Below the pieces are notes generated by a model that ran no database searches, was not told the origin of the DNA, and worked only from the letters and a program-made list of their open reading frames with translations. A stretch of 64,000 bases of DNA from Chiloscyllium plagiosum (taxonomy: Eukaryota): positions 14,419,142 through 14,483,141 of the forward strand of contig NC_057749.1 in assembly GCF_004010195.1 (NCBI RefSeq), written 5' to 3'. Of the stretch, positions 1-64,000 are shown piece by piece; positions within the stretch are counted from its first letter, which is position 1; each line of letters starts with the position of its first letter. The position numbers and the translations under genes are program-made.

Positions 1-1740
1 TTTAAATTATAACACGAATTTCCCATTTCAGGCTGATTAGTGATATTCACACAATGGAGACTGAATGGCAGTAATAAATAACTTCAATTTATGCAATGTT
101 TTTCATGTCTGCAGCACTTGACAACCTTAATTACTTCTGAACAGCAGTTATTGTTGTTACAAGAGGACACAAAGCTGCCAATTTATGTACAGCAAGATCC
201 AACAAAACTCAAATCAATTAATCTCTCGTCTGTACTTTTGGTTACAGGTTGACATCCCTAGCCTTCCTCAAATAACAGAGCACTTGACATTCACCTGAAC
301 AAGCAGACTCTTTGTGTTATCATATCCAAAACACCCCTAACCAACTTGCAATTCCAGCAACACCCCCCAACTCCCAAGTACTCCACTGAAATGTCAGCCT
401 AATTTAAGCACTTAAATCCTGTACGATACTTTACAATATACACAAATACCTCTGAATTGATGCTAAACTGGTTTTTCACACACTTACATCATCCTGAAAG
501 CACAACAATCCACCATGTACGTGGAAGATGAACCATTTATGTTGAGTACGAAAATCCAGACTGCAAGCATAATTTGATTACTCCACAAGGTAACTCTACC
601 TTTTAACGTACTGTTAAAATCTTTCACTGAATGGAAAGTATGGGTCTGCCTTTAGGGTATGCTTGTGGTTAGCTGTACAGTTAAATTATCTGCGGCAACA
701 TTTCAGCCAACCCAACAGTCAGAAGATATTGAAGTGAACTAAGCATAATTAACATTAGTTACAATGATGTCTCTGCCCTCAAATGTGCACTAATTTAATA
801 GGAAATGCTATTGACTTAATCTGAAAGGAAGATTAATTGCTTCAGCAGTTAACAACATCTGAAACAGACATAGTCTGTTATCCTTAAAGCTACTTCTGTT
901 GGTCATTGTCTCAAAAATAAGCACTTTTAGTCTATCCAGTATAAGGAAGTAAATCAAGGCATAAGGATTCAATATTAATTACTAAATTGCAGAAATAGAA
1001 TTATCAGCTGGCTGCACGTCTAATAAGTACGAAGCGCTCTTGCACTGTTCTGAAATGCAAATGCATCAAGTCCCATGCAACAGTATGCAACGGTTTGTAC
1101 ATATTAAATAGGCTGAATGAATTAAAGTAATTTATAGATAGTCTTATTAAAAAAAAACAAATTTTTGATTAATGGAATGAATTTCAGCACTTTAACATCC
1201 TACACCTACATTCCTCAACTTCAGCTCCTTATGCATCCCCACTTTCATTGGCAGATGGGTCTTAAGCCATCTCAGCCTTAAGGTCTGGAATTTCCTCCTC
1301 AAATGTTTTTGCTTTGCTACATCTCTCTTCTCTCAAGATGTTACATAAAAATTACTCCTTTTGGCAAGGATTGGGCATGTCCCATTGAGTGTCTGGCTGA
1401 TTGTCAACATTTACCTATCTATTCATGCTGAGAAAAGTCTTGGGAGATTTGTTAATTTAAAGCTCCATCAACATGGAAGTTGCTAGGGTGGCAGTCCAAT
1501 ATCATGGCAGACATGAATGAAATAAATATGCATTTATACTTCATCATTAGACCTACGGTAGTATTGTTTTTTGGGTTTGCTACATGTAATTTGTTTACTA
1601 ATGTCAACAGTGGTTTACAAAAACATTTGTGTATTAGCAGGGGCATCGTTAGGTCTTGAACATCCCTTTATGGGAAAATGCACAGCCTAGGGAAAAGCTA
1701 TCCAACAGGTTGGATTTGGATTTAAATGGCACGTTCCTTT

Positions 1741-2090
1741 AGAATCATAGCATGGAAATAGACCCTTCAGTCCAACTCATCCATGTCAACCAGCTATCCT
1801 AAATTAATCTAGTTCCATTTGCCAGCATTTGGCCTATATCCAACTAAACCCTTCCTATTCATATACTCATCCAGATGCCTTTCGAATGCTGTAATTGTAC
1901 CAGCCTCCACCACTTCCTCTGGCAGCTCATTCCATACACATACCATCCCTAGTCTAAGAAGGTTGCCGCTCAGGTCCCTTTTAAGTCTATCCTTTCTCAC
2001 CTTAAATCTATGCCCTCCACTTTTGGACTCCCCCACCCTAGGGAAAACACCTTTGGCTATTCACCTAATCCCTGTCCCTCATGATTTTAT
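1741..2090 (-). mobile_element. CR1-type LINE 3' fragment
   Basis: Minus-strand ORF2 C-terminus (GHRFKVR...VWNELPEEVVEAGTITAFERHLDEYM) plus 3' UTR. Confidence 0.9.
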
Positions 2091-2580
2091 ACTTCAGAAT
2101 AAGTAGTGGCTGTTGGTCAATAAGTGATTTTTTTTTTACAATTCTTAACATAACAAATGAGCAAGTAACATGTTAAGTATCAGAGATGTATTGCTGAAAT
2201 TTGTTATCATTTTGAGAACTTGAGTAAGTCAGGTACAATGAGATGTCAACTACATTTATGAAGGATAGTCCAAAGCTTCAGCCATGCTATTCACCTATGG
2301 AACATATGTTAAATTTTCTCCTCCTTTCAGAGAGGAACAACTCATTCCACTTCCCAACAGCTATACGAAAGATCTTGAACCTGGGCTACCTTCACCTTTA
2401 GGTTATTCACGATGATATAATCTAATCATTGTAACAAATTAATTCAGTAATATTGATGCCATTTGAGTTAGTTACAGCACCATCTTGACTTGGAATGGTG
2501 TCGCCATTCATTTACCATTCCATTGAAAAAAATCCTGGAACTCCCAAACAGTACATTACACTGACTGCAGCAATTCAAGG

Positions 2581-2925
2581 TGGTGGCATGATGGCTCAGT
2601 GGTTAGCACTTCTGCCTCACAGCACCAGGGACCCAGGTTCAATTCCAGCTCAGGTGACTATGTGTGTGGAGGTTGCACATTTTCCCCATTTCTACATGGG
2701 CTTTCTCTAGTTCTTCCAGTTTCCTCCCACAGTCTAAAGATGTGCAGGTTAGGTGGATTGGCGATGCCAAATTGCCTATAGTACCCAGTGATGTGCACGC
2801 TGGGTGGATTAATCATAGGAAATATAGGAACAGAGTAGGGGGATAGGTCTGGAGGGGATGCTCTTTGGAAAGTTGGTGTGGACTCGATGGGCCAAATGGC
2901 CCACTTCCACACTGTAGGGATTCTA
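2581..2925 (+). mobile_element. tRNA-derived SINE (HE1/V-SINE-like)
   Basis: A box (tggctcagtggttagca), B box (ggttcaattcc), V-like core and CR1-like tail. Confidence 0.9.
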
Positions 2926-3821
2926 CAATTCTCAAGAGCAATTAACAATGTGCAACAAATGCTGGTCTTGCACAGAATATAATAAAATAGCAAATTCCCA
3001 AAGCAAAAGTATTCATATTGAAACAAATAATGCTACACAAAACATGTGCAAAGACAATCTGATTTTATAATCAGCCAAATAATGTACTTTTCAGAAGACA
3101 GACTACACTGAAAATTATGTCCGTAATTGAAATTTACAAAGTATTCTTGTTGCAAACTGCTGTACAGTTAGTGCCAAAAGCCCTCAAGACACACTGTATG
3201 TAATGTAAATCAACAATTGGTATAACATTTACAAGCATAAAATCATGTCAAGCATATTAAATTGATAGCTAGACATAGTCCACCTACTTTGCTTCTCTTA
3301 ATGTCTAGCAAAAGTGTTAGTTTAATTCAGATATTATATGATAATAGCTATCTAAAAATATGCAATAAGTTTTGAAGTTTGCTGAATAGTTCTGCAGTAG
3401 TTCAATGGGTAATTGGAACACATGGCATGGGGAACCACAGCTTGTCTTAACATCCTTGAGCCGGTGAAGGGATGAAATCAATCTGTGGCTAGTACTTTTA
3501 CTGCTGATTAATTACATTGGGCTACAGTGTATGCAGAACGAAACACAATGTGTACAAGTATTCTTACCATTGTTGCCTGAACCTTAAAGCGTACTATTGC
3601 TACAAAACTAACTTCACAGAATTACAATTTATAACACAACAAAGGCTTGCTCCCATTTTAACTTGTTCTTTCACAGACAAGCTATTGTGATATATAACAA
3701 TGGGCAACAAGCCTAAGTTTATGTGATTTCACAAGCAGTGACAGCAAGATTTAACTGAAAGTGTTTATGCGCAAGCTGCAAGAGCATCTAATCTGAAGTT
3801 TGGGCAGTAAATTCAATAGGG

Positions 3822-4267
3822 TCAATCAAGTTCATCAGGTACAACCTGTCCTTTACAAATCACTTAAGCTCAATTAAAATTTATTGTATTCCAACTCTGC
3901 ATCTATGACTCTATTGGAATTATTGGAGAGAGTGAGGACTGCAGATGCTGGAGGTCAGAGTCGAGAGTGTGGTGCCGGAGAAGCACAGCAAGTCAGGCAG
4001 CATCTGTGGAGCAGGAGAATTGTCGTTTCAGGCTTAAGCCCTTCATGCAGGGCATATGCCCGAAATGTCGATTCTCCTGTTCAGATGCTGCCTGACCTGC
4101 TGTGCTTTTCCAGCACCACACTCTCGACTCTGACCTCCAGCATCTGCAGTCCTCACTCTCTCCAATAGATCCAATAGAGTCATAGATGCAGAGTTGGAAT
4201 ACAATAAATTTGTAATTGAGCTTAAGTGATTTGTAAAGGACAGGTTGTACCTGATGAACTTGATTGA
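3822..4267. repeat. About 445-bp near-perfect palindrome centred on a Penelope-type palindromic mini-element (about 3926-4162)
   Basis: 3822 onward reads as the reverse complement of the sequence ending at 4267; centre near 4045. Confidence 0.95.
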
Positions 4268-5560
4268 ATTTTTTGGAAGAGGTGCAATACAAAGCACTGT
4301 GCAGGGGAATGAATATGCAAGTTATCTATGTAAACACCCAGAAGGCAACTGTTAAAGCATTTCATAAGAAACTGTTAGCTAAAAGCCAAGATCATAAAAT
4401 CAAAAGTAAATTATTGAAGTGGTTAGGAACTTGGCTGAACGGCAACAGAATGACAAATGAGACCCGTACACTCATTGGCAAATTGTGACTAGTGGTGTCC
4501 TGCGAGGATCTGTGATGCAACCTCAACTATTCGCTATATTTAACAAACAACTTAGACAAAGAGGTATGCAAATACCACATATCCAAGTTTCCCAATTGCA
4601 CAAAAGTAGGTGACTTAGTAAACAATGCAGCTGGAAGCATGGACGGAGATTTTAATAGATTTAGTGAACTGGCAAAACTGTGGTAAATGGATTTCAAGGT
4701 AACGAAAGTGAGATCACCTATTTTGGACCGAAAAGCTGGAAACATTGAATATCTGGAGTCTTGGAGGTCCCAGTACATAGATCATTAAAATATCATGAAC
4801 AAGTACAGGAAACAATCAAAATGTCTAATGAAATGCTGGCCTTTGTACATACAGGACTAGAACACAAGCATTGATTAGACAATATCTGGAGTACGGTGAA
4901 CAGTTCTGTGCAACACCACTCATGAAGAACAGGTTGGTATTGGTGTGAGTACAGCACAGATTTATCAAAACAATACCTGAACTCCAAGGGTTAAAATTTG
5001 AGGAGCCATTAGACAAACTATGGTTGTATTCTCTGGAATTTCAAAATTTATGGGGCAATTTCGTATTTTAAAGATATTTAAGGGAAAACAGATAATAGTC
5101 TTCATTGGACAAACTAGAGCACAGCCAGAGAATTTCTAAAAGCATGGCATTCATCCATGGACTGCATCAACAAACACACAGACCTCAACCCAATATTCCA
5201 GCCACTACAATGGATAACCAGAATCAGCAACCAGAAGCAGCAGGAATGGAACCAAATAAATTCCAGAAGATACAGTACAGCAGCGCTTCACAGGAGGCTC
5301 CAAAACACTAAAGGTGTCACCTAAACAGGGGATGAAACATCTGCAAATCAACTTCCCAGCTCAGCAAACATACCTACAACTATAGAAAGCAGATAAGTTA
5401 GATAGAAACGATTTCTGCTGATTGAGACATCTAGGACTGGGGAAGGGGATGGGACGGGGTAAGAAGGGAGGTGGAGAGACAGTGTCTAAAACACAAACCA
5501 GAACTGTCAGAAGTGAAATTCGGGAACACTTCCACATTCAAAGTTTAGAACTCTCCTACA
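4225..5560 (+). mobile_element. Old degraded CR1 LINE ORF2 remnant, interrupted by a Penelope fragment
   Basis: Remnants of NLIEFLEEV, SGVLRGSV and LEYGEQFCA-like motifs with stops and frameshifts. Confidence 0.75.
5100..5382 (+). mobile_element. Penelope-like element 3' end (ORF C-terminus plus decayed hammerhead)
   Basis: Translates REFLKAWHSSMDCINKHTDLNPIFQPL, followed by ACA-CTAAAGG-T-GTC..GAT-GAAA-CA-TC-TGC near 5305-5344. Confidence 0.75.
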
Positions 5561-5577
5561 AATGTCAAACAACTTCT

Positions 5578-5958
5578 TTTTAAATTAATGGGATATGGTC
5601 ATCACTGGCCAGACCAGCATTTAATATCCATTCCTAATTGCCCAGTGGGTCTGAGGTCACATGCAGGTCAGACCAGGTGAGAGCAGTAGGGTGGGTTACT
5701 CTTTGGAGGGTCATTGTGGACTTGTTGGACCGAAGGGCCTGTTTCCACACTGTAGGGATTCTAATTCTAATTCTAAAAGGATATTAGTGAACCAGCTGGG
5801 CTTTTGCAACAATTGTCAGTGGTTATAAAGATTATTAAACTAGGTTGTTTTTGGCGAACTCAAATTGTGTCATTTGCACCAATGGGATTCAAACCCATGG
5901 CCCCAGAACTTTACTCTGGGGTTTTTAATTACTAGTCCGTGACATTATCACTGTGCCA
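5578..5958 (-). mobile_element. Deu-domain SINE (SacSINE1/AmnSINE1-like) with a SINE tail nested at about 5690-5775
   Basis: Deu core motifs (gtcacatgcaggtcagaccagg; ggatattagtgaaccagctggg) and a tRNA-like head on the - strand. Confidence 0.7.
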
Positions 5959-6090
5959 CATCAGTCCCATTTAACTTTTTTTTTGAAAACTGACATTGAT
6001 AACAACTTTGCTTAACAAAAAAATCTCAAGGACACAGGACAAAGATGAGTATATGCAATTAAGTTCAGATCATTCATGATCTCATTGAAT

Positions 6091-6715
6091 TAAGATTAGA
6101 TTAGATTAGATTCCCTACAATGTGGAAACAGGCCCTTCAGCCCAACAAATCCACACCAACCCTCCGAAAAGTAATCCACCCAAGATCCATCCCCCTGCCC
6201 TATATTTACCCCTGACTAATGCACCTAACACTATGGGCAATTTTACCATGACCAGTTCACCTAACCTGCACATCTTTGGACTGTGGGAGGAAACCTAAGG
6301 GGCTACAGAATAAAGTGCAACAGTAAACTTAAGTGCCAGGGTAATGAACTATTAATCACAGAATACCTACAGTGCAAGTAGAGGCCATTCAGCCGATCAT
6401 TCTGTACCAGCCCTCCAACAAGCATCCAATCCAGACCCACCCACCAACTCTATCCCTACATCTTCGCTTTTACCATGGCTAACCCACCGAGCCTGCACAT
6501 TGCTGGACACTATGGGACAATTTAACATGACCAAATCCATTTAACCTACACACCTTTGGACTGTGGAAGGAAACCAGAGCACCCAGCAGAAACCCAAGCA
6601 TACATGGACAGAATGGGCAAACTGCACACAGACAATTGCCCAAGGCTAGAGTCAAACCTGGGTCCCTGGTGCTGTGCTGCAGCAGTGCTAACCACTAGCC
6701 ACTGTGCCACCCATG
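6091..6715 (-). mobile_element. Two HE1/V-SINE-like copies (about 6091-6295 partial, about 6360-6715)
   Basis: Reverse complement of the SINE at 2581, with a (ttaga)n tail. Confidence 0.85.
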
Positions 6716-7027
6716 AGCACCACAGTGAAAGAGAAAGAACTTCCCATCTGAATAACGTTTACTTATATTTTTAAAAAATTAAATGAATGAACTTTTAATT
6801 TCACACTAAATAAGACCATCAATTACTTAAACATACGAAATAAGGAGAGTAATTCAGATGAACATTCTTCGATGGAAGGACATATTCTTTTCACCCCATC
6901 AATTATTTGCTTGACAGCTGCTTGTGGCTTGAAAGTTAATCATGTCGGTACACATTTTCTCAGAGCAAAACACAAGTTGCCTAATATCTACCAATCACTA
7001 TTAGGTGGAATGCAAGAAACACTAGAA

Positions 7028-7415
7028 GAGGTGACCTTATAGAGGTTTACAAAATTATGAGGGGCATAGATAGGATAAATAGACAAAGTCTTTTCCCTGG
7101 GGTCGGGGAGTCCAGAACTAGAGGGCATAGGTTTAGGGTGAGATGGGAAAGATATAAAAGAGACCCAAGGGGCAACTTTTTCACGCAGAAGGTGGTACGT
7201 GTGTGGAATGAGCTGCCAGAGGATGTGGTGGAGGCTGGTACAATTGCAACATTTAAGAGGCATTTGGATGGGTATATGAATAAGAAGGGTTTGGAGTGAT
7301 ATGGGCCGGGTGCTGGCAGGCAGGACTCGATTGGGTTGGGATATCTGGTCGGCATGGACGAGTTGGACCAAAGGGTCTGTTTCCATGCTGTGCATCTCTA
7401 TGACTATGACTCTAT
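7028..7415 (+). mobile_element. CR1 LINE 3' fragment, relatively young
   Basis: GDLIEVYKIMRGIDRINRQSLFPGVGESRTRGHRF... with a ctatga-type tail. Confidence 0.92.
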
Positions 7416-8708
7416 TTTGACTCTAAATATAAATTAATTTGAATTTAATACATTGAAGCCAAGTCCAGTGTTCATTTCCACAAACTTCACATTGCATTTG
7501 AAGCAGCATTGCCAAGGTGGGGCAAAACGCAATGGGAATCAAAATGCAGTCCACATTTTTTTTTAAAAGTCATTTTTCTTGTTGATTTAAAAATACATAA
7601 TACATAGCAATAGATTGATTTCGTATCCCACTTGTGGAACTGACCTTAATTACTCCATCCAACCACTCAATATATATTTAATTCCACACCTCATCATCTA
7701 TGTGGTACATGCCTGCACATAACGGGTCTATGGTAACTAATTATCACCGATGTAAGTGTCAAATGTGGTATGCCTTTAAAAACTGATTTGGTTTAAATTA
7801 TTATTGTTATAGAAACCGGTGATATAATTCCTGTTTTCAGTTATTCCGACACAGATCTATTTTTCAGATGTTAATTCGATTTAAGCATAATTTTGTCTCA
7901 GATTCGATTGGAAAGAGCAACCACTGTAAATTCTAAATTGTCACGTTTTAAACACCCTCTTGTTGCGAAGTAAATGATTTAATGCCGCACTTCCAATATT
8001 CCAGTCAATGTGCTACATCGAGCTCAAACCACGCAACACAAAAACAAAGAATGAAAATAATATTAAACTTGACAATAGAGAAGTATAGAATATCCGATTT
8101 TTGCCCAAAAACGGGCATCTAAGCTCTAACGAAACCTAAATGTTACTTGCAGTTTTCAAAATATTGGAATATAACGTTATGAACGTAAATAGAACTTATA
8201 ATGTCGTGCCTCCACGAGAAAATAAGACATTTGCTGTATACAATCTTATTCCCAAAACTATTTGAAGCTGTAGCAGCCTGAGAGCAACAACATAGTCAAG
8301 GAACTGAACTCTGTCCCGACGATATTCGAGAAAATAAAACAATCAATTCATATTTTAAAGTCTCAAGACAAAATAAATATATATTTTTAAATAGACTTTT
8401 TTAAAAACTTCAAAGGGTTATCACTTAGTTGGATACGAGTCCCTAATCAGTACCTGAAAGCAAAGATGACCGCTTCTTAACTGATCATACACATCAAAAA
8501 GAACAGTAAATCCAAGAATACCCTCTGGTTATATCAAGGAGGGGGTGTTGTTTGACAGTACAAACAACAGATTGCCTTTTCAGAGTTTAAAAAAAAAGTT
8601 TGCCAGAGTTCCAGAAATGGTCTTTAACTTTGCAATCCGAAATCAAAGGCGCCAGCAGACTTCCTTAAAACGTCTGGGAAAGAAAATATCCATTTCCAAT
8701 GATATCTT

Positions 8709-8728
8709 CACACACACACACACACACA
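8709..8728. repeat. (CA)n microsatellite
   Basis: Direct reading. Confidence 0.9.
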
Positions 8729-8940
8729 TATAAAGGGTGCCAGTATGGGAGTGTGCCACATTGCCGGCCGCTGGGTTAAGGACTGAGGGGGCCGACTCCC
8801 TGATTGCAGCTTCTCCCGCCGCCAGGATTCCCCCTCTCACACAGGCTTGGCTGAACAACTTCCAAAGTAATTCCTTCTTAAAAATAAAAGACTGTCACTA
8901 TCACCAGCGGGTTCAAGGAGATAACAGATTCCAGCCTTAC

Positions 8941-9180
8941 CTGAGCACAGGGATGACGGCTGATTAAGGAGGGGACTGGGGCAAGGTTGATGGTTTTTTT
9001 TATGGTTTTGATCTGTTTTAATCTCTACATGGCACTTCTCTCCCTTTCTCTTCCCCTCTATGTTTTTTTTGAGCTGCCCACCAGCCGCTCAACACTCTCC
9101 GACTGAAAACACTGGCGCGCGCACTACCCGCAGCGTGCATTCAGAAGCGCGGACGCTGTCACGGACACGGCGCCGCAAAG
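8941..9180 (-). other. Probable non-coding first exon of a divergent gene (likely PEAK1 by synteny)
   Basis: Minus-strand donor CAG|GTAAGG (plus strand ccttac|ctg at 8940/8941) directly downstream of a CpG/GC-box promoter. PEAK1 is head-to-head with HMG20A in mammals, but no PEAK1 coding sequence is visible here. Confidence 0.55.
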
Positions 9181-9610
9181 GTGCGTGCACGTCACCAAGC
9201 CCACAAAGCGCGCGGGTCGGGTTTTTTTTTTCCCCCTTAGCCTCGCCCCTCCTTCTCGGCCCAGACCCCGCTCCAACCTAGCCAGTCCCGCCCCTTACGA
9301 CACAAATCGCCGCCGATCCCGCCTCCTCGCTGCCAGTCCCGGCCCGATCCTCACGAAACCCCGCCTCCTCGCTGCCAGTCCCGCCCCCTTCGTGTTGCGG
9401 TCCCGCCCTTCCATTGCTGACTCCTTACGTACCGCGGTCCCGCCCTTTCATTACCAGCCCCGCCCCATTTGACCCACTAGCCCGCCCCTTCGGTGTCAGC
9501 CCCGCCCCTTCAATGCAATTCTCTTCCCTCCGACCCTCAGCTCCGCCCCCCCTCGTAAAACTGCCACGCGCGATGTGGCAAAAATTCAAATCAGGCGTCC
9601 CGAGCCCGAC
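9110..9610 (-). promoter_or_regulatory. CpG island promoter with an array of co-oriented GC boxes (Sp/KLF sites)
   Basis: About 12 CCGCCC/CCGCCT-type motifs between 9244 and 9551, and high CpG content. Confidence 0.8.
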
Positions 9611-9654
9611 GTTCTGAACTGTTATTCTTGGGGGGGGGTTGAGGGAGAGATTAA

Positions 9655-9860
9655 GGTCAAGTCTTACCAGACCATGGGGTTGCTCCCTCATTAGTGAGAG
9701 ATGGCTGGAGGTGGTTTAACATGAGGATCACCATGCCTCAGGCTAGGACTAGGCTAAAAAGAGAGCACTTCACTGGTAACCTTAACTGGTACAGAGAATT
9801 AAACCCACGCCATTGGGTCTCACTAAATCACAAACACAAAGTTCAACTCATTTGAACCCC
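9655..9860 (-). mobile_element. tRNA-derived SINE of a different family; a related copy lies on + at about 17112-17340
   Basis: The two copies share reverse-complement similarity (gcctgaggtgtggtgaacctcagg...ctctctaatga...tatggtctggtaa) and a tRNA-like head. Confidence 0.6.
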
Positions 9861-10011
9861 CTGAGGGAGGATACAATGGGGTGGGTGGATTTGGAGTTGA
9901 ATAATGATCAGTTATTGAGGGGAGTTGACAATCTGGTGTTATTGTCATTGGATTAGTATTCCAGAGAAAAACCAAAAGAACTGCAGATGCTGGAATTCAG
10001 GAACAACGATC

Positions 10012-11000
10012 GATGCTTGGTCCATTACTTTTCATTATTTATATAAATGATTTGGATGTGAGCATAAGAGGTACAGTTAGTAAGTTTGCAGATGACACCA
10101 AAATTGGAGGTGTAGTGGACAAGGAAGAAGGTTACCTCAGATTACAACAGGATTTTGATCAGTTGACCAATGGGCTGAGAAGTGGCAGATGGAGTTTAAT
10201 TCAGATAAATGTGAGGTGCTGCATTTTGGGAAAGTAAATCTTAGCAGGATTTAATGGTAAGATCCTAGGGAGTGTGGCTGAACAAAGAGACCTTGGAGTG
10301 CAGGTTCATAGTTCCTTGAAAGTGGAGTTGCAGGTAAGATATGATAGTGAAGAAGGCATTTGGTATGCTTTCCTTTATTGGTCAGAGTATTGAGTACAGG
10401 AGTTGGGGGGTCATGTTGCAGTCGTACAGGACATTGGTTAGGCCACTATTGGAATATTGTGTGCAATTCTGGTCTCTTTCCTATCGGAAAGATGTTGTGA
10501 AACTTGAACACGCTCAGAAAAGATTTACAAGGATGTTGCCAGGATTGGAGGATTTGAGCGAAAGGGAGAAGCTGACTGGGCTGGGGCTGATTTCTCTGGA
10601 GCGTCGGAGGCTGACGGGTGACCTTATAGAGGTTTATAAAATGATGAGGGACATGGATAGGATAAATAGACAAAGTCTTTTCCCTGGGGTGGGGGAGTCC
10701 ACAACTCGAGGGTATAGATTTAGGGTGAGAGGGGAAAGATATAAAAGAGACCTAAAGGGCAATGTTTTCATGCAGAGGATGGTACTTGTGTGGAATGAGC
10801 TGCCAGTAGAAGTGGTGGAGGCTAGTACAATTGCAACATTTAAAAGGCGTCTGGATGGATATATAAATAAGAAGGGTTTGGAGGGATATGGGCTGGGTGC
10901 TGGCAGTTGGGACGAGATTGGGTTGGGAGATCTGGTCGGCATGGACAAGGTGGACTGAAGGGTCTGTTTCCATGCTGTACATGTCTTTGACTTTATGACT
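10012..11000 (+). mobile_element. 5'-truncated CR1 LINE (RT C-terminal half and 3' end)
   Basis: LGPLLFIIYINDLD...SKFADDTKIGGVV and ORF 10341-10958; frameshifted. Confidence 0.95.
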
Positions 11001-11164
11001 AAATTGCTGGATAAAACTCAGCCGGCGTGGCACCATCTGTGGAGAGAAATCAGAGTTAACGCTTGAAGTCCAGTGACGCTTCTACAGAACTGGATACTGG
11101 ACCCGAAAGGTTAATTTCTGATTTCTCTCCATAATTTCTGAGCTTTTCCAGCAATTTCTGTTGT

Positions 11165-12085
11165 AGTATTAGAGACCTAAGTAATTCAGACCTGATTTCC
11201 AATTCCACCAAGCAAATGTTTGGAGTTTGAATCAAATCAAAAGCTACAAGTAAACGTCTAATGAAAACCATTGTCAGTGGTTCATTAATGCTGTTTAGGG
11301 AAGGAAACCTCACCTGGTCTGGCCACCATATGAAACTAACATAGCCATGTGGTTTACTCTTAACTTCCCTCTTAAATGGCCTGGTGACACTGTGAAGAAG
11401 GGTCACTGCACTCAAAACATTAAATCTATTTTCACGGCACAGATGATGCTAGACCTGCTGAGTTTTTCCAGCAATTTCTATTTTTGTTTTAGCAAGTCAC
11501 CGAGTTGTATCAGCTGTTACAAAGGAAAAAGGAATGAAATCGGAAGGACCATCTGGCATTCACTAAGGCACCAAAACAACAGCAACAAAAACAGATTTAT
11601 TAGACCTGCAAAGTTGCCCTGACCTATGGGGTCTAGTGTCAAAGTTGGGAGAGCTATCTCACAGATAAAGCCTGACATAATCTACTCATGGAATCATAAC
11701 TTAAATGCAATGTCCCAAATTGCACCATCACCACCCTTAGCCATACCCTAACTCACTACCAGGACAGACTCAGCAGAACTGGCAGCACAGTGGTATACTG
11801 TTGAGAGCTGCCCTGGAAGCTATCCATATTGACTGTGGAACTCATGATGTCTCATGGCATCAAGTCAAGTATGGGCAAAGGAACCCTCTGCTGATTACCA
11901 CACAGCACTTGCTTAGCAATAGCCTGCACACTGACACTCAGTTTGGATTCTACCAGAGCCAATCAGCTCCTGAACTCATTACAGCCTTAGTCTAAACATG
12001 GACAAAAGAGCTAAATTCGAGAAGTGAGGTGACAATGACTGCACTTGACATCAAGGCCACATTTGACTTGAGTGTGGCATCAAAG
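11165..12085 (+). mobile_element. Deu-domain sequence followed by internally deleted LINE ORF2 (endonuclease N-terminus and RT)
   Basis: Deu core at about 11270-11390, then LWGLVSKLGELSHR..PDII, SWHQVKYGQRNPLLITT and QFGFYQSQSAPELITALV*TWTKELNSRSEVTMTALDIKATFD. Confidence 0.7.
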
Positions 12086-14320
12086 AAGAAAGAGGGTTGA
12101 GAGAAAATGTAAGAGAAGAATGAAGAATGAGAAGAATGTGAGGGGAGAAGATGGTGGTGGAAAATTTCATGTTTTGCTCTGAGAAAATGTATGTCTACAT
12201 GATCAACTTTCAAGTCTTGAGCAGTTTTCAAGCAAATGGATTGATGGGGTAAAAAGAATATGCCATTCTATTGAAGGGCATCAGTTTGAAATATTTTGCT
12301 TATTCAGTATCTTAGGTTATTCTGGATTTGGGAATATTTGAAGGGTAGAATGTGGATGAGAGAACATTCGGAGGGGAGAATGTGTTTGAAAACTGGGATG
12401 GAATGACCTTGAGTGGGGCAATATGGTGATGAGGCATTTAGAGGATAGCATGTGAGTAGGGGAATAATGGAGGGAAGAATGCCATACCCTGACTAACCAA
12501 GTGTTAAATGCAGTGAAGTATTGTGAATCTCACCCATGAGAAATTGCATAGTATAGAAATTGTCCCTATCCATTCAGCTCAGCTTGTCCATACTGGTATT
12601 CACACTCCACAGGAACCTCAAATCTTGCTTCATGTGGTCTTGTTATCATAAATTATTTCTTTCTCACTCATGTTTATGTTTAGCTTCCCTTTAAATTAAT
12701 CTATAATATTTACCTCAACTATCCCTTGTGATAGCATGTTTCACATTCTTACTACAATTAGATCAAGATGTTTCTCCTGATTTATTGAGAACCTACATAT
12801 GGTAGAAATGATTCTGTTCAATTTCGAGTCTTCAGGAAGAAAAAATATATACTTATTTTAATACTTCGTTAATAATCTTAATAACTTGATATGGCATATC
12901 AGTGCAAATTGACAGTATCTTTGAATTTACTGAATTTATTACAGTCCTTAGTTCTGAGAATCAGTCACAGGGCCAGTTTTCAGTATAATTCCAGCATGAC
13001 TAATACCTGATAACAGATGCCAATGTTTTTCATTGTATTCAGACTTTCCCGCTGGAATTGGTGACATACTTTAGAAGCAAAAAAGATGGAAACCCATTGG
13101 AAATAACAGATTTTTTTCTTGAATGTTCAATTTCTTTTCTCACACCCCATAAAAGTGACCATTGATTAATATATGGGAGTCTATCCTCCAAAGTGGTTGA
13201 CCCTAGAAATCCAAACGAGGACTCAAAGAAACTTATGCAGTTAACCATGTCAAAGCTGAAGAAGAATACACCATCGTCATAGTAACAAAGAGAAAATCAA
13301 TGACTTTATTTGGTTCATCAGAAACGTAGTTAGAGAGATTCATAAAAATATTTACAGTATAGATTTGCATAAAATTGCATCTCTTTTTCTTTAAACATTG
13401 AATTTCTTGCTAAGATTCATTGTACACAGATTAGGATGAGGACCAAAAACAAGCCTGGTACTGGTGTCTCAACATGTTTTCAGCATAAGAATGAAAGAAA
13501 AGCATTTTCTGGGTAATAACATGTGAAGATTAGCAAATTCTAAAACAAAGGCCTATAATGGAGGTACCCACATTTGTGCAACACTGAAACATCAATGCAT
13601 CTGTACAAAGGTAATCACTATATCCAGATTATGCAACAGGCCTAAGAATATGTAAGATACTAATTAAAGAAAATTATCAACTTTGAAAACTAAATGAGAA
13701 AAATGACTGTTAATGTTTTGGATACATTTGGCATATATTTGAACAGTCTATTGTAACCTCTGATTTTACATTTTTTAATTACATTTTTCTTTAAGAAAGG
13801 AAATAAATACTTCATATATCATTTTTGACAATGTTAGGGTGTCCCAAAATATTGTACAGATAATCAATTACTTTTGAAGTGAGGTCACTGTTAAAAGGTG
13901 AGAATCACAGTGAGCAATTTGTGCACATTCAGTTGGACATTTCTGCGGCCAGGAAGGGAAAGCACATTGCTAGACACTGACAAAATATTTTGGCCATACT
14001 ATAAAAGAGGATTCACTTGACAGATTTAGATTAAATTAAAGGGAAATCAGAGTTAAAAAGAGTTCTATTGAGCACAGGAGTTTTCTGATAGTCATTAATT
14101 TTAAATAATTTTTTGAAGGAAAGACTATTCATTTCAGATAACATTTTCATATTGCCATATCAGAAATTATAAATTAAAGTTGCTATGCAAAAATAAGTTC
14201 CTACTGTCCACAACAGACCAAGAAAATCCTGGATTTGAAGCCCATGATTGAGCTATCTGATTTCAGCAGATAAAACAAGTAGAACCAATGGTCTCAAAAA
14301 TAAAACTTATACTCCAAAAA

Positions 14321-14355
14321 CACCTGATGAAGGAGCAGCGCTTCGAAAGCTAATG
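14321..14355 (+). ncRNA. Minimal hammerhead motif in a Penelope 3' fragment (about 14305-14407); core intact, stem I mismatched
   Basis: CAC-CTGATGA-A-GGAGC-AGC-GCTTC-GAAA-GC-TA-ATG. Confidence 0.6.
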
Positions 14356-15149
14356 CTTCCAAATAAACCCGTTTGACTATAACCTGGTGTTGTGTGTTTT
14401 TAACTTTGAGTTATCATGTCACCCCTGCTTGAACAGTTTACACAATCAAACTGGGTGGGGAATTCATGGAGGCAAACCAGCAGGGAGTTAGAATTCAGGC
14501 CAACTTTCAAAGAAGTCAGTTTGGGTTAAACAAACACTTCATGCTGTTTGGGTTTCTCCTGCTCCATTTTTCTTAAACAACTTCATAGGGAAAGACAAAA
14601 GCAGTAATGTCGTGGGAAAACCATCGTCTGCAAGCAACCTTCCAAGACACACACCATCCTGAGTTGGCCATATGTCAACATTCCTGGGTTGATGTTGTGG
14701 AATTTCCTACCAAACCTCATTATGGGAGCAACAGTTGAATAATAAAGTTTAGTGTTTCACATGAGCTCAGCGACTGTGCTTCTTCAAACACATAATAAGT
14801 GGAAATTTGAAGCTATATAACAATCTCCAAGCCACCATTTCAAATTACCATTCAGGTCAAAATATGTTGACACTTCTCTACAGCTACTGGGCATGTTTTC
14901 TTGATGTGTTTTTAGTTTGTCTCTCGCTAAGTACATCATAAAAGGTATTATTATAGAGTAGTAATAAAAATGTCCCGACTGTCGTGAAATTCTTTAGTAA
15001 TTTTCCCTTAATTAATTTGTGAAAACATTGATTGAATATATGAGCTGTGAAACGGTTAAAATGCTTTTTCCTAATACACGATTTTACATTTTCTCCATAT
15101 ATATTGTTCATACACATATCTACATGTAAATCAATTAAAAAGTCAAGCG

Positions 15150-15649
15150 CTGCCCCCAAATTCTCCTCTCCCGGACCCTGTCGTGTATTTTGGACATGTA
15201 GTTTTCCAAACGCTTTCCCAAAGCTTTTAAACCTGGACTCTGCCTTTAGAGCAAACTACAACTCCCGAAAGTCTTAGCGGAGACCGAGCCGGTCTGGGGA
15301 GAGAGAGGAAAACACACCCGCTTACACAAAAGAATCCGGCGGCACTTTTGGGACCGTCACCTTTTTCCTTTTGAATTTTCCTTCTCCTGACTGAGTGTAA
15401 AACGATCAATTGGAACATAAGTGGGCGAAGTTTTTATTTAAGAGTGGTGGTGGATTTTCAAACGTTGAAAGTAGTTCCGTTCGCCCGTCCATCCTTCCCC
15501 CTCCATACGTTGCCATGGCGCGTGGCGTTTGGTCCGCCGTGGTCTTGGTGATGCGGTGCTGGAGGGATTGACGCCATTTTGTTCATTTGTGGAACCCCCC
15601 CTATAAGGAGCAGAGTGCAGCCAATAGTTGGAGCCCGGTTCTGTACCAG
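15150..15649 (+). promoter_or_regulatory. HMG20A: CpG-rich promoter and probable non-coding exon 1 of HMG20A
   Basis: CpG-dense stretch in a CpG-poor background, RFX X-box-like GTTGCCATGGCG (15509-15520), YY1 motif CGCCATTTTG (15572-15581), and donor CAG|gtcagt after 15649. The TSS cannot be fixed from sequence. Confidence 0.7.
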
Positions 15650-16784
15650 GTCAGTGTGAGGAAGCAAAGGGGGAATGGGCTACTGTGCATTGTCCAGCTT
15701 GCTGAATTGTAGTTGATGTTTTCGCCTTTTTGTTTATAAAAGAGCTCCCTCCACTTCAGAGGCTAGCAAGACAGGTTTTAAAGAAAAAAAAATACTAAAC
15801 CACAGTGACACTAAGCCAGCCCCAGTCTTGTTAAGGTGCGAAGTAATTAGATTTGCGAATAGGTACAGTGCGCCTGGCAATTCTTCTCAGTGTGGGGTAG
15901 GCAGAAGTAAATCATGAAATATCAAGCAATAAACTTGAGGTTGGAAAGTGAACAGTTGTCAAACTTAACCTTCTCACCCCTCCAAAAAGCATGTGCTATT
16001 TTCATAAATGTAGGTTTATCTCATTGGTTATATTATCACACAAGTTTGTTACTTTATACCCCAGCAAAGTTGGATGGCTGCCATTCTTATCTGCTGCACA
16101 CTACCCCCAAAATTACAGTTCTGGCAGTCTGGAAATGATGCCCTGTTGCATGCCGTTGGACATCCTGGATACCTGCTCTTGGATTGCAATTTCCATTAAT
16201 TATAATTGTTGTCCATTGTGTGATTCCTGTACTGAAATAGAAGGTAGCTAAATGTAGACTGGCATTGTGCCTGCATCTGCACCAAATGTTTTCATTACTG
16301 GCTGAGTCAAAATGACAGCATTTTTGATTAAATTATTGTTTGGTATGTTAGCCAAATGTGGCTAGTTGATTTTTTAATAAATAAAAGATATAACTGATTA
16401 TAACTTCATGTGGATTATGCATGTACACTTTTTCTTGTATGTTTGTTAACAAACAGTAAGACAGAAGTGCAACATGCAAATATTTGATTGTTGTGCTTTA
16501 CTTCCTTGGTTACAAAATGGTGGTAAATGTTAAACTCAAAAGGCAATACATATAGGCAAATCTACTTCATTAAAAGTGAGTGCAATATATTACCTACTAA
16601 AGTTACTATTTGAAAACTGAAAGTTAATATAATAGTGAAAAAAAATTATGGAAGGTTTGAACAAGTTGATTAAAGGGTTTCTGCCATTTAGAGTGTTTGT
16701 GTGCAAGTTATTATTTGCAAACTTTGGGGGAAACAAAAGAAAGGAACTGTAGCAGTGTTTTTAAGCTGAAAGGTTGATCTTTTT

Positions 16785-17110
16785 GTTCTTTCATGGGATG
16801 TAGGGGTCACTATCATAGGCAGCATTTGTTGCCCATCACTAGTTGTCCTTGATGTGACTGGTTTGCTAATGCCATTTCAGAGGCAACCATGTTGCTGTGG
16901 GTCTAGCATCACATGTAGGCTGTACCAGAAAGGATGGCAGATTTCCTTCCTTAAAAGCATTTAGTGAATCAAATGAGTTTTTGGAACAATTAATGATGGT
17001 TTCGTGGATGTCATTATTGAGACTAGTTTTCAGTTCCAGATTTTTAATTAAACTTAAATGGGATTTGAACCATTTGGATTTCAGATCCAAGGGCATTATA
17101 CTATGCTACT
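16785..17110 (-). mobile_element. Deu-domain SINE remnant
   Basis: Deu core ggatggcagatttccttccttaaaagcatttagtgaatc. Confidence 0.75.
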
Positions 17111-17709
17111 ATGGGGTCAGTTCAGTTGAGCTGGCTGGACGACTGGTTTGTGATGCAGTGTCACCAACACTGTGGCTTCAATTCCTGCACCAACTGGGGT
17201 TACCATGAAGGATTCTCCTTCTCAACTTCTGTCTTTGCCTGAGGTGTGGTGAACCTCAGGGTAAATGACCACCAGTTGTCCCTCTCTAATGAATGAGCAG
17301 CGCTATGGTCTGGTAAAACTATGGTGATTTTATCTTTATTTTCTTAAAGTGTTCAGAAGTAAGAAACCTCAATTAGTGACAAAGAGGAATAAGACAGATT
17401 CTTGTCAAAAAATGGGATTGAGATTTATTTGAAATTGTTTTATGGATAGGCGCATAATAGAGCAAAGGTGTTCTTCCTGAAATCTCTGATGCAAAATTAG
17501 CTCCCATGCCACTACTGCCCAGAAATAGAAATTTTAACAAAGGCTTATGATTATAGCCAACATTATTTTTAATTATCTATATGCTTTTACATTAATTATT
17601 TATTTTAAGCTGCTATCAAGAGCTTTTCCTTTGATTAGTTGAAGACTCTTTTTGCATGTACATTCTGTGAATCATACAGATTCAGTCCAAGTTAAATAAC
17701 AGTGGATGA

Positions 17710-17985
17710 CCAAAGAGACTTGGGATTTTAGGTGCATAGATCTTTAAAATATCATAAACAGGTGTAGAAAAAAATCAAGAAAGCTAATGTAATGTTGGCT
17801 TTTATATCTCATAGATTATAGTGATATAGAGATTATGTTACAGTTATTAAAAAAAACCTGGTTACACTTCACTTGGAGTACTGTGGGCAGATCTGGGCAC
17901 CACATCTTAGAAAGGATATAATGGCTTTGGAGGGAGTACATCATAGGTTTATAAGAATAATTCCTGGATTTCAGGGGTTAAATTA
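17710..17985 (+). mobile_element. Old CR1 fragment, partly duplicated at 19240-19451
   Basis: IKKANVMLAFI...HLEYCGQIWAPHLRKDI motif remnants. Confidence 0.75.
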
Positions 17986-19615
17986 TTGCATTGTCAGCTG
18001 AAACTTTTGCTAAAATCTCTAGAATTGGACTTGAACCCACAAACGTAATAAATTGAGGTTATAGCACTACCCGTTGCGCTGTTGTGTTGGGTGCATTGTT
18101 GCAAATAATAGCTTGTACTTGTGACGCTGATGTGGTAAACTCTGGCCACCTTCTAGCGCCTCTTGTTTCTGGTTCTTATTTAGATAATTTTTGAGAATCC
18201 TGAGACTGCAGATTACATTGTTGAAAATAAAAGAGGAAAGATCAAAGCGAGAGTGACATATCAGGACTGCACTAGCTTCTGGATCTTAACACAGTGCTTA
18301 ATATGCCTGCTATATTTGTCTGCTCACAAAATGTTGCTTTGTTCACTTTTGTCCTATATCACAGATTTCCCTCAGGTTTCATTGTGTGAGTAGATGTTAT
18401 TGATATTTTCATATTTTTCTTACTTTTTACAACTGTTGAGAAGTTAATCCTTGTACCCCATTGAAATTGCAGTACTGATTTTGCAGGCTGTGTTGTAATA
18501 TAAAATTAGACTCTAGTGATTCCAGAAGGCAGGATCAACACCTAGCCTGTGGTTTTAATTTCCTGCATCTCAAAGTAAAATGCTGACCATAATAGAAGTT
18601 GCCACAACCACCATTTTCTGCTGTTTTATCTTGTCTAAAGTTGAAATTCTCCAGGGGATAGTTCTGATGTGTGGCATTTTTTATGGATGCATTACTACAG
18701 AATCCCAGGAACCCATGCCATGCCTGACCTTCAAGCCCTTGCTACTCTCAGCATGAGTGCTCAAAAAAATGAAAGCACAAGAAGAAAAATTATGATTTAC
18801 AAGAATGGATGAACCAAACAGATGCAACTTAACCCAATTAATTTACAGATTCAACAATCTATTGATTTATTTGCACATTGAGTTTCTATTTAAAAAAGGT
18901 CTAGAGTTTGGGCTGAGTGCCAATATATTGTCTAACTGAATGAACAGCAGCTCAGTCACATCGCATTTCTGAGTAATGAGTGTGAGCTGCCCAACTAACA
19001 GACCAATACCACATTTCATTTTTTTCGAAGAGTAGTGCTAAACAAAGTCCTCTTTCAAAAATCATTCATGGTCCTTTGAACTTTCTTATACCCTTTTCAC
19101 TGTGTCCTGACTAGCCATAAATAAACAAAAAATATAGAGGGTGTTTTTTTCATAAGGGCTTCAAAACTGTGTAAGTGGCTCAGCCAGCTTTCACAATAAA
19201 TAGTGTAAGCGTGGAAGATCCTCAGATTAACCTCTATGTCCAAAGAGACTTGGAATTTCAGGTGCATAGATCTTTAAAATATCGTGAACAGATGTGGAAA
19301 ATAATCAAGAAAGCTAATGGAATGCCGGCTTTTCTATCTAGCAGATAGACTATAGTGATATAGAGATTATGTTATAGTTATAAAAAACACTGGTTACACT
19401 TCACTTGGAGTACTGTGAGCAGATCTGGGGGCACCACATCTCAGAAAGGATTTCAATCATTTGATCACAGCTGCAAAAGCTATAGGTGTGCAATAGTTGG
19501 TAATTTATGTAACAGGATCCATTCTTGGTCACTAATTTGCAGAAAATGCATGCATGAATCTTGATTAAGAATTATATCTGCTATATATAAAAGCCAGCAT
19601 TCCATTAGCTTTCTT

Positions 19616-19872
19616 GAAACCAACATGGTCATTCCAAAAGATGAGAGACTTAACAAACAATCCAGGTCTTTTTCAATATATAATTTCAGTTACATCACAC
19701 TGTAATCTTTTGCTATAAGTTCTTTCTTACAATCTTATAATCCACAACCACCTGATGAAGGAGCAGTGCTTCGAAAGCTAGTGCTTCAAAATAAACCTAT
19801 TGGATTATAACCTGGTGTTGTGTGATTTTTAACTTTGTACACCCCAGTCCAACACCGGCATCTCCAAATCAA
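19616..19872 (+). mobile_element. Penelope-like terminal repeat fragment carrying the intact hammerhead
   Basis: Highly similar to 24540-24797. Confidence 0.8.
19749..19783 (+). ncRNA. Minimal type-I hammerhead ribozyme motif (Penelope-associated), catalytic core intact
   Basis: CAC-CTGATGA-A-GGAGC-AGT-GCTTC-GAAA-GC-TA-GTG: stem I CAC/GTG, stem II GGAGC/GCTTC, palindromic AGCT in place of helix III, predicted cleavage after CUA. Confidence 0.75.
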
Positions 19873-19919
19873 GTCCTGATGCTCTCTGGTCAGCTAACCT
19901 GCAAACATTTGTAATCTTC

Positions 19920-20988
19920 CCTTATGGCAGACACCATGTACCTGGCCCTACACGCATCCCTGGAACATCTGGACAACAATGATACCTACAACAGGCTTCT
20001 ACTTATCGACTACAGCTCCAACTTCAACACCATAATTCCAAACATCTCCAAACTCCAGGAACTAGATTACTGCTCTCCCATATGTAACTGGATTCTCAAC
20101 TTCCTGACCAACAGATTGCCGTCAGTATGGATAGGTGACAACAACACATCCATGATAATCCTCAACACCTGTGCCCAGTAAGGCTGTGTACTCAGCCCCC
20201 TACAATGCCCCTTATACACTCAATTGGCCAAATTCGACACCATCTCCATTTACAAGTTTGGAAACGACACCACAGTAGAAAGTCAGATCTCAAACAACAG
20301 CAAGATGGAGTACAAGAAGAGGAAGATAGGGTGCTTAATGGCATGGTGTAAAGATAAGAATCAGCAAAATGAAGGAGTTGGTCTTTCACTCAAGAAGTGG
20401 AGTGGAGGACACGCACCTGTCTGCATCAATGGTGTTGAGGTGGAGAGGGTCGAAAGCACCAAGTTCCTGGGAGTGACAATCACCAACAGTCTGTCTTGGG
20501 CTACCTACCTTGACACTACGGTCAAGAAAGCACATGCAATGCCTCTACTTCTTTAGGAGGCAAAGGAAATCCAGTGTGTCCATAAAGTATTACAAATTTT
20601 TATGGATGCAATGTTAGAAAGCATCCTATCTGGGTGCGTCACAATGTGCTCTTCCCGAGACTGAAAGACATTACAGAGACTTGTGAACACAGCCCAGTTC
20701 ATCACACAACCAGCCTCTCATCCATTGACTTCTATACTTCCTGCTGCCTCTAAAAAACAACCAAAATAATCAAAGTCCTGTCTCACCGCTTTATATGCTC
20801 TTCCACCCTCTTTCACAGGCAGAAGATATAAAGATTTGTATACACGTACAAACAGATTGAAGAAAAGCTTCTTTACCGTTGTTATCAGACTTCTGAATGA
20901 ACTTTTTAAATGTTAATGTTAATTTCTCTCTTAGCAGCTGTAACACTGTACCTTGTGCTCTGTTCTGTTACCCTGACGCACTTGTATA
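19920..20988 (+). mobile_element. Rex1/Babar-type LINE fragment (RT to 3' end)
   Basis: LALHASLEHLDNNDTYNRLLLIDYSSNFNTIIP, IYKFGNDTTV, VERVESTKFLGVTITNSLSW. Confidence 0.85.
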
Positions 20989-21300
20989 GATTAGATTAGA
21001 TTCCCTACGGTATGGAAACAGGCCCTTCTGCCCAAAAAGTCCACATCGACCCTCAGAAGAGTGACCCACCCAGACCCATTTCTCGCTGACTAATGCACCT
21101 AACACTATGGGCAATTTGGCATGGCCAGTTCACCTGACCTGCACATCTTTGAACTGTGGAAGGAAACTGGAGCACCTGGAGGAAACCCATGCAGACCCAG
21201 GGAGAATGTGCAGATTCCACAAAAACAGTCGTCCAAGGCTGAAAGCGAATCTGGGACCCTGGTACTGTGAGGCAGCAGTGCTAACCACCGTGCCACCCCA
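20988..21300 (-). mobile_element. HE1/V-SINE-like copy
   Basis: Full-length reverse-complement SINE with a (ttaga)n tail. Confidence 0.9.
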
Positions 21301-22186
21301 TGTAGTACAATCTCCTGTAAAACAACACTTTTCACTGTACCCTCGGTACACATGACCATAATAAATCAAATCAAAATTGAAAAATAAGCATGGTACAATA
21401 TCAAAATTGCCTTTATCTACTGTATATCAGCTTGAGTCCTGAAAAAGAGTCACACCTGAAATGTTGACTTCTCCACTTTCTGATGCTTCCTGGCTTGCTG
21501 TGTTCTTCCAGCCTCCTGCTTATCTATCTGAGTCAACTACCTTAGCACACCTTATTTGTGCAGTGGCTCTGATCTCTGAGAGATGACTTTAAAGGTTGTC
21601 AAAACTTTTAAAATATGTTCTGAATTTCTGCAGCTCTTTTGACACTATAGCACTAAACCTCTAATTTGACTTTTGTGAAAGATATTTTGTCTTCATTCTA
21701 TTTCTACCAACGGGCTGTTTTTTTAAATAAATATTTTTATTAAGAAAAGATTTTAAGTTTTTTACAAAATTACAAAACTAGTACAAATTAGTATGACCAC
21801 TGTACAATATAATAACACTGTCAGGCTGTTTAAAGTGAGAATCTTGATGAACTGTACCTCTTTCTGAAATCAGTGTTTCTCTTCATACAGAAACAAAAGT
21901 ATATGTAGCAGTCATCTTCCATATCAAATTTGAATTAAAGAACAGCAAATTGCCAGGTCATTTAGAGTATCTAAGGTGTGGGGTGGGGAGGCCAAAGTAT
22001 TCTGCGAACTAAGTTAAAAGCTGAGTTGTCCGGAGACAAAGGGGACAATTTGAAGGATTAGATTTAATGAAAAAACGACTGAAGAAAAATAAAGAGACTT
22101 GTGATGAAAGAAACAAAATAGTCACTCAGAGGAACTCAGAAAAATCTTCCATGTGACCAGAGACATTCCTGACATAGATTTGAAAA

Positions 22187-22622
22187 TATCTTTGCACTTT
22201 TCGCCCAAAGCCTATTATCATGAGTTGATTGTCTGATATAATGGACTAATTATAAAATGCCCAGAAAACAATTGCAACGTAGGTGTTTTCAAATGCAGCT
22301 TCACTCTTTATTCCAACCAGCTGGTAATTATTATTGGGTAGTTCAGCCAACATAGTGCACCATGTATTATAAAGTTTTACCAGACTGTAGATTGTGCACA
22401 TTTGGAGTCTACTGGGTTTTTAATAGAAGAACTTAGAACCCTTTGAGTACTAAAACTAGAATTTAAGTGAATTACAGAATAATAGGCATAGCCTGGTTGG
22501 AATAAAGAGTGAAGCTGCATTTGAAAACACCTACATTGCAATTGCTTTCTGGACATTTTATAATTAGTCCACTATATCAATCACTTTATGATAATAGGCT
22601 TTGGAGGAGAAATGCAAAGATA
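22187..22622. repeat. Inverted repeat, about 135-bp arms (22187-22320 and 22493-22622) with about 170-bp spacer
   Basis: For example gtaggtgttttcaaatgcagcttcactctttattccaaccag versus ctggttggaataaagagtgaagctgcatttgaaaacacctac. Confidence 0.93.
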
Positions 22623-23670
22623 ATAAACTGGCAAGGAGCATAACGTAAGACTTCAGGTCCTTCAATTTTCTTTGTTAGATTATCTCTTGACTGGGCTCAC
22701 TGAGTGCTAACAGTAATCCAGTGTCTTCTTGGGAGAGGATAATTGGCCAATATCAGCAAGTGATTTGATCACAGAGGTTTCATAACCAAGACTATCATGT
22801 TTTCTCCTTTTATTTATCCAAACAAATGTCCAGTGTGCAGTTTTACTCTCAAGCTCTAAGTGAGCACTTGAATGCATAATTGAGGCTGATATTTCACTGC
22901 AATAGTGGTAGAATAGTGTCTTTTAGTGAGGTGATGTTTTTGAATTAGACGTGAAACCAAGACCACCTTTAACCTTGCGGGTGTGTCTGAAACCTCCCAT
23001 TGTCAGTTTAATAAAAGTTATGAGGCATTCCTGGAATCTGTTACTGGGGACAGAATGAATGTGTACTTAGTATGAGCTGATCAGTTCAAATTAATTTGTG
23101 AAAAGCAGGCCATGCCTGACAAATCAATTTGAATATTTTGAGACAGTAGGTGTTTTGGTGGATGGGAAACAGGATGTGGGTGCTCTCCTTTCAATATTAT
23201 CTATATGAACTTACCCAGAATATAAATTGTAATATTTCTGTGCCAAGGTTCATCCCTAAGAGAATACAATCAAAAACTCCTCAATTGGTAATTTATTTTA
23301 TTGTTTTTGTAGCACCTTGCTGTGTACATTTGGACATAGCATTGTCTAAACAAGTGACTACACTTCAAAAGTAACTACTTGACAGCAAATGTTTTGGGGT
23401 ATGATAGACTTTGCATGGACATAAATTTGCTTTTTCCTCCCTCTTCACTTCCCTATCTAATTGCACTATTTACAGTGATTGTATTCCTCATTCTACTGCT
23501 TGAGGTCGAGGACATTGGTCCAGAGGGGAAGGCAACAAGGAAGGAGGTGGCACTGAGTCGCCCTGGTGCCTGTTTATTTCTGATTCTTGTTTTTGAAAAA
23601 TGTATCAAACATAATTTAGAAATAATATTTGTAGTTTACTGTTTTCTGGTCACCAGAATTCAGGTACACA

Positions 23671-24797
23671 GTTAAAAATCACCAGGTTAGAGTCCAATAG
23701 GTTTATTTTGAAGCACTAGTTTGTGGAGCGTTGCTCCTTCAGGTGGTTGTGGAGTATAAGATCGTAAGACACAGAATTTATAGCAAAAGTTTACAGTGTG
23801 ATGCAACTGAAATTATAATATTGAAAAAGACCTGGATTGTTTGTTAAGTCTCTCATCTTTTAGAATGACCATGTTAGTTTCAGTTCTTTCATATGTAAAT
23901 CCCAGAACTTTAAAAAATGTTACATTCTCAAGTGAACTTTAACAATAAGTGCCATGTCAGCCCAGATAATGCCCTATGTGAGCCTGTCTGTGCCCCAATG
24001 TTCAGACTGATTCTATTTCAAAAAAGGGTTTTTCAGAATCATGCAGTTTTTGAGCAAAATAAAATATAATTCTGCAAATACAAATTCACCCCACAGACTT
24101 ACATCTGGGTGTGTGTTGGGGGGAGGAGCATTATGAGTGATTCTGTGATAGTGTATGTGTGTGAGTGTAAAGGGATATAAGTCTGTGAGAGGGTGTGAAT
24201 GTGGGTGTGTATGTGTGAACGTATGAGAGAGAGCTTGTGTGTGAGTGAGGGTCTGTGTGAGTGTGTAGTGCAGTGGGGTCACCTGTAGTGTGACAGGAAC
24301 CCAAAATCCCATTTGGGGCCATCCCATTACATTTTGCTCAAAAACTGCCTGAATCCATTTAAGATTCTGTAAAACTCTTTTTTTAGAAATAGAATCTGTC
24401 TGAACTTTGGGGCACAGACAGCCTCACACAGGGCATCTCATACCTTCAATGCATTACCTGGGCCGACATGGCACCTATTGTTAAAGTTCACTTGAGAATG
24501 TAACTTTAAAAAATGTTCTGGGATTTACATATGAAAGAACTGAAACCAACATGGTCATTCTAAAAAATGAAAGGCTTCACAAACAATTCAGGTCTTTTTC
24601 AATATATAATTTCAGTTGTGTCACACTAAACTTTTGCTATAAATTCTGTGTCTTATGATCTTATACTCCACAACCACCTGATGAAGGAGCAGCGCTCCAA
24701 AAGCTAGTGCTTCCAAATAAAACTGTTGGACTATAACCTGGTGTTGTGTGATTTTTAACTTTGTACACCCCAGTCCAAAACCAGGACCTCCAAATCA
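23671..24797. mobile_element. Penelope-like element with inverted terminal repeats (arms about 23671-24060 and 24330-24760) around a GT-rich spacer
   Basis: Long reverse-complement arms, a hammerhead relic in each arm, about 35 nt of extra tail on the right, and a degenerate TSD (agaattcaggta / agagttcaggca). Confidence 0.85.
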
Positions 24798-26199
24798 AGA
24801 GTTCAGGCAATTATCCTAATCTTCCAAACCTGCTTGTTTTACATTGATTGTAGTTTCTGATCATTTCAATAACATTGAAAAGCCAATTCAATTCAATTAG
24901 TTTCCCATTGGGTGGTTTGGGTAAAAATCACTCTAGTATTAAACCCCAGTCTTAATAGTATGTTCATTGAGCTACAGTTTGCTTAAAATATGTCATGCAT
25001 GTTCTTCTAAATACCATTACTCTGTAAACTAATAAAGAGTACAGTAAATTATTAATATTTCATAAGATCCCAGCATCCCTGAAGGAGAAATAGTTCTTGT
25101 TCTGCTTTGCTAATTTGCTTTGTGATTGATGGGCAGTCTTATTCTTGAGTGCTGTGCAATATGAGTTGAAAGTATAATTAGGTTTGTCTGCCAGAAAGTA
25201 GCAAAAAGCTGCAGTTAACATTTTTAAAATCATTTTTATACCTCCTCCTCCTTGTCTTGAAGCTGCTGAACCATAGTCAGGTGTGACTCCATAGGTTCTA
25301 AGAAACAGTCATTCAACCTGAAACATTAACTCTGATTTCTGTCCACAGATGTTGCCAGACCTGCTGAGCTTTTCCAGTAATTTTTGTTTTTGTGATTCCA
25401 TAGGCACCAGCCCTTCTTTGGCATCTAACCTAAGGTTCCTGATTACTTCCCACCAATGCCTAGTTGAAGTGCAGCATTTTGGGCAAGACCTAAGGATATG
25501 GTTTGGCTTGACTGGGTGTATGCTTCAGTCAAATAGCCCACTCCCACTCACTATCTTGCATCATCCATGAATAATGGCCAATTTGATCACTTAGAGTAGC
25601 ACTATACTAAATAATTATTAAATAAACTTGTCAGTGCACTACAATTGTTGCAACTTCCAATAACAGATCTTCTAAAATGTGGCCATTTTAAATTTAATAT
25701 TTTCTCCAAGTAATTTATTTAATGACCACTTTATGAAGGCCCAAAGTTCAGTACCTGAACTGCACTGAGCTGATGAACTTACCAAGGGAGCAGATGGGAT
25801 TTAATTGGTTTCTGCACTTGGCTTCTGGATCAGTCCTGAGGGTGATCTGGCCATGTGTTTCTGGTTGGCCAATATATCCACTGCCAGGAAGCCCCTTTTA
25901 TGTATGTAGATGAAAAATTGGTTATGATGAAGCCCTGCAGTTGATTAGCTTGCTGACATTCAGTGTGAAATATTGAACAGTTGGGTGAGATGCTGGAATA
26001 GCTGGCATAACTGGAGCAGAATCCAAGGAAGAGATATGACTTTGAGAAGAAACAGTATGCTGAACTGTATTTGCTGTTCACAATGTAGTCTGGATAGATC
26101 AAACATAGATTGGGTGGCAGCTTTGCAGAATGTCTCCATTCAATTCACAGGCACGATCTGAGCTTCCAGTGACCTACCACTTCTAGTTCTCTTGTTTGA

Positions 26200-27240
26200 G
26201 AGTCTGTCGGTGGAAAAGGATAGTGGGTCAGGCAGCATCCGAGGAGCAGGAAAATTGACTTTTCAGGCTGGAGACTTTTGCTTTCACATTGATATCTCAG
26301 TCCTCAGCATGCTGTAGTGTTCCACTGAAGCTCAATGTAAACTTGAGCAACACCTCATTTTCAGGTTAGAAACTTTACTGCCTTCTGGACTTGACATTAA
26401 CAAACAACAATTTCAGACTGCAATCTCTGCTCCCCTATTTTGTATCTTTTTCTTCACATATGTCGGTCTTAAATTTATTTTCCCCATGGTCTTGCTTTCA
26501 GAAAATAGCTGTTTGTTATTCTCCCATTTACAGCTCTGGATCCATTTTGTTTTTATTTCGTTTTTGTCCCATTCCCACTCCCTTTGATTCTGCTCTAGCA
26601 GTTCTTTTGTCATATAATGTCAGCTGTCTTGCATCCTTTCACAAACCTTCCTTTTGTTATTTGTGCAACTTCACCCATTTTATTTACTTAAAAACTATTA
26701 TGTTTCTAACTTTACCAAAACTCTGTGTGGCAGAGAATCACCAACTCCCTGACATTTCCTCTTTCCTCTCTTTGGATCCTGATCCCAACACCGACCATTA
26801 TTTCCAGGATTCTCATTGACCTCATCTCCACAAACCTTCTCTACAGCTTCCCATGTACTTTCCCCCTCTTATTTTCTGCACAAACCTCCAAAGCATTTGT
26901 ACTGTGAAAGGCATCAGCATGCCAACCATTGCATCGACCCTTGGAGCAAAGGTGTGGCGACATAGCTTGGAGGGAACTTTGCTTCCCATCTCATACTCCC
27001 TGAATGCTGAAACATCCAGGTTCTTCGTTCCACAGACAGATTTGTCCTGGTGGACCCATTGTTTCAGCCCATTCCTGCCCCACTTAATTTCTTTCTTCTT
27101 ATCTTAAATCTTCTTTGTTCTGGCCACCTCCATTGAAGACTCTTCTTACCTTATCATTTCAACTGTTCCCAGTATGTTAACTCACAGTTGCTGCCAGATG
27201 TGCTAAGTTTCTCCAGCACCTTTTGGCTTTTATTTTGGGC
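26200..27240 (+). mobile_element. Old Penelope-like fragments (GIY-YIG C-terminus and RT N-terminal pieces)
   Basis: DISVLSML*CSTEAQCKLEQHLIFRLETLLPSGLDI at about 26290-26400 and PGGPIVSA at about 27044-27068. Confidence 0.65.
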
Positions 27241-30200
27241 ATTTAACTTTTCCTAAGTTTGTTGAATGCTCACAACCTGGAATGTTAACACCACTTCTTT
27301 GTCCATTGATGCTGCCAAACCTGCTAAGCATTATCATTGTTGACCATTTGGGCTGAATGGCTTATTTCTTGTATGTGTTTCCCTCCCATTCATATAAATC
27401 AATTTCAGTGTCACAGCTGTTGAAAATGTGTGGTTCAGTAACATTTCAGTTCAGATTGTGGATGCTGGAGCCCACTGTGCATTGCCAGCTAACTAAAGAA
27501 ATATTTGCAGTTGAAATGGCATAAAACCAGTCGTGAAAGCACCTGTGTGTTTTTATATAAATGACACACAGACATACATTTCAGGGGTTTGATGCATCCC
27601 ATTGGGGTGGAAGATTGAGATGTAATTCATTCTTTGCTGTCTTCGCATCCGACCCCCTTTGCGTAACTGTTTGTCACTAAATTTTCTGTGAAATCCTGAC
27701 TGTGTTAATCGTTTAAGGACTGTGAAATTCTTTTAAATGGTGTCAATATCCTGATTTTTGATTTGGAAACTGTAATTGCCACTGCGTGCAGACTGATGTC
27801 TCACCTATAGTAATCTTAGGCCTTACCGCCCACATTTCCACCATCCCCCCAAAAAATTGAAGTACCACATATATCTTGTTAGTCATTAAAATCAATATTG
27901 CTAATTTCATCTTGCAATTTGCAATGATAATGTTGTTAATGAGTCTTGTGTATAAGGTAACTAATCTTCTGTTAATCTGCCAACCATCTAATTATTGTGG
28001 GTGTTGATGATCACATCAGACATTGAGCAGATGGCTTAGGTTTGATGTACTCTGGTATGTTGTAACAATATGGCATCTTTCCATCTCCCGAGAGTGTAAG
28101 TTGACCACCTTTGAATCACTCTGATGCTCAAAAGCCAAGGTTCCTAAAATCCGTCCTTATTTTGCTTTGTGTCTCCTCTGTTTCTCACTGCTCCCTCTCA
28201 GCTTAATAAGTGTGAATTACTCAACATAAGCTCTCATCACAGAGCACCTGTTCACTGATGCTACAAGTTCTTGGTAAATACTTAACAACCATAAATAGGA
28301 CTACCATGCATTCTAGTGAGGTGAGCCAGAAAAACCAGCTCATTCTTTACTCCTCCTGCTATATTGAATCTACATCAGTATCAAAATCTTTTGCCCTGTT
28401 CAATCTCCTTGAGGCCATTCTCTTGTATTTTTAACTAGTTTCAGGTATAGTTATTCAACCTTTTAGCCATGGTTACCTAGCATGGAATATTGTGGTTGCA
28501 AAAACTATGTGTCTATAGTATAAACCCTTTAGATTTTCAACTAAAAGGAGAATAATTGATTCATCAGGGAAAATTTTGAAACAATATAAACTCATATTAC
28601 TTTGGAATGTGAGATATCATTACAACAGTCTGTTTAATGTTTGGAATTACTGCCTTGAATTCATTTTTTATTTTGCAATTTCTTTTCACCTCTGCTAAAG
28701 GTGCTGTTTACTAGTGGTTAGGTATCCAATAATTGGGAATGATTATGAATGTGGGGCAGTTATTTGACTGCGGAGAGGATCACTGCACATCCAGTTATCA
28801 CGTGTGCGCTTTAACAGTCACCTGATGCAGATCAGGAGCAGAAATCTGATTTTTTTAATATATATTCTAAGAGATGGTGAGATCAATAATAGCCTTATTT
28901 TTGTTCTAATTCAGAGTAGACATCAAAGATGTAACCGACCTTCTTATGTTTTCTTTCCTCTTCCTTGGAGATAGGCTTACGTTTGCCAGACTAACAGTAT
29001 TGTTAGTCAGTTGCCATTTTTCATATGAGCTTAAACATTAAATTTCAAAGTGAAAATGTCTTTAACGTATTCAGAGTTTACTTTCATCTCATTTGTTCAT
29101 GTATACTTTTCTCTGAGAGATTAGTTATGTTGCTAAATCAGAGAGACTTGTTTTTGTGATGTCCTGAAGAAGTTGAGTTCTCAAACTTGTCTGTTTCTGT
29201 AATGTATCGCTGTATCCTCCTTGATGTTGAATTCTGGTTTACAACAGACTGCTGTCCAAGAAAGACTAGAACAATACCACTGTTTTCTTGTGGTATGATA
29301 AATAAGCTCTAGGTTCTTTTTGGACTGCAATTCACTGTTAATTCTGGAATCCAACAAGTGTTGACTGCTGCCTTTCGCACTCTGTACAATTTTATTCTAG
29401 CAAGTTTTCAAAGGTACAGTTTTTGAGACCTCAGCTGGCAAAACATCTGTTATGAAAATGTGAAAGTCTTCTGTTGTGGGCAGTGCCAGCCATTTGAGAT
29501 TTTTCTTGAGGCTGTGCAGATGCAGAGAATTTAACATTCTTTGCTTTGCAATTTACCTATTTGTAATAAATTGAACTAGCTTTCCATATCCTGGAATAAG
29601 CAACCACCAAATAGGTATTTTGTAATATCACTGTAACACAGTTTAATGATACCAGAGTAAGCCATTTGGGTCCAAGGTGACAAATTTCTTAACCCAGAGA
29701 TTAGTGAGTTTATGGCACAGAAAATTGTTGAGGCCAAAACTTTGAATGTTTTCAAGAAGATTTTAGATATCATTCATAGGCCAAGAGATCAAAGACTATG
29801 AGGAGAAAGCTGGAACAGGGCACTGAATTGGATGATCATCCATGATCATATTGAATGGCAGAGCAGGCTCAAAGGGCTGAATGGCCTATTCCTGCTATTT
29901 TCTATATTTTTATATTGCTGTTAAATTGGGATTACAAGTAAATTTCACAGTAGTAGCTGTCAATTTTCTGTTGATAACAATTTAACTTATATGTCATATG
30001 TATAGATTTGAAATTGGAGAAGATGTAACCATTTAAATTGCCCGCCTCTAATTTTGGGTTTGTTTTAATGGCATACTGATGAAACTAGGCCACTCAGTAT
30101 TTATTAATAAATCAGCTCTGAAAGTACAAATTCCACAGAAAATACGGATGGAAAGAATTAAGTGTAGTGCCAAATAAACAATAATCTAAGACAGACATAC

Positions 30201-32754
30201 CCAACTGATAAAGTCAGTATTGAGCTCCTTTACTAAATATGGCTATTTAGCTCCAGCTCATGCCAAGGTACTGTTATGATTTGCTGGCAGTCAGCTTGAA
30301 CCACTGAGAAGTATTTACTATTCCTTTGGAGAGATTTGCCTTTTAACCCCATTTAATTGAGCTGGCACTTTACAATGTAAGTTTTATGAGTCCAGCATTT
30401 TGATCACTCCGGTTCCAGTTTCTGCGATAGTTTCTGCTCTGCCAGCACACGGTGAGGTCTGTAAGTGTGGATAAATCCCAAATAAAATGTGATATCATAA
30501 CTTACCTCTGCAGTATTTTAACCTCCCACCTGAGAACAATAACTTGTGTTTAGATCTGCTTTCATATGTGATGGTGTCCTTGTGCGCACCATGAGAGTAC
30601 AGGCTGAGAGTTAAGATAGTGTGTTTCAGTGGGGCCTGATACAAATGGAAGACAGGAGAAGCTGCAATCAGGCGCAGCAACTCTTCCCCTCTGTGGCTGT
30701 GATGCTTCTGCTGTCCCTTTCTGGTTGAGATCAACATGGTTTGTTATTAAATGCCATCTTACTCAGTCCTTTTAGTCAGAAAGACCAAGGGAAAACTAGA
30801 TGTTTATCAGCCATTCTGAGAACATTGTTGAAGTTGATTTTTCAAAAATGAAATAACATTTCAAAAAATGAGGTGCAATGTATTTAAAGCCATACTCTCC
30901 TACCTTAATGATATCACAAAGGTGAATCACCAAATAGACCTCTAGAATTATGCTGTCACTAGGCACAACCATGAACCAAATGTTTGTGGGTTTTTTCATG
31001 AATGCAGGAGAACAACTTGTTTTGTAAAGAACCTAGCAAGAATGTTAACTTCCCCTTGCTTCAGCATGGGAAGAATTTAAATATAGAAACCACCTTACAC
31101 ATTACTTTCCTGCACAGAATGCAGTTTGGTCAACTTATTATTTAGCTTCATTCTGTTTGTCAACCTAATCAAGCATTTCCTCATTAGTCTTGGGTTGACT
31201 GTTTGCTTTGGTGGAGTTGGTCAGCCAGATGTTGATTCTGTATGGGCACTGAATTTGGAATTAGCATGGGAATTTGGAAAATATTCTCCCTGCTTTTCAA
31301 ACTATTTATTTCATAGAAGGAATAGCATCACAGATAATAACCTCTCACCTGCCCCATCCAAGTGTAAATGGATTCAGTGATTAGCCATAACAAAGATATC
31401 TCATTTAATGCATAGTTTAATGTACTGTTTCCCAGACACTGAAATAAAATCATTTGTTTACAGAGTTTAAATACTTTGACCTTCTTACTGTTCCAAACCT
31501 CAGCAGTGCATCGTTCCCCAGGGTTTTGCATTTGGATCTCAGTTTATTTTTTTCTGGAGGCCCAGAAGAGGACAACTTTTCTACAAATATCAATCCTGGG
31601 AAAGAGGCATTTTTTCTTTTTTCTTGTCTAATCCTTCTGATAAATATAATCCAGTCATGCACTGAACATTAACTGCAATGTAAATTTTTTTGCGTTGATT
31701 CTGTTATGTAGTTTATACCTAAATGCAACAATGAAGGTAATTTACAAGATTGCTCTTAATGACAGTGACCCCATTTTTACTAAGTCATGGAACAGTGCAT
31801 AAGAGATAGTAGACCAATTGTCCCCTCAAGCCTACTGTTGTCATTCAAAAAGGTCTGATCCTGCTTCAATCTCTTATTTTCATGTCTCCTCTCTGTAATC
31901 CTAGCATTCCCTGTAGTTAAAGAATCTGTTAATCTCAGCCTTAAATATATTCAATGACTCAGCCTCTATTGCTGCCTGGGATACAGAATTTGAAAAATCA
32001 CAGTCCGTGAGAAAACAAATTCCTCCTCATCTCCATCTGAAACTATTCCCCCAGTTCATCATTCTTATAAAGGGGATAATTCTGTCAATCTCTGTCAAAA
32101 TATGTTTCAACAAAATCACCTTTCTCAACCTTACCCAGTGTAAACCAATTAAGCCTTCTCTGAACTGTCTCTAATGTGAGTTCTCAAATGGGCTGTTGTG
32201 ATACATTAGTAGTATCTCTACCTCTGAGCTAGGAGGACTGGATTCAAGACCCTCCTACTACAGTTGGATGTAAAAATAACTCTAAACAAGTTGACTAGAA
32301 ATACCTATACCTCCTCTGATGGGAAATTAGTGGTTATAGGTTAAAATGCAGTGTGGGAACCTGCACAAGAGGACTCTGTATGTGACTTTTTTTTAAGGGT
32401 TTGCTAGGAAAATCTTCAGTCTGGGATAGATTTCAATCCAGGCCATTGAAATAAAAATGCAGTGTTCCAACCTTATCAATGCATTTAGACAGCAGAAAAT
32501 AACAAATGCATTGAATGAAATCACGACAGCACAATAATTTCATCCCACACCCATGCTTATCCAACAAAATTGGTAGTTTAGATTGCATCTTCAATGTATT
32601 ACCATGGTTACATGCCATCTGCCAATGCAATCGAATAAATAGATTACAAGTTCCAATACGTTTTGCCTGATGCTGTCTCAAATTCCTAATAATCAGTGAA
32701 ATGCAGATCATCATATGTTTCTTGTATTCTAATTTAAATCATATCATCCATTTA

Positions 32755-35070
32755 GAAACATAAGAGCAGGAATAGACCATTCAGACTGTCAAGCCTGCTC
32801 AGCCATTTAATACCATCATAGATGATTATCCATTTTATGTTTTTTTTTCCCTTACATTATCTCCATATCCCTTAATTTCAGTGAATCTGTCATAGAGATG
32901 TACAGCACAGAAACATACCCTTCGGTCCAACCTGTCCATGCCAGCCAGATAACCTAAAATAATCTAGTCCTGTTTGCCAGCACTTGGCCCATATCCCTCT
33001 TAACACTTCCCGATCATGTACCCATCTAGATGCCTTTTAAATGTTGTAATTGTACCAGCCTCCACCACTTCCTCTGGCAGCTCATTCCATATACCCACCA
33101 TCCTCTGCGTGAAAAAGTTGGCCCTTAGGACCTTTTTAAATCTTTCCCCCTCACGCCAAACCTATGCCCCCTAGTTCTGGACCCCCCTTCCCCCCAACCC
33201 AGGGAAAACACCTTATCTATTTACTCTATCCATGCCCCTCATGATTTTATAGACCTCTAGAAGGTGACCCCTCAGCCTCCAATGCTCCAGGGAAAACAGC
33301 CCCGGCCTATTTAGCCTCTCCGTACAGCTCAAACTTTCCAACCTTGGCAGCTGTCAATTTCTATTTTAAACATACTCAGTGATTGAGATCTCACAGCCTT
33401 CTCTGGTTCAGAATTCTACAGCTTTATAGTCCTCTGAGTAAAATAATTTACCCTCATCTCAGTCCTAATGATTTCCCTGTTATTTTGGAATGATGTACCC
33501 TGGTTCTAGACTCCCTAAGCAGCAGAAACATCCTAATTGTCTCCCCCTTTTATGTATTTTGTAAGTTTCCATCAGATCACCTCTCATTTTGCAAAGCTTT
33601 AGAGAATACAGGCCCAGTTTTTACGATCTTTCTTGGTAGGACAGTTCCACCACACCCAGAACATGTCTGGCGGTCCTCTGTTGCACTCCATAAAATCACA
33701 AGATGTAGGACCAGAAATAGACTATTTGGCCCACTCTGCCATTCAATGAGATCATGGTTGATCTGATAACCCACTTCCCTGCCTTAGCATCATAACCTTT
33801 GAATGCCTTACTGACTAAACATCTGTCTATCTCAGCCTTGAATATGTCCCAATCTCTACATCCCATGTAGTAAACAATTCCACGGATTCATTACATCAGA
33901 GAAGAATTTCCTCCTTATCTTTCTTAAATGGGTAACCCCTTTCTCTAAGAAAAACCCACTGGTCCTTGACTTTACCACAAGGCTCACTCAATGCAGCAAT
34001 ATTCTGCCTGACATTAAAGGACCAAATCTGCACACATGACTCCAGGTGCGTTCTAATCAAGGTGCTATGTAATTGAAGTAAGGTTCCAGGCCTATCCTCA
34101 TGACAAAGACTAAAATACCAATAGCTTTTCTAATTTCTTGCTGCACTTGCATGTTAGACTTAAGTGACTTAGAGTCATAGAGATGTACAGCATGGAAACA
34201 GACCCTTTGGTCCAACCTGTCCATGCCGACCAGATATCCCAACCCAATCTAGTCCCACCTGCCAGCACTCGGCCCATATCCCTCCAAACCCTTCCTCTTC
34301 ATATACCCATCCAAATGCCTCTTAAATGTTGCAATTGTACCAGCTTCCACCACATCCTCTGAGCTCATTCCATACACGGACCACCCTCTGCATGAAAAAG
34401 TTGCCCCTTAGGTCTCTTTTATATCTTTCCCCTCTCACCCTAAACCTATGCCCTCTAGTTCTGGACTCCCCAACCCCAGGGAAAAGACTTTGTCTATTTA
34501 TCCTATCCATGCCCCTCATAATTTTGTAAACCTCTATAAGGTCACCCCTCAGCCCCAGCCTGTTCAGCCTCTCCCTGTAGCTCAGATCCTCAAATCCTGG
34601 CAAAATCCTTGTAAATCTTTTCTGAACCCTTTCAATTTTCACTTATCAATGAGAACATCTAGGTCCTTTTGTGTGTCTGCACTTTCTAATCTCTTACCAT
34701 TTAAGAAATAATCTGCACATCTGTTCTTCCTACCAAAGTGGATAATCTCACACTTTTCCACATTATCTTCCATCTGCCATGTTCTCGGACAATCACTAAG
34801 TCAATCCAAACACTCTTTCACAGCACACATTCCCACCCAACTTTGTGCCATCCACAAACTTGGAAATATTACATTTGGACCCCAAATCCCAAGTCATTGA
34901 TATGTATCGTGAACAGTTGGGGTTTAAGTACTGGCCCTTGTGGTACCCCAGTAGTCACAGCCTGCCAACCTGAGAATGATCATTTATTCCTGCTGTCTGT
35001 TTTCTACCTGCAAGCCAATCATTAATCCATTATATTACATCCCATCCTGTATGCTTTAATTTTACTGACC
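32755..35070 (-). mobile_element. Cluster of nested CR1 LINE fragments (younger inserts at about 32890-33350 and 34170-34635)
   Basis: Reverse-complement CR1 ORF2 C-termini and 3' UTRs; ORF 34322-34642. Confidence 0.85.
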
Positions 35071-35747
35071 ATCTCTTGACTTTTATACTGGCCTTGGTTT
35101 ATTAATAAAGACAGTTGATAAAGATAAATCTCAAATTATCTGTACTGTAATGTGGTTCAACAGTGTTCTTTTCCAGTATGTTTCTGGAACATTACACGTG
35201 ATAGTAATCCTGTCCAATTATCTATCTGGTATCAATTGCTTTCAGTAATTTCTTCCACGTCCAACAGACCCCAAGCTGTCTTGCTCTTATACCAGTGTAT
35301 GGACTGGCACATGAAAATGCCAGAGTGAGTCTGATAGCACTCAATTTGCATTTGCACTTCTCATTTTGCTGACGGCACTGAGAAGTTGAAATTGGTGACA
35401 AAAGTTGTGGTCTTTTGTTAATTGATGGCTAAAATAAAGAAAAACAATAATTACAAGAGAATGAAGTGTGTAGTCTCCAAGTTGAAGTTTCTGATGACAA
35501 ACTAAGGAAAAATGAAGTATGAGTAGTTCATAAGGACACGATGACCTGTAGCGAATGCAGCAGTCTTTGTTTCTGCCCTGAAATCCCCTGATGGCCATGA
35601 CTCATACATAGGTGAATTCCATAGGTTCCAATAAATCTGCTATTTTCCTCAAATGGCCATTTGTCTTTCATTAGCCTAGACAGTGAGTATTGGCAGGCTA
35701 TTAAGCATTGATGGAAATCAGAGTTGATTGCAATCCTGCTTTCAGCA

Positions 35748-35951
35748 TTTGGAGATGCCGGTGTTGGACTGGGGTGTACAAAGTTAAAAATCACACAACA
35801 CCAGGTTATAGTCCAACAGGTTTAATTGGAAGCACGCTAGCTTTCGGAGCGATGTTCCTGAATCACCTGATGAAAGACCGTCGCTCCAAAAGCTAGTGTG
35901 CTTCCAATTAAACCTGTTGGACTATAACCTGGTGTTGTGTGATTTTTAACT
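35748..35951. mobile_element. Palindromic Penelope-derived mini-element with a 12-bp TSD
   Basis: CTGCTTTCAGCA at 35736-35747 and 35952-35963; head-to-head arms with hammerhead relics at the centre. Confidence 0.9.
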
Positions 35952-36512
35952 CTGCTTTCAGCAGACATCCAAAGATGTGCATGATCAAACAAGGTTCACA
36001 GGCTGGTAATCTGAAGTAGGAACCTAGCTAAAATCTTTTGGTTGCTTTTCTATTTTACTCACCCTTCAAATTCCAAGACAGTGAGACTGTTTGTTGTTAC
36101 ACCCCTTTTTCCTGCAGTACTAATAAAGATCAATTAACTGCCACAAGATTGAATGTTACTAATCTGTAGTGCTCACATAATGCATTTACCAGTGAAGGAA
36201 TATGAGTAATCTAAATTTTTTCATTCTATTTTTTCCTTCTGATGATGAATGTTAGCAAGGAATTAAGCCCCACAGAAAACATAACCCTAACCCTAGTCTT
36301 AACCTTCCAAACCTGCAACTACTTTTATCAGAATAACAAAGGCAGCAGAGACCAACCACCATCTGCAAGTTCCCATCTAGGCCACTTACCAGCCAGACTT
36401 AGAAATATATCACCATTCTCAGCATTGTTGGATCAAAATCCTGGAACTCTCTCCCAAAGGCATTGTAGGACTGTCTTTGTAGCACATTGACTGCAGTATT
36501 TCAAGAAGGCAG

Positions 36513-37276
36513 TTTTAGGTTCTTTCCCAAGATTTCACACACGAGATGCAATTCGCAGACACCAACTTCTACAAACAGTTAGTTTATTAAAGCCTGTACC
36601 AGCTAGGTAGACCCTTTTGACCCTCTTCACAAGCATGCAAAGTCAGGTCAACGAGGCCCTAAACAAAGGAAACACATCCCCTTAAACAAGTCAGATGGTC
36701 ATGCTCACAAATACTCTGGCCAATCTACCATAGTAACATGACATTCAAGACAATCCCCCCCCACCACCACCAGCCATTCCCTCGCAGTCACATGTTACCC
36801 CAGGATGAGATCATCCTTGGAGATAATGCATTTGCAAATGCCCTAATCCTGGGGAATCGTTATGCAGACAATTTCCTGACTCAGTAATTTGTGTCGAGAG
36901 TGTAGTGCTGGAAAAGCACAGCAGGTCAGGCAGCATCTGAGGAGCAGGAGAATCAACATTTTGGGCATAAGTCCTTCATCAAGAATTAGAAATACTCCTT
37001 CCTGATTCTCCCAAGACAATATAGGTGTAATATACCTAGCTACAGAGGTTGGCTGGAAAGCATTTCCAAATGGAAGAGATTGAATGATAGTTTAATTTGA
37101 TAAGAGTAAAGGGAATAGTAGTAGCAAATGACACTTTAAATGGAGTGGGAGTCATCTGCATTCCTGCATGAATGTTGTCCCCATCCACGTCCAGAATGTT
37201 CAGTCGGTGCAGTTGAACTCTTTAATATTACATTAATGTCCAGAGAGATATTCCAATTTAATCTTTTAATGTTTCA
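36513..37276 (-). mobile_element. Probable solo LTR with 4-bp TSD (GCAG), containing a Penelope-type half element at about 36890-36986
   Basis: Interrupts a repeat tail (tcaagaaggcag|...|gcagctcaccacc). The minus strand begins TGAAAC, with AATAAA about 70 nt before the far end. Confidence 0.6.
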
Positions 37277-38887
37277 GCAGCTCACCACCACCTTGTCAAG
37301 AGGAACTAGAGATGGATAATAAATACTTGCCAAGCCAGTGTTGCCTACGTCCCATAAATGAATTTTTAAAAACATCTACCTGAGGCTGTCAATTATTGAG
37401 GTCTGTTTTTGTGGACTTCTCACATTAGTCAGTGGATGGTGCCCAGAAGTGAGATTTCCTCCTTGGCTTGTTTTGCTGTTTCTAACACAGCAGCTTGAGA
37501 ATAACAATAACCCACCAACTGGCACCACAGCCAAAGTTGGCATGATGTTTGGATTTACGGCAAGGCATCCCTGGCCTGCACAAGGGCTGAAATCAAACTA
37601 TTTCCATGGCCTGCACTGGGCAGAAATGGGGTAGGAGCTCTCAGAAAACCTATAGCCCATTCCTGCTGATGCTGCTGACATCACTTGAAGCTAGTGCTAC
37701 AACTGGACAGCCAGAGTATCCATTGCCCATCTTGCTGCTTGTAAGCACTCATTCAGTGTCCGCAGTTCATTAATTCCAGGCCCCAGTAGTAAAATAGCTC
37801 AGTCCTTTCACTGACAATGTCGAGCAGCTGTTGTAGTTGGACCGTTCACTGAATGATAAAAACTTCTCTGTTGGCAAAGACTGGCTGAACACATCGATTG
37901 TGATGTTGGCAGATGAAGTATGGCTACCATCCATGCTGACATTCTTGTGCTAAACCCTTTCTTATCATGAATAGCAGTCCATTTCAAAAAGCATTTCTAG
38001 TCCATGGCTTAATTCTTCACACTCCTCTTTAGCTCTTTTCCACATGTTTTGTGCAATGCAATGAGTGTTAATTTAAACTATGTTCCGATGTAGATTTTCT
38101 TCTAATTTCGTGATGCTTTGTACATTGTGAACTGATTCCTACAGTCTGGTAACACTGTCAAGCAGCACAGTGCCCATTAGCTTCAAATTACTTTAACAAG
38201 GCATCGATTATTCGAAAAGTCATGGGAATTTAGTATTGAGCAACAGGACCAACTTTTCAGTTTGGTCCAACCATTGGCATATTGAATCATATAGCTGATA
38301 TATTATGGGAACTATCGGTGCTTTAGTGTTTTGATAATTGCAAACATCTAACTTAGAGACATTAAGATGAGTTTTCAATGTTTTTTTCATAATTGCATTT
38401 GATATATTTTTCTTTACACTGTATGAAACAAGGTTTTGTTGTGATTCTAAATTAAGAATGTGGACTGATATTGCATTGGGGATTTAAAAGTGAAACCATC
38501 AGTATCAGGGCCCAGGAGAGGAGAGCACACAGTGATAATCTAGGGTGAAGGCGATTGTCTAGGCAGCACCGCCCCTCTATAATCAGTCAGAACAATTAGG
38601 TCCCTATACCCAAGAAAGACAGAATCTGAGAGAAGCTATTGTTCTAATCAAAATTCTATCGTTCTCATGCTCCTGCAATCACAGGCTCTCCTCTTCTGCA
38701 TTTGCTACTGATTGGCGCAATACCAGTGAGCAGGTCACTGGGCTACTGTCCTGTGGCAACCTATCCATCCGGGATTATTGTGCCCTAGGATCTGGCATGG
38801 ATGCTCAAGACCAAATGGAACTAGTTACAAATGATGGTTATCTGTTAATTAAGGGATAATTGGATGAGCACTTCCCTAGTGTGTATA

Positions 38888-39175
38888 CAGGCCCTTCAGC
38901 CAACCAGTCCACACCGACCCTCCGAAGAGTAACCCTCCCAGACACATTTCCCTCTGACTAATTCTCCTAATACTATGGAAATTGGTTTGCAATGCTGTGA
39001 ACTTAGCATGGCCGCTTCACCTGACCTGCACATCTTTGGACTATGGGAGGAAACCCACGCAGATACGGGGAGAATGTGCAAACTCCACACAGACAGTTGC
39101 CCGAGGCTGGAATTGAACCTGGGACCCTGGTGCTGTGAGGCAGCAGTGCTAACCACAGAGCCACCATGCCGCCCT
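38888..39175 (-). mobile_element. HE1/V-SINE-like copy
   Basis: Reverse-complement SINE. Confidence 0.9.
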
Positions 39176-39242
39176 TAACTGGGTGTACTTGTATGGGAAC
39201 AAGTAATCAACTCTGTCGATGTTTGTGGATATAAAACATTTG

Positions 39243-39585
39243 GAGGACAGCACAGTGGCTCAGTGGTTAGCACTGCTGCCTCACAGTGCCAGGGACCTGG
39301 GTTCAATTGCAACCTTGGGTGACTGTCTGTGTGGAGTTTGCACATTCTCCCCGTGTCTGCGTGGGTTTCCTCCGGGTGCTCCGGTTTCCTCCCACAATCC
39401 AAAGATGTACAGGTTAGGTGAATTGGCCATGCTAAATTGCCCATAGTGCTCAGGAATATGTAGGTTAGGTGCATTAGTCTGTGTAAATGTAAGGTGGGGG
39501 ATGGGTCTGGGCAGGTTGCTCTTCGGAGGGTCAGCGTGGACTTGTTGGGCTGTAGGGCCGATTTCTACACTGTAGGGATTCCAAT
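39243..39585 (+). mobile_element. HE1/V-SINE-like copy
   Basis: A/B boxes, core and tail. Confidence 0.9.
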
Positions 39586-40037
39586 TCAAAACACTGATAG
39601 AAAAGTACATGCTAGGATGCAGTCTAGCCAGCATTTAACCTCTGGTATTTGCCATCCAGTGGAGGTGTCCGAAGGAAGCCTTGTCTGATGGAATTGTCCA
39701 GCAATTGCTGGGTCTTATGGGGATTGAAGCTGCTGGGAGCTGTGCATTAGGGAGGATTGCTTCTATCAGGCTTTAGGGGTTGCTGGGAGATAGGTCCAGG
39801 AATTGCTGATGTTCCAGGGTCTGAGAATTGAGAGTGGAATTGGATGGGAGAAGGACACTGGAAAGAGTTTTGGATATTGTAGGAGGCTGCAGGAGAAAGG
39901 TAAAAAAGAGGAGGCTCTGCAAGCATGAGGTATAGAAAGGAAGAAGCTGCAGGCAGAAGGCACTGGAAAGGACATGGCTGCAAGTGGGATAGAAGGAGAG
40001 AGTCTGAAAGAAGGAGGTAAACAGGATAAAAGATGAA

Positions 40038-40352
40038 GGGGCGGCACGGTGGCACAGTGGCACTGCTGCCTCACAGCGCCAGAGACCAGGGTTCAATTCC
40101 CGCCTCAGGCGACTGACTGTGTGGAGTTTGCACATTCTCCCCGTGTCTGCGTGGGTTTCCTCCGGGTGCTCTGGTTTCCTCCCACAGTGCAAAAATATGC
40201 GGGTCAGGTGAATTGGCCATGCTAAATTGCCCATAGTGTTAAGTTAAAGGGGTAAATGTAGGGATATGGGTGGGTTGCGCTTCGGCGTGTCGGTGTGGAC
40301 TTGTTGGGCCGAAGGGCCTGTTTCCACTGTAAGTAATCTAAGTAATCTAATC
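40038..40352 (+). mobile_element. Young HE1/V-SINE-like copy (CpGs retained)
   Basis: tRNA-like head, core and (aagtaatct)n tail. Confidence 0.9.
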
Positions 40353-40689
40353 AATGCTGGGAGCAGAAGAGGACTACAAGGTGGGAGAGAAGGTTGCAAC
40401 AGAGAAAGAGCAGGTTTCAAGGAAAGATTTTAGGAAAAGCTAAAAACACTAATAATTAATTCCTTGCAAATGAATGTGTACTCTAGCATAAGGCTGCATG
40501 TGTTCATTAGCTTCTCCATAGAGAAAATGTTGTAGATCCTTTTTAAATAAATAGTGTGAAATTCATAACCCCTTTAGTCTGAGATTTGAGATCTGAAATA
40601 CGATAACTCAAAGGTCTGGTTAAAATTGTCTAGTTTTGTGTACATGTAATGAAAATGCATTTGCTGTGATCTCACTGGTCTGTGGAGTG

Positions 40690-41155
40690 ATATTATTAAG
40701 CTGAAGAGGATTCAGAAACCAGGATGTTTCTGGGAGTGGAGGGTTTAAATTATGAGGAGAGGCTTGATAAGCTGAGATGTTTTTCACTGAGGGGTGGTAA
40801 GTTGAAGGGTGACTTTATTGAGGTTTATAAAATCATGAGGGGTATAGTTAAGGTGAATGGCAGGTCCCTTTTACCTCGGGTGGGGAATTTCAGGGCTAGG
40901 GGCCATATCTTCAAAGTGAGAGGAGAAAGATTTTAAAAAGACATGAGGGGCAACTTTTTTTTACACAGAGAATGATTAGTGTATGGTGGATACAACAGTT
41001 ACAACATTTAAAAGACATTTGGATAAGTACATGAATAAGAAATGCTTGGAGGGATATGGGCCAAGCACATTCAGGTGGGGCTAGTTTAGTTTGGGACTGT
41101 GGTCGGCATGGACTGGTTAGACCAAAGGATCTGTTTTCCCGCTGTTTGATGCTAT
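40690..41155 (+). mobile_element. CR1 LINE 3' fragment
   Basis: LNYEERLDKL...GDFIEVYKIMRG. Confidence 0.88.
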
Positions 41156-43166
41156 GCTAAATTCTTCTATTTCTGCTTGTATATCTGTCCCAAGTACCAT
41201 AAATGTGAAAACAAATTGAAAAGGCATTAATAGATTACGCATCATCCAATAAATGAGTTCTTGAGTCTGAAATAGTGGCCTCTTAAAATGTAGCCTTTGA
41301 GGAAAACAAAGAGCACACAAAGGAAAATTATTTTGATGCAGTGTCAGGTTCAAGTAAGTGGAGCTGTTTACATAATGTGAATAACCAAGCTGTGTGCAAT
41401 TGTCTGATAAAGCCATGGTTGTACAATGTATTGTATTGAAACCTGCCATTTTGAAAGGCTTTATAAATAGAGGGAAAGAGAATGAAAGCAAATTTTTTTT
41501 TTAACTGAACCAATATAAAATAATTTGACTCCACTGTGATGTTGGTTTCTAATTCTAGGCACCAGAAGGAAGTGAAGACTTTGTAGAGACTTGAGAACAA
41601 ATTTACTAAGACCTAAGGGATGAGGGATTACAGAGAAACTGGGGTTGTTCTCCTTAGATCTAAGATGCCTGAAAGAATTTGATGAACAAATTTGATGTAT
41701 AAATTTACTGAGGGGTAGCTAGAAGAAATAGAAACTGATTTCAGTGGCTGGAGAATCAATAATCCCATAACCCAAACTTCATAAATTAACTGGCAAAAGA
41801 ACCAATGGCAACAAGCGAGGAAATGTTTACACTGAGTGGTTAGGAATTGGCATGTGCCCCTTCCTGATATTTTGCTCGATGTGGATTCAAATTAGTGTTA
41901 GCAAGGAAATTAAACAATACTTGTTGAAAAAAAATGAAATGAATAAGTGATGTGGGAAGATGGTAGGGTTGACTGGATTTCTGTTGGAAATATTGGGATA
42001 GACTCAATGAGCTGCACTTCTGCAACCCTATTCTATTCCAGAGGACCCAAGTATATTGTGAAGGCATTCAACAGAAGCCATTGAACGTTAAAAGGATGGG
42101 CGAGATAAGGGTCACCGTGATTTGTCTCTTTGGCCATGGTCTGCAATAGTTCCCTTTATTGAGGTGTAAATGTTGACGTGGGCAGTTCATTTGCCAAGCT
42201 TTTATTTCCTTCTCACTTATAGCTTCAGGATATCGCCATTATATAATCAGTTAATTAGGCCTCACAGTGAGATCTTAAAATAGGTTTGGAAGAGCCAGAG
42301 TAACTGGGGTGTCAAATGCCACAATTGTATGCCGAAGTCTGCATCAAACCACGTATTTCCACAACACCTGTAACATTTTGTTGAAAAAAACCAAAACAAC
42401 AAATAGATTGCATGCAGTGAGTACAGACTATTATGGGCTTTGTTGTGGAATATCATACTGACCCAAATTCTGTGCCATGTTATTGTAAATGTTTTGCACC
42501 TGAGACTCTCTTGATCATTGTCCTGTGTTTTATGTCATCCATAAGACTACTCAAAATAAAGAGATTTTCATTGAAGTACTATATATCAGAATTAAATGTG
42601 AATATTATAATGAGTTCCAAAATAAATAAAGAATGAATAAACAGCAGATGAAGGATACTTTGAGGCGCACCATCTATAAACTGTATTTGTCATTTGTAAT
42701 TCTACTGAATAGTAATTTTTGCTATCTTGATAAAGCTATATATATTGTAAACACTCAACCTGTCAAAACATTTGATCCAGGATGGCCGGTTAGTATTTTG
42801 CAGGTGTTTTGGGGTCAGATGATATTGGCATAGTTGCAGCATTTTATGCATACAGGAATCTGTCTTTTGATTTTTTATTGAATATTTCTGACAAATAAGC
42901 ACTGTTGTGATGACAGAAATGCTGAAACATAGATTAAAACCTTTCATTGATCCTTAAAACAGTTCGGAGAAAGTGAGGACTGCATATGCTGGATGCAGTT
43001 ACCCTATGAATGACACAAATTCCAACCAAAATTTTGGCATTTGAAACAATATTCTATTGAATGCAAATAAGGTTGAAAGAATGAATAAAATGATACTCAA
43101 AAAAACAAATTGAACCTGTACAGTTGAGAATGGGAATTTGCTAAAATGTAATATTTTCTTCTTAGA

Positions 43167-43261
43167 ATGATGGATGAACTCATGTCCAATACAGCATTGC
43201 CACCCATTTTTGCTGATGATGATGTGTCAAAAGAGAGTGCAGATCTGACAGTCGATGCAGG
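43167..43261 (+). CDS. HMG20A: HMG20A coding exon 1 (start codon): MMDELMSNTALPPIFADDDVSKESADLTVDA-G
   Basis: Acceptor ttttcttcttag|a at 43165/43166, ATG at 43167, donor GG|gtatgt after 43261 (phase 2). Resembles the vertebrate HMG20A N-terminus (LPPLFADED-SKES motif) and splices in frame to the next exon. Confidence 0.93.
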
Positions 43262-44624
43262 GTATGTTAAACTGTAGTCTTACCAAAGGCACTGATCTTT
43301 TGTACTGTCTTTGATTAATTTGTTTGTGAGAAGATACCAGAGGCTGGAAGCAAATTGGGTAAGAAGTGTTTATTTTTATTTGTTCCCCTGTACATGCTGA
43401 CTGTTTCTCCAATATACTTTAATGGAAAGCAAAACAAGAGTTAGTGTTCCGAGCCTGGTGACTCTTCGTCAGAACAAGGGTCATTGGTCTCAAAAAGTTA
43501 AATCTCTTCTCTCTACGGATGTTGCCAGAGCTCCTGTGTTTGTCTAGCACTCTGTTTTTGTTCTAGATTTCCAGAATCTGCAGTTCTTTGTGTTTTATAC
43601 TTTAGTTGATGTTGGCAAACCCCAGTAACCTGCCCATGTTCTCTGTGAACATGTACAGTATATGCATTGGGAGGCAAGCACAGTGTGGAAGTCCTCACAA
43701 TTTAACTCCAAGTCTGAGTTAGTCGTTGGCTGCAACAGATCAGCATTCCTGAGATATGGAGATCAAAGGATCCATCCATGACCAAAATTGTATTGACAAA
43801 GGCTAAAATTCGGTTCAGCTAAGTTGCACCCCACAATCTTTGGAAGGCCACTAACATGCTTACCAAGCAATAACAGTTAATTAGGTGATTTCGTCAATTA
43901 AGCTACCTCAGTCAAGAGTTGAAAGCTCTTTGGAACGGTAAGAAAGAAAATTGACAGCCATTTACAATGTGAGGAAGAGAATTGAGGACAGAGCAAGAAT
44001 TGTATGACTATATAGGATTGTACAGAAAACTTATTTCTGTTCCAGCACATGCGCACACTGTGTTTTGCATATTCTCTCTCCTCCCCCCTTTTAAAGCCCT
44101 GATTTCTACCAGGTATAATTCTACAGGCACAGATCAGCCTCATTCTCGCTCAAATGATCATTTGTTTTGAGATGGCCTTGACAGACATTATTACTGGAAT
44201 ATTCAAAAGTATCTCTGTTCAACATATACACAGCAGCTAGCATTCAGAGCAGCATAAGTAAACAGAAGTAAGAGATGTAAACAAAACTTCCATATCCCTG
44301 GATTGTGCATCATATTGTTGATACTGTTATGTAACTAAGCAGTAATTGCTGTGCAAGCTGCTGTCTTGGAAGGTTGCCAAATGTTCTCACTTTTCTCATT
44401 CATCCACTTCTACAGAAGTGATCTTGTTCAGTGACATTTTCCATATGTTGATATTTCTGCTAGAAGCTTGATGCCGTACTCTTTTTCAATTTATATTTGT
44501 GATTGTAACAATTTTGTTCAGCAATGCCTCTTGATCACTAAACATGTTGTAGAGGCCTTAGCTTCTGATTAACTCAATCTAAATCAAAGGCTGTTGTTTC
44601 TTGAAGCGATTTTTAAAAACCTTT

Positions 44625-44950
44625 ATTCATTCATGGAATGAGGACGTCACAGGCTAGGCAGCATTTATTGCCCAGAGGGCAGTTAAGAGTCAACCATAAC
44701 GCTGTGTGTCTGGAGTCACATGTAAGCCAGACCAGGTAAGGATGGCAGTTTCCTTCCCTAAAGTACATTAGTGAACCAGATGGGTTTTTCCTGACAATTA
44801 ACAATGGATTCATGGTCATTAGATTCTTAATTCCAGATATTTATTGAATTCAAATTCCACCAGCTGCTGTGGCAGGATTTTGACTTAACACCCCAAAACA
44901 TTAACTGGATTAACAGTCCAGCGGTAATACCACAAGGGCATTGCCTCCCC
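44625..44950 (-). mobile_element. Deu-domain SINE (SacSINE1-like), near full length
   Basis: Well-preserved Deu core and tRNA-like head on the - strand. Confidence 0.8.
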
Positions 44951-46088
44951 TGAGAACAGCAGTGTTTGCATGCACAAACCAGAATTTGAAGGCATAATGT
45001 GAACAGCCTTGTTGCAAGTGGTGGATAGATGGGGGACTCTTCACCTCATTTGAGTCTAATTCCTAATTAAACATAGCACAACCAAACAAGACAAATTGGT
45101 TACTTGTGTGGTATCAGTACAGTCACTGGATTCAAATGTGTCAATATGAATATGCTGTGAAAGATTTGGAGTTAAATATATATTCTCTAATGTGTGACAT
45201 AAGCGGATTAAATTGCTCTGATCATCACAACTACCAATGATGCTTCACTTTCTTGTGCTATAAACTCGAATGGGAAAAATCTATTGTTGGATTGCCAGTT
45301 TAAGTAAGCACGGTTTTCAAATTCAAGTCACAATGGTCTTAATGGGGAACAAAATGATATATTAAGTAGACATTGGCAGACACATTTTCTATCAAGATTG
45401 TTCATAGTTAAGATGGTCTACAGAACTGGTAACGGTATGTTTTGATTGACAAATGCTCTGTGCTACCAGGGAAGTTGTCTGTCTGAAATGTGTCCCAGAA
45501 ATTTATTAGTTTCTAGTTTATGCAGAAGCAGTTGACTTACCAAATTTTGAAAAAGCACAGCAAAGTAACACAGCTTGGATATTTGCTGCAGGAAGTCCAC
45601 TATGGTCATTGACTTGCACTGGCCCCAATAAAAGTCAATGGTGTTGTCATTGGATGCTAGTGAAGGGTAACTGAATGTCTGAAATTTTCATGTGAGTTTT
45701 TTAGTGTTTTTCTTTCCACTAAAGAGTGCAGGTGGGTGTGTGAATTGTTTGTACTATGTCACTGTGAATTGTAAAAAGCACTCCAGCAGTGCAATTACAG
45801 ATGTTGCCTTTCCGGAATTGGGGGTTATACTTGGAGAGAGCATTTGAGGTATGCCATGACATCATCCTAGTTATTGTGGTTGCAGCCCTCTCACTGGTAG
45901 TGCTAGTGGGAACATTTTGAAGTGGGAAACTAGGAATATTGTATGAGAAGCACATAAACGGATGTGCAGTTTTTTTTATTCTGGAGCATATTTGTGTTAA
46001 TATGTTAAATGGGCCTTGTAACATCAGTGCACTATACTCTGAACTTCTTTGCAGAGCAAACTTTAAAGCCATTTTTCATTTTATGCAG

Positions 46089-46236
46089 CTTTTCAGGACC
46101 AGAAAGCTCATACAGTTCTGGGGTCTCACAGTCTCTGAACAATCCAGAGTTTGTGGAAGATCTGTCCCAGGTGCAGTTACTGCAGAATGAGTCCCCTCAG
46201 GCAGCAGACAGCAATGAGCAAAGAAGTGAGGAGGAG
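46089..46236 (+). CDS. HMG20A: HMG20A coding exon 2: FSGPESSYSSGVSQSLNNPEFVEDLSQVQLLQNESPQAADSNEQRSEEE
   Basis: ttatgcag| acceptor, GAG|gtgagt donor, 148 nt, phase 2 to 0. The NNPEFVEDLSQ motif is characteristic of HMG20A. Confidence 0.95.
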
Positions 46237-48856
46237 GTGAGTTTCAAAGCCATCTGTGTTCATCCCTGGATTGCTAAAGAACACAGTAGACGCATTGTTC
46301 TTCAGCCACAAGCAGTACTCTTTTTATTCAGAGGAGAAAATTCACATTTCTTTGGAAATTAATTTGGATAAATTCAAGCTGTCTTTTTTTCCACTTAAGA
46401 GAATTTAATGAAAAATTTGAAAAAAGGTGGACATGAAATGGAAATAAAACCATTGAGGAAGATTAAGGAAGGAGACAGGATAACGCATTGGAAGAATCCT
46501 AATAGATAAACTCTGTATTCAAGGAGAACCAGACATTAACAGTTGGATATAATTGGATTATGTTTTTAATTCAACAATAATGACTGTAGTTATATTGCAT
46601 TTTTAATATAATCAAGAATCCCAAGTAACTTCATGTAAGCATTATTAAATAACATCAGGCCACATAAGGCAATATTGGGTTGGCTGACCAAAGGCTTAGC
46701 TAAAAAGAGAGATTTTAAGCAGTATCTCAAAGGAACAAAGTGAGGTAGAGATGAAGAAAGGTGTGGGGATGAAATTCCAGAGCTTGTGGCTCAGATCTCT
46801 CTCTATCTCTTTTGCTTTCTTCTGCCATTCCATATTACAGAATAAAAGTGCCACTTATTGTAAGTTCTGTCTCATGTTCACATTATGGCTGCAGCAATAC
46901 TATCTATCCTTTTGTACATAACCCAAATTGCCATCTGTCAATCATGATTTGGCATGTGAACATTAGTGATTGGTAGATTTTGCGTACAGAAAACCATGCT
47001 ATTTGCCTGTCTTTCTTTAGTCACCTGGATAGATTGTGCTTGTGGAGAGCATTATTATTCCAGCTGTATTCAGCTAATTCAGCTCCAGCTAGGAAATAAA
47101 CCTCCACAGTTTCATGCACCTGAAATATTAACTTTTTTTTTCTCCAAAGATGTTGCCTGACTTGCTGAGTATTCCCATCATTTTTGTTTTTATTTCAGCA
47201 GCCTTCTGAAAAATGTGGCCCACTACTTTAATATGAGGAACTAGTTTCTCTCCTTGGTATTGCTACTGGCCCAAATATGTGTAGAACTAATATGTCTGTT
47301 ACTCAAGTGAGTTATTTGGGGACTGGATTAAAAAATGAGCTGGGACCTCTGATGAAATCCAACACAGTCTGGTGGAATTAAAGCCTACGACTCCCAGCTG
47401 TGAGGGTTAGAGAGCTCTAATAATTCTAATGGCACAGAAGTCTATCTAGTGTGGCACAAAATTAACTTTTTATTTTGTCAGAGAGGCCAAAGATGATTTG
47501 GTAGAAAAACATGTCACACTAATCCAATGAGATTCACACTGAGGTACATCTGCAATTAACTGTACCTTCGGTGACTGTGAGTTTGTGCCTGAAATCAATA
47601 TGTTATATTCCCCAGTATTGTCAACATCAGTCATTGATGTTGACAATCTCAAAATTTGTACCAAGAGTCACATTGATTCATTGTGCGTTCAATTCAGCAA
47701 GAAAGAGCAATGATGAACATTTCAAGTACAGATATTGTACACAATAAGCCTTTTGTTATTCAGTACAGTACCTGCCTTTGTGATTGAAATCACATTGGTG
47801 ACCTCATGGTTTTCACCTTGGTTATCTTTCTTTTATGTCTCAAGACAAGGTAATATATTTTCTGCCTACCAACATTATTATGTGTAATGTGATAGTTAAC
47901 TCTGTGGTCAGAGTAAGTTTGGGAACGTTTCAAAAACCATTTCAGAGACGGGTGCAAACATGAATCAAACACAATTTAGACTTTCAGTAGGAAATGAACC
48001 TCCTCCCTGTGGGGAGTATACTGTAAATGTCTGTGAAATTAATTATATTTCAATTATAGATTGGGGTTTAAATATCAAACCTATAACTATTTTTGGAATG
48101 TACCCACTATCTGGCAAGATATTAAATATGACAAAAAACTCCCATCTTTAAAGATAAAGATTTCCAATGCCGCAGCTACATTGTAATGCTTTGTCTAATT
48201 GTTATTCTCCTGATGGGGGTACAAGTGATATGCAGCTGAACAGTGGCAATGCCACAGCCAAGCTAAATACTGTTTTCCATTAAAATTTTCAGAATGGTTG
48301 ATCAATAACAATTAGAAATGAGAACTCTGGTTCTCTTGCCCTCCTTCCTTCTGAGAATGCTGTGTTTTCTTTAGAAACTAGACTGAGGTCAGTAAACTGA
48401 GCACAGACTGGGAATTGAATTTAACATTCTCTGTATTCTATGACTTGTTACTAGACCAGGCAGTATCTTTAGCAGGAGACTGTATCTGTTGAAATATTTC
48501 ATCTTCTCTATAATTTGCTGATAAAGTGAAATGGGCAGTAAAGCTTTGTGAGTGCAAAGATTGAAAATGTTCGTTCATAATAAAACCTGTTGTAAATAAT
48601 TGAAAAATATGAATACCAGGTTGATTTGGTTCTTTGCAGCCTGCATAATCTTTCTGTGGCCACAGTAGCTTTGATGTGAAATAAGTTAAACTGTTGGTTT
48701 GAATGAACTAGCAAACTGAGTAATTGAATTTTAAAAAAGGAGGTGGTCTAACTGGTGAAGAATGAGTCTCAACCAAACTACACATGGATTGATTTGATTT
48801 TTGACGGGGTGAGTCTCTTTGACATGGTAAACAGCTTTTTTTGTATTATTAAGCAG

Positions 48857-49069
48857 AAAACTGCTAAGAAAGGGGGCTGGCCAAAAGGAAGAAAAAGGAA
48901 AAAAGCAACCAAGGACAGCAATGCACCAAAAGCTCCACTGACTGGATATGTGAGATTTCTTAATGAGCGTCGGGAGCAGCTTCGAGCACAACGGCCGGAT
49001 GTTCCATTTTCCGAAATCACCAGAATGTTGGGAAATGAGTGGAGCAAATTGCCTGCGGACGATAAACAG
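48857..49069 (+). CDS. HMG20A: HMG20A coding exon 3, basic NLS-like region and most of the HMG box: [16 protein letters not shown]...[50 protein letters not shown]
   Basis: Tandem aag/cag acceptor (alternative start 48854), CAG|gtactg donor, 213 nt, phase 0 to 0. Clear HMG-box signature. Confidence 0.97.
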
Positions 49070-49094
49070 GTACTGGGAGGATGGATACTAAACA

Positions 49095-49355
49095 ATAAAA
49101 AGAGAATTGTGGGTGCTGGAAGTCGGAAAGAAAAACAGAAATTGATGAAAAAGCACAGCATGTCTGGCAGCATCTGTGGAGAGAAATCAGAATTAACGTC
49201 TCAGGTCTAGTGATCCTTCTTCAGAACTAGTAATGGTGAGGACATGATTCCTAGCTACTGCTAGTTCTGAAGCAAAGCTCTGGACGCTAACTCTGATTTC
49301 TCTCCACAGATGCTGCCAGACCTGCTGACTTTTTCCAGCAATTTCTATCTTTGTT
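49095..49355. mobile_element. Palindromic Penelope-type mini-element immediately after the HMG-box exon
   Basis: Arms tctggcagcatctgtggagagaaatcaga / tctgatttctctccacagatgctgccaga, with a minus-strand hammerhead relic at about 49192-49229. Confidence 0.8.
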
Positions 49356-49474
49356 GCTGAGAGGTTAGATTTGTTAAGTTAGTAATTCATAATGGATGCT
49401 TCTAAAGTCCCAGAATTGTAGACTTCCTTTTAATATGGATGTAATTTTGTAACATTTCTTTGTAGTAACAGAGC

Positions 49475-51785
49475 TTTAAGGGACACGAACCACAGGTCTT
49501 GCGTGAATTTGTTAAATGTGTTCAAGAAAATTTCTTTATCAATATGTAAATGTGCCTACCAGAGAAGGAGCAAACTTAACCACCTCTTGGGAAATAAGGC
49601 AGGATGATTCACTTAAGTGTTAGTAGCGGAACACTTGGAACCAGTGATCATAACTCTGTTAGTTTTTAAATAGTTATGGAAAAAGATAAGCCTTCCATTA
49701 AAGTTAAAGTTCTCAACTGGAGTAAAGCAAATTTTAACGGTATGATACAAGAACTTTCAAAGGTTGATTAGAGTAGACTGTTTACAGGTAAAGGGACAAC
49801 TGACAAGTGGGAGGCTTTCAAAAGTGTGATAACAAAGGTTCAGAGGCATGTGTTCCTGTTAGAGTAAGGCTGGTAAGCGTGGGGATCAATGGATGAATAA
49901 AGATATTGAGATTCTAGTCAAGAATAAAAAAGAAGATAGACATAGATAACTGGGATCAAATTAATCTCTTGAAAAATATGAAGAGTTTAGGGGCATTTTA
50001 AAAAGAGAATTCAGGAAGACAAAGAGGAGATATGCAATAGCCTTGGCAGATGAGGTTCGAATAATTCAAAGAGTACATTAAGAGCAAAAAAGCAACTAAA
50101 GAAAGAGTGGGGCCTCTTAAAGATCAATTAGATCATCTTTGTGTTGAATCTCAGGTGATGGGAGAGATATTAGATGAATATTTGATATCTGTTTTTACAA
50201 TGGAGAAAGAAATGGAGGTTAGAGAACTCAGGGAAATAAATATTGATGTTTTGAAAACAATTCACATTACAGAAGAGGAAGTGCTGGAGGTCTTAGAAAA
50301 CATAAAGGTGGATAAATCTGCAATCAAGTGTATCCCAGGATGTTGTGGGAAATTAGGGAGGAAATTGTGGTGACCCAAGCAAAAATATTTGGATCATCAA
50401 TAACTGCGGGTGAGGTGCCGAGGACTGGGAGTCAGCTAACGTTGTGCCTTTATTTAAGAAAGGCTTGTAAGGAGAAGCCTCTGAACTATAGACCTGTGAA
50501 TCTGACATTGATGGTGTGTAGGTTGTTGGAGGTGATTCTAAATGATAGCATTTGCATGCATGCACTTGGAGAGGCAAGGAATGATCAGGGATAGTCAGCA
50601 TGGTTTTATGCAAAGGGAATCATGTCTCACAAACTTGATTGAGCTTTTTGAGGAAGTAACCAAAAGGATTGATGAGTGCAGAGCGGTAGACGTTGTTTAC
50701 TTGGACTTGAGTAAAGCTTTTGATAAGGGTCTGTATAGTAGATTAATTAGTAAAGTTAGTAAGTTTGGATGACACTGAAATTGGTGGTATAGTGGACAGT
50801 GAAGAAGGTTATCTCAGATTACAAAGAGATCTTGATTAATTAAGTCAATTGGCTGAATGGCAGATGGCGTTTAATTCTGATAAATGCAATTTTGGTAAAA
50901 CAAACAAGGGCAAGACTTATACGGTTAATGGTAGTATCCTGGGTAGTGTTGTAGAACAGAGAGATCTAGGGGTTCAAGTACCTATTTCTTTGAAGTTTGC
51001 ATCACAGGGTGATTAAGAAGGCATTTAGCACGCTTGCCTTCATTTCTCAGATGTTTGAGTACAGGAATTGGAACGTCACACAGAATGTTGGTGAGGCCTC
51101 TTCTGAAGTACTGTGTCCAGTTCTGGTCGCCCTGTTATAGGAAAGATATTAAATTGGAGAAGGTTCAGAAAAGGTTCACCAGGATGTTGCCAGAATAGAG
51201 GGTTTGCGTTATAAAAATACGCTGGGACTTTTTTCACTGGAGAGTAGGAGGTTAAGGGTGATTTTATATGAGAGTTTTTTTGAATCATGAGGAGCGTACA
51301 TAAGGTGAGCAGCAAAGGTCTTCCCCCTAAGGTGGGGGAGTTCAAAACTATGAGGCATATTTTTAAGATCGTAGAGTCATAGAGATGTACAGCATGGAAA
51401 CAGACCTATCGGTCCAACTTGTCCATGCCAACCAAATATGCTAACCTAATCCATTCCCAATTGCCAGCACTTGACCCATATCCCTCTAACCCCTCCCTAT
51501 TTATATACCCATCCAGAAGGTGAGAGGAGAAAAATTTAAAAACAACACGCGGGGCAACATTTTTATACAGAGAATGGTTAGTGTATGGAATGAACACCAG
51601 AGGAAGTGGTAGATGTGGGCACCTTACAAAGTTTCAAAGGTATTAGAATAAGTACATGAAAAGGGAACATTTGGAGGAACATGGGCCAAATGCAGTCAGT
51701 GGGACTAGTTTAGTTTGGCAACATGTTCAGCATGGACTAGTTGGACTGAAGGGCCTGTTTCCATGCTGTATATCTCTATGATTGT
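49475..51785 (+). mobile_element. Degraded CR1 LINE (about 2.3 kb of ORF2) with an antisense CR1 3' end nested at about 51372-51515
   Basis: NYRPVNLT, SQHGFMQRESCLTNLIELFEEVTKRIDECRAVDVVYLDLSKAFDK. Confidence 0.92.
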
Positions 51786-51837
51786 GTGGGATAGGAGGCC
51801 TGAAGATATCATCTGCTGTGAAACATGTGCTTTTTTT

Positions 51838-52150
51838 TAGATTAGATTTTAGATTACTTACAGTGTGGAAACAGGCCCTTCGGCCCAACAAGTCCACACC
51901 GAGCCGCCGAAGCGTAACCCACCCAGACCCATTCCCCTACATTTACCCCTTCACCTAACATTACGGGCAATTTAGCATGGCCAATTCACCTAACTTGCAC
52001 ATTTTTGGATTGTGGGAGGAAACCGGAGCACCCGGAGGAAACCCACGCAGACACGGGGAGAATGTGCAAACTCCACACAGAGAGGCGGGAATTGAACCCG
52101 GGTCTCTGGCGCTGTGAGGCAGCAGTGCTAACCACTGTGCCACCGTGCCA
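51838..52150 (-). mobile_element. Young HE1/V-SINE-like copy
   Basis: Reverse-complement SINE with CpGs retained. Confidence 0.9.
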
Positions 52151-52384
52151 CCCATACTGCCACCGTGCTGTGTCCAGGGCCAGGAAAGGGGGATGGTGCA
52201 CATATTGATATTCACTGGGGCCCAAGCACATTGACTATGCAGCAGCACTGAAAACACAACGGAACAGAGGGCATTTTTGACTCCCAGATGTCCAGGAATA
52301 TTTATGTAAAACAGTGCAGTAACTTAAATGGACAAAATCTCTGAAAAACTGCTTCTCCAATCACAGGCTGGTTCTCTCCTCTGG

Positions 52385-53700
52385 TTCAGCCAGAGTTGTT
52401 TGGAAGAGGGACCCTAACAGGGAAGGCGGTAGAACAGCAATGGCAAGAGTTTCTGAGGGTAATTTAGGCAGCACAGGAAAATTTCATCCCAAGGAAGAAG
52501 AAACATTGTTTTGGGGAGGATGAGGCAACCATGGCTGGCAAGGGAAGTCAGGGACAGCATAAAAGCAAAAGAAAAAACATATAATGTGGTGAAGATCAGT
52601 GGGAGGCCTTTTAAAAATCAGTAGAGGACAACTGAAAAGCAACAAGGGGGGAGAAGATGAAATATGAGGATAAGTAATATAAAAGAAGACTGCAAGAGTT
52701 TTTTTCTAGATGTATAAAATGTAAGAAAGAGGCAAGAGTGGACATTGGACTGCTGGAAAATGAGGCTGGAGAAGTAGTAATGGGAAACAAAGAAGTGACA
52801 GAGGAACTGTATAGGTACTTTGCATCAGTCTTCAAAGTGGAAGACACCAATAGCGTACCAAAACTTAAAGAGAGTCAAGGAACAGAGGTGAATGTGCTGG
52901 CCAAACTAAGTAGAAGCTGCTGGAGAGGCTGAAAGGACTGTATGTGGATAAATCACCTGGACTGGATGGACCACACACCAGAGTCCTGAAAGAGAAAGCT
53001 GAGGTGATAGTGGAGGCATTGATGCCATTCTTTCAGAAATCATTCAGGTCAGAGAGGGTCCCAGAAGACTGGGAAATGACTAATACCCCTGTTGAAGAAG
53101 GGAGGGAGGGACAAGACAGGATGTTCTAGGCCAATACACCTGACATATTCGTTAGTAAGATTTTAGAGTTCATTATTAAGGATGAGATTGCAGATTACTT
53201 GGAAATGCAAGGTTAAAAAGGGCTGAATCAGCATGGCTTCATCAAGGGGAGGACCTGCCTGACAAATCTGTTAAAATTCTTTTGAGGAGATAACAAGCAA
53301 GTTAGAGAAAGGAGAACCAGTGGACGTGATCTCTTTGGATCTCCAAAAGGTCTTTAACAAGGTGCAGCAGAGTAGGCTGCCGAATAAGATTACAATCCAA
53401 GATGAGGGCAAGGTACTAACTTGGATAGAGGATTAGCTGACTGGCAGAAGACAGCGTGGGAATGAAGCAATCTTTTTCAGAATAGCAGCCATTGACTAGT
53501 GGAATTCCTCAGGGGTCAATGTTGGGATCACAACAATTCACATTATTCATTAAAGACCTGTCGCTAAGTTTGCAGATGATACAAAGATAGGTGGAAAGGC
53601 AGATGTAATATAATGTGGGAAAGTGTGAGGTTATTCACTTTTGTAGGAAGGATAGAGGCATAGACAATTTTCTAAGTGAGAAAAGGCTTTGCAAACCTGG
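52385..53700 (+). mobile_element. CR1 LINE ORF2 fragment, second subfamily
   Basis: DKSPGLDGPHTRVLKE...VPEDW, QHGFIKGRTCLTNLL, KFADDTKIGG. Confidence 0.88.
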
Positions 53701-54049
53701 AGCTTGGTGTCCAGAATGCTCAAAATCACTGATTACTTGAGCTAATAACTTGTTGCAAATGAATGTGGAATCTCCAAACTTTAGGCTGCAACGAGATGAA
53801 AGAAAATGTGGTGGATGCTACTGTCACGAACAGTGTGTTAATTGTTAAATTTGTGTTTAAGATTGAGTGAAAATGTTAGTAACCACCTGGGTTAAAATTC
53901 TCCAGCTTTGTGCATATGCAATAGAAATGTATTATCTGTGATTTGATTCTGTGGAAGGTGTGTTTAGGTTGTTGGTTTTTAGTGTGTTAACCTGTGTCAC
54001 TGATCTTGGCGGGGGTGGAGAAGAAACATTTGCTAACTTATGCCTGTTT

Positions 54050-54570
54050 TTTGTGTCAATATACATTTTATATGGTCTAAGAAGTTAATGCTTTCATTGT
54101 GTGTTGTGACTTTAAGTTTAATGGAGAGTTGGTATATTTTGAGGATATTGAGGTATTTTTAGATTTTGATGTAACCTAATTCGGTGACTGTGTTAGTCCA
54201 GATACCCAATATGTCATCATAAGTATGGAAAGGTGATGTTACTATGCAGTAGTCGCTTAACAAATAAGTTGAGAATGAAAAAAAACCCTCAAAATCAAAA
54301 AGTAAATCATGAGTGAATCTCAAGAAGGGCCCTTGGACAGGGGAGTAGATGTTTTGAACCTGTACCCAATTATAAATGACGGGAGGGGAAGGGTTAAGGG
54401 TGAGGAACGGGCGTAAGGGACCGGGAAACAGAAGCACCATGCCATGATTTATCTCCTTGGGTCTGACATGCCACACACAAGCTCACATGTCTCCAGATTT
54501 GATTTTTCCTACATGGTACATCGTCATTGTAAACCAGTCTAATATTTATGCAGTTGAGGTAGTTGAGTTG
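54050..54570 (-). mobile_element. Old Penelope-like RT fragment
   Basis: Minus strand reads YDDILGIWTNTVTELGYIKI*KYLNILKIYQLSIKLKVTTHNESINFLD, resembling the PLE RT YxDD...IKL...FLD region. Confidence 0.6.
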
Positions 54571-55129
54571 GTTTAATGTTTTCTCAAAACTTACTTTTAA
54601 TGTGCCCCTCCCCCATCCAGAACAAAATGTGAGGACAATGAATAAAGAGCCGGGGGCCCACATTGGGGGATACCAGCAGGTTACATAAATGAATTAATAA
54701 GCTCCAATTGAATGAGACGAAACTCTGGGTTTTGTAGTGCTTCTGGGCTATGTGGAGTTAGTAGAAAGACAGGTTAGGCTGGCCTTTGCAATGCTTGGAA
54801 TTAAATAAAGACCACCTTTTGGGAATTATCGATATGTAGCAGGTCAATTGTTGGTACAAGGATACATTGTACCCTTCAAGGTGACCTGTCCACATACATA
54901 ACAGTAAAGATGTTTATATTAATGAAGTGACTGGGGAACTAATTTGGTTCATTATCATTCTTCATCACTATGTGCCTGTGAATACTGCAGTTGCCCTGAT
55001 AGTAGTTACTATCTGAGTGAATATTTGGTCAGTTTGAGTTCTCTGTTTGGCACTAATATTGTAAATTCTGAGTGCATCCCATCCCTGTGACCATTTTGTT
55101 TTTCTAATCAGTCTGTTCTGTCTATCCAG

Positions 55130-55262
55130 CATTATTTAGATGAGGCAGAGAGAGACAAAGAGCGTTACATGAAGGAGCTGGAGCAGTACCAACAGACTGA
55201 GGCTTATAAACGGTTCAGCCAGAAAGCAGATGACAAACGACACACGAAAGGACTTAGCCAAG
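55130..55262 (+). CDS. HMG20A: HMG20A coding exon 4, HMG box helix 3: HYLDEAERDKERYMKELEQYQQTEAYKRFSQKADDKRHTKGLSQ
   Basis: tctatccag| acceptor, G|gtaaaa donor, 133 nt, phase 0 to 1. Not in the ORF track; translated by hand. Confidence 0.96.
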
Positions 55263-55688
55263 GTAAAATAAAAAGGGAGGCTTGTTGATCAACTGGAATG
55301 TTGTCAGCAGTTTAATCACTGGTGCAATTAGCTCCTGTAAAGTGCAAATTCAGTTTTTATTTCCCCTGTCTTTGTTGTATTTGCTCATGCTAGACCCCTC
55401 TGCATAGCAACCTGAAGGCATTTTTTTACATGAAGCAAGTAAAAACAACTGTCCACAACTCTTCTTCAGTTGGCTGCATTCCCAAATATAAAGATCGGGT
55501 TTGCAGAATCAACATCATCTGTGTTCAGGAGAGAACAATAAAATTAACCAAAACAAAAGTTGTATTTGTTGTCCTCTGACATAAATAAGAAATCAAACTG
55601 AGATTAAAGTCAAGTATTATAAGTGGCTTGAGTCCAATGAGTGCTAACATATGTGGAATTTTTTTTTCATATCTCCCCTATCTTTTAG

Positions 55689-55726
55689 ATGAAGGATCTC
55701 GAGCCAACAACATGCCTGTTACTGAG
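55689..55726 (+). CDS. HMG20A: HMG20A coding exon 5, short linker: (D)EGSRANNMPVTE
   Basis: ccctatcttttag| acceptor, GAG|gtagga donor, 38 nt. A phase 1 to 0 exon is needed to keep the flanking exons in frame. Confidence 0.85.
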
Positions 55727-58700
55727 GTAGGACTAATAATTAATTATTTTTACATGTGCAATGACGGAGAAATTGTGAATATGTTTATAAAAATACAACT
55801 GGGAGATAGGATATGTCTTTAATGACTAAATAGAATCCTAGCATGATAACAACACAGGGAGAGGCCATTTTTTTTTATATCTTCACTAGCTTTCTGTAAG
55901 AATAATTTGTTGAGTCCCATGTTCTTCAAGTAATTATCCAATTCCATCAAATAACTCAATTGAATGCCTTACTATACTCTTGGGCGTTCATTTCCAAATC
56001 CTAACAGTTTGTTACATAAAACGTTAATCCCAAAGTTGCAACTATATCTTTAGTCAATCATCTTCAAATTGGTATCTTCTTGTTCTCAATCTCTCTGCCA
56101 ACGAGAATAGTTTCTACCTACCTACCCTGACCCTAATGATTTTGAACACCTCTGTCAAACCTCCTGTTAGTCCCCTCTGCTGCTGAAGCACATATCCATA
56201 TTTTAGTTACCTCCAGGATCAACACTGCTGTGCTTTCCTGGGCTAGACCCACTTCCACTCTCCATAGCCTTAAGCTCATCCACATTACTGCTGCCCCTAT
56301 TCTAACTTGCACAAAGTCCTACCTCTCTCATCATAATTTTGCTTACTGACTGATGTTGTTTCAGGGCCCACTCACATTTCAATCAATAATTCTTATGTCA
56401 TCAACTTCTCATTGTTTGTAACCTCTTCCAACCGTACAACTCTCCAAGAACTCTGCGTTCTTCCAATTTCAGCTTCTTACATCCCCCTCTTCCTGCATGT
56501 CTCTTTAATAGTTTTCATTCAAATAAGCTTGTATTCTAGAAATTTCCATGTGATTGGTGAGTATTAAAAAAAAAGTTGTAATTCCCTGAGTCATGAATAT
56601 ATTATGACATGTTAACAGCACAGCTCATTTCAGCTTTTCCACACCTGTATGAGCTAAATATTAGTTTCTGAAATCATATGCAGTTACACTTCAATAATGC
56701 AAAGAAGAAAAAAGTATTCACTTTAATTGGCCCATGCGGAAATCACACCTTTTTCCAAAAGTAAACGGGGGGAAAATGTGTTAAAGCGGCTTCAGTTTTC
56801 ATGTTGCCTTATTATTATTTTTAAAAAATTATTAAAGTGTGCTCTTCATGCTATAAGTAGTTTACAAAATCTTGAAGATATGGAATAGAACTTCCCAGCA
56901 GAAGACTCATAAAAGCATCCCAGTAACAACAGGCAGACTGATTTAGAGCATCGTTTCACAAAGGGGGGGATTGGAATCCCAGTGGGGTTGTGAGTTGAAG
57001 TTGTGAGTTTGCAAGGCAGCAATGATCACCGTGGGCCTCCAGCTGAGTTACAGGAGATATGATCCTGCAATGCATGTGCACGCGCGCACACACACACACG
57101 TCTTCTCCAAGATTCATTCTCACTGTTCCCTCCTCCCCCTCCTTTCTCTCAGGTCTCACTGATGGGTCATGACAAGCCTCCAAATAGTTACAAAACAGTG
57201 TTGGAAGCACCAATGTATAATCCTTCCAAAAGCAGTTAGGCTTTGGTAAAATATTACATTCCACATCCGTACAGCGGAGGATGCTGCAGCTGTCTCAGCC
57301 ATGATCCCAGCCAGTGGATGAAGAACCACGGGGGAATGTTGGAGATAGAAAACACATTGAAATAAATTAGCAAACTAGCCAAATTATAAAAGGGATTAAA
57401 AATGGACTTTGGAAGTTTGACATGTAGTGACTTGTACAAATTACTTGAAAAAATAAAAATAGCTGACAAATTGATTGTATTGAATTTTCCTTAGTTTAAA
57501 AGAAATGTTGGGCAGTGATTAATAAGTAGGATCTGCATTTCCTAAAATAATGTGGATAGGTTTTGAAAGAAGGCCCCACGGACTGGAAGGTTAACTTTAA
57601 ATTTGGAAATGACACTATTTCTACAGGGGGTTGTGCTATTTCCATCAAATAAGCAATAGGAACTACTTTTTGTTCATTATGGTGACATCTTGAAATGATG
57701 TTCTCAGTTGAAGTTCATTGAATATTATGATTTGCCAGAATTAATGCTGCAAAGGGAAACTGTATGATGTTTTCCAGATAACAGATGGATCCACTCATTT
57801 CTCTTGAAGTTAGATCTGCAAGTTTTTTTTATCCCCTATAAGTAAGATAGGCAAGGTGTGTTTTCAACTATTCAACATGGGCCATTTCAAATGAATAGTT
57901 TTTCCTTCTTTGAATTACTATGTGTAACTGCATCTGATTTCAGTAATTTATACAGGACTATGGGTTGACTGTATCCCATGCAATTATGCATAGACCTAAA
58001 CAGATTCACTGATTGATTGTTTGTGTGGTATAATAGCTGATCACTGACCTTTTCTTTTGCTATATTACATGTGCAAATGTGTTTTTCAGTGATCCTATAT
58101 ATGTAGATTTGACACCAGATTTAGTAGTTAGTATTTTATCTCATAAAATTTAAACACTCCTACAAGGCTTCTAATAACCAGTTTTGAAACTAGTTGAAAT
58201 TTATTCAGGACTTGTGTGTCTGGGAGCTCTTTTGATTGATATTCTCTGAGCACTGAAGCCATACAGTCAAGCAAAGTTTTAGGTTCCAACCCTAATCTGC
58301 GCTTAGTTACCTGCTGCTGCTGCTGCTCTAACTGAGATCAGCTAAGTGATAACTACTTCAGGAGTAAAGGTTTCTTTAAAAATAGACTGAAATTACTTTT
58401 ACTTTTATGATCACTTTTGAATGGCAATGTCTAGAGAGCGAATGTTGGCTAAGCTCTGACTCAGATCAATCAGCCTCCACTCAGTAGCCAATTCGTCAGA
58501 CAATACAATTAGCACAATTTCTGCAAGAAAGCAGGAAATTAACAAACAGCTAACGGGCTGCGGGTGGAAGGATTGTTCATATTTTAGTTGAGGTTTGTTA
58601 ACTCCAGCAACATAGCTTTCCCCTCTCACTGCCTCCTTTAGAATTCACTGTTGCTTAATAACTTTGTCAGAAGACGGAGGACACCTACAACTCAGTAACC

Positions 58701-58896
58701 TGTTTCCAATTGTCAGTCCATTCTGTAATCTTCTATTGAACTACACCCAGGAATAGTCTGTGCTGATTGTTTCTTTGCCTCCGCTTTGTGACTTCTCTCC
58801 CTGGCCATTTGCATAGATCAAAGACTGTCCATGTAAGTCATCAGAATGTGCTATCCTTAGTTGAGACAGTGTTTGGGAAAATGAACATTAGTTATG

Positions 58897-59125
58897 GAAT
58901 CATACACAGCATGGAAGCAAACCCTTTGGCCCAACTCATCCGTGCCAACTAGGTTTCCTAAACTGAACTAGTCCCATTTGTCTGTGTTTCGCCCATATCC
59001 CTCTAAACCTTTCCTGTCTATGTACCTGTCCACATGTCTTTAAGTGTTGTAATTGTACCCACCTCTACCACATCCTCTGGAAACTCATTCCATATATACA
59101 CCACCCTCTGTTTGAAAATTATACC
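58897..59125 (-). mobile_element. CR1 3' fragment
   Basis: Similar to 1741-2090. Confidence 0.85.
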
Positions 59126-59210
59126 TATCAAAGCAATGTGACTTAATTGTGGCACCAAAGTTTGGGAACAGATTAACTATGCAGTCTTTTATCTTGATTG
59201 ATATTTAAAA

Positions 59211-59422
59211 GCAGAGCTGAAAAATGTGTTGCTGGAAAAGCGCAGCAGGTCAGGCAGCATCCAAGGAGCAGGAGAATCGACGTTTTGGGCATATGCCCTT
59301 CTTCAGACTTATGCCCAAAACGTCGATTCTCCTGCTCTTTGGATGTTGCCTGACCTGCTGCGCTTTTCCAGCAACACATTTTTCAGCTCTGATCTCCAGC
59401 ATCTGCAATCCTCACTTTCTCC
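59211..59422. mobile_element. Palindromic Penelope-derived mini-element with an 11-bp TSD
   Basis: TGATATTTAAA at 59199-59209 and 59423-59433, near-perfect arms, and about 31 nt of one-sided tail. Confidence 0.9.
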
Positions 59423-60204
59423 TGATATTTAAATATAAAAGTTTGTTTATGGAACTTGGTGTCTAGGTGTTCTGTCAACTATCATTTGTGTTTTCTAATT
59501 GTATTACTGGAGGTAGAGTACTATAGAAAAATTAGTTTGAGAGTGGAAGAAAATGCTTTAAAACCCACCAACGTTCCTTCCTTCAGACGAGTCCGTATGA
59601 TCTTCAACTTTGTCTATAAATACATTTTTGATTTATCTTCCATGTAAAACAGTATGTTTATGGTCGTTAGGTTTTATAAACAGCCTGGTAAAACAAAGTA
59701 AAATGTACCTTGTTTGCAAGATGCAGTGAAAGAAAAGCAACCGCCAAAGGACAGCAAGAGTGAATATACGTCTCATTGAAGATCTAATATAATTAGTGCC
59801 ACAGTGTTGCTGACTTGTGGGAGGGTGGCAAATGAGATGTCAAGGATTTCCTGAGTAGTATGCAGTGCACTCTTGCATACTTCCTGGAAGCCTGTTATCG
59901 AACAACATGAACAGAGTGCGAAAGTAGACCTCTACTCAGGCCTCCTATACCTGGAAGAGAGGTGAGGGGAAGAAAAAATAATTTATATCAAAAAACTGGC
60001 AAATATCTTAAAAAGAGTACTCTGGGATTTGTTCTCGAAATATTTTGTGGGAAGCTGTTTAATGTGGATTCTGTCGTGATGCTATTGAACTGTTGGTAAT
60101 GTGCAAAAGTACAAAAGGAAGCAAGTGACTAGATTTTTCTGGATATAGAGAAAATGGATAATAATTCTGCTTTTGTTTGATGATCTGTGTTTTTACAAAA
60201 GCAG

Positions 60205-60274
60205 GGTGAACTGAAGGATCGATCTGTATTGGATATTCCAATTTTCTCTGAGGAATTTTTAGACCACAGCAAAG
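60205..60274 (+). CDS. HMG20A: HMG20A coding exon 6: GELKDRSVLDIPIFSEEFLDHSK
   Basis: Tandem aag/cag acceptor (alternative start 60202), G|gtagga donor, 70 nt, phase 0 to 1. DIPIF.EEFL motif of the HMG20 family. Confidence 0.93.
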
Positions 60275-61113
60275 GTAGGAAGTGCCGATGTAAATATTAT
60301 AGTGCAAAGCATTTAATTATGGGGAAGATAACATTGAAGCTTTTCATTGAAATAAATCAAAGTAAAATATTGAATCTACTCATTTAGCACTATTTACCTA
60401 TGTCAGGGAACAAGCATGTAGTTGTAATCACACTTACCCACCTTGTTACAGTTTTCTTTCAGTTCCTTCCCATGCGTCAACTTATCCAGTCTAACCTTAT
60501 GGTTGATAGTGTTTGCTTCAACCATTAACATGAAAAGTGAATTCCACAGTCTTGCAACGCTTTCTGTGCAAATGTTCTTCCTGCTCTCAGTTCAAAATAA
60601 TTTGTGTTTAACCTTATAAGTACTCTCTCTTTCTTGACTCCTCGGCTGCAATTTTCATCGATCTACCTTGTCCCATCTTTCATAATTTTAAACATTTCTA
60701 ATGAGAAAAGATCATATTTTTTAAGTTTCTTCATACTTGCATATTCTCTCTTTCTAGACCACATCTGAGATCATCTGAATTATACCCTCTTGAAAGTTTC
60801 AATGTCTTCTCAGTGCTGCACATAGTACTCCAACTGAGGTCTTAAGATTTTATATAGCTTATTGTTATATTTTGGCTGTTATGTTTTATACTTCTTGAAT
60901 GAAATCATCGAACTGAATTAGCCTTTTTGTTCTGTGCACCTGTATCTCTAAATCCCTCGATTCTTCCACATCACTAAACCTATTTAAATTCATAGTATAA
61001 TTGCTGTTATTTACTTTAAAGCATGGGAGGTTGACAGGTTTTCCTTAGTTTCTTTGTTATATGTTCTAATTTGAACCCCAAATGTAAAATGTAATTATTT
61101 TGGATTTTGGCAG

Positions 61114-61329
61114 CTCGAGAAAGGGAGCTCCGACAGCTGCGAAAGTCCAATATAGAGTATGAAGAAAGAAATGCAGCCTTACAGAAGCATGTAGAAAGCA
61201 TGAAAACAGCGGTTGAGAAGCTGGAGATTGATGTGATGCAAGAAAGAAATAGGAACGTTGTCCTTCAGCAGCACTTGGATACTCTGCGGCATGCACTGAC
61301 ATCAAGTTTTGCTACTGTACCATTGCCAG
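61114..61329 (+). CDS. HMG20A: HMG20A coding exon 7, coiled coil: (A)RERELRQLRKSNIEYEERNAALQKHVESMKTAVEKLEIDVMQERNRNVVLQQHLDTLRHALTSSFATVPLP
   Basis: ttttggcag| acceptor, G|gtgctt donor, 216 nt, phase 1 to 1. HMG20 coiled-coil motif. Confidence 0.96.
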
Positions 61330-63466
61330 GTGCTTCAATCTTGTAAATTTAGAACATTACACTTTTAAAATTGAAAAGTGGAAACATTTCCAGGTGAAAA
61401 AGTGGGAAATAAATGTAACAGGCAAGCTCATTGCCTCTGATTGGTATCGAGAAATTTCATGATGACAGAGGAAAAGTAAGCAAGCAAGCTGGAGCAAAAC
61501 TCAGTTTATAAATTCTGTGGAATGAGCACAGTTCATTTATGTGCATTCTCTCCATATTTATCCATTTGTAGTTCAACTCCAGTAGTATACTGAAATGTCC
61601 TCTTTTGAAGATCTAAGATAATGCTCCAGTCCTGTGACTCATTGAAGACAATTAAAGTTTTGGCAAAGTGCGAAATCTAATCTCATGGTTTACTTGTGGT
61701 ACAGTACTGAATCATAAAGATCAGAAAGTCTCCAAGGTATCTCTCTAAAGCCAAGACACATACCGTGGTACTGTTGTTGGTTTTTTTGATCCTGTAGAAG
61801 TGAGGGACAAAAAAAATCAGGCAGGTTGTTGTTCCAGATTAATAAGCTTGTATTCCTGCTGCAAATTGTTGTGGATAAATGCCTCGAATATAGGCAAGTA
61901 CAGGCACGTTTGTCTGGATTTTTGCATTTAGAATAGTCACCCTGGCACAATATCAGAAAATTGCCACTGACCATGGAAGCAATTAAATTTGGAATAAACA
62001 TCTTAAGAGTAAGAAAGAGAAAATGGGAAACATGACATTGGTACTTGTTAACAAGACTCACACTAGGATGCTGTTTATTGTCATCCAGCAATCTTCTTTT
62101 TGTAAATTAGAAATGTCCATTGAAACAATATAAGATTCCAAGGCAGCTTGGCTAGAATTACACTGAAACCAAGATCTGGTTTTAGTTCAAGGATTCTTTA
62201 CACTTTGAAAGTCGCAGGAGTAATCGGACCTCAGGGTTGCTCTGGGAATGGGATGTTCTATATCGAGTGTCATTTATTGTGCCAAACTTTCACAAGGTGA
62301 TAACCTGATCTTACGGGAGTTGTGTATTGAAAGATAAAAATGAACATTGAGTATAACTACTGACAGTGGATTGCTGCCACATCAGACTAAATTTTGTGAT
62401 GTTGGCATTAACAAGGGGCAACAGGTGTCTCATAAAGAATGTTGCTGCTGAAGACAATGTTTTAACAAATATTGAAGAAGCAGTGTATGCATTTTGCTGT
62501 GGAGTACAAAGTGATGCACTGGACTCTTCTCCATTATTTCTTAACAGCAAGTACTCAATTTTGGCAAGACTAAGATAGGGTAGTTCAAGGAAGGCAGTGG
62601 TGAGATACTTTATGCTATTTCCCTGTACCTCTCAGTGCCAAATTAGGAGCTGTTTTTGTAAAAATTATAGAACTTAAAGATTTTATATCCTTGTTTCATA
62701 TTTATTATTGATGAATGTAATTACAAATCTCTTTAATTCTGTTTACTATCCTCATCCTAAACTTATATCTTATAATATCTTATAAAACAGGGATGTTTTA
62801 ATTTTCCAATTCTGTCCTCTCCTGAAGCCACGAATATTGTTGGTACCTCAAGTTATAATGTGACCATTCTCCAGATGTGAAATTTAAAGTGAATGACAAT
62901 ATCTTCTTCCACTTAGTTATTTATGCGCAATGATTTTTCTGCTGGGAATCTGTTGTTAATGGATTCTAACCAGTCTGGTCAACACATTTTATTTGATTTT
63001 ATCTGTTTATTAGTCCAACAGTTCTCTCCTATAGCTCTAGCTATTCCTCTATTATACGTATTTTTAATCAAACCATTCAGATATATTATGACACGTCTTC
63101 AACCCAAGATGTTCTGGTCCATAGAAACATTACGACATGCCACAAAATTCCTTTTGTTTCCCCTTAGTTATCAATTAATCCATCAAAGCCATCACCTTTT
63201 TCCTCTCTGATCTTAATTACTTGTTATATTAATATTAACCAGCAGCAAACAGGATGTGGTTTGGTTGACTTGATCATCATGGTTAAATATTCCACATTAG
63301 AGTTCGCCTGAAAAGAACAACCATCTGGGAAGGTACTATAGGTATTCCAGAGGGGTGTGATGCTTTCAGGGGAATGACTGCAGTGATAATTGTCAAAATA
63401 ATGACACTAGCCTGTTTCTGATGCTGTTGTTATTCTTTAACTGGAAGTTTTCTTATTTTTTTGCAG

Positions 63467-63603
63467 GCTCTGGTGAGACACCCACCCTGGAAACCATTGA
63501 TTCCTACATGAGGAAACTACACAGTATTATTCTATCCAACCCTCAAAATAATGAAAATCTCATTGCCACAGTACGTGACTTAGTAAGTCAACTTGACAGG
63601 TGA
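63467..63603 (+). CDS. HMG20A: HMG20A last coding exon: (G)SGETPTLETIDSYMRKLHSIILSNPQNNENLIATVRDLVSQLDR*
   Basis: tttttttgcag| acceptor, TGA at 63601-63603, C-terminal ...LDR as in HMG20A. The exons sum to 1050 nt, i.e. 349 aa plus stop. Confidence 0.95.
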
Positions 63604-63829
63604 GGAGGCAGTATCCGGTATCAAAGAGTACTCTGTGCTGACCCTCAGCATACTGTCTGAGATTATCAGCAGCCAGTGGGGAATCTCTATATTTGATGAT
63701 TAATTTGAGGCTTATTTAGACATTCAAAACTATCCATGTTTGCATTTACTGTTTTTCCAGTGATTATTGGTTGGGGACAGTGTTGTGCAACATTGGTGAG
63801 AGTTATGTTACAGATACAACATGGATTGG

Positions 63830-64000
63830 GAGCAACACGATGGCTCAGTGGTTAGCACTACTGCCTCACAGCACCAAGGAACCAGATTTGATTCCAGCAT
63901 TGTGTGACTGTGTGGAGTTTGAATGTTCTCCCCATATTTGCATAGGCTTCTACTGAGTGTTCTAGTTGCCTACTACAGTCCAGAGAGGTGGAAGTTAGAT
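63830..64000 (+). mobile_element. HE1/V-SINE-like copy, cut by the window end
   Basis: Head atggctcagtggttagcactactgcctcacagc. Confidence 0.85.

Follow-up and report, generated by a model that had tools for sequence, protein, structure and literature searches.

Penelope-like elements (PLEs) of animals carry minimal hammerhead ribozymes. In the part of Cervera & De la Peña 2014 (PMC4209133) on which we draw, these motifs are of type I, with a CUGANGA box, a GAAA box, one base left unpaired between A9 and position 10.1, a G10.1-C11.1 pair, a palindromic helix III, a short helix I and a longer helix II. According to the same part of that paper, a genome holds numerous consensus families that show compensatory changes; most of the motifs are solitary and come from truncated elements, and opposite-strand pairs of motifs occur 100-700 bp apart. 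The portion of PMC8557442 used here lists, as features of PLEs, 5' truncation next to an inverted copy that is itself 5'-truncated, target duplications whose length varies and a one-sided tail extension of 30-40 bp. In the Poseidon element PAc of Anolis carolinensis the hammerhead sits at the junction of the pseudo-LTR (pLTR) and the ORF, whose start is at stem II; genomic copies terminate where the reverse transcriptase (RT) starts internally, ~90 nt or more past the cut site, and optionally have a 30-40 nt tail; targets are AT-rich, and in vitro cutting and extension take place on both strands of the target (PMC11167929). The PAc hammerhead cleaves with protein, and C3/G8 compensatory mutants behave as expected of a ribozyme; hammerhead mutants still insert in vitro, and none of that study's in vivo reads had its end at the cut site (PMC11167929).

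Non-LTR retrozymes and amphibian satellites are also close to the motifs described here. In the sections of PMC7229834 and bioRxiv 10.64898/2026.07.22.740005 that we rely on, they share with them the type I topology, a weak palindromic helix III and a life as high-copy non-autonomous repeats, and they are found together with PLEs, from whose pLTRs they probably arose. As these sections present them, they form tandem direct arrays (150-450 bp repeats) with canonical loop-loop contacts and circular RNAs, whereas our repeats are dispersed or head to head and carry a minimal motif. Rfam Hammerhead_1 (RF00163) and its relatives have the same catalytic core and type I topology; the minimal form here lacks the helix III and loops that Rfam hammerhead models score.

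We analysed a 64,000-nt stretch of the Chiloscyllium plagiosum genome (the window) in which the original prediction had placed a hammerhead layout at a series of coordinates, and a motif was present within a few bases of every one of them. These motifs are, with high probability, minimal type I hammerhead ribozymes from the PLE pLTR, and the copies that carry them are short, dead, 5'-truncated PLE 3' ends and non-autonomous relatives. They fall into three repeat groups, namely F1, the superfamily F2/F3/F4, and F5, for which nhmmer found 6, 16-17 and 1 repeat pieces in the window, respectively. Both halves are recognisable at ~16 sites, with at least six further half or tail pieces. The expectation of more than ten relics is thus borne out, and the roughly five families then proposed collapse into three unrelated groups. 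Their flanks had been called unrelated; this is wrong for F2, F3 and F4, because one homologous tail is common to all of these. Core states, read by eye from the sequence, comprise one fully intact motif (19746-19788 +, the single match to the strict descriptor in the window), one more with all core letters, ~14 decayed motifs and at least six half motifs; the CUGANGA box is mutated in most copies. The copies are as follows.

3840..4250, both strands: F4 head-to-head palindrome with arms of at least 200 nt and two hammerhead-like halves, 4014-4053(-) and 4039-4077(+); the junction falls within the CUGANGA box, and in 4039-4077(+) it takes the place of the 5' box
5258..5385, + strand: F5 copy (nhmmer E=9.9e-25); the relic at ~5304-5346(+) has the box CTAAAGG, with two core changes (G5>A, A9>G), plus C11.1>U
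11001..11169, both strands: F2 head-to-head pair; (-) arm with a decayed hammerhead at 11050-11093, (+) arm starting inside helix II
11390..11491, + strand: F2 copy with tail and a decayed hammerhead at 11393-11421 (G12>A)
14304..14410, + strand: F1 repeat copy, 5'-truncated (nhmmer E=1.7e-31); hammerhead 14316-14360(+) keeps all core letters, and helix I pair 1.1-2.1 is broken (G>A)
19710..19871, + strand: F1 copy with the window's only fully intact minimal hammerhead (19746-19788; nhmmer E=4.7e-51, strict descriptor); predicted cut between 19780 and 19781
21432..21530, + strand: F3 copy; relic 21433-21473 with G8>A and a helix II mismatch (covariance model E=0.0098)
23664..24799, both strands: long head-to-head F1 pair, tails outward (nhmmer); (-) copy 23664-23786, whose hammerhead 23709-23750 is decayed (box shortened by 3 nt, GAAA>ACAA), (+) copy 24633-24797 with hammerhead 24670-24714 (G12>A); the arms reach inward to ~24035 and ~24380, and the centre is GT-rich
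25292..25393, + strand: F2 copy with a strongly decayed hammerhead at 25292-25335, tail kept (E=2.1)
26162..26278, - strand: F4-like copy, tail and hammerhead 3' half only
35736..35963, both strands: single F1 insertion of two 5'-truncated copies head to head (35748-35951) between 12-bp target duplications (35736-35747 and 35952-35963); (+) arm with hammerhead 35859-35905 (G12>A, helix II damaged), (-) arm with a 3' half only (35828-35874); extra 36-nt tail on the left arm only
36885..36995, - strand: F4 copy, relic 36947-36988 with C3>U and G12>A (covariance model E=2.6e-8)
43435..43586, both strands: F2 head-to-head pair (covariance model E=0.0079); relic 43435-43478(-) with A13>G and U16.1>C, helix II still paired; (+) arm 43469-43586
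47114..47198, + strand: F2 copy, tail and hammerhead 3' half only
49105..49360, both strands: F2 head-to-head pair (covariance model E=0.00055); relic 49187-49230(-) with an intact box and A14>G; (+) arm 49253-49360 more decayed, its hammerhead site at 49253-49300
59199..59433, both strands: one F4 insertion in which two copies meet head to head (59210-59422) between 11-bp AT-rich target duplications (59199-59209 and 59423-59433); hammerhead 59271-59311(-) with G12>A as its only change; (+) arm starting in loop II, with a half motif in 59306-59394(+); extra 31-nt tail on the right arm only

Two of the F1 sites, 23709-23750(-) and the 3' half at 35828-35874(-), were absent from the earlier list of coordinates.

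The layout had been likened to that of published minimal PLE hammerheads, and against the part of PMC4209133 considered above the two agree feature by feature. Every family has the complete CUGANGA/GAAA/UH core that had been claimed, a bulged base after A9 and, again as proposed, a helix III reduced to a 4-nt palindrome, AGCU in F1 and ACGU in F2-F5. CUGANGA is found in the family consensuses and in 18 of 18 intact motifs, for which the descriptor requires it; when the box was left free, ~92 of the 100 F3 matches listed still read CUGANGA (counted by eye). The 1-nt bulge between A9 and 10.1 is likewise present in all 18 intact motifs, though the descriptor also allowed none. The families share the GAAA box, A15.1-U16.1 and a non-G at position 17, this last being A in F1, C in F4 and F5, and U in F2 and F3. 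Positions 15.2/16.2 are palindromic in 13 of the 18 intact motifs; the other five read CA (four) or AA (one), CA being what CpG decay of CG would give. One subfamily (L015:5876-6050) has kept the 3' half and has no CUGANGA box. In comparison with the families described in that part of PMC4209133, helix II is shorter (4-6 bp here, 7-8 bp in Schistosoma), helix I goes down to 2 bp in F4, and F3 has a G·U pair at 10.1-11.1.

The stems had been said to differ between families and still to pair, and covariation both between and within families supports this. Across families, pair 1.1-2.1 is G-C, A-U, G·U or U-A, pair 1.2-2.2 is U-A, A-U or G-C, and pair 10.4-11.4 is G-C, C-G, U-A or A-U; pair 10.1-11.1 is G-C in F1, F2, F4 and F5 and G·U in F3. 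A covariance model built from 11 intact F2/F4/F5 motifs gave 48 matches at E<=0.01 in 264 kb, seven of them in the window. Among these 48 matches, 81.2% of the cells are paired compared to 71.8% in shuffles, and there are 37 double-change cells against 8.6±2.3 in shuffles, a value reached by none of 500 shuffles; these counts cover F2-F5, in an alignment of related sequences that was fitted to the model and so favours the structure. The covariation score is 0.346 in register and at most 0.121 when the 3' partners are slid. F1 was left out of the model because the MAFFT alignment of all families shifted it one column out of register.

Motifs of this kind are far more frequent than expected by chance. 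With a relaxed descriptor, the window and 200 kb of other genome (254,658 non-N bases) contained 18 distinct intact motifs against 0.08 expected, the chance level coming from third-order Markov simulations (mean 0.08, maximum 1 in 100). Genome-wide, the core pattern had 228,477 matches and its backward control 715. The F4 pattern had 65,695 intact matches, 7,008 with G12>A and 197 with A13>G, a non-CpG change. The excess of G12>A fits CpG decay at C11.1-G12, and it makes CGAAA>CAAAA the leading lesion, as had been supposed. In the Rfam searches, the window had 0 matches at the gathering threshold and no hammerhead family even at E<=10, and RF00163 had 0 matches genome-wide, with a control that matched in no genome either. 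As for other animals, PMC4209133 gives ~4,000 motifs for the coelacanth and ~9,000 for Xenopus against 228,477 here, in a comparison that is rough because the descriptors differ and with a source whose supplementary tables may list more species; the axolotl has 126,247 motifs in a genome of ~28 Gb, compared with ~64 per Mb here. Motifs of this kind are already known, as minimal PLE hammerheads, and their copy number is the one outstanding feature here.

The link to Penelope comes from other loci of the genome. A GIY-YIG profile matched 47 of the 150 candidates that were scored, out of 14,403. At L023, L026 and L027 (the last of them twice) an F4-type hammerhead with its tail lies no more than a few hundred bases downstream of a reading frame for an RT C-terminus or GIY-YIG domain, and at L022 an F3-type hammerhead with tail follows such a frame; among F1-F5, a PLE ORF partner was seen for F3/F4-type motifs only. 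The hammerhead lies at the junction of pLTR and ORF as in PAc. Loop II of F4 contains an ATG, and one reading frame of L026 runs through the hammerhead and tail, recalling the PAc ORF that starts at stem II (PMC11167929). A long open frame in L027 proved to be a masked stretch of N.

Inside the window, Pfam and tblastx found no PLE coding sequence. Among 130 window ORFs of at least 75 aa, Pfam matched no more than an HMG box and, weakly, RVT_1 (9929-10234, E=0.009), and tblastx of three Penelope-bearing loci against the window gave matches confined to the hammerhead-plus-tail repeats. The end of a Penelope ORF had been placed just before 5305; Pfam shows neither RT nor GIY-YIG there, and this claim falls. 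Judged by their motifs, the ORF scraps at 4264-5071 may represent a LINE reverse transcriptase; tblastx of 4200-5300 against the LINE-like region 8400-11000 gave no match. The F5 relic has an intact relative elsewhere in the genome (L002:3345-3392).

The window's insertions have the hallmarks of PLEs: copies are truncated at the 5' end, inverted pairs stand head to head, target duplications measure 11-12 bp, and just one arm carries the 31-36 nt tail. All this fits the in vitro behaviour of the anole element, in which both strands are cleaved and extended and the RT starts internally (PMC11167929): cutting and extension of both target strands would give the head-to-head inserts seen here, our copies resemble those of PAc in their internal ends and optional tails, and the 11-bp duplication at 59199 is AT-rich like the PAc targets. 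In 264 kb, abutting pairs (gap <=35 nt) are head to head in 22 cases and tail to tail in one, and adjacent pairs (gap <=1300 nt) comprise 31 head-to-head, 9 tail-to-tail and 11 same-strand pairs. An automated search for target duplications found flank repeats of at least 11 nt in 4 of 31 pairs, compared to 9 nt at most in controls; it misses cases such as 35748-35951 because match ends are imprecise.

We envision a scenario, assembled from the literature and by inference, in which a tandem PLE transcript would contain the ORF, the pLTR with its hammerhead and then the start of the next unit. The RT would start inside this RNA, ~90-150 nt downstream of the hammerhead cut site, copy back through the hammerhead and usually stop early, and would thereby leave fragments of hammerhead plus tail. 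With a staggered target cut both strands could prime, and therefore one event could leave two truncated head-to-head copies between target duplications, optionally with a 30-40 nt tail on one side. Inserted copies would then decay neutrally and fastest at the C11.1-G12 CpG, a step that rests partly on the computations reported here. Master elements presumably keep the ribozyme to process the multimeric transcript; because its helix III consists of a mere 4-nt palindrome, the ribozyme would work as a dimer or be helped by the element's protein. In folding predictions, the best fold of the F1 monomer is an alternative hairpin and not the hammerhead, and helix II alone forms in the F4 monomer (z-scores -1.1 and -0.7); cofolded dimers pair through the core letters and do not adopt the catalytic fold. 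On a young F4 copy, 1,133 RNA reads from a poly(A) single-cell library, a type ill suited to the question, form no pile of ends at the predicted cut, and read depth jumps exactly at the hammerhead 5' edge.

That jump is among the observations in favour of another reading, in which the conserved module would owe its retention chiefly to a non-catalytic function, either recognition by the PLE protein or guidance of template switching or cDNA joining by its self-complementary parts; its likeness to a hammerhead would then be secondary or vestigial. As judged partly by eye, head-to-head junctions lie in or just upstream of the hammerhead 5' half, nearly all arms keep the 3' half, and the arms of abutting pairs start at profile positions 7-47 with two exceptions. 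Given this clustering of junctions, cDNA joining or a template switch might also be guided by the hairpin of helix II and the palindrome of helix III, although arm starts taken from local alignments are imprecise and upstream homology varies between subfamilies. The subfamily that retains the 3' half without the 5' box and the unimpaired insertion of hammerhead mutants in vitro (PMC11167929) point the same way. However, all 11 invariant core letters are kept across families with differing stems, which a mere hairpin or palindrome would not need, and cleavage of PAc with protein together with the C3/G8 compensatory mutants (PMC11167929) also counts against a main role outside catalysis, which we regard as unlikely.

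It is very unlikely, in our judgement, that some families, F1 above all, are non-LTR retrozymes, small non-autonomous tandem repeats from which the hammerheads excise a circularising unit, instead of plain PLE fragments. F1 is without an ORF, its long form is a unit of ~0.5-0.6 kb, the first 100 genome matches include a same-strand pair 355 nt apart, and a 2026 preprint (bioRxiv 10.64898/2026.07.22.740005), in the part used here, argues that the pLTRs of PLEs gave rise to animal retrozymes, which it records in a single cartilaginous fish. However, adjacent F1 pairs in 264 kb are head to head in eight cases and same-strand in none, tandem arrays are absent from the window, and the gaps of same-strand F2-4 pairs are irregular (14-1268 nt). 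Helix III is, moreover, the bare PLE palindrome and not the stem plus tetraloop with loop-loop contacts that the consulted portion of PMC7229834 gives for retrozymes. Whole inserts form near-perfect palindromes bounded by 11-12 bp direct repeats, and Rfam sees them as microRNA-like hairpins; they could also be taken for DNA transposons of the foldback or MITE type, which have terminal inverted repeats and target duplications, the hammerhead likeness being incidental. To this we give almost no credence: solo 5'-truncated copies outnumber pairs, the arms are unequal in length with differing break points, PLE reading frames are followed by this very module, the stems covary around an invariant core, and the one-sided tail of 31-36 nt is a PLE trait according to the part of PMC8557442 cited above. 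We therefore favor a model in which the repeats are remnants of PLE 3' ends that carry minimal hammerhead ribozymes.

For ribozyme biology these remnants bring no new principle and a very large natural data set, to which several families with differing stems contribute young copies by the tens of thousands. Such a set could serve covariation studies of the minimal hammerhead and could show, straight from the genome, how Penelope integration turns out (its tail choice, two-strand priming and junction position). A more far-reaching proposal, to which we assign a low probability, is that this genome holds the densest hammerhead load so far recorded for an animal, with ~2.3x10^5 core-intact motifs (~64 per Mb) from at least five lineages, one family having 65,695 exact copies; that its thousands of young head-to-head inserts, which lie between target duplications and have the tail on one side, are in vivo footprints of two-strand priming; and that the module perhaps also guides cDNA joining. 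If true, a process so far shown only in vitro would have left its record in a genome, and the ribozyme module would have a second, structural role in integration.

For annotation, our results imply that a sizeable share of the genome's short interspersed or 'hairpin' repeats belongs under Penelope-derived elements and not under MITEs or microRNA-like hairpins, and that loss of G12 by CpG decay is a simple marker for dead copies. In the Rfam scan, the F4 hairpin at 59199..59433 surfaced as a weak mir-3127 match and the F1 palindrome at 35736..35963 as a weak MIR821 match; the weak microRNA-like matches in the window turned out to be head-to-head inserts.

Every site named in the original prediction carries the layout of a minimal hammerhead ribozyme, running helix I, CUGANGA, a single unpaired base, helix II, GAAA, NN, U, H and helix I'. 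The window is dense in interspersed repeats, and profile searches of the window plus 200 kb from fixed positions in three other contig regions of the 3.56-Gb assembly (264 kb in total) place the motif carriers in three groups. Five families with unrelated flanks had been proposed; the stems of F2, F3 and F4 indeed differ, but a homologous tail 3' of the motif is common to their members, which leaves three unrelated groups.

Motif families: stems (5'/3' strand), profile-search copies, and exact-pattern matches genome-wide with the backward control
F1: helix I CAC/GUG, helix II GGAGC/GCUYC; 22 copies in 264 kb, 6 in the window; 12,463 matches, control 0
F2/F3/F4 superfamily: 80-86 copies in 264 kb, 16-17 in the window
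F2: helix I GUU/AAC, helix II GGGUC/GACCC; 447 matches, control 0
F3: helix I GUC/GAC, helix II GGGU/ACCU; 224 matches, control 0
F4: helix I UC/GA, helix II GGGC/GCCC; 65,695 matches, control 0
F5: helix I UUCA/UGAG, helix II GUUACC/GGUGAC; 9 copies in 264 kb, 1 in the window

These motifs exceed chance. With a strict descriptor (exact boxes, helix II of at least 4 bp, helix I of at least 2 bp, NNUH, bulge base optional), the 254,658 bases of the window and 200-kb sample yield 18 distinct motifs, against an average of 0.08 in 100 third-order Markov simulations, none of which exceeds 1. The one-base bulge is needed in every one of the 18, though zero bulge is also permitted, and 19746-19788 is the sole case in the window. 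With a covariance model seeded with 11 intact motifs of F2, F4 and F5, the 264 kb contain 48 matches at E<=0.01, the window accounting for 7, and a generic core pattern occurs 228,477 times in the whole genome, about 64 per Mb, against 715 in the backward control.

The original prediction was to stand or fall on whether family consensuses keep a complete core and covarying stems, and the outcome favours it. Profile consensuses of F1, F2/F4 and F5 contain the full core, and CUGANGA is the reading of about 92 of the 100 listed F3 matches (counted by eye) when the genome is searched with the 5' box left unconstrained. Across families, G-C, A-U, G·U and U-A occur at pair 1.1-2.1, U-A, A-U and G-C at pair 1.2-2.2, and G-C, C-G, U-A and A-U at pair 10.4-11.4. 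In an alignment of the 48 model matches, which is fitted to the model, consists of related sequences and leaves out F1 (misaligned by MAFFT), 81.2% of cells are paired versus 71.8% in shuffles, both sides have changed in 37 cells versus 8.6±2.3 (reached by 0 of 500 shuffles), and the covariation score is 0.346 in register versus at most 0.121 with partners slid.

Judged by eye from the sequence, the window holds one intact motif, at 19746-19788. The motif at 14316-14360 keeps all core letters and has lost pair 1.1-2.1, about 14 more carry one to several core changes, and at least six pieces are 3'-half-only or tail-only.

Decayed window motifs with both halves recognisable (strand where assigned)
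23709-23750 (-)
24670-24714
35859-35905
4014-4053 (-)
36947-36988 (-)
59271-59311 (-)
21433-21473
43435-43478 (-)
49187-49230 (-)
49253-49300
11050-11093 (-)
11393-11421
25292-25335
about 5304-5346

The inactivating lesion singled out earlier, CGAAA to CAAAA, corresponds to G12>A at the C11.1-G12 CpG; it occurs in at least six window motifs, and for the F4 pattern genome-wide G12>A gives 7,008 matches versus 197 for A13>G. We infer that CpG decay at C11.1-G12 explains this excess.

Loci elsewhere in the genome, where GIY-YIG matches are abundant (47 of 150 scored candidates, out of 14,403), connect F4- and F3-type motifs to Penelope-like elements. At L023, about 250 nt separate an F4-type motif with its tail from the preceding reading frame, which has an RT C-terminus and a GIY-YIG domain; the arrangement recurs at L026 and twice in L027, and at L022 an F3-type motif lies downstream of a GIY-YIG frame. 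This is the position, the pseudo-LTR, that PMC4209133 gives for Penelope hammerheads. Within the window, Pfam detects a weak RVT_1 (9929-10234) and an HMG box, with no Penelope coding sequence, and tblastx of three Penelope loci matches solely the hammerhead-plus-tail repeats, so the Penelope ORF proposed to end before 5305 is unsupported. Frame scraps at 4264-5071 look similar in their motifs to a LINE reverse transcriptase; tblastx of this area against the LINE-like region 8400-11000 gave no match. At L026:1234-1902 (+), a 223-aa frame passes from the GIY-YIG region through hammerhead and tail, and loop II of F4 includes an ATG. Since the ORF of the anole element (Poseidon PAc) starts at stem II (PMC11167929), the tail may, by analogy, form the beginning of the ORF in the following unit.

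Many copies form head-to-head pairs, with tails outward. Adjacent matches in 264 kb comprise 31 head-to-head, 9 tail-to-tail and 11 same-strand cases, and abutting pairs (gap <=35 nt) 22 head-to-head versus 1 tail-to-tail. Among the first 100 genome matches of each family, by eye, opposite-strand pairs within 2 kb are minus/plus versus plus/minus in 7 versus 1 cases for F4 and 10 versus 1 for F1, in which the spacings concentrate around 44-48 nt and 1,110-1,185 nt. Direct repeats bound two window inserts with unequal arms.

35736-35747 and 35952-35963: 12-bp direct repeat (0.02 expected); one arm longer by 36 nt
59199-59209 and 59423-59433: 11-bp direct repeat, AT-rich; one arm longer by 31 nt

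PMC8557442 lists as typical of Penelope-like elements frequent 5' truncation, a neighbouring inverted copy that is itself 5'-truncated, and a tail of 30-40 bp confined to one end, and the window copies show exactly these three features. In vitro, the protein of the anole element cleaves the target on both strands and extends each of them, and its reverse transcription begins inside the RNA about 90 nt past the hammerhead cut site, with two alternative start points defining the tail (PMC11167929); such two-strand cutting and extension with an internal start would yield the inserts seen here. In the window, a GT-rich, microsatellite-like stretch (24070-24330) lies at the centre of a 1.1-kb F1 head-to-head structure. 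Because spacings of about 1,110-1,185 nt between paired F1 copies occur repeatedly across the genome, this long palindrome may represent a regular full-length product. At L015:5876-6050, a head-to-head pair elsewhere in the genome belongs to a subfamily that retains helix II, GAAA and the tail, with TTGACAAA standing where the CUGANGA box would be. The subfamily represents either a lineage without a hammerhead or the later spread of a junction artefact.

Helix III is a bare 4-nt palindrome, and PMC4209133 and PMC6765202 accordingly propose a motif that acts as a dimer when transcripts are multimeric and is weakly active in vitro; protein-assisted action has been proposed for the anole hammerhead (PMC11167929). 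In folding predictions, the F4 monomer forms helix II alone, the F5 monomer folds well (z=-3.8), and cofolds favour dimers but with pairings that use core letters; these runs are neutral on the predicted hammerhead action. In F1 (for example 19746-19788), GCUYC, the 3' strand of helix II, recurs just after the predicted cut site, so that the best predicted monomer fold is an alternative hairpin pairing the helix II 5' strand with the wrong partner, possibly a built-in 'off' conformer. A young F4 copy outside the window (L004) draws 1,133 RNA reads in both directions from one poly(A) single-cell run, with no read-end pile at the predicted cut, which in a single run of this type has little bearing on cleavage. 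Read and contig depth rises about tenfold at 1561-1563, exactly at the hammerhead 5' edge, and ends near 1657, where most copies continue otherwise; most family members thus share only the hammerhead and about 95 nt, and the pattern fits passive transcription of many copies. As words of this copy are present in sequencing runs of four coded organism labels from seven studies, the F4 family is probably common to related species.

The motif agrees with the published Penelope minimal hammerhead in each sequence-level feature and therefore belongs to this known kind, its families not having been found described; it falls short solely of the thresholds in Rfam, where the models score elements absent from the minimal form. 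A limited literature search returned nothing relevant on such hammerheads in cartilaginous fish. The observation is confirmed and its interpretation supported, except as regards a Penelope ORF and unrelatedness of the flanks; in kind the finding is unremarkable, and its scale alone is noteworthy. Published counts are about 4,000 motifs in coelacanth and 9,000 in Xenopus (PMC4209133), 126,247 type I motifs in axolotl (PMC7229834; genome about 28 Gb, bioRxiv 10.64898/2026.07.22.740005) and no more than 14,255 'active' retrozymes across 31 vertebrates (the same preprint). The 228,477 matches in 3.56 Gb are an indication that quantity stands out here, with descriptors that differ too much between studies for a claim of record.

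The window has other features. A 152-aa open frame at 48752-49207 (+) with the HMG-box match (Pfam E=1.2e-11) adjoins the F2 head-to-head pair at 49105-49360 and could be an exon or a processed pseudogene. The weak RVT_1 lies in a decayed RT-bearing element at 8485-10995 (+), with a 206-aa frame at 10338-10955 and no GIY-YIG domain, which by its motifs resembles a CR1/L2-type LINE; its many 3'-end copies include 7027-7412, 1720-2053, 32875-33149, 34160-34567, 40984-41156 and 51369-51780. A tRNA-like SINE family has at least eight copies.

tRNA-like SINE copies
2584-2788 (+)
39248-39453 (+)
40038-40243 (+)
63833-63998 (+)
6503-6716 (-)
21096-21309 (-)
39003-39177 (-)
51952-52156 (-)

Two facing SINE copies (39046-39373) produce a weak mir-3473-like Rfam match.
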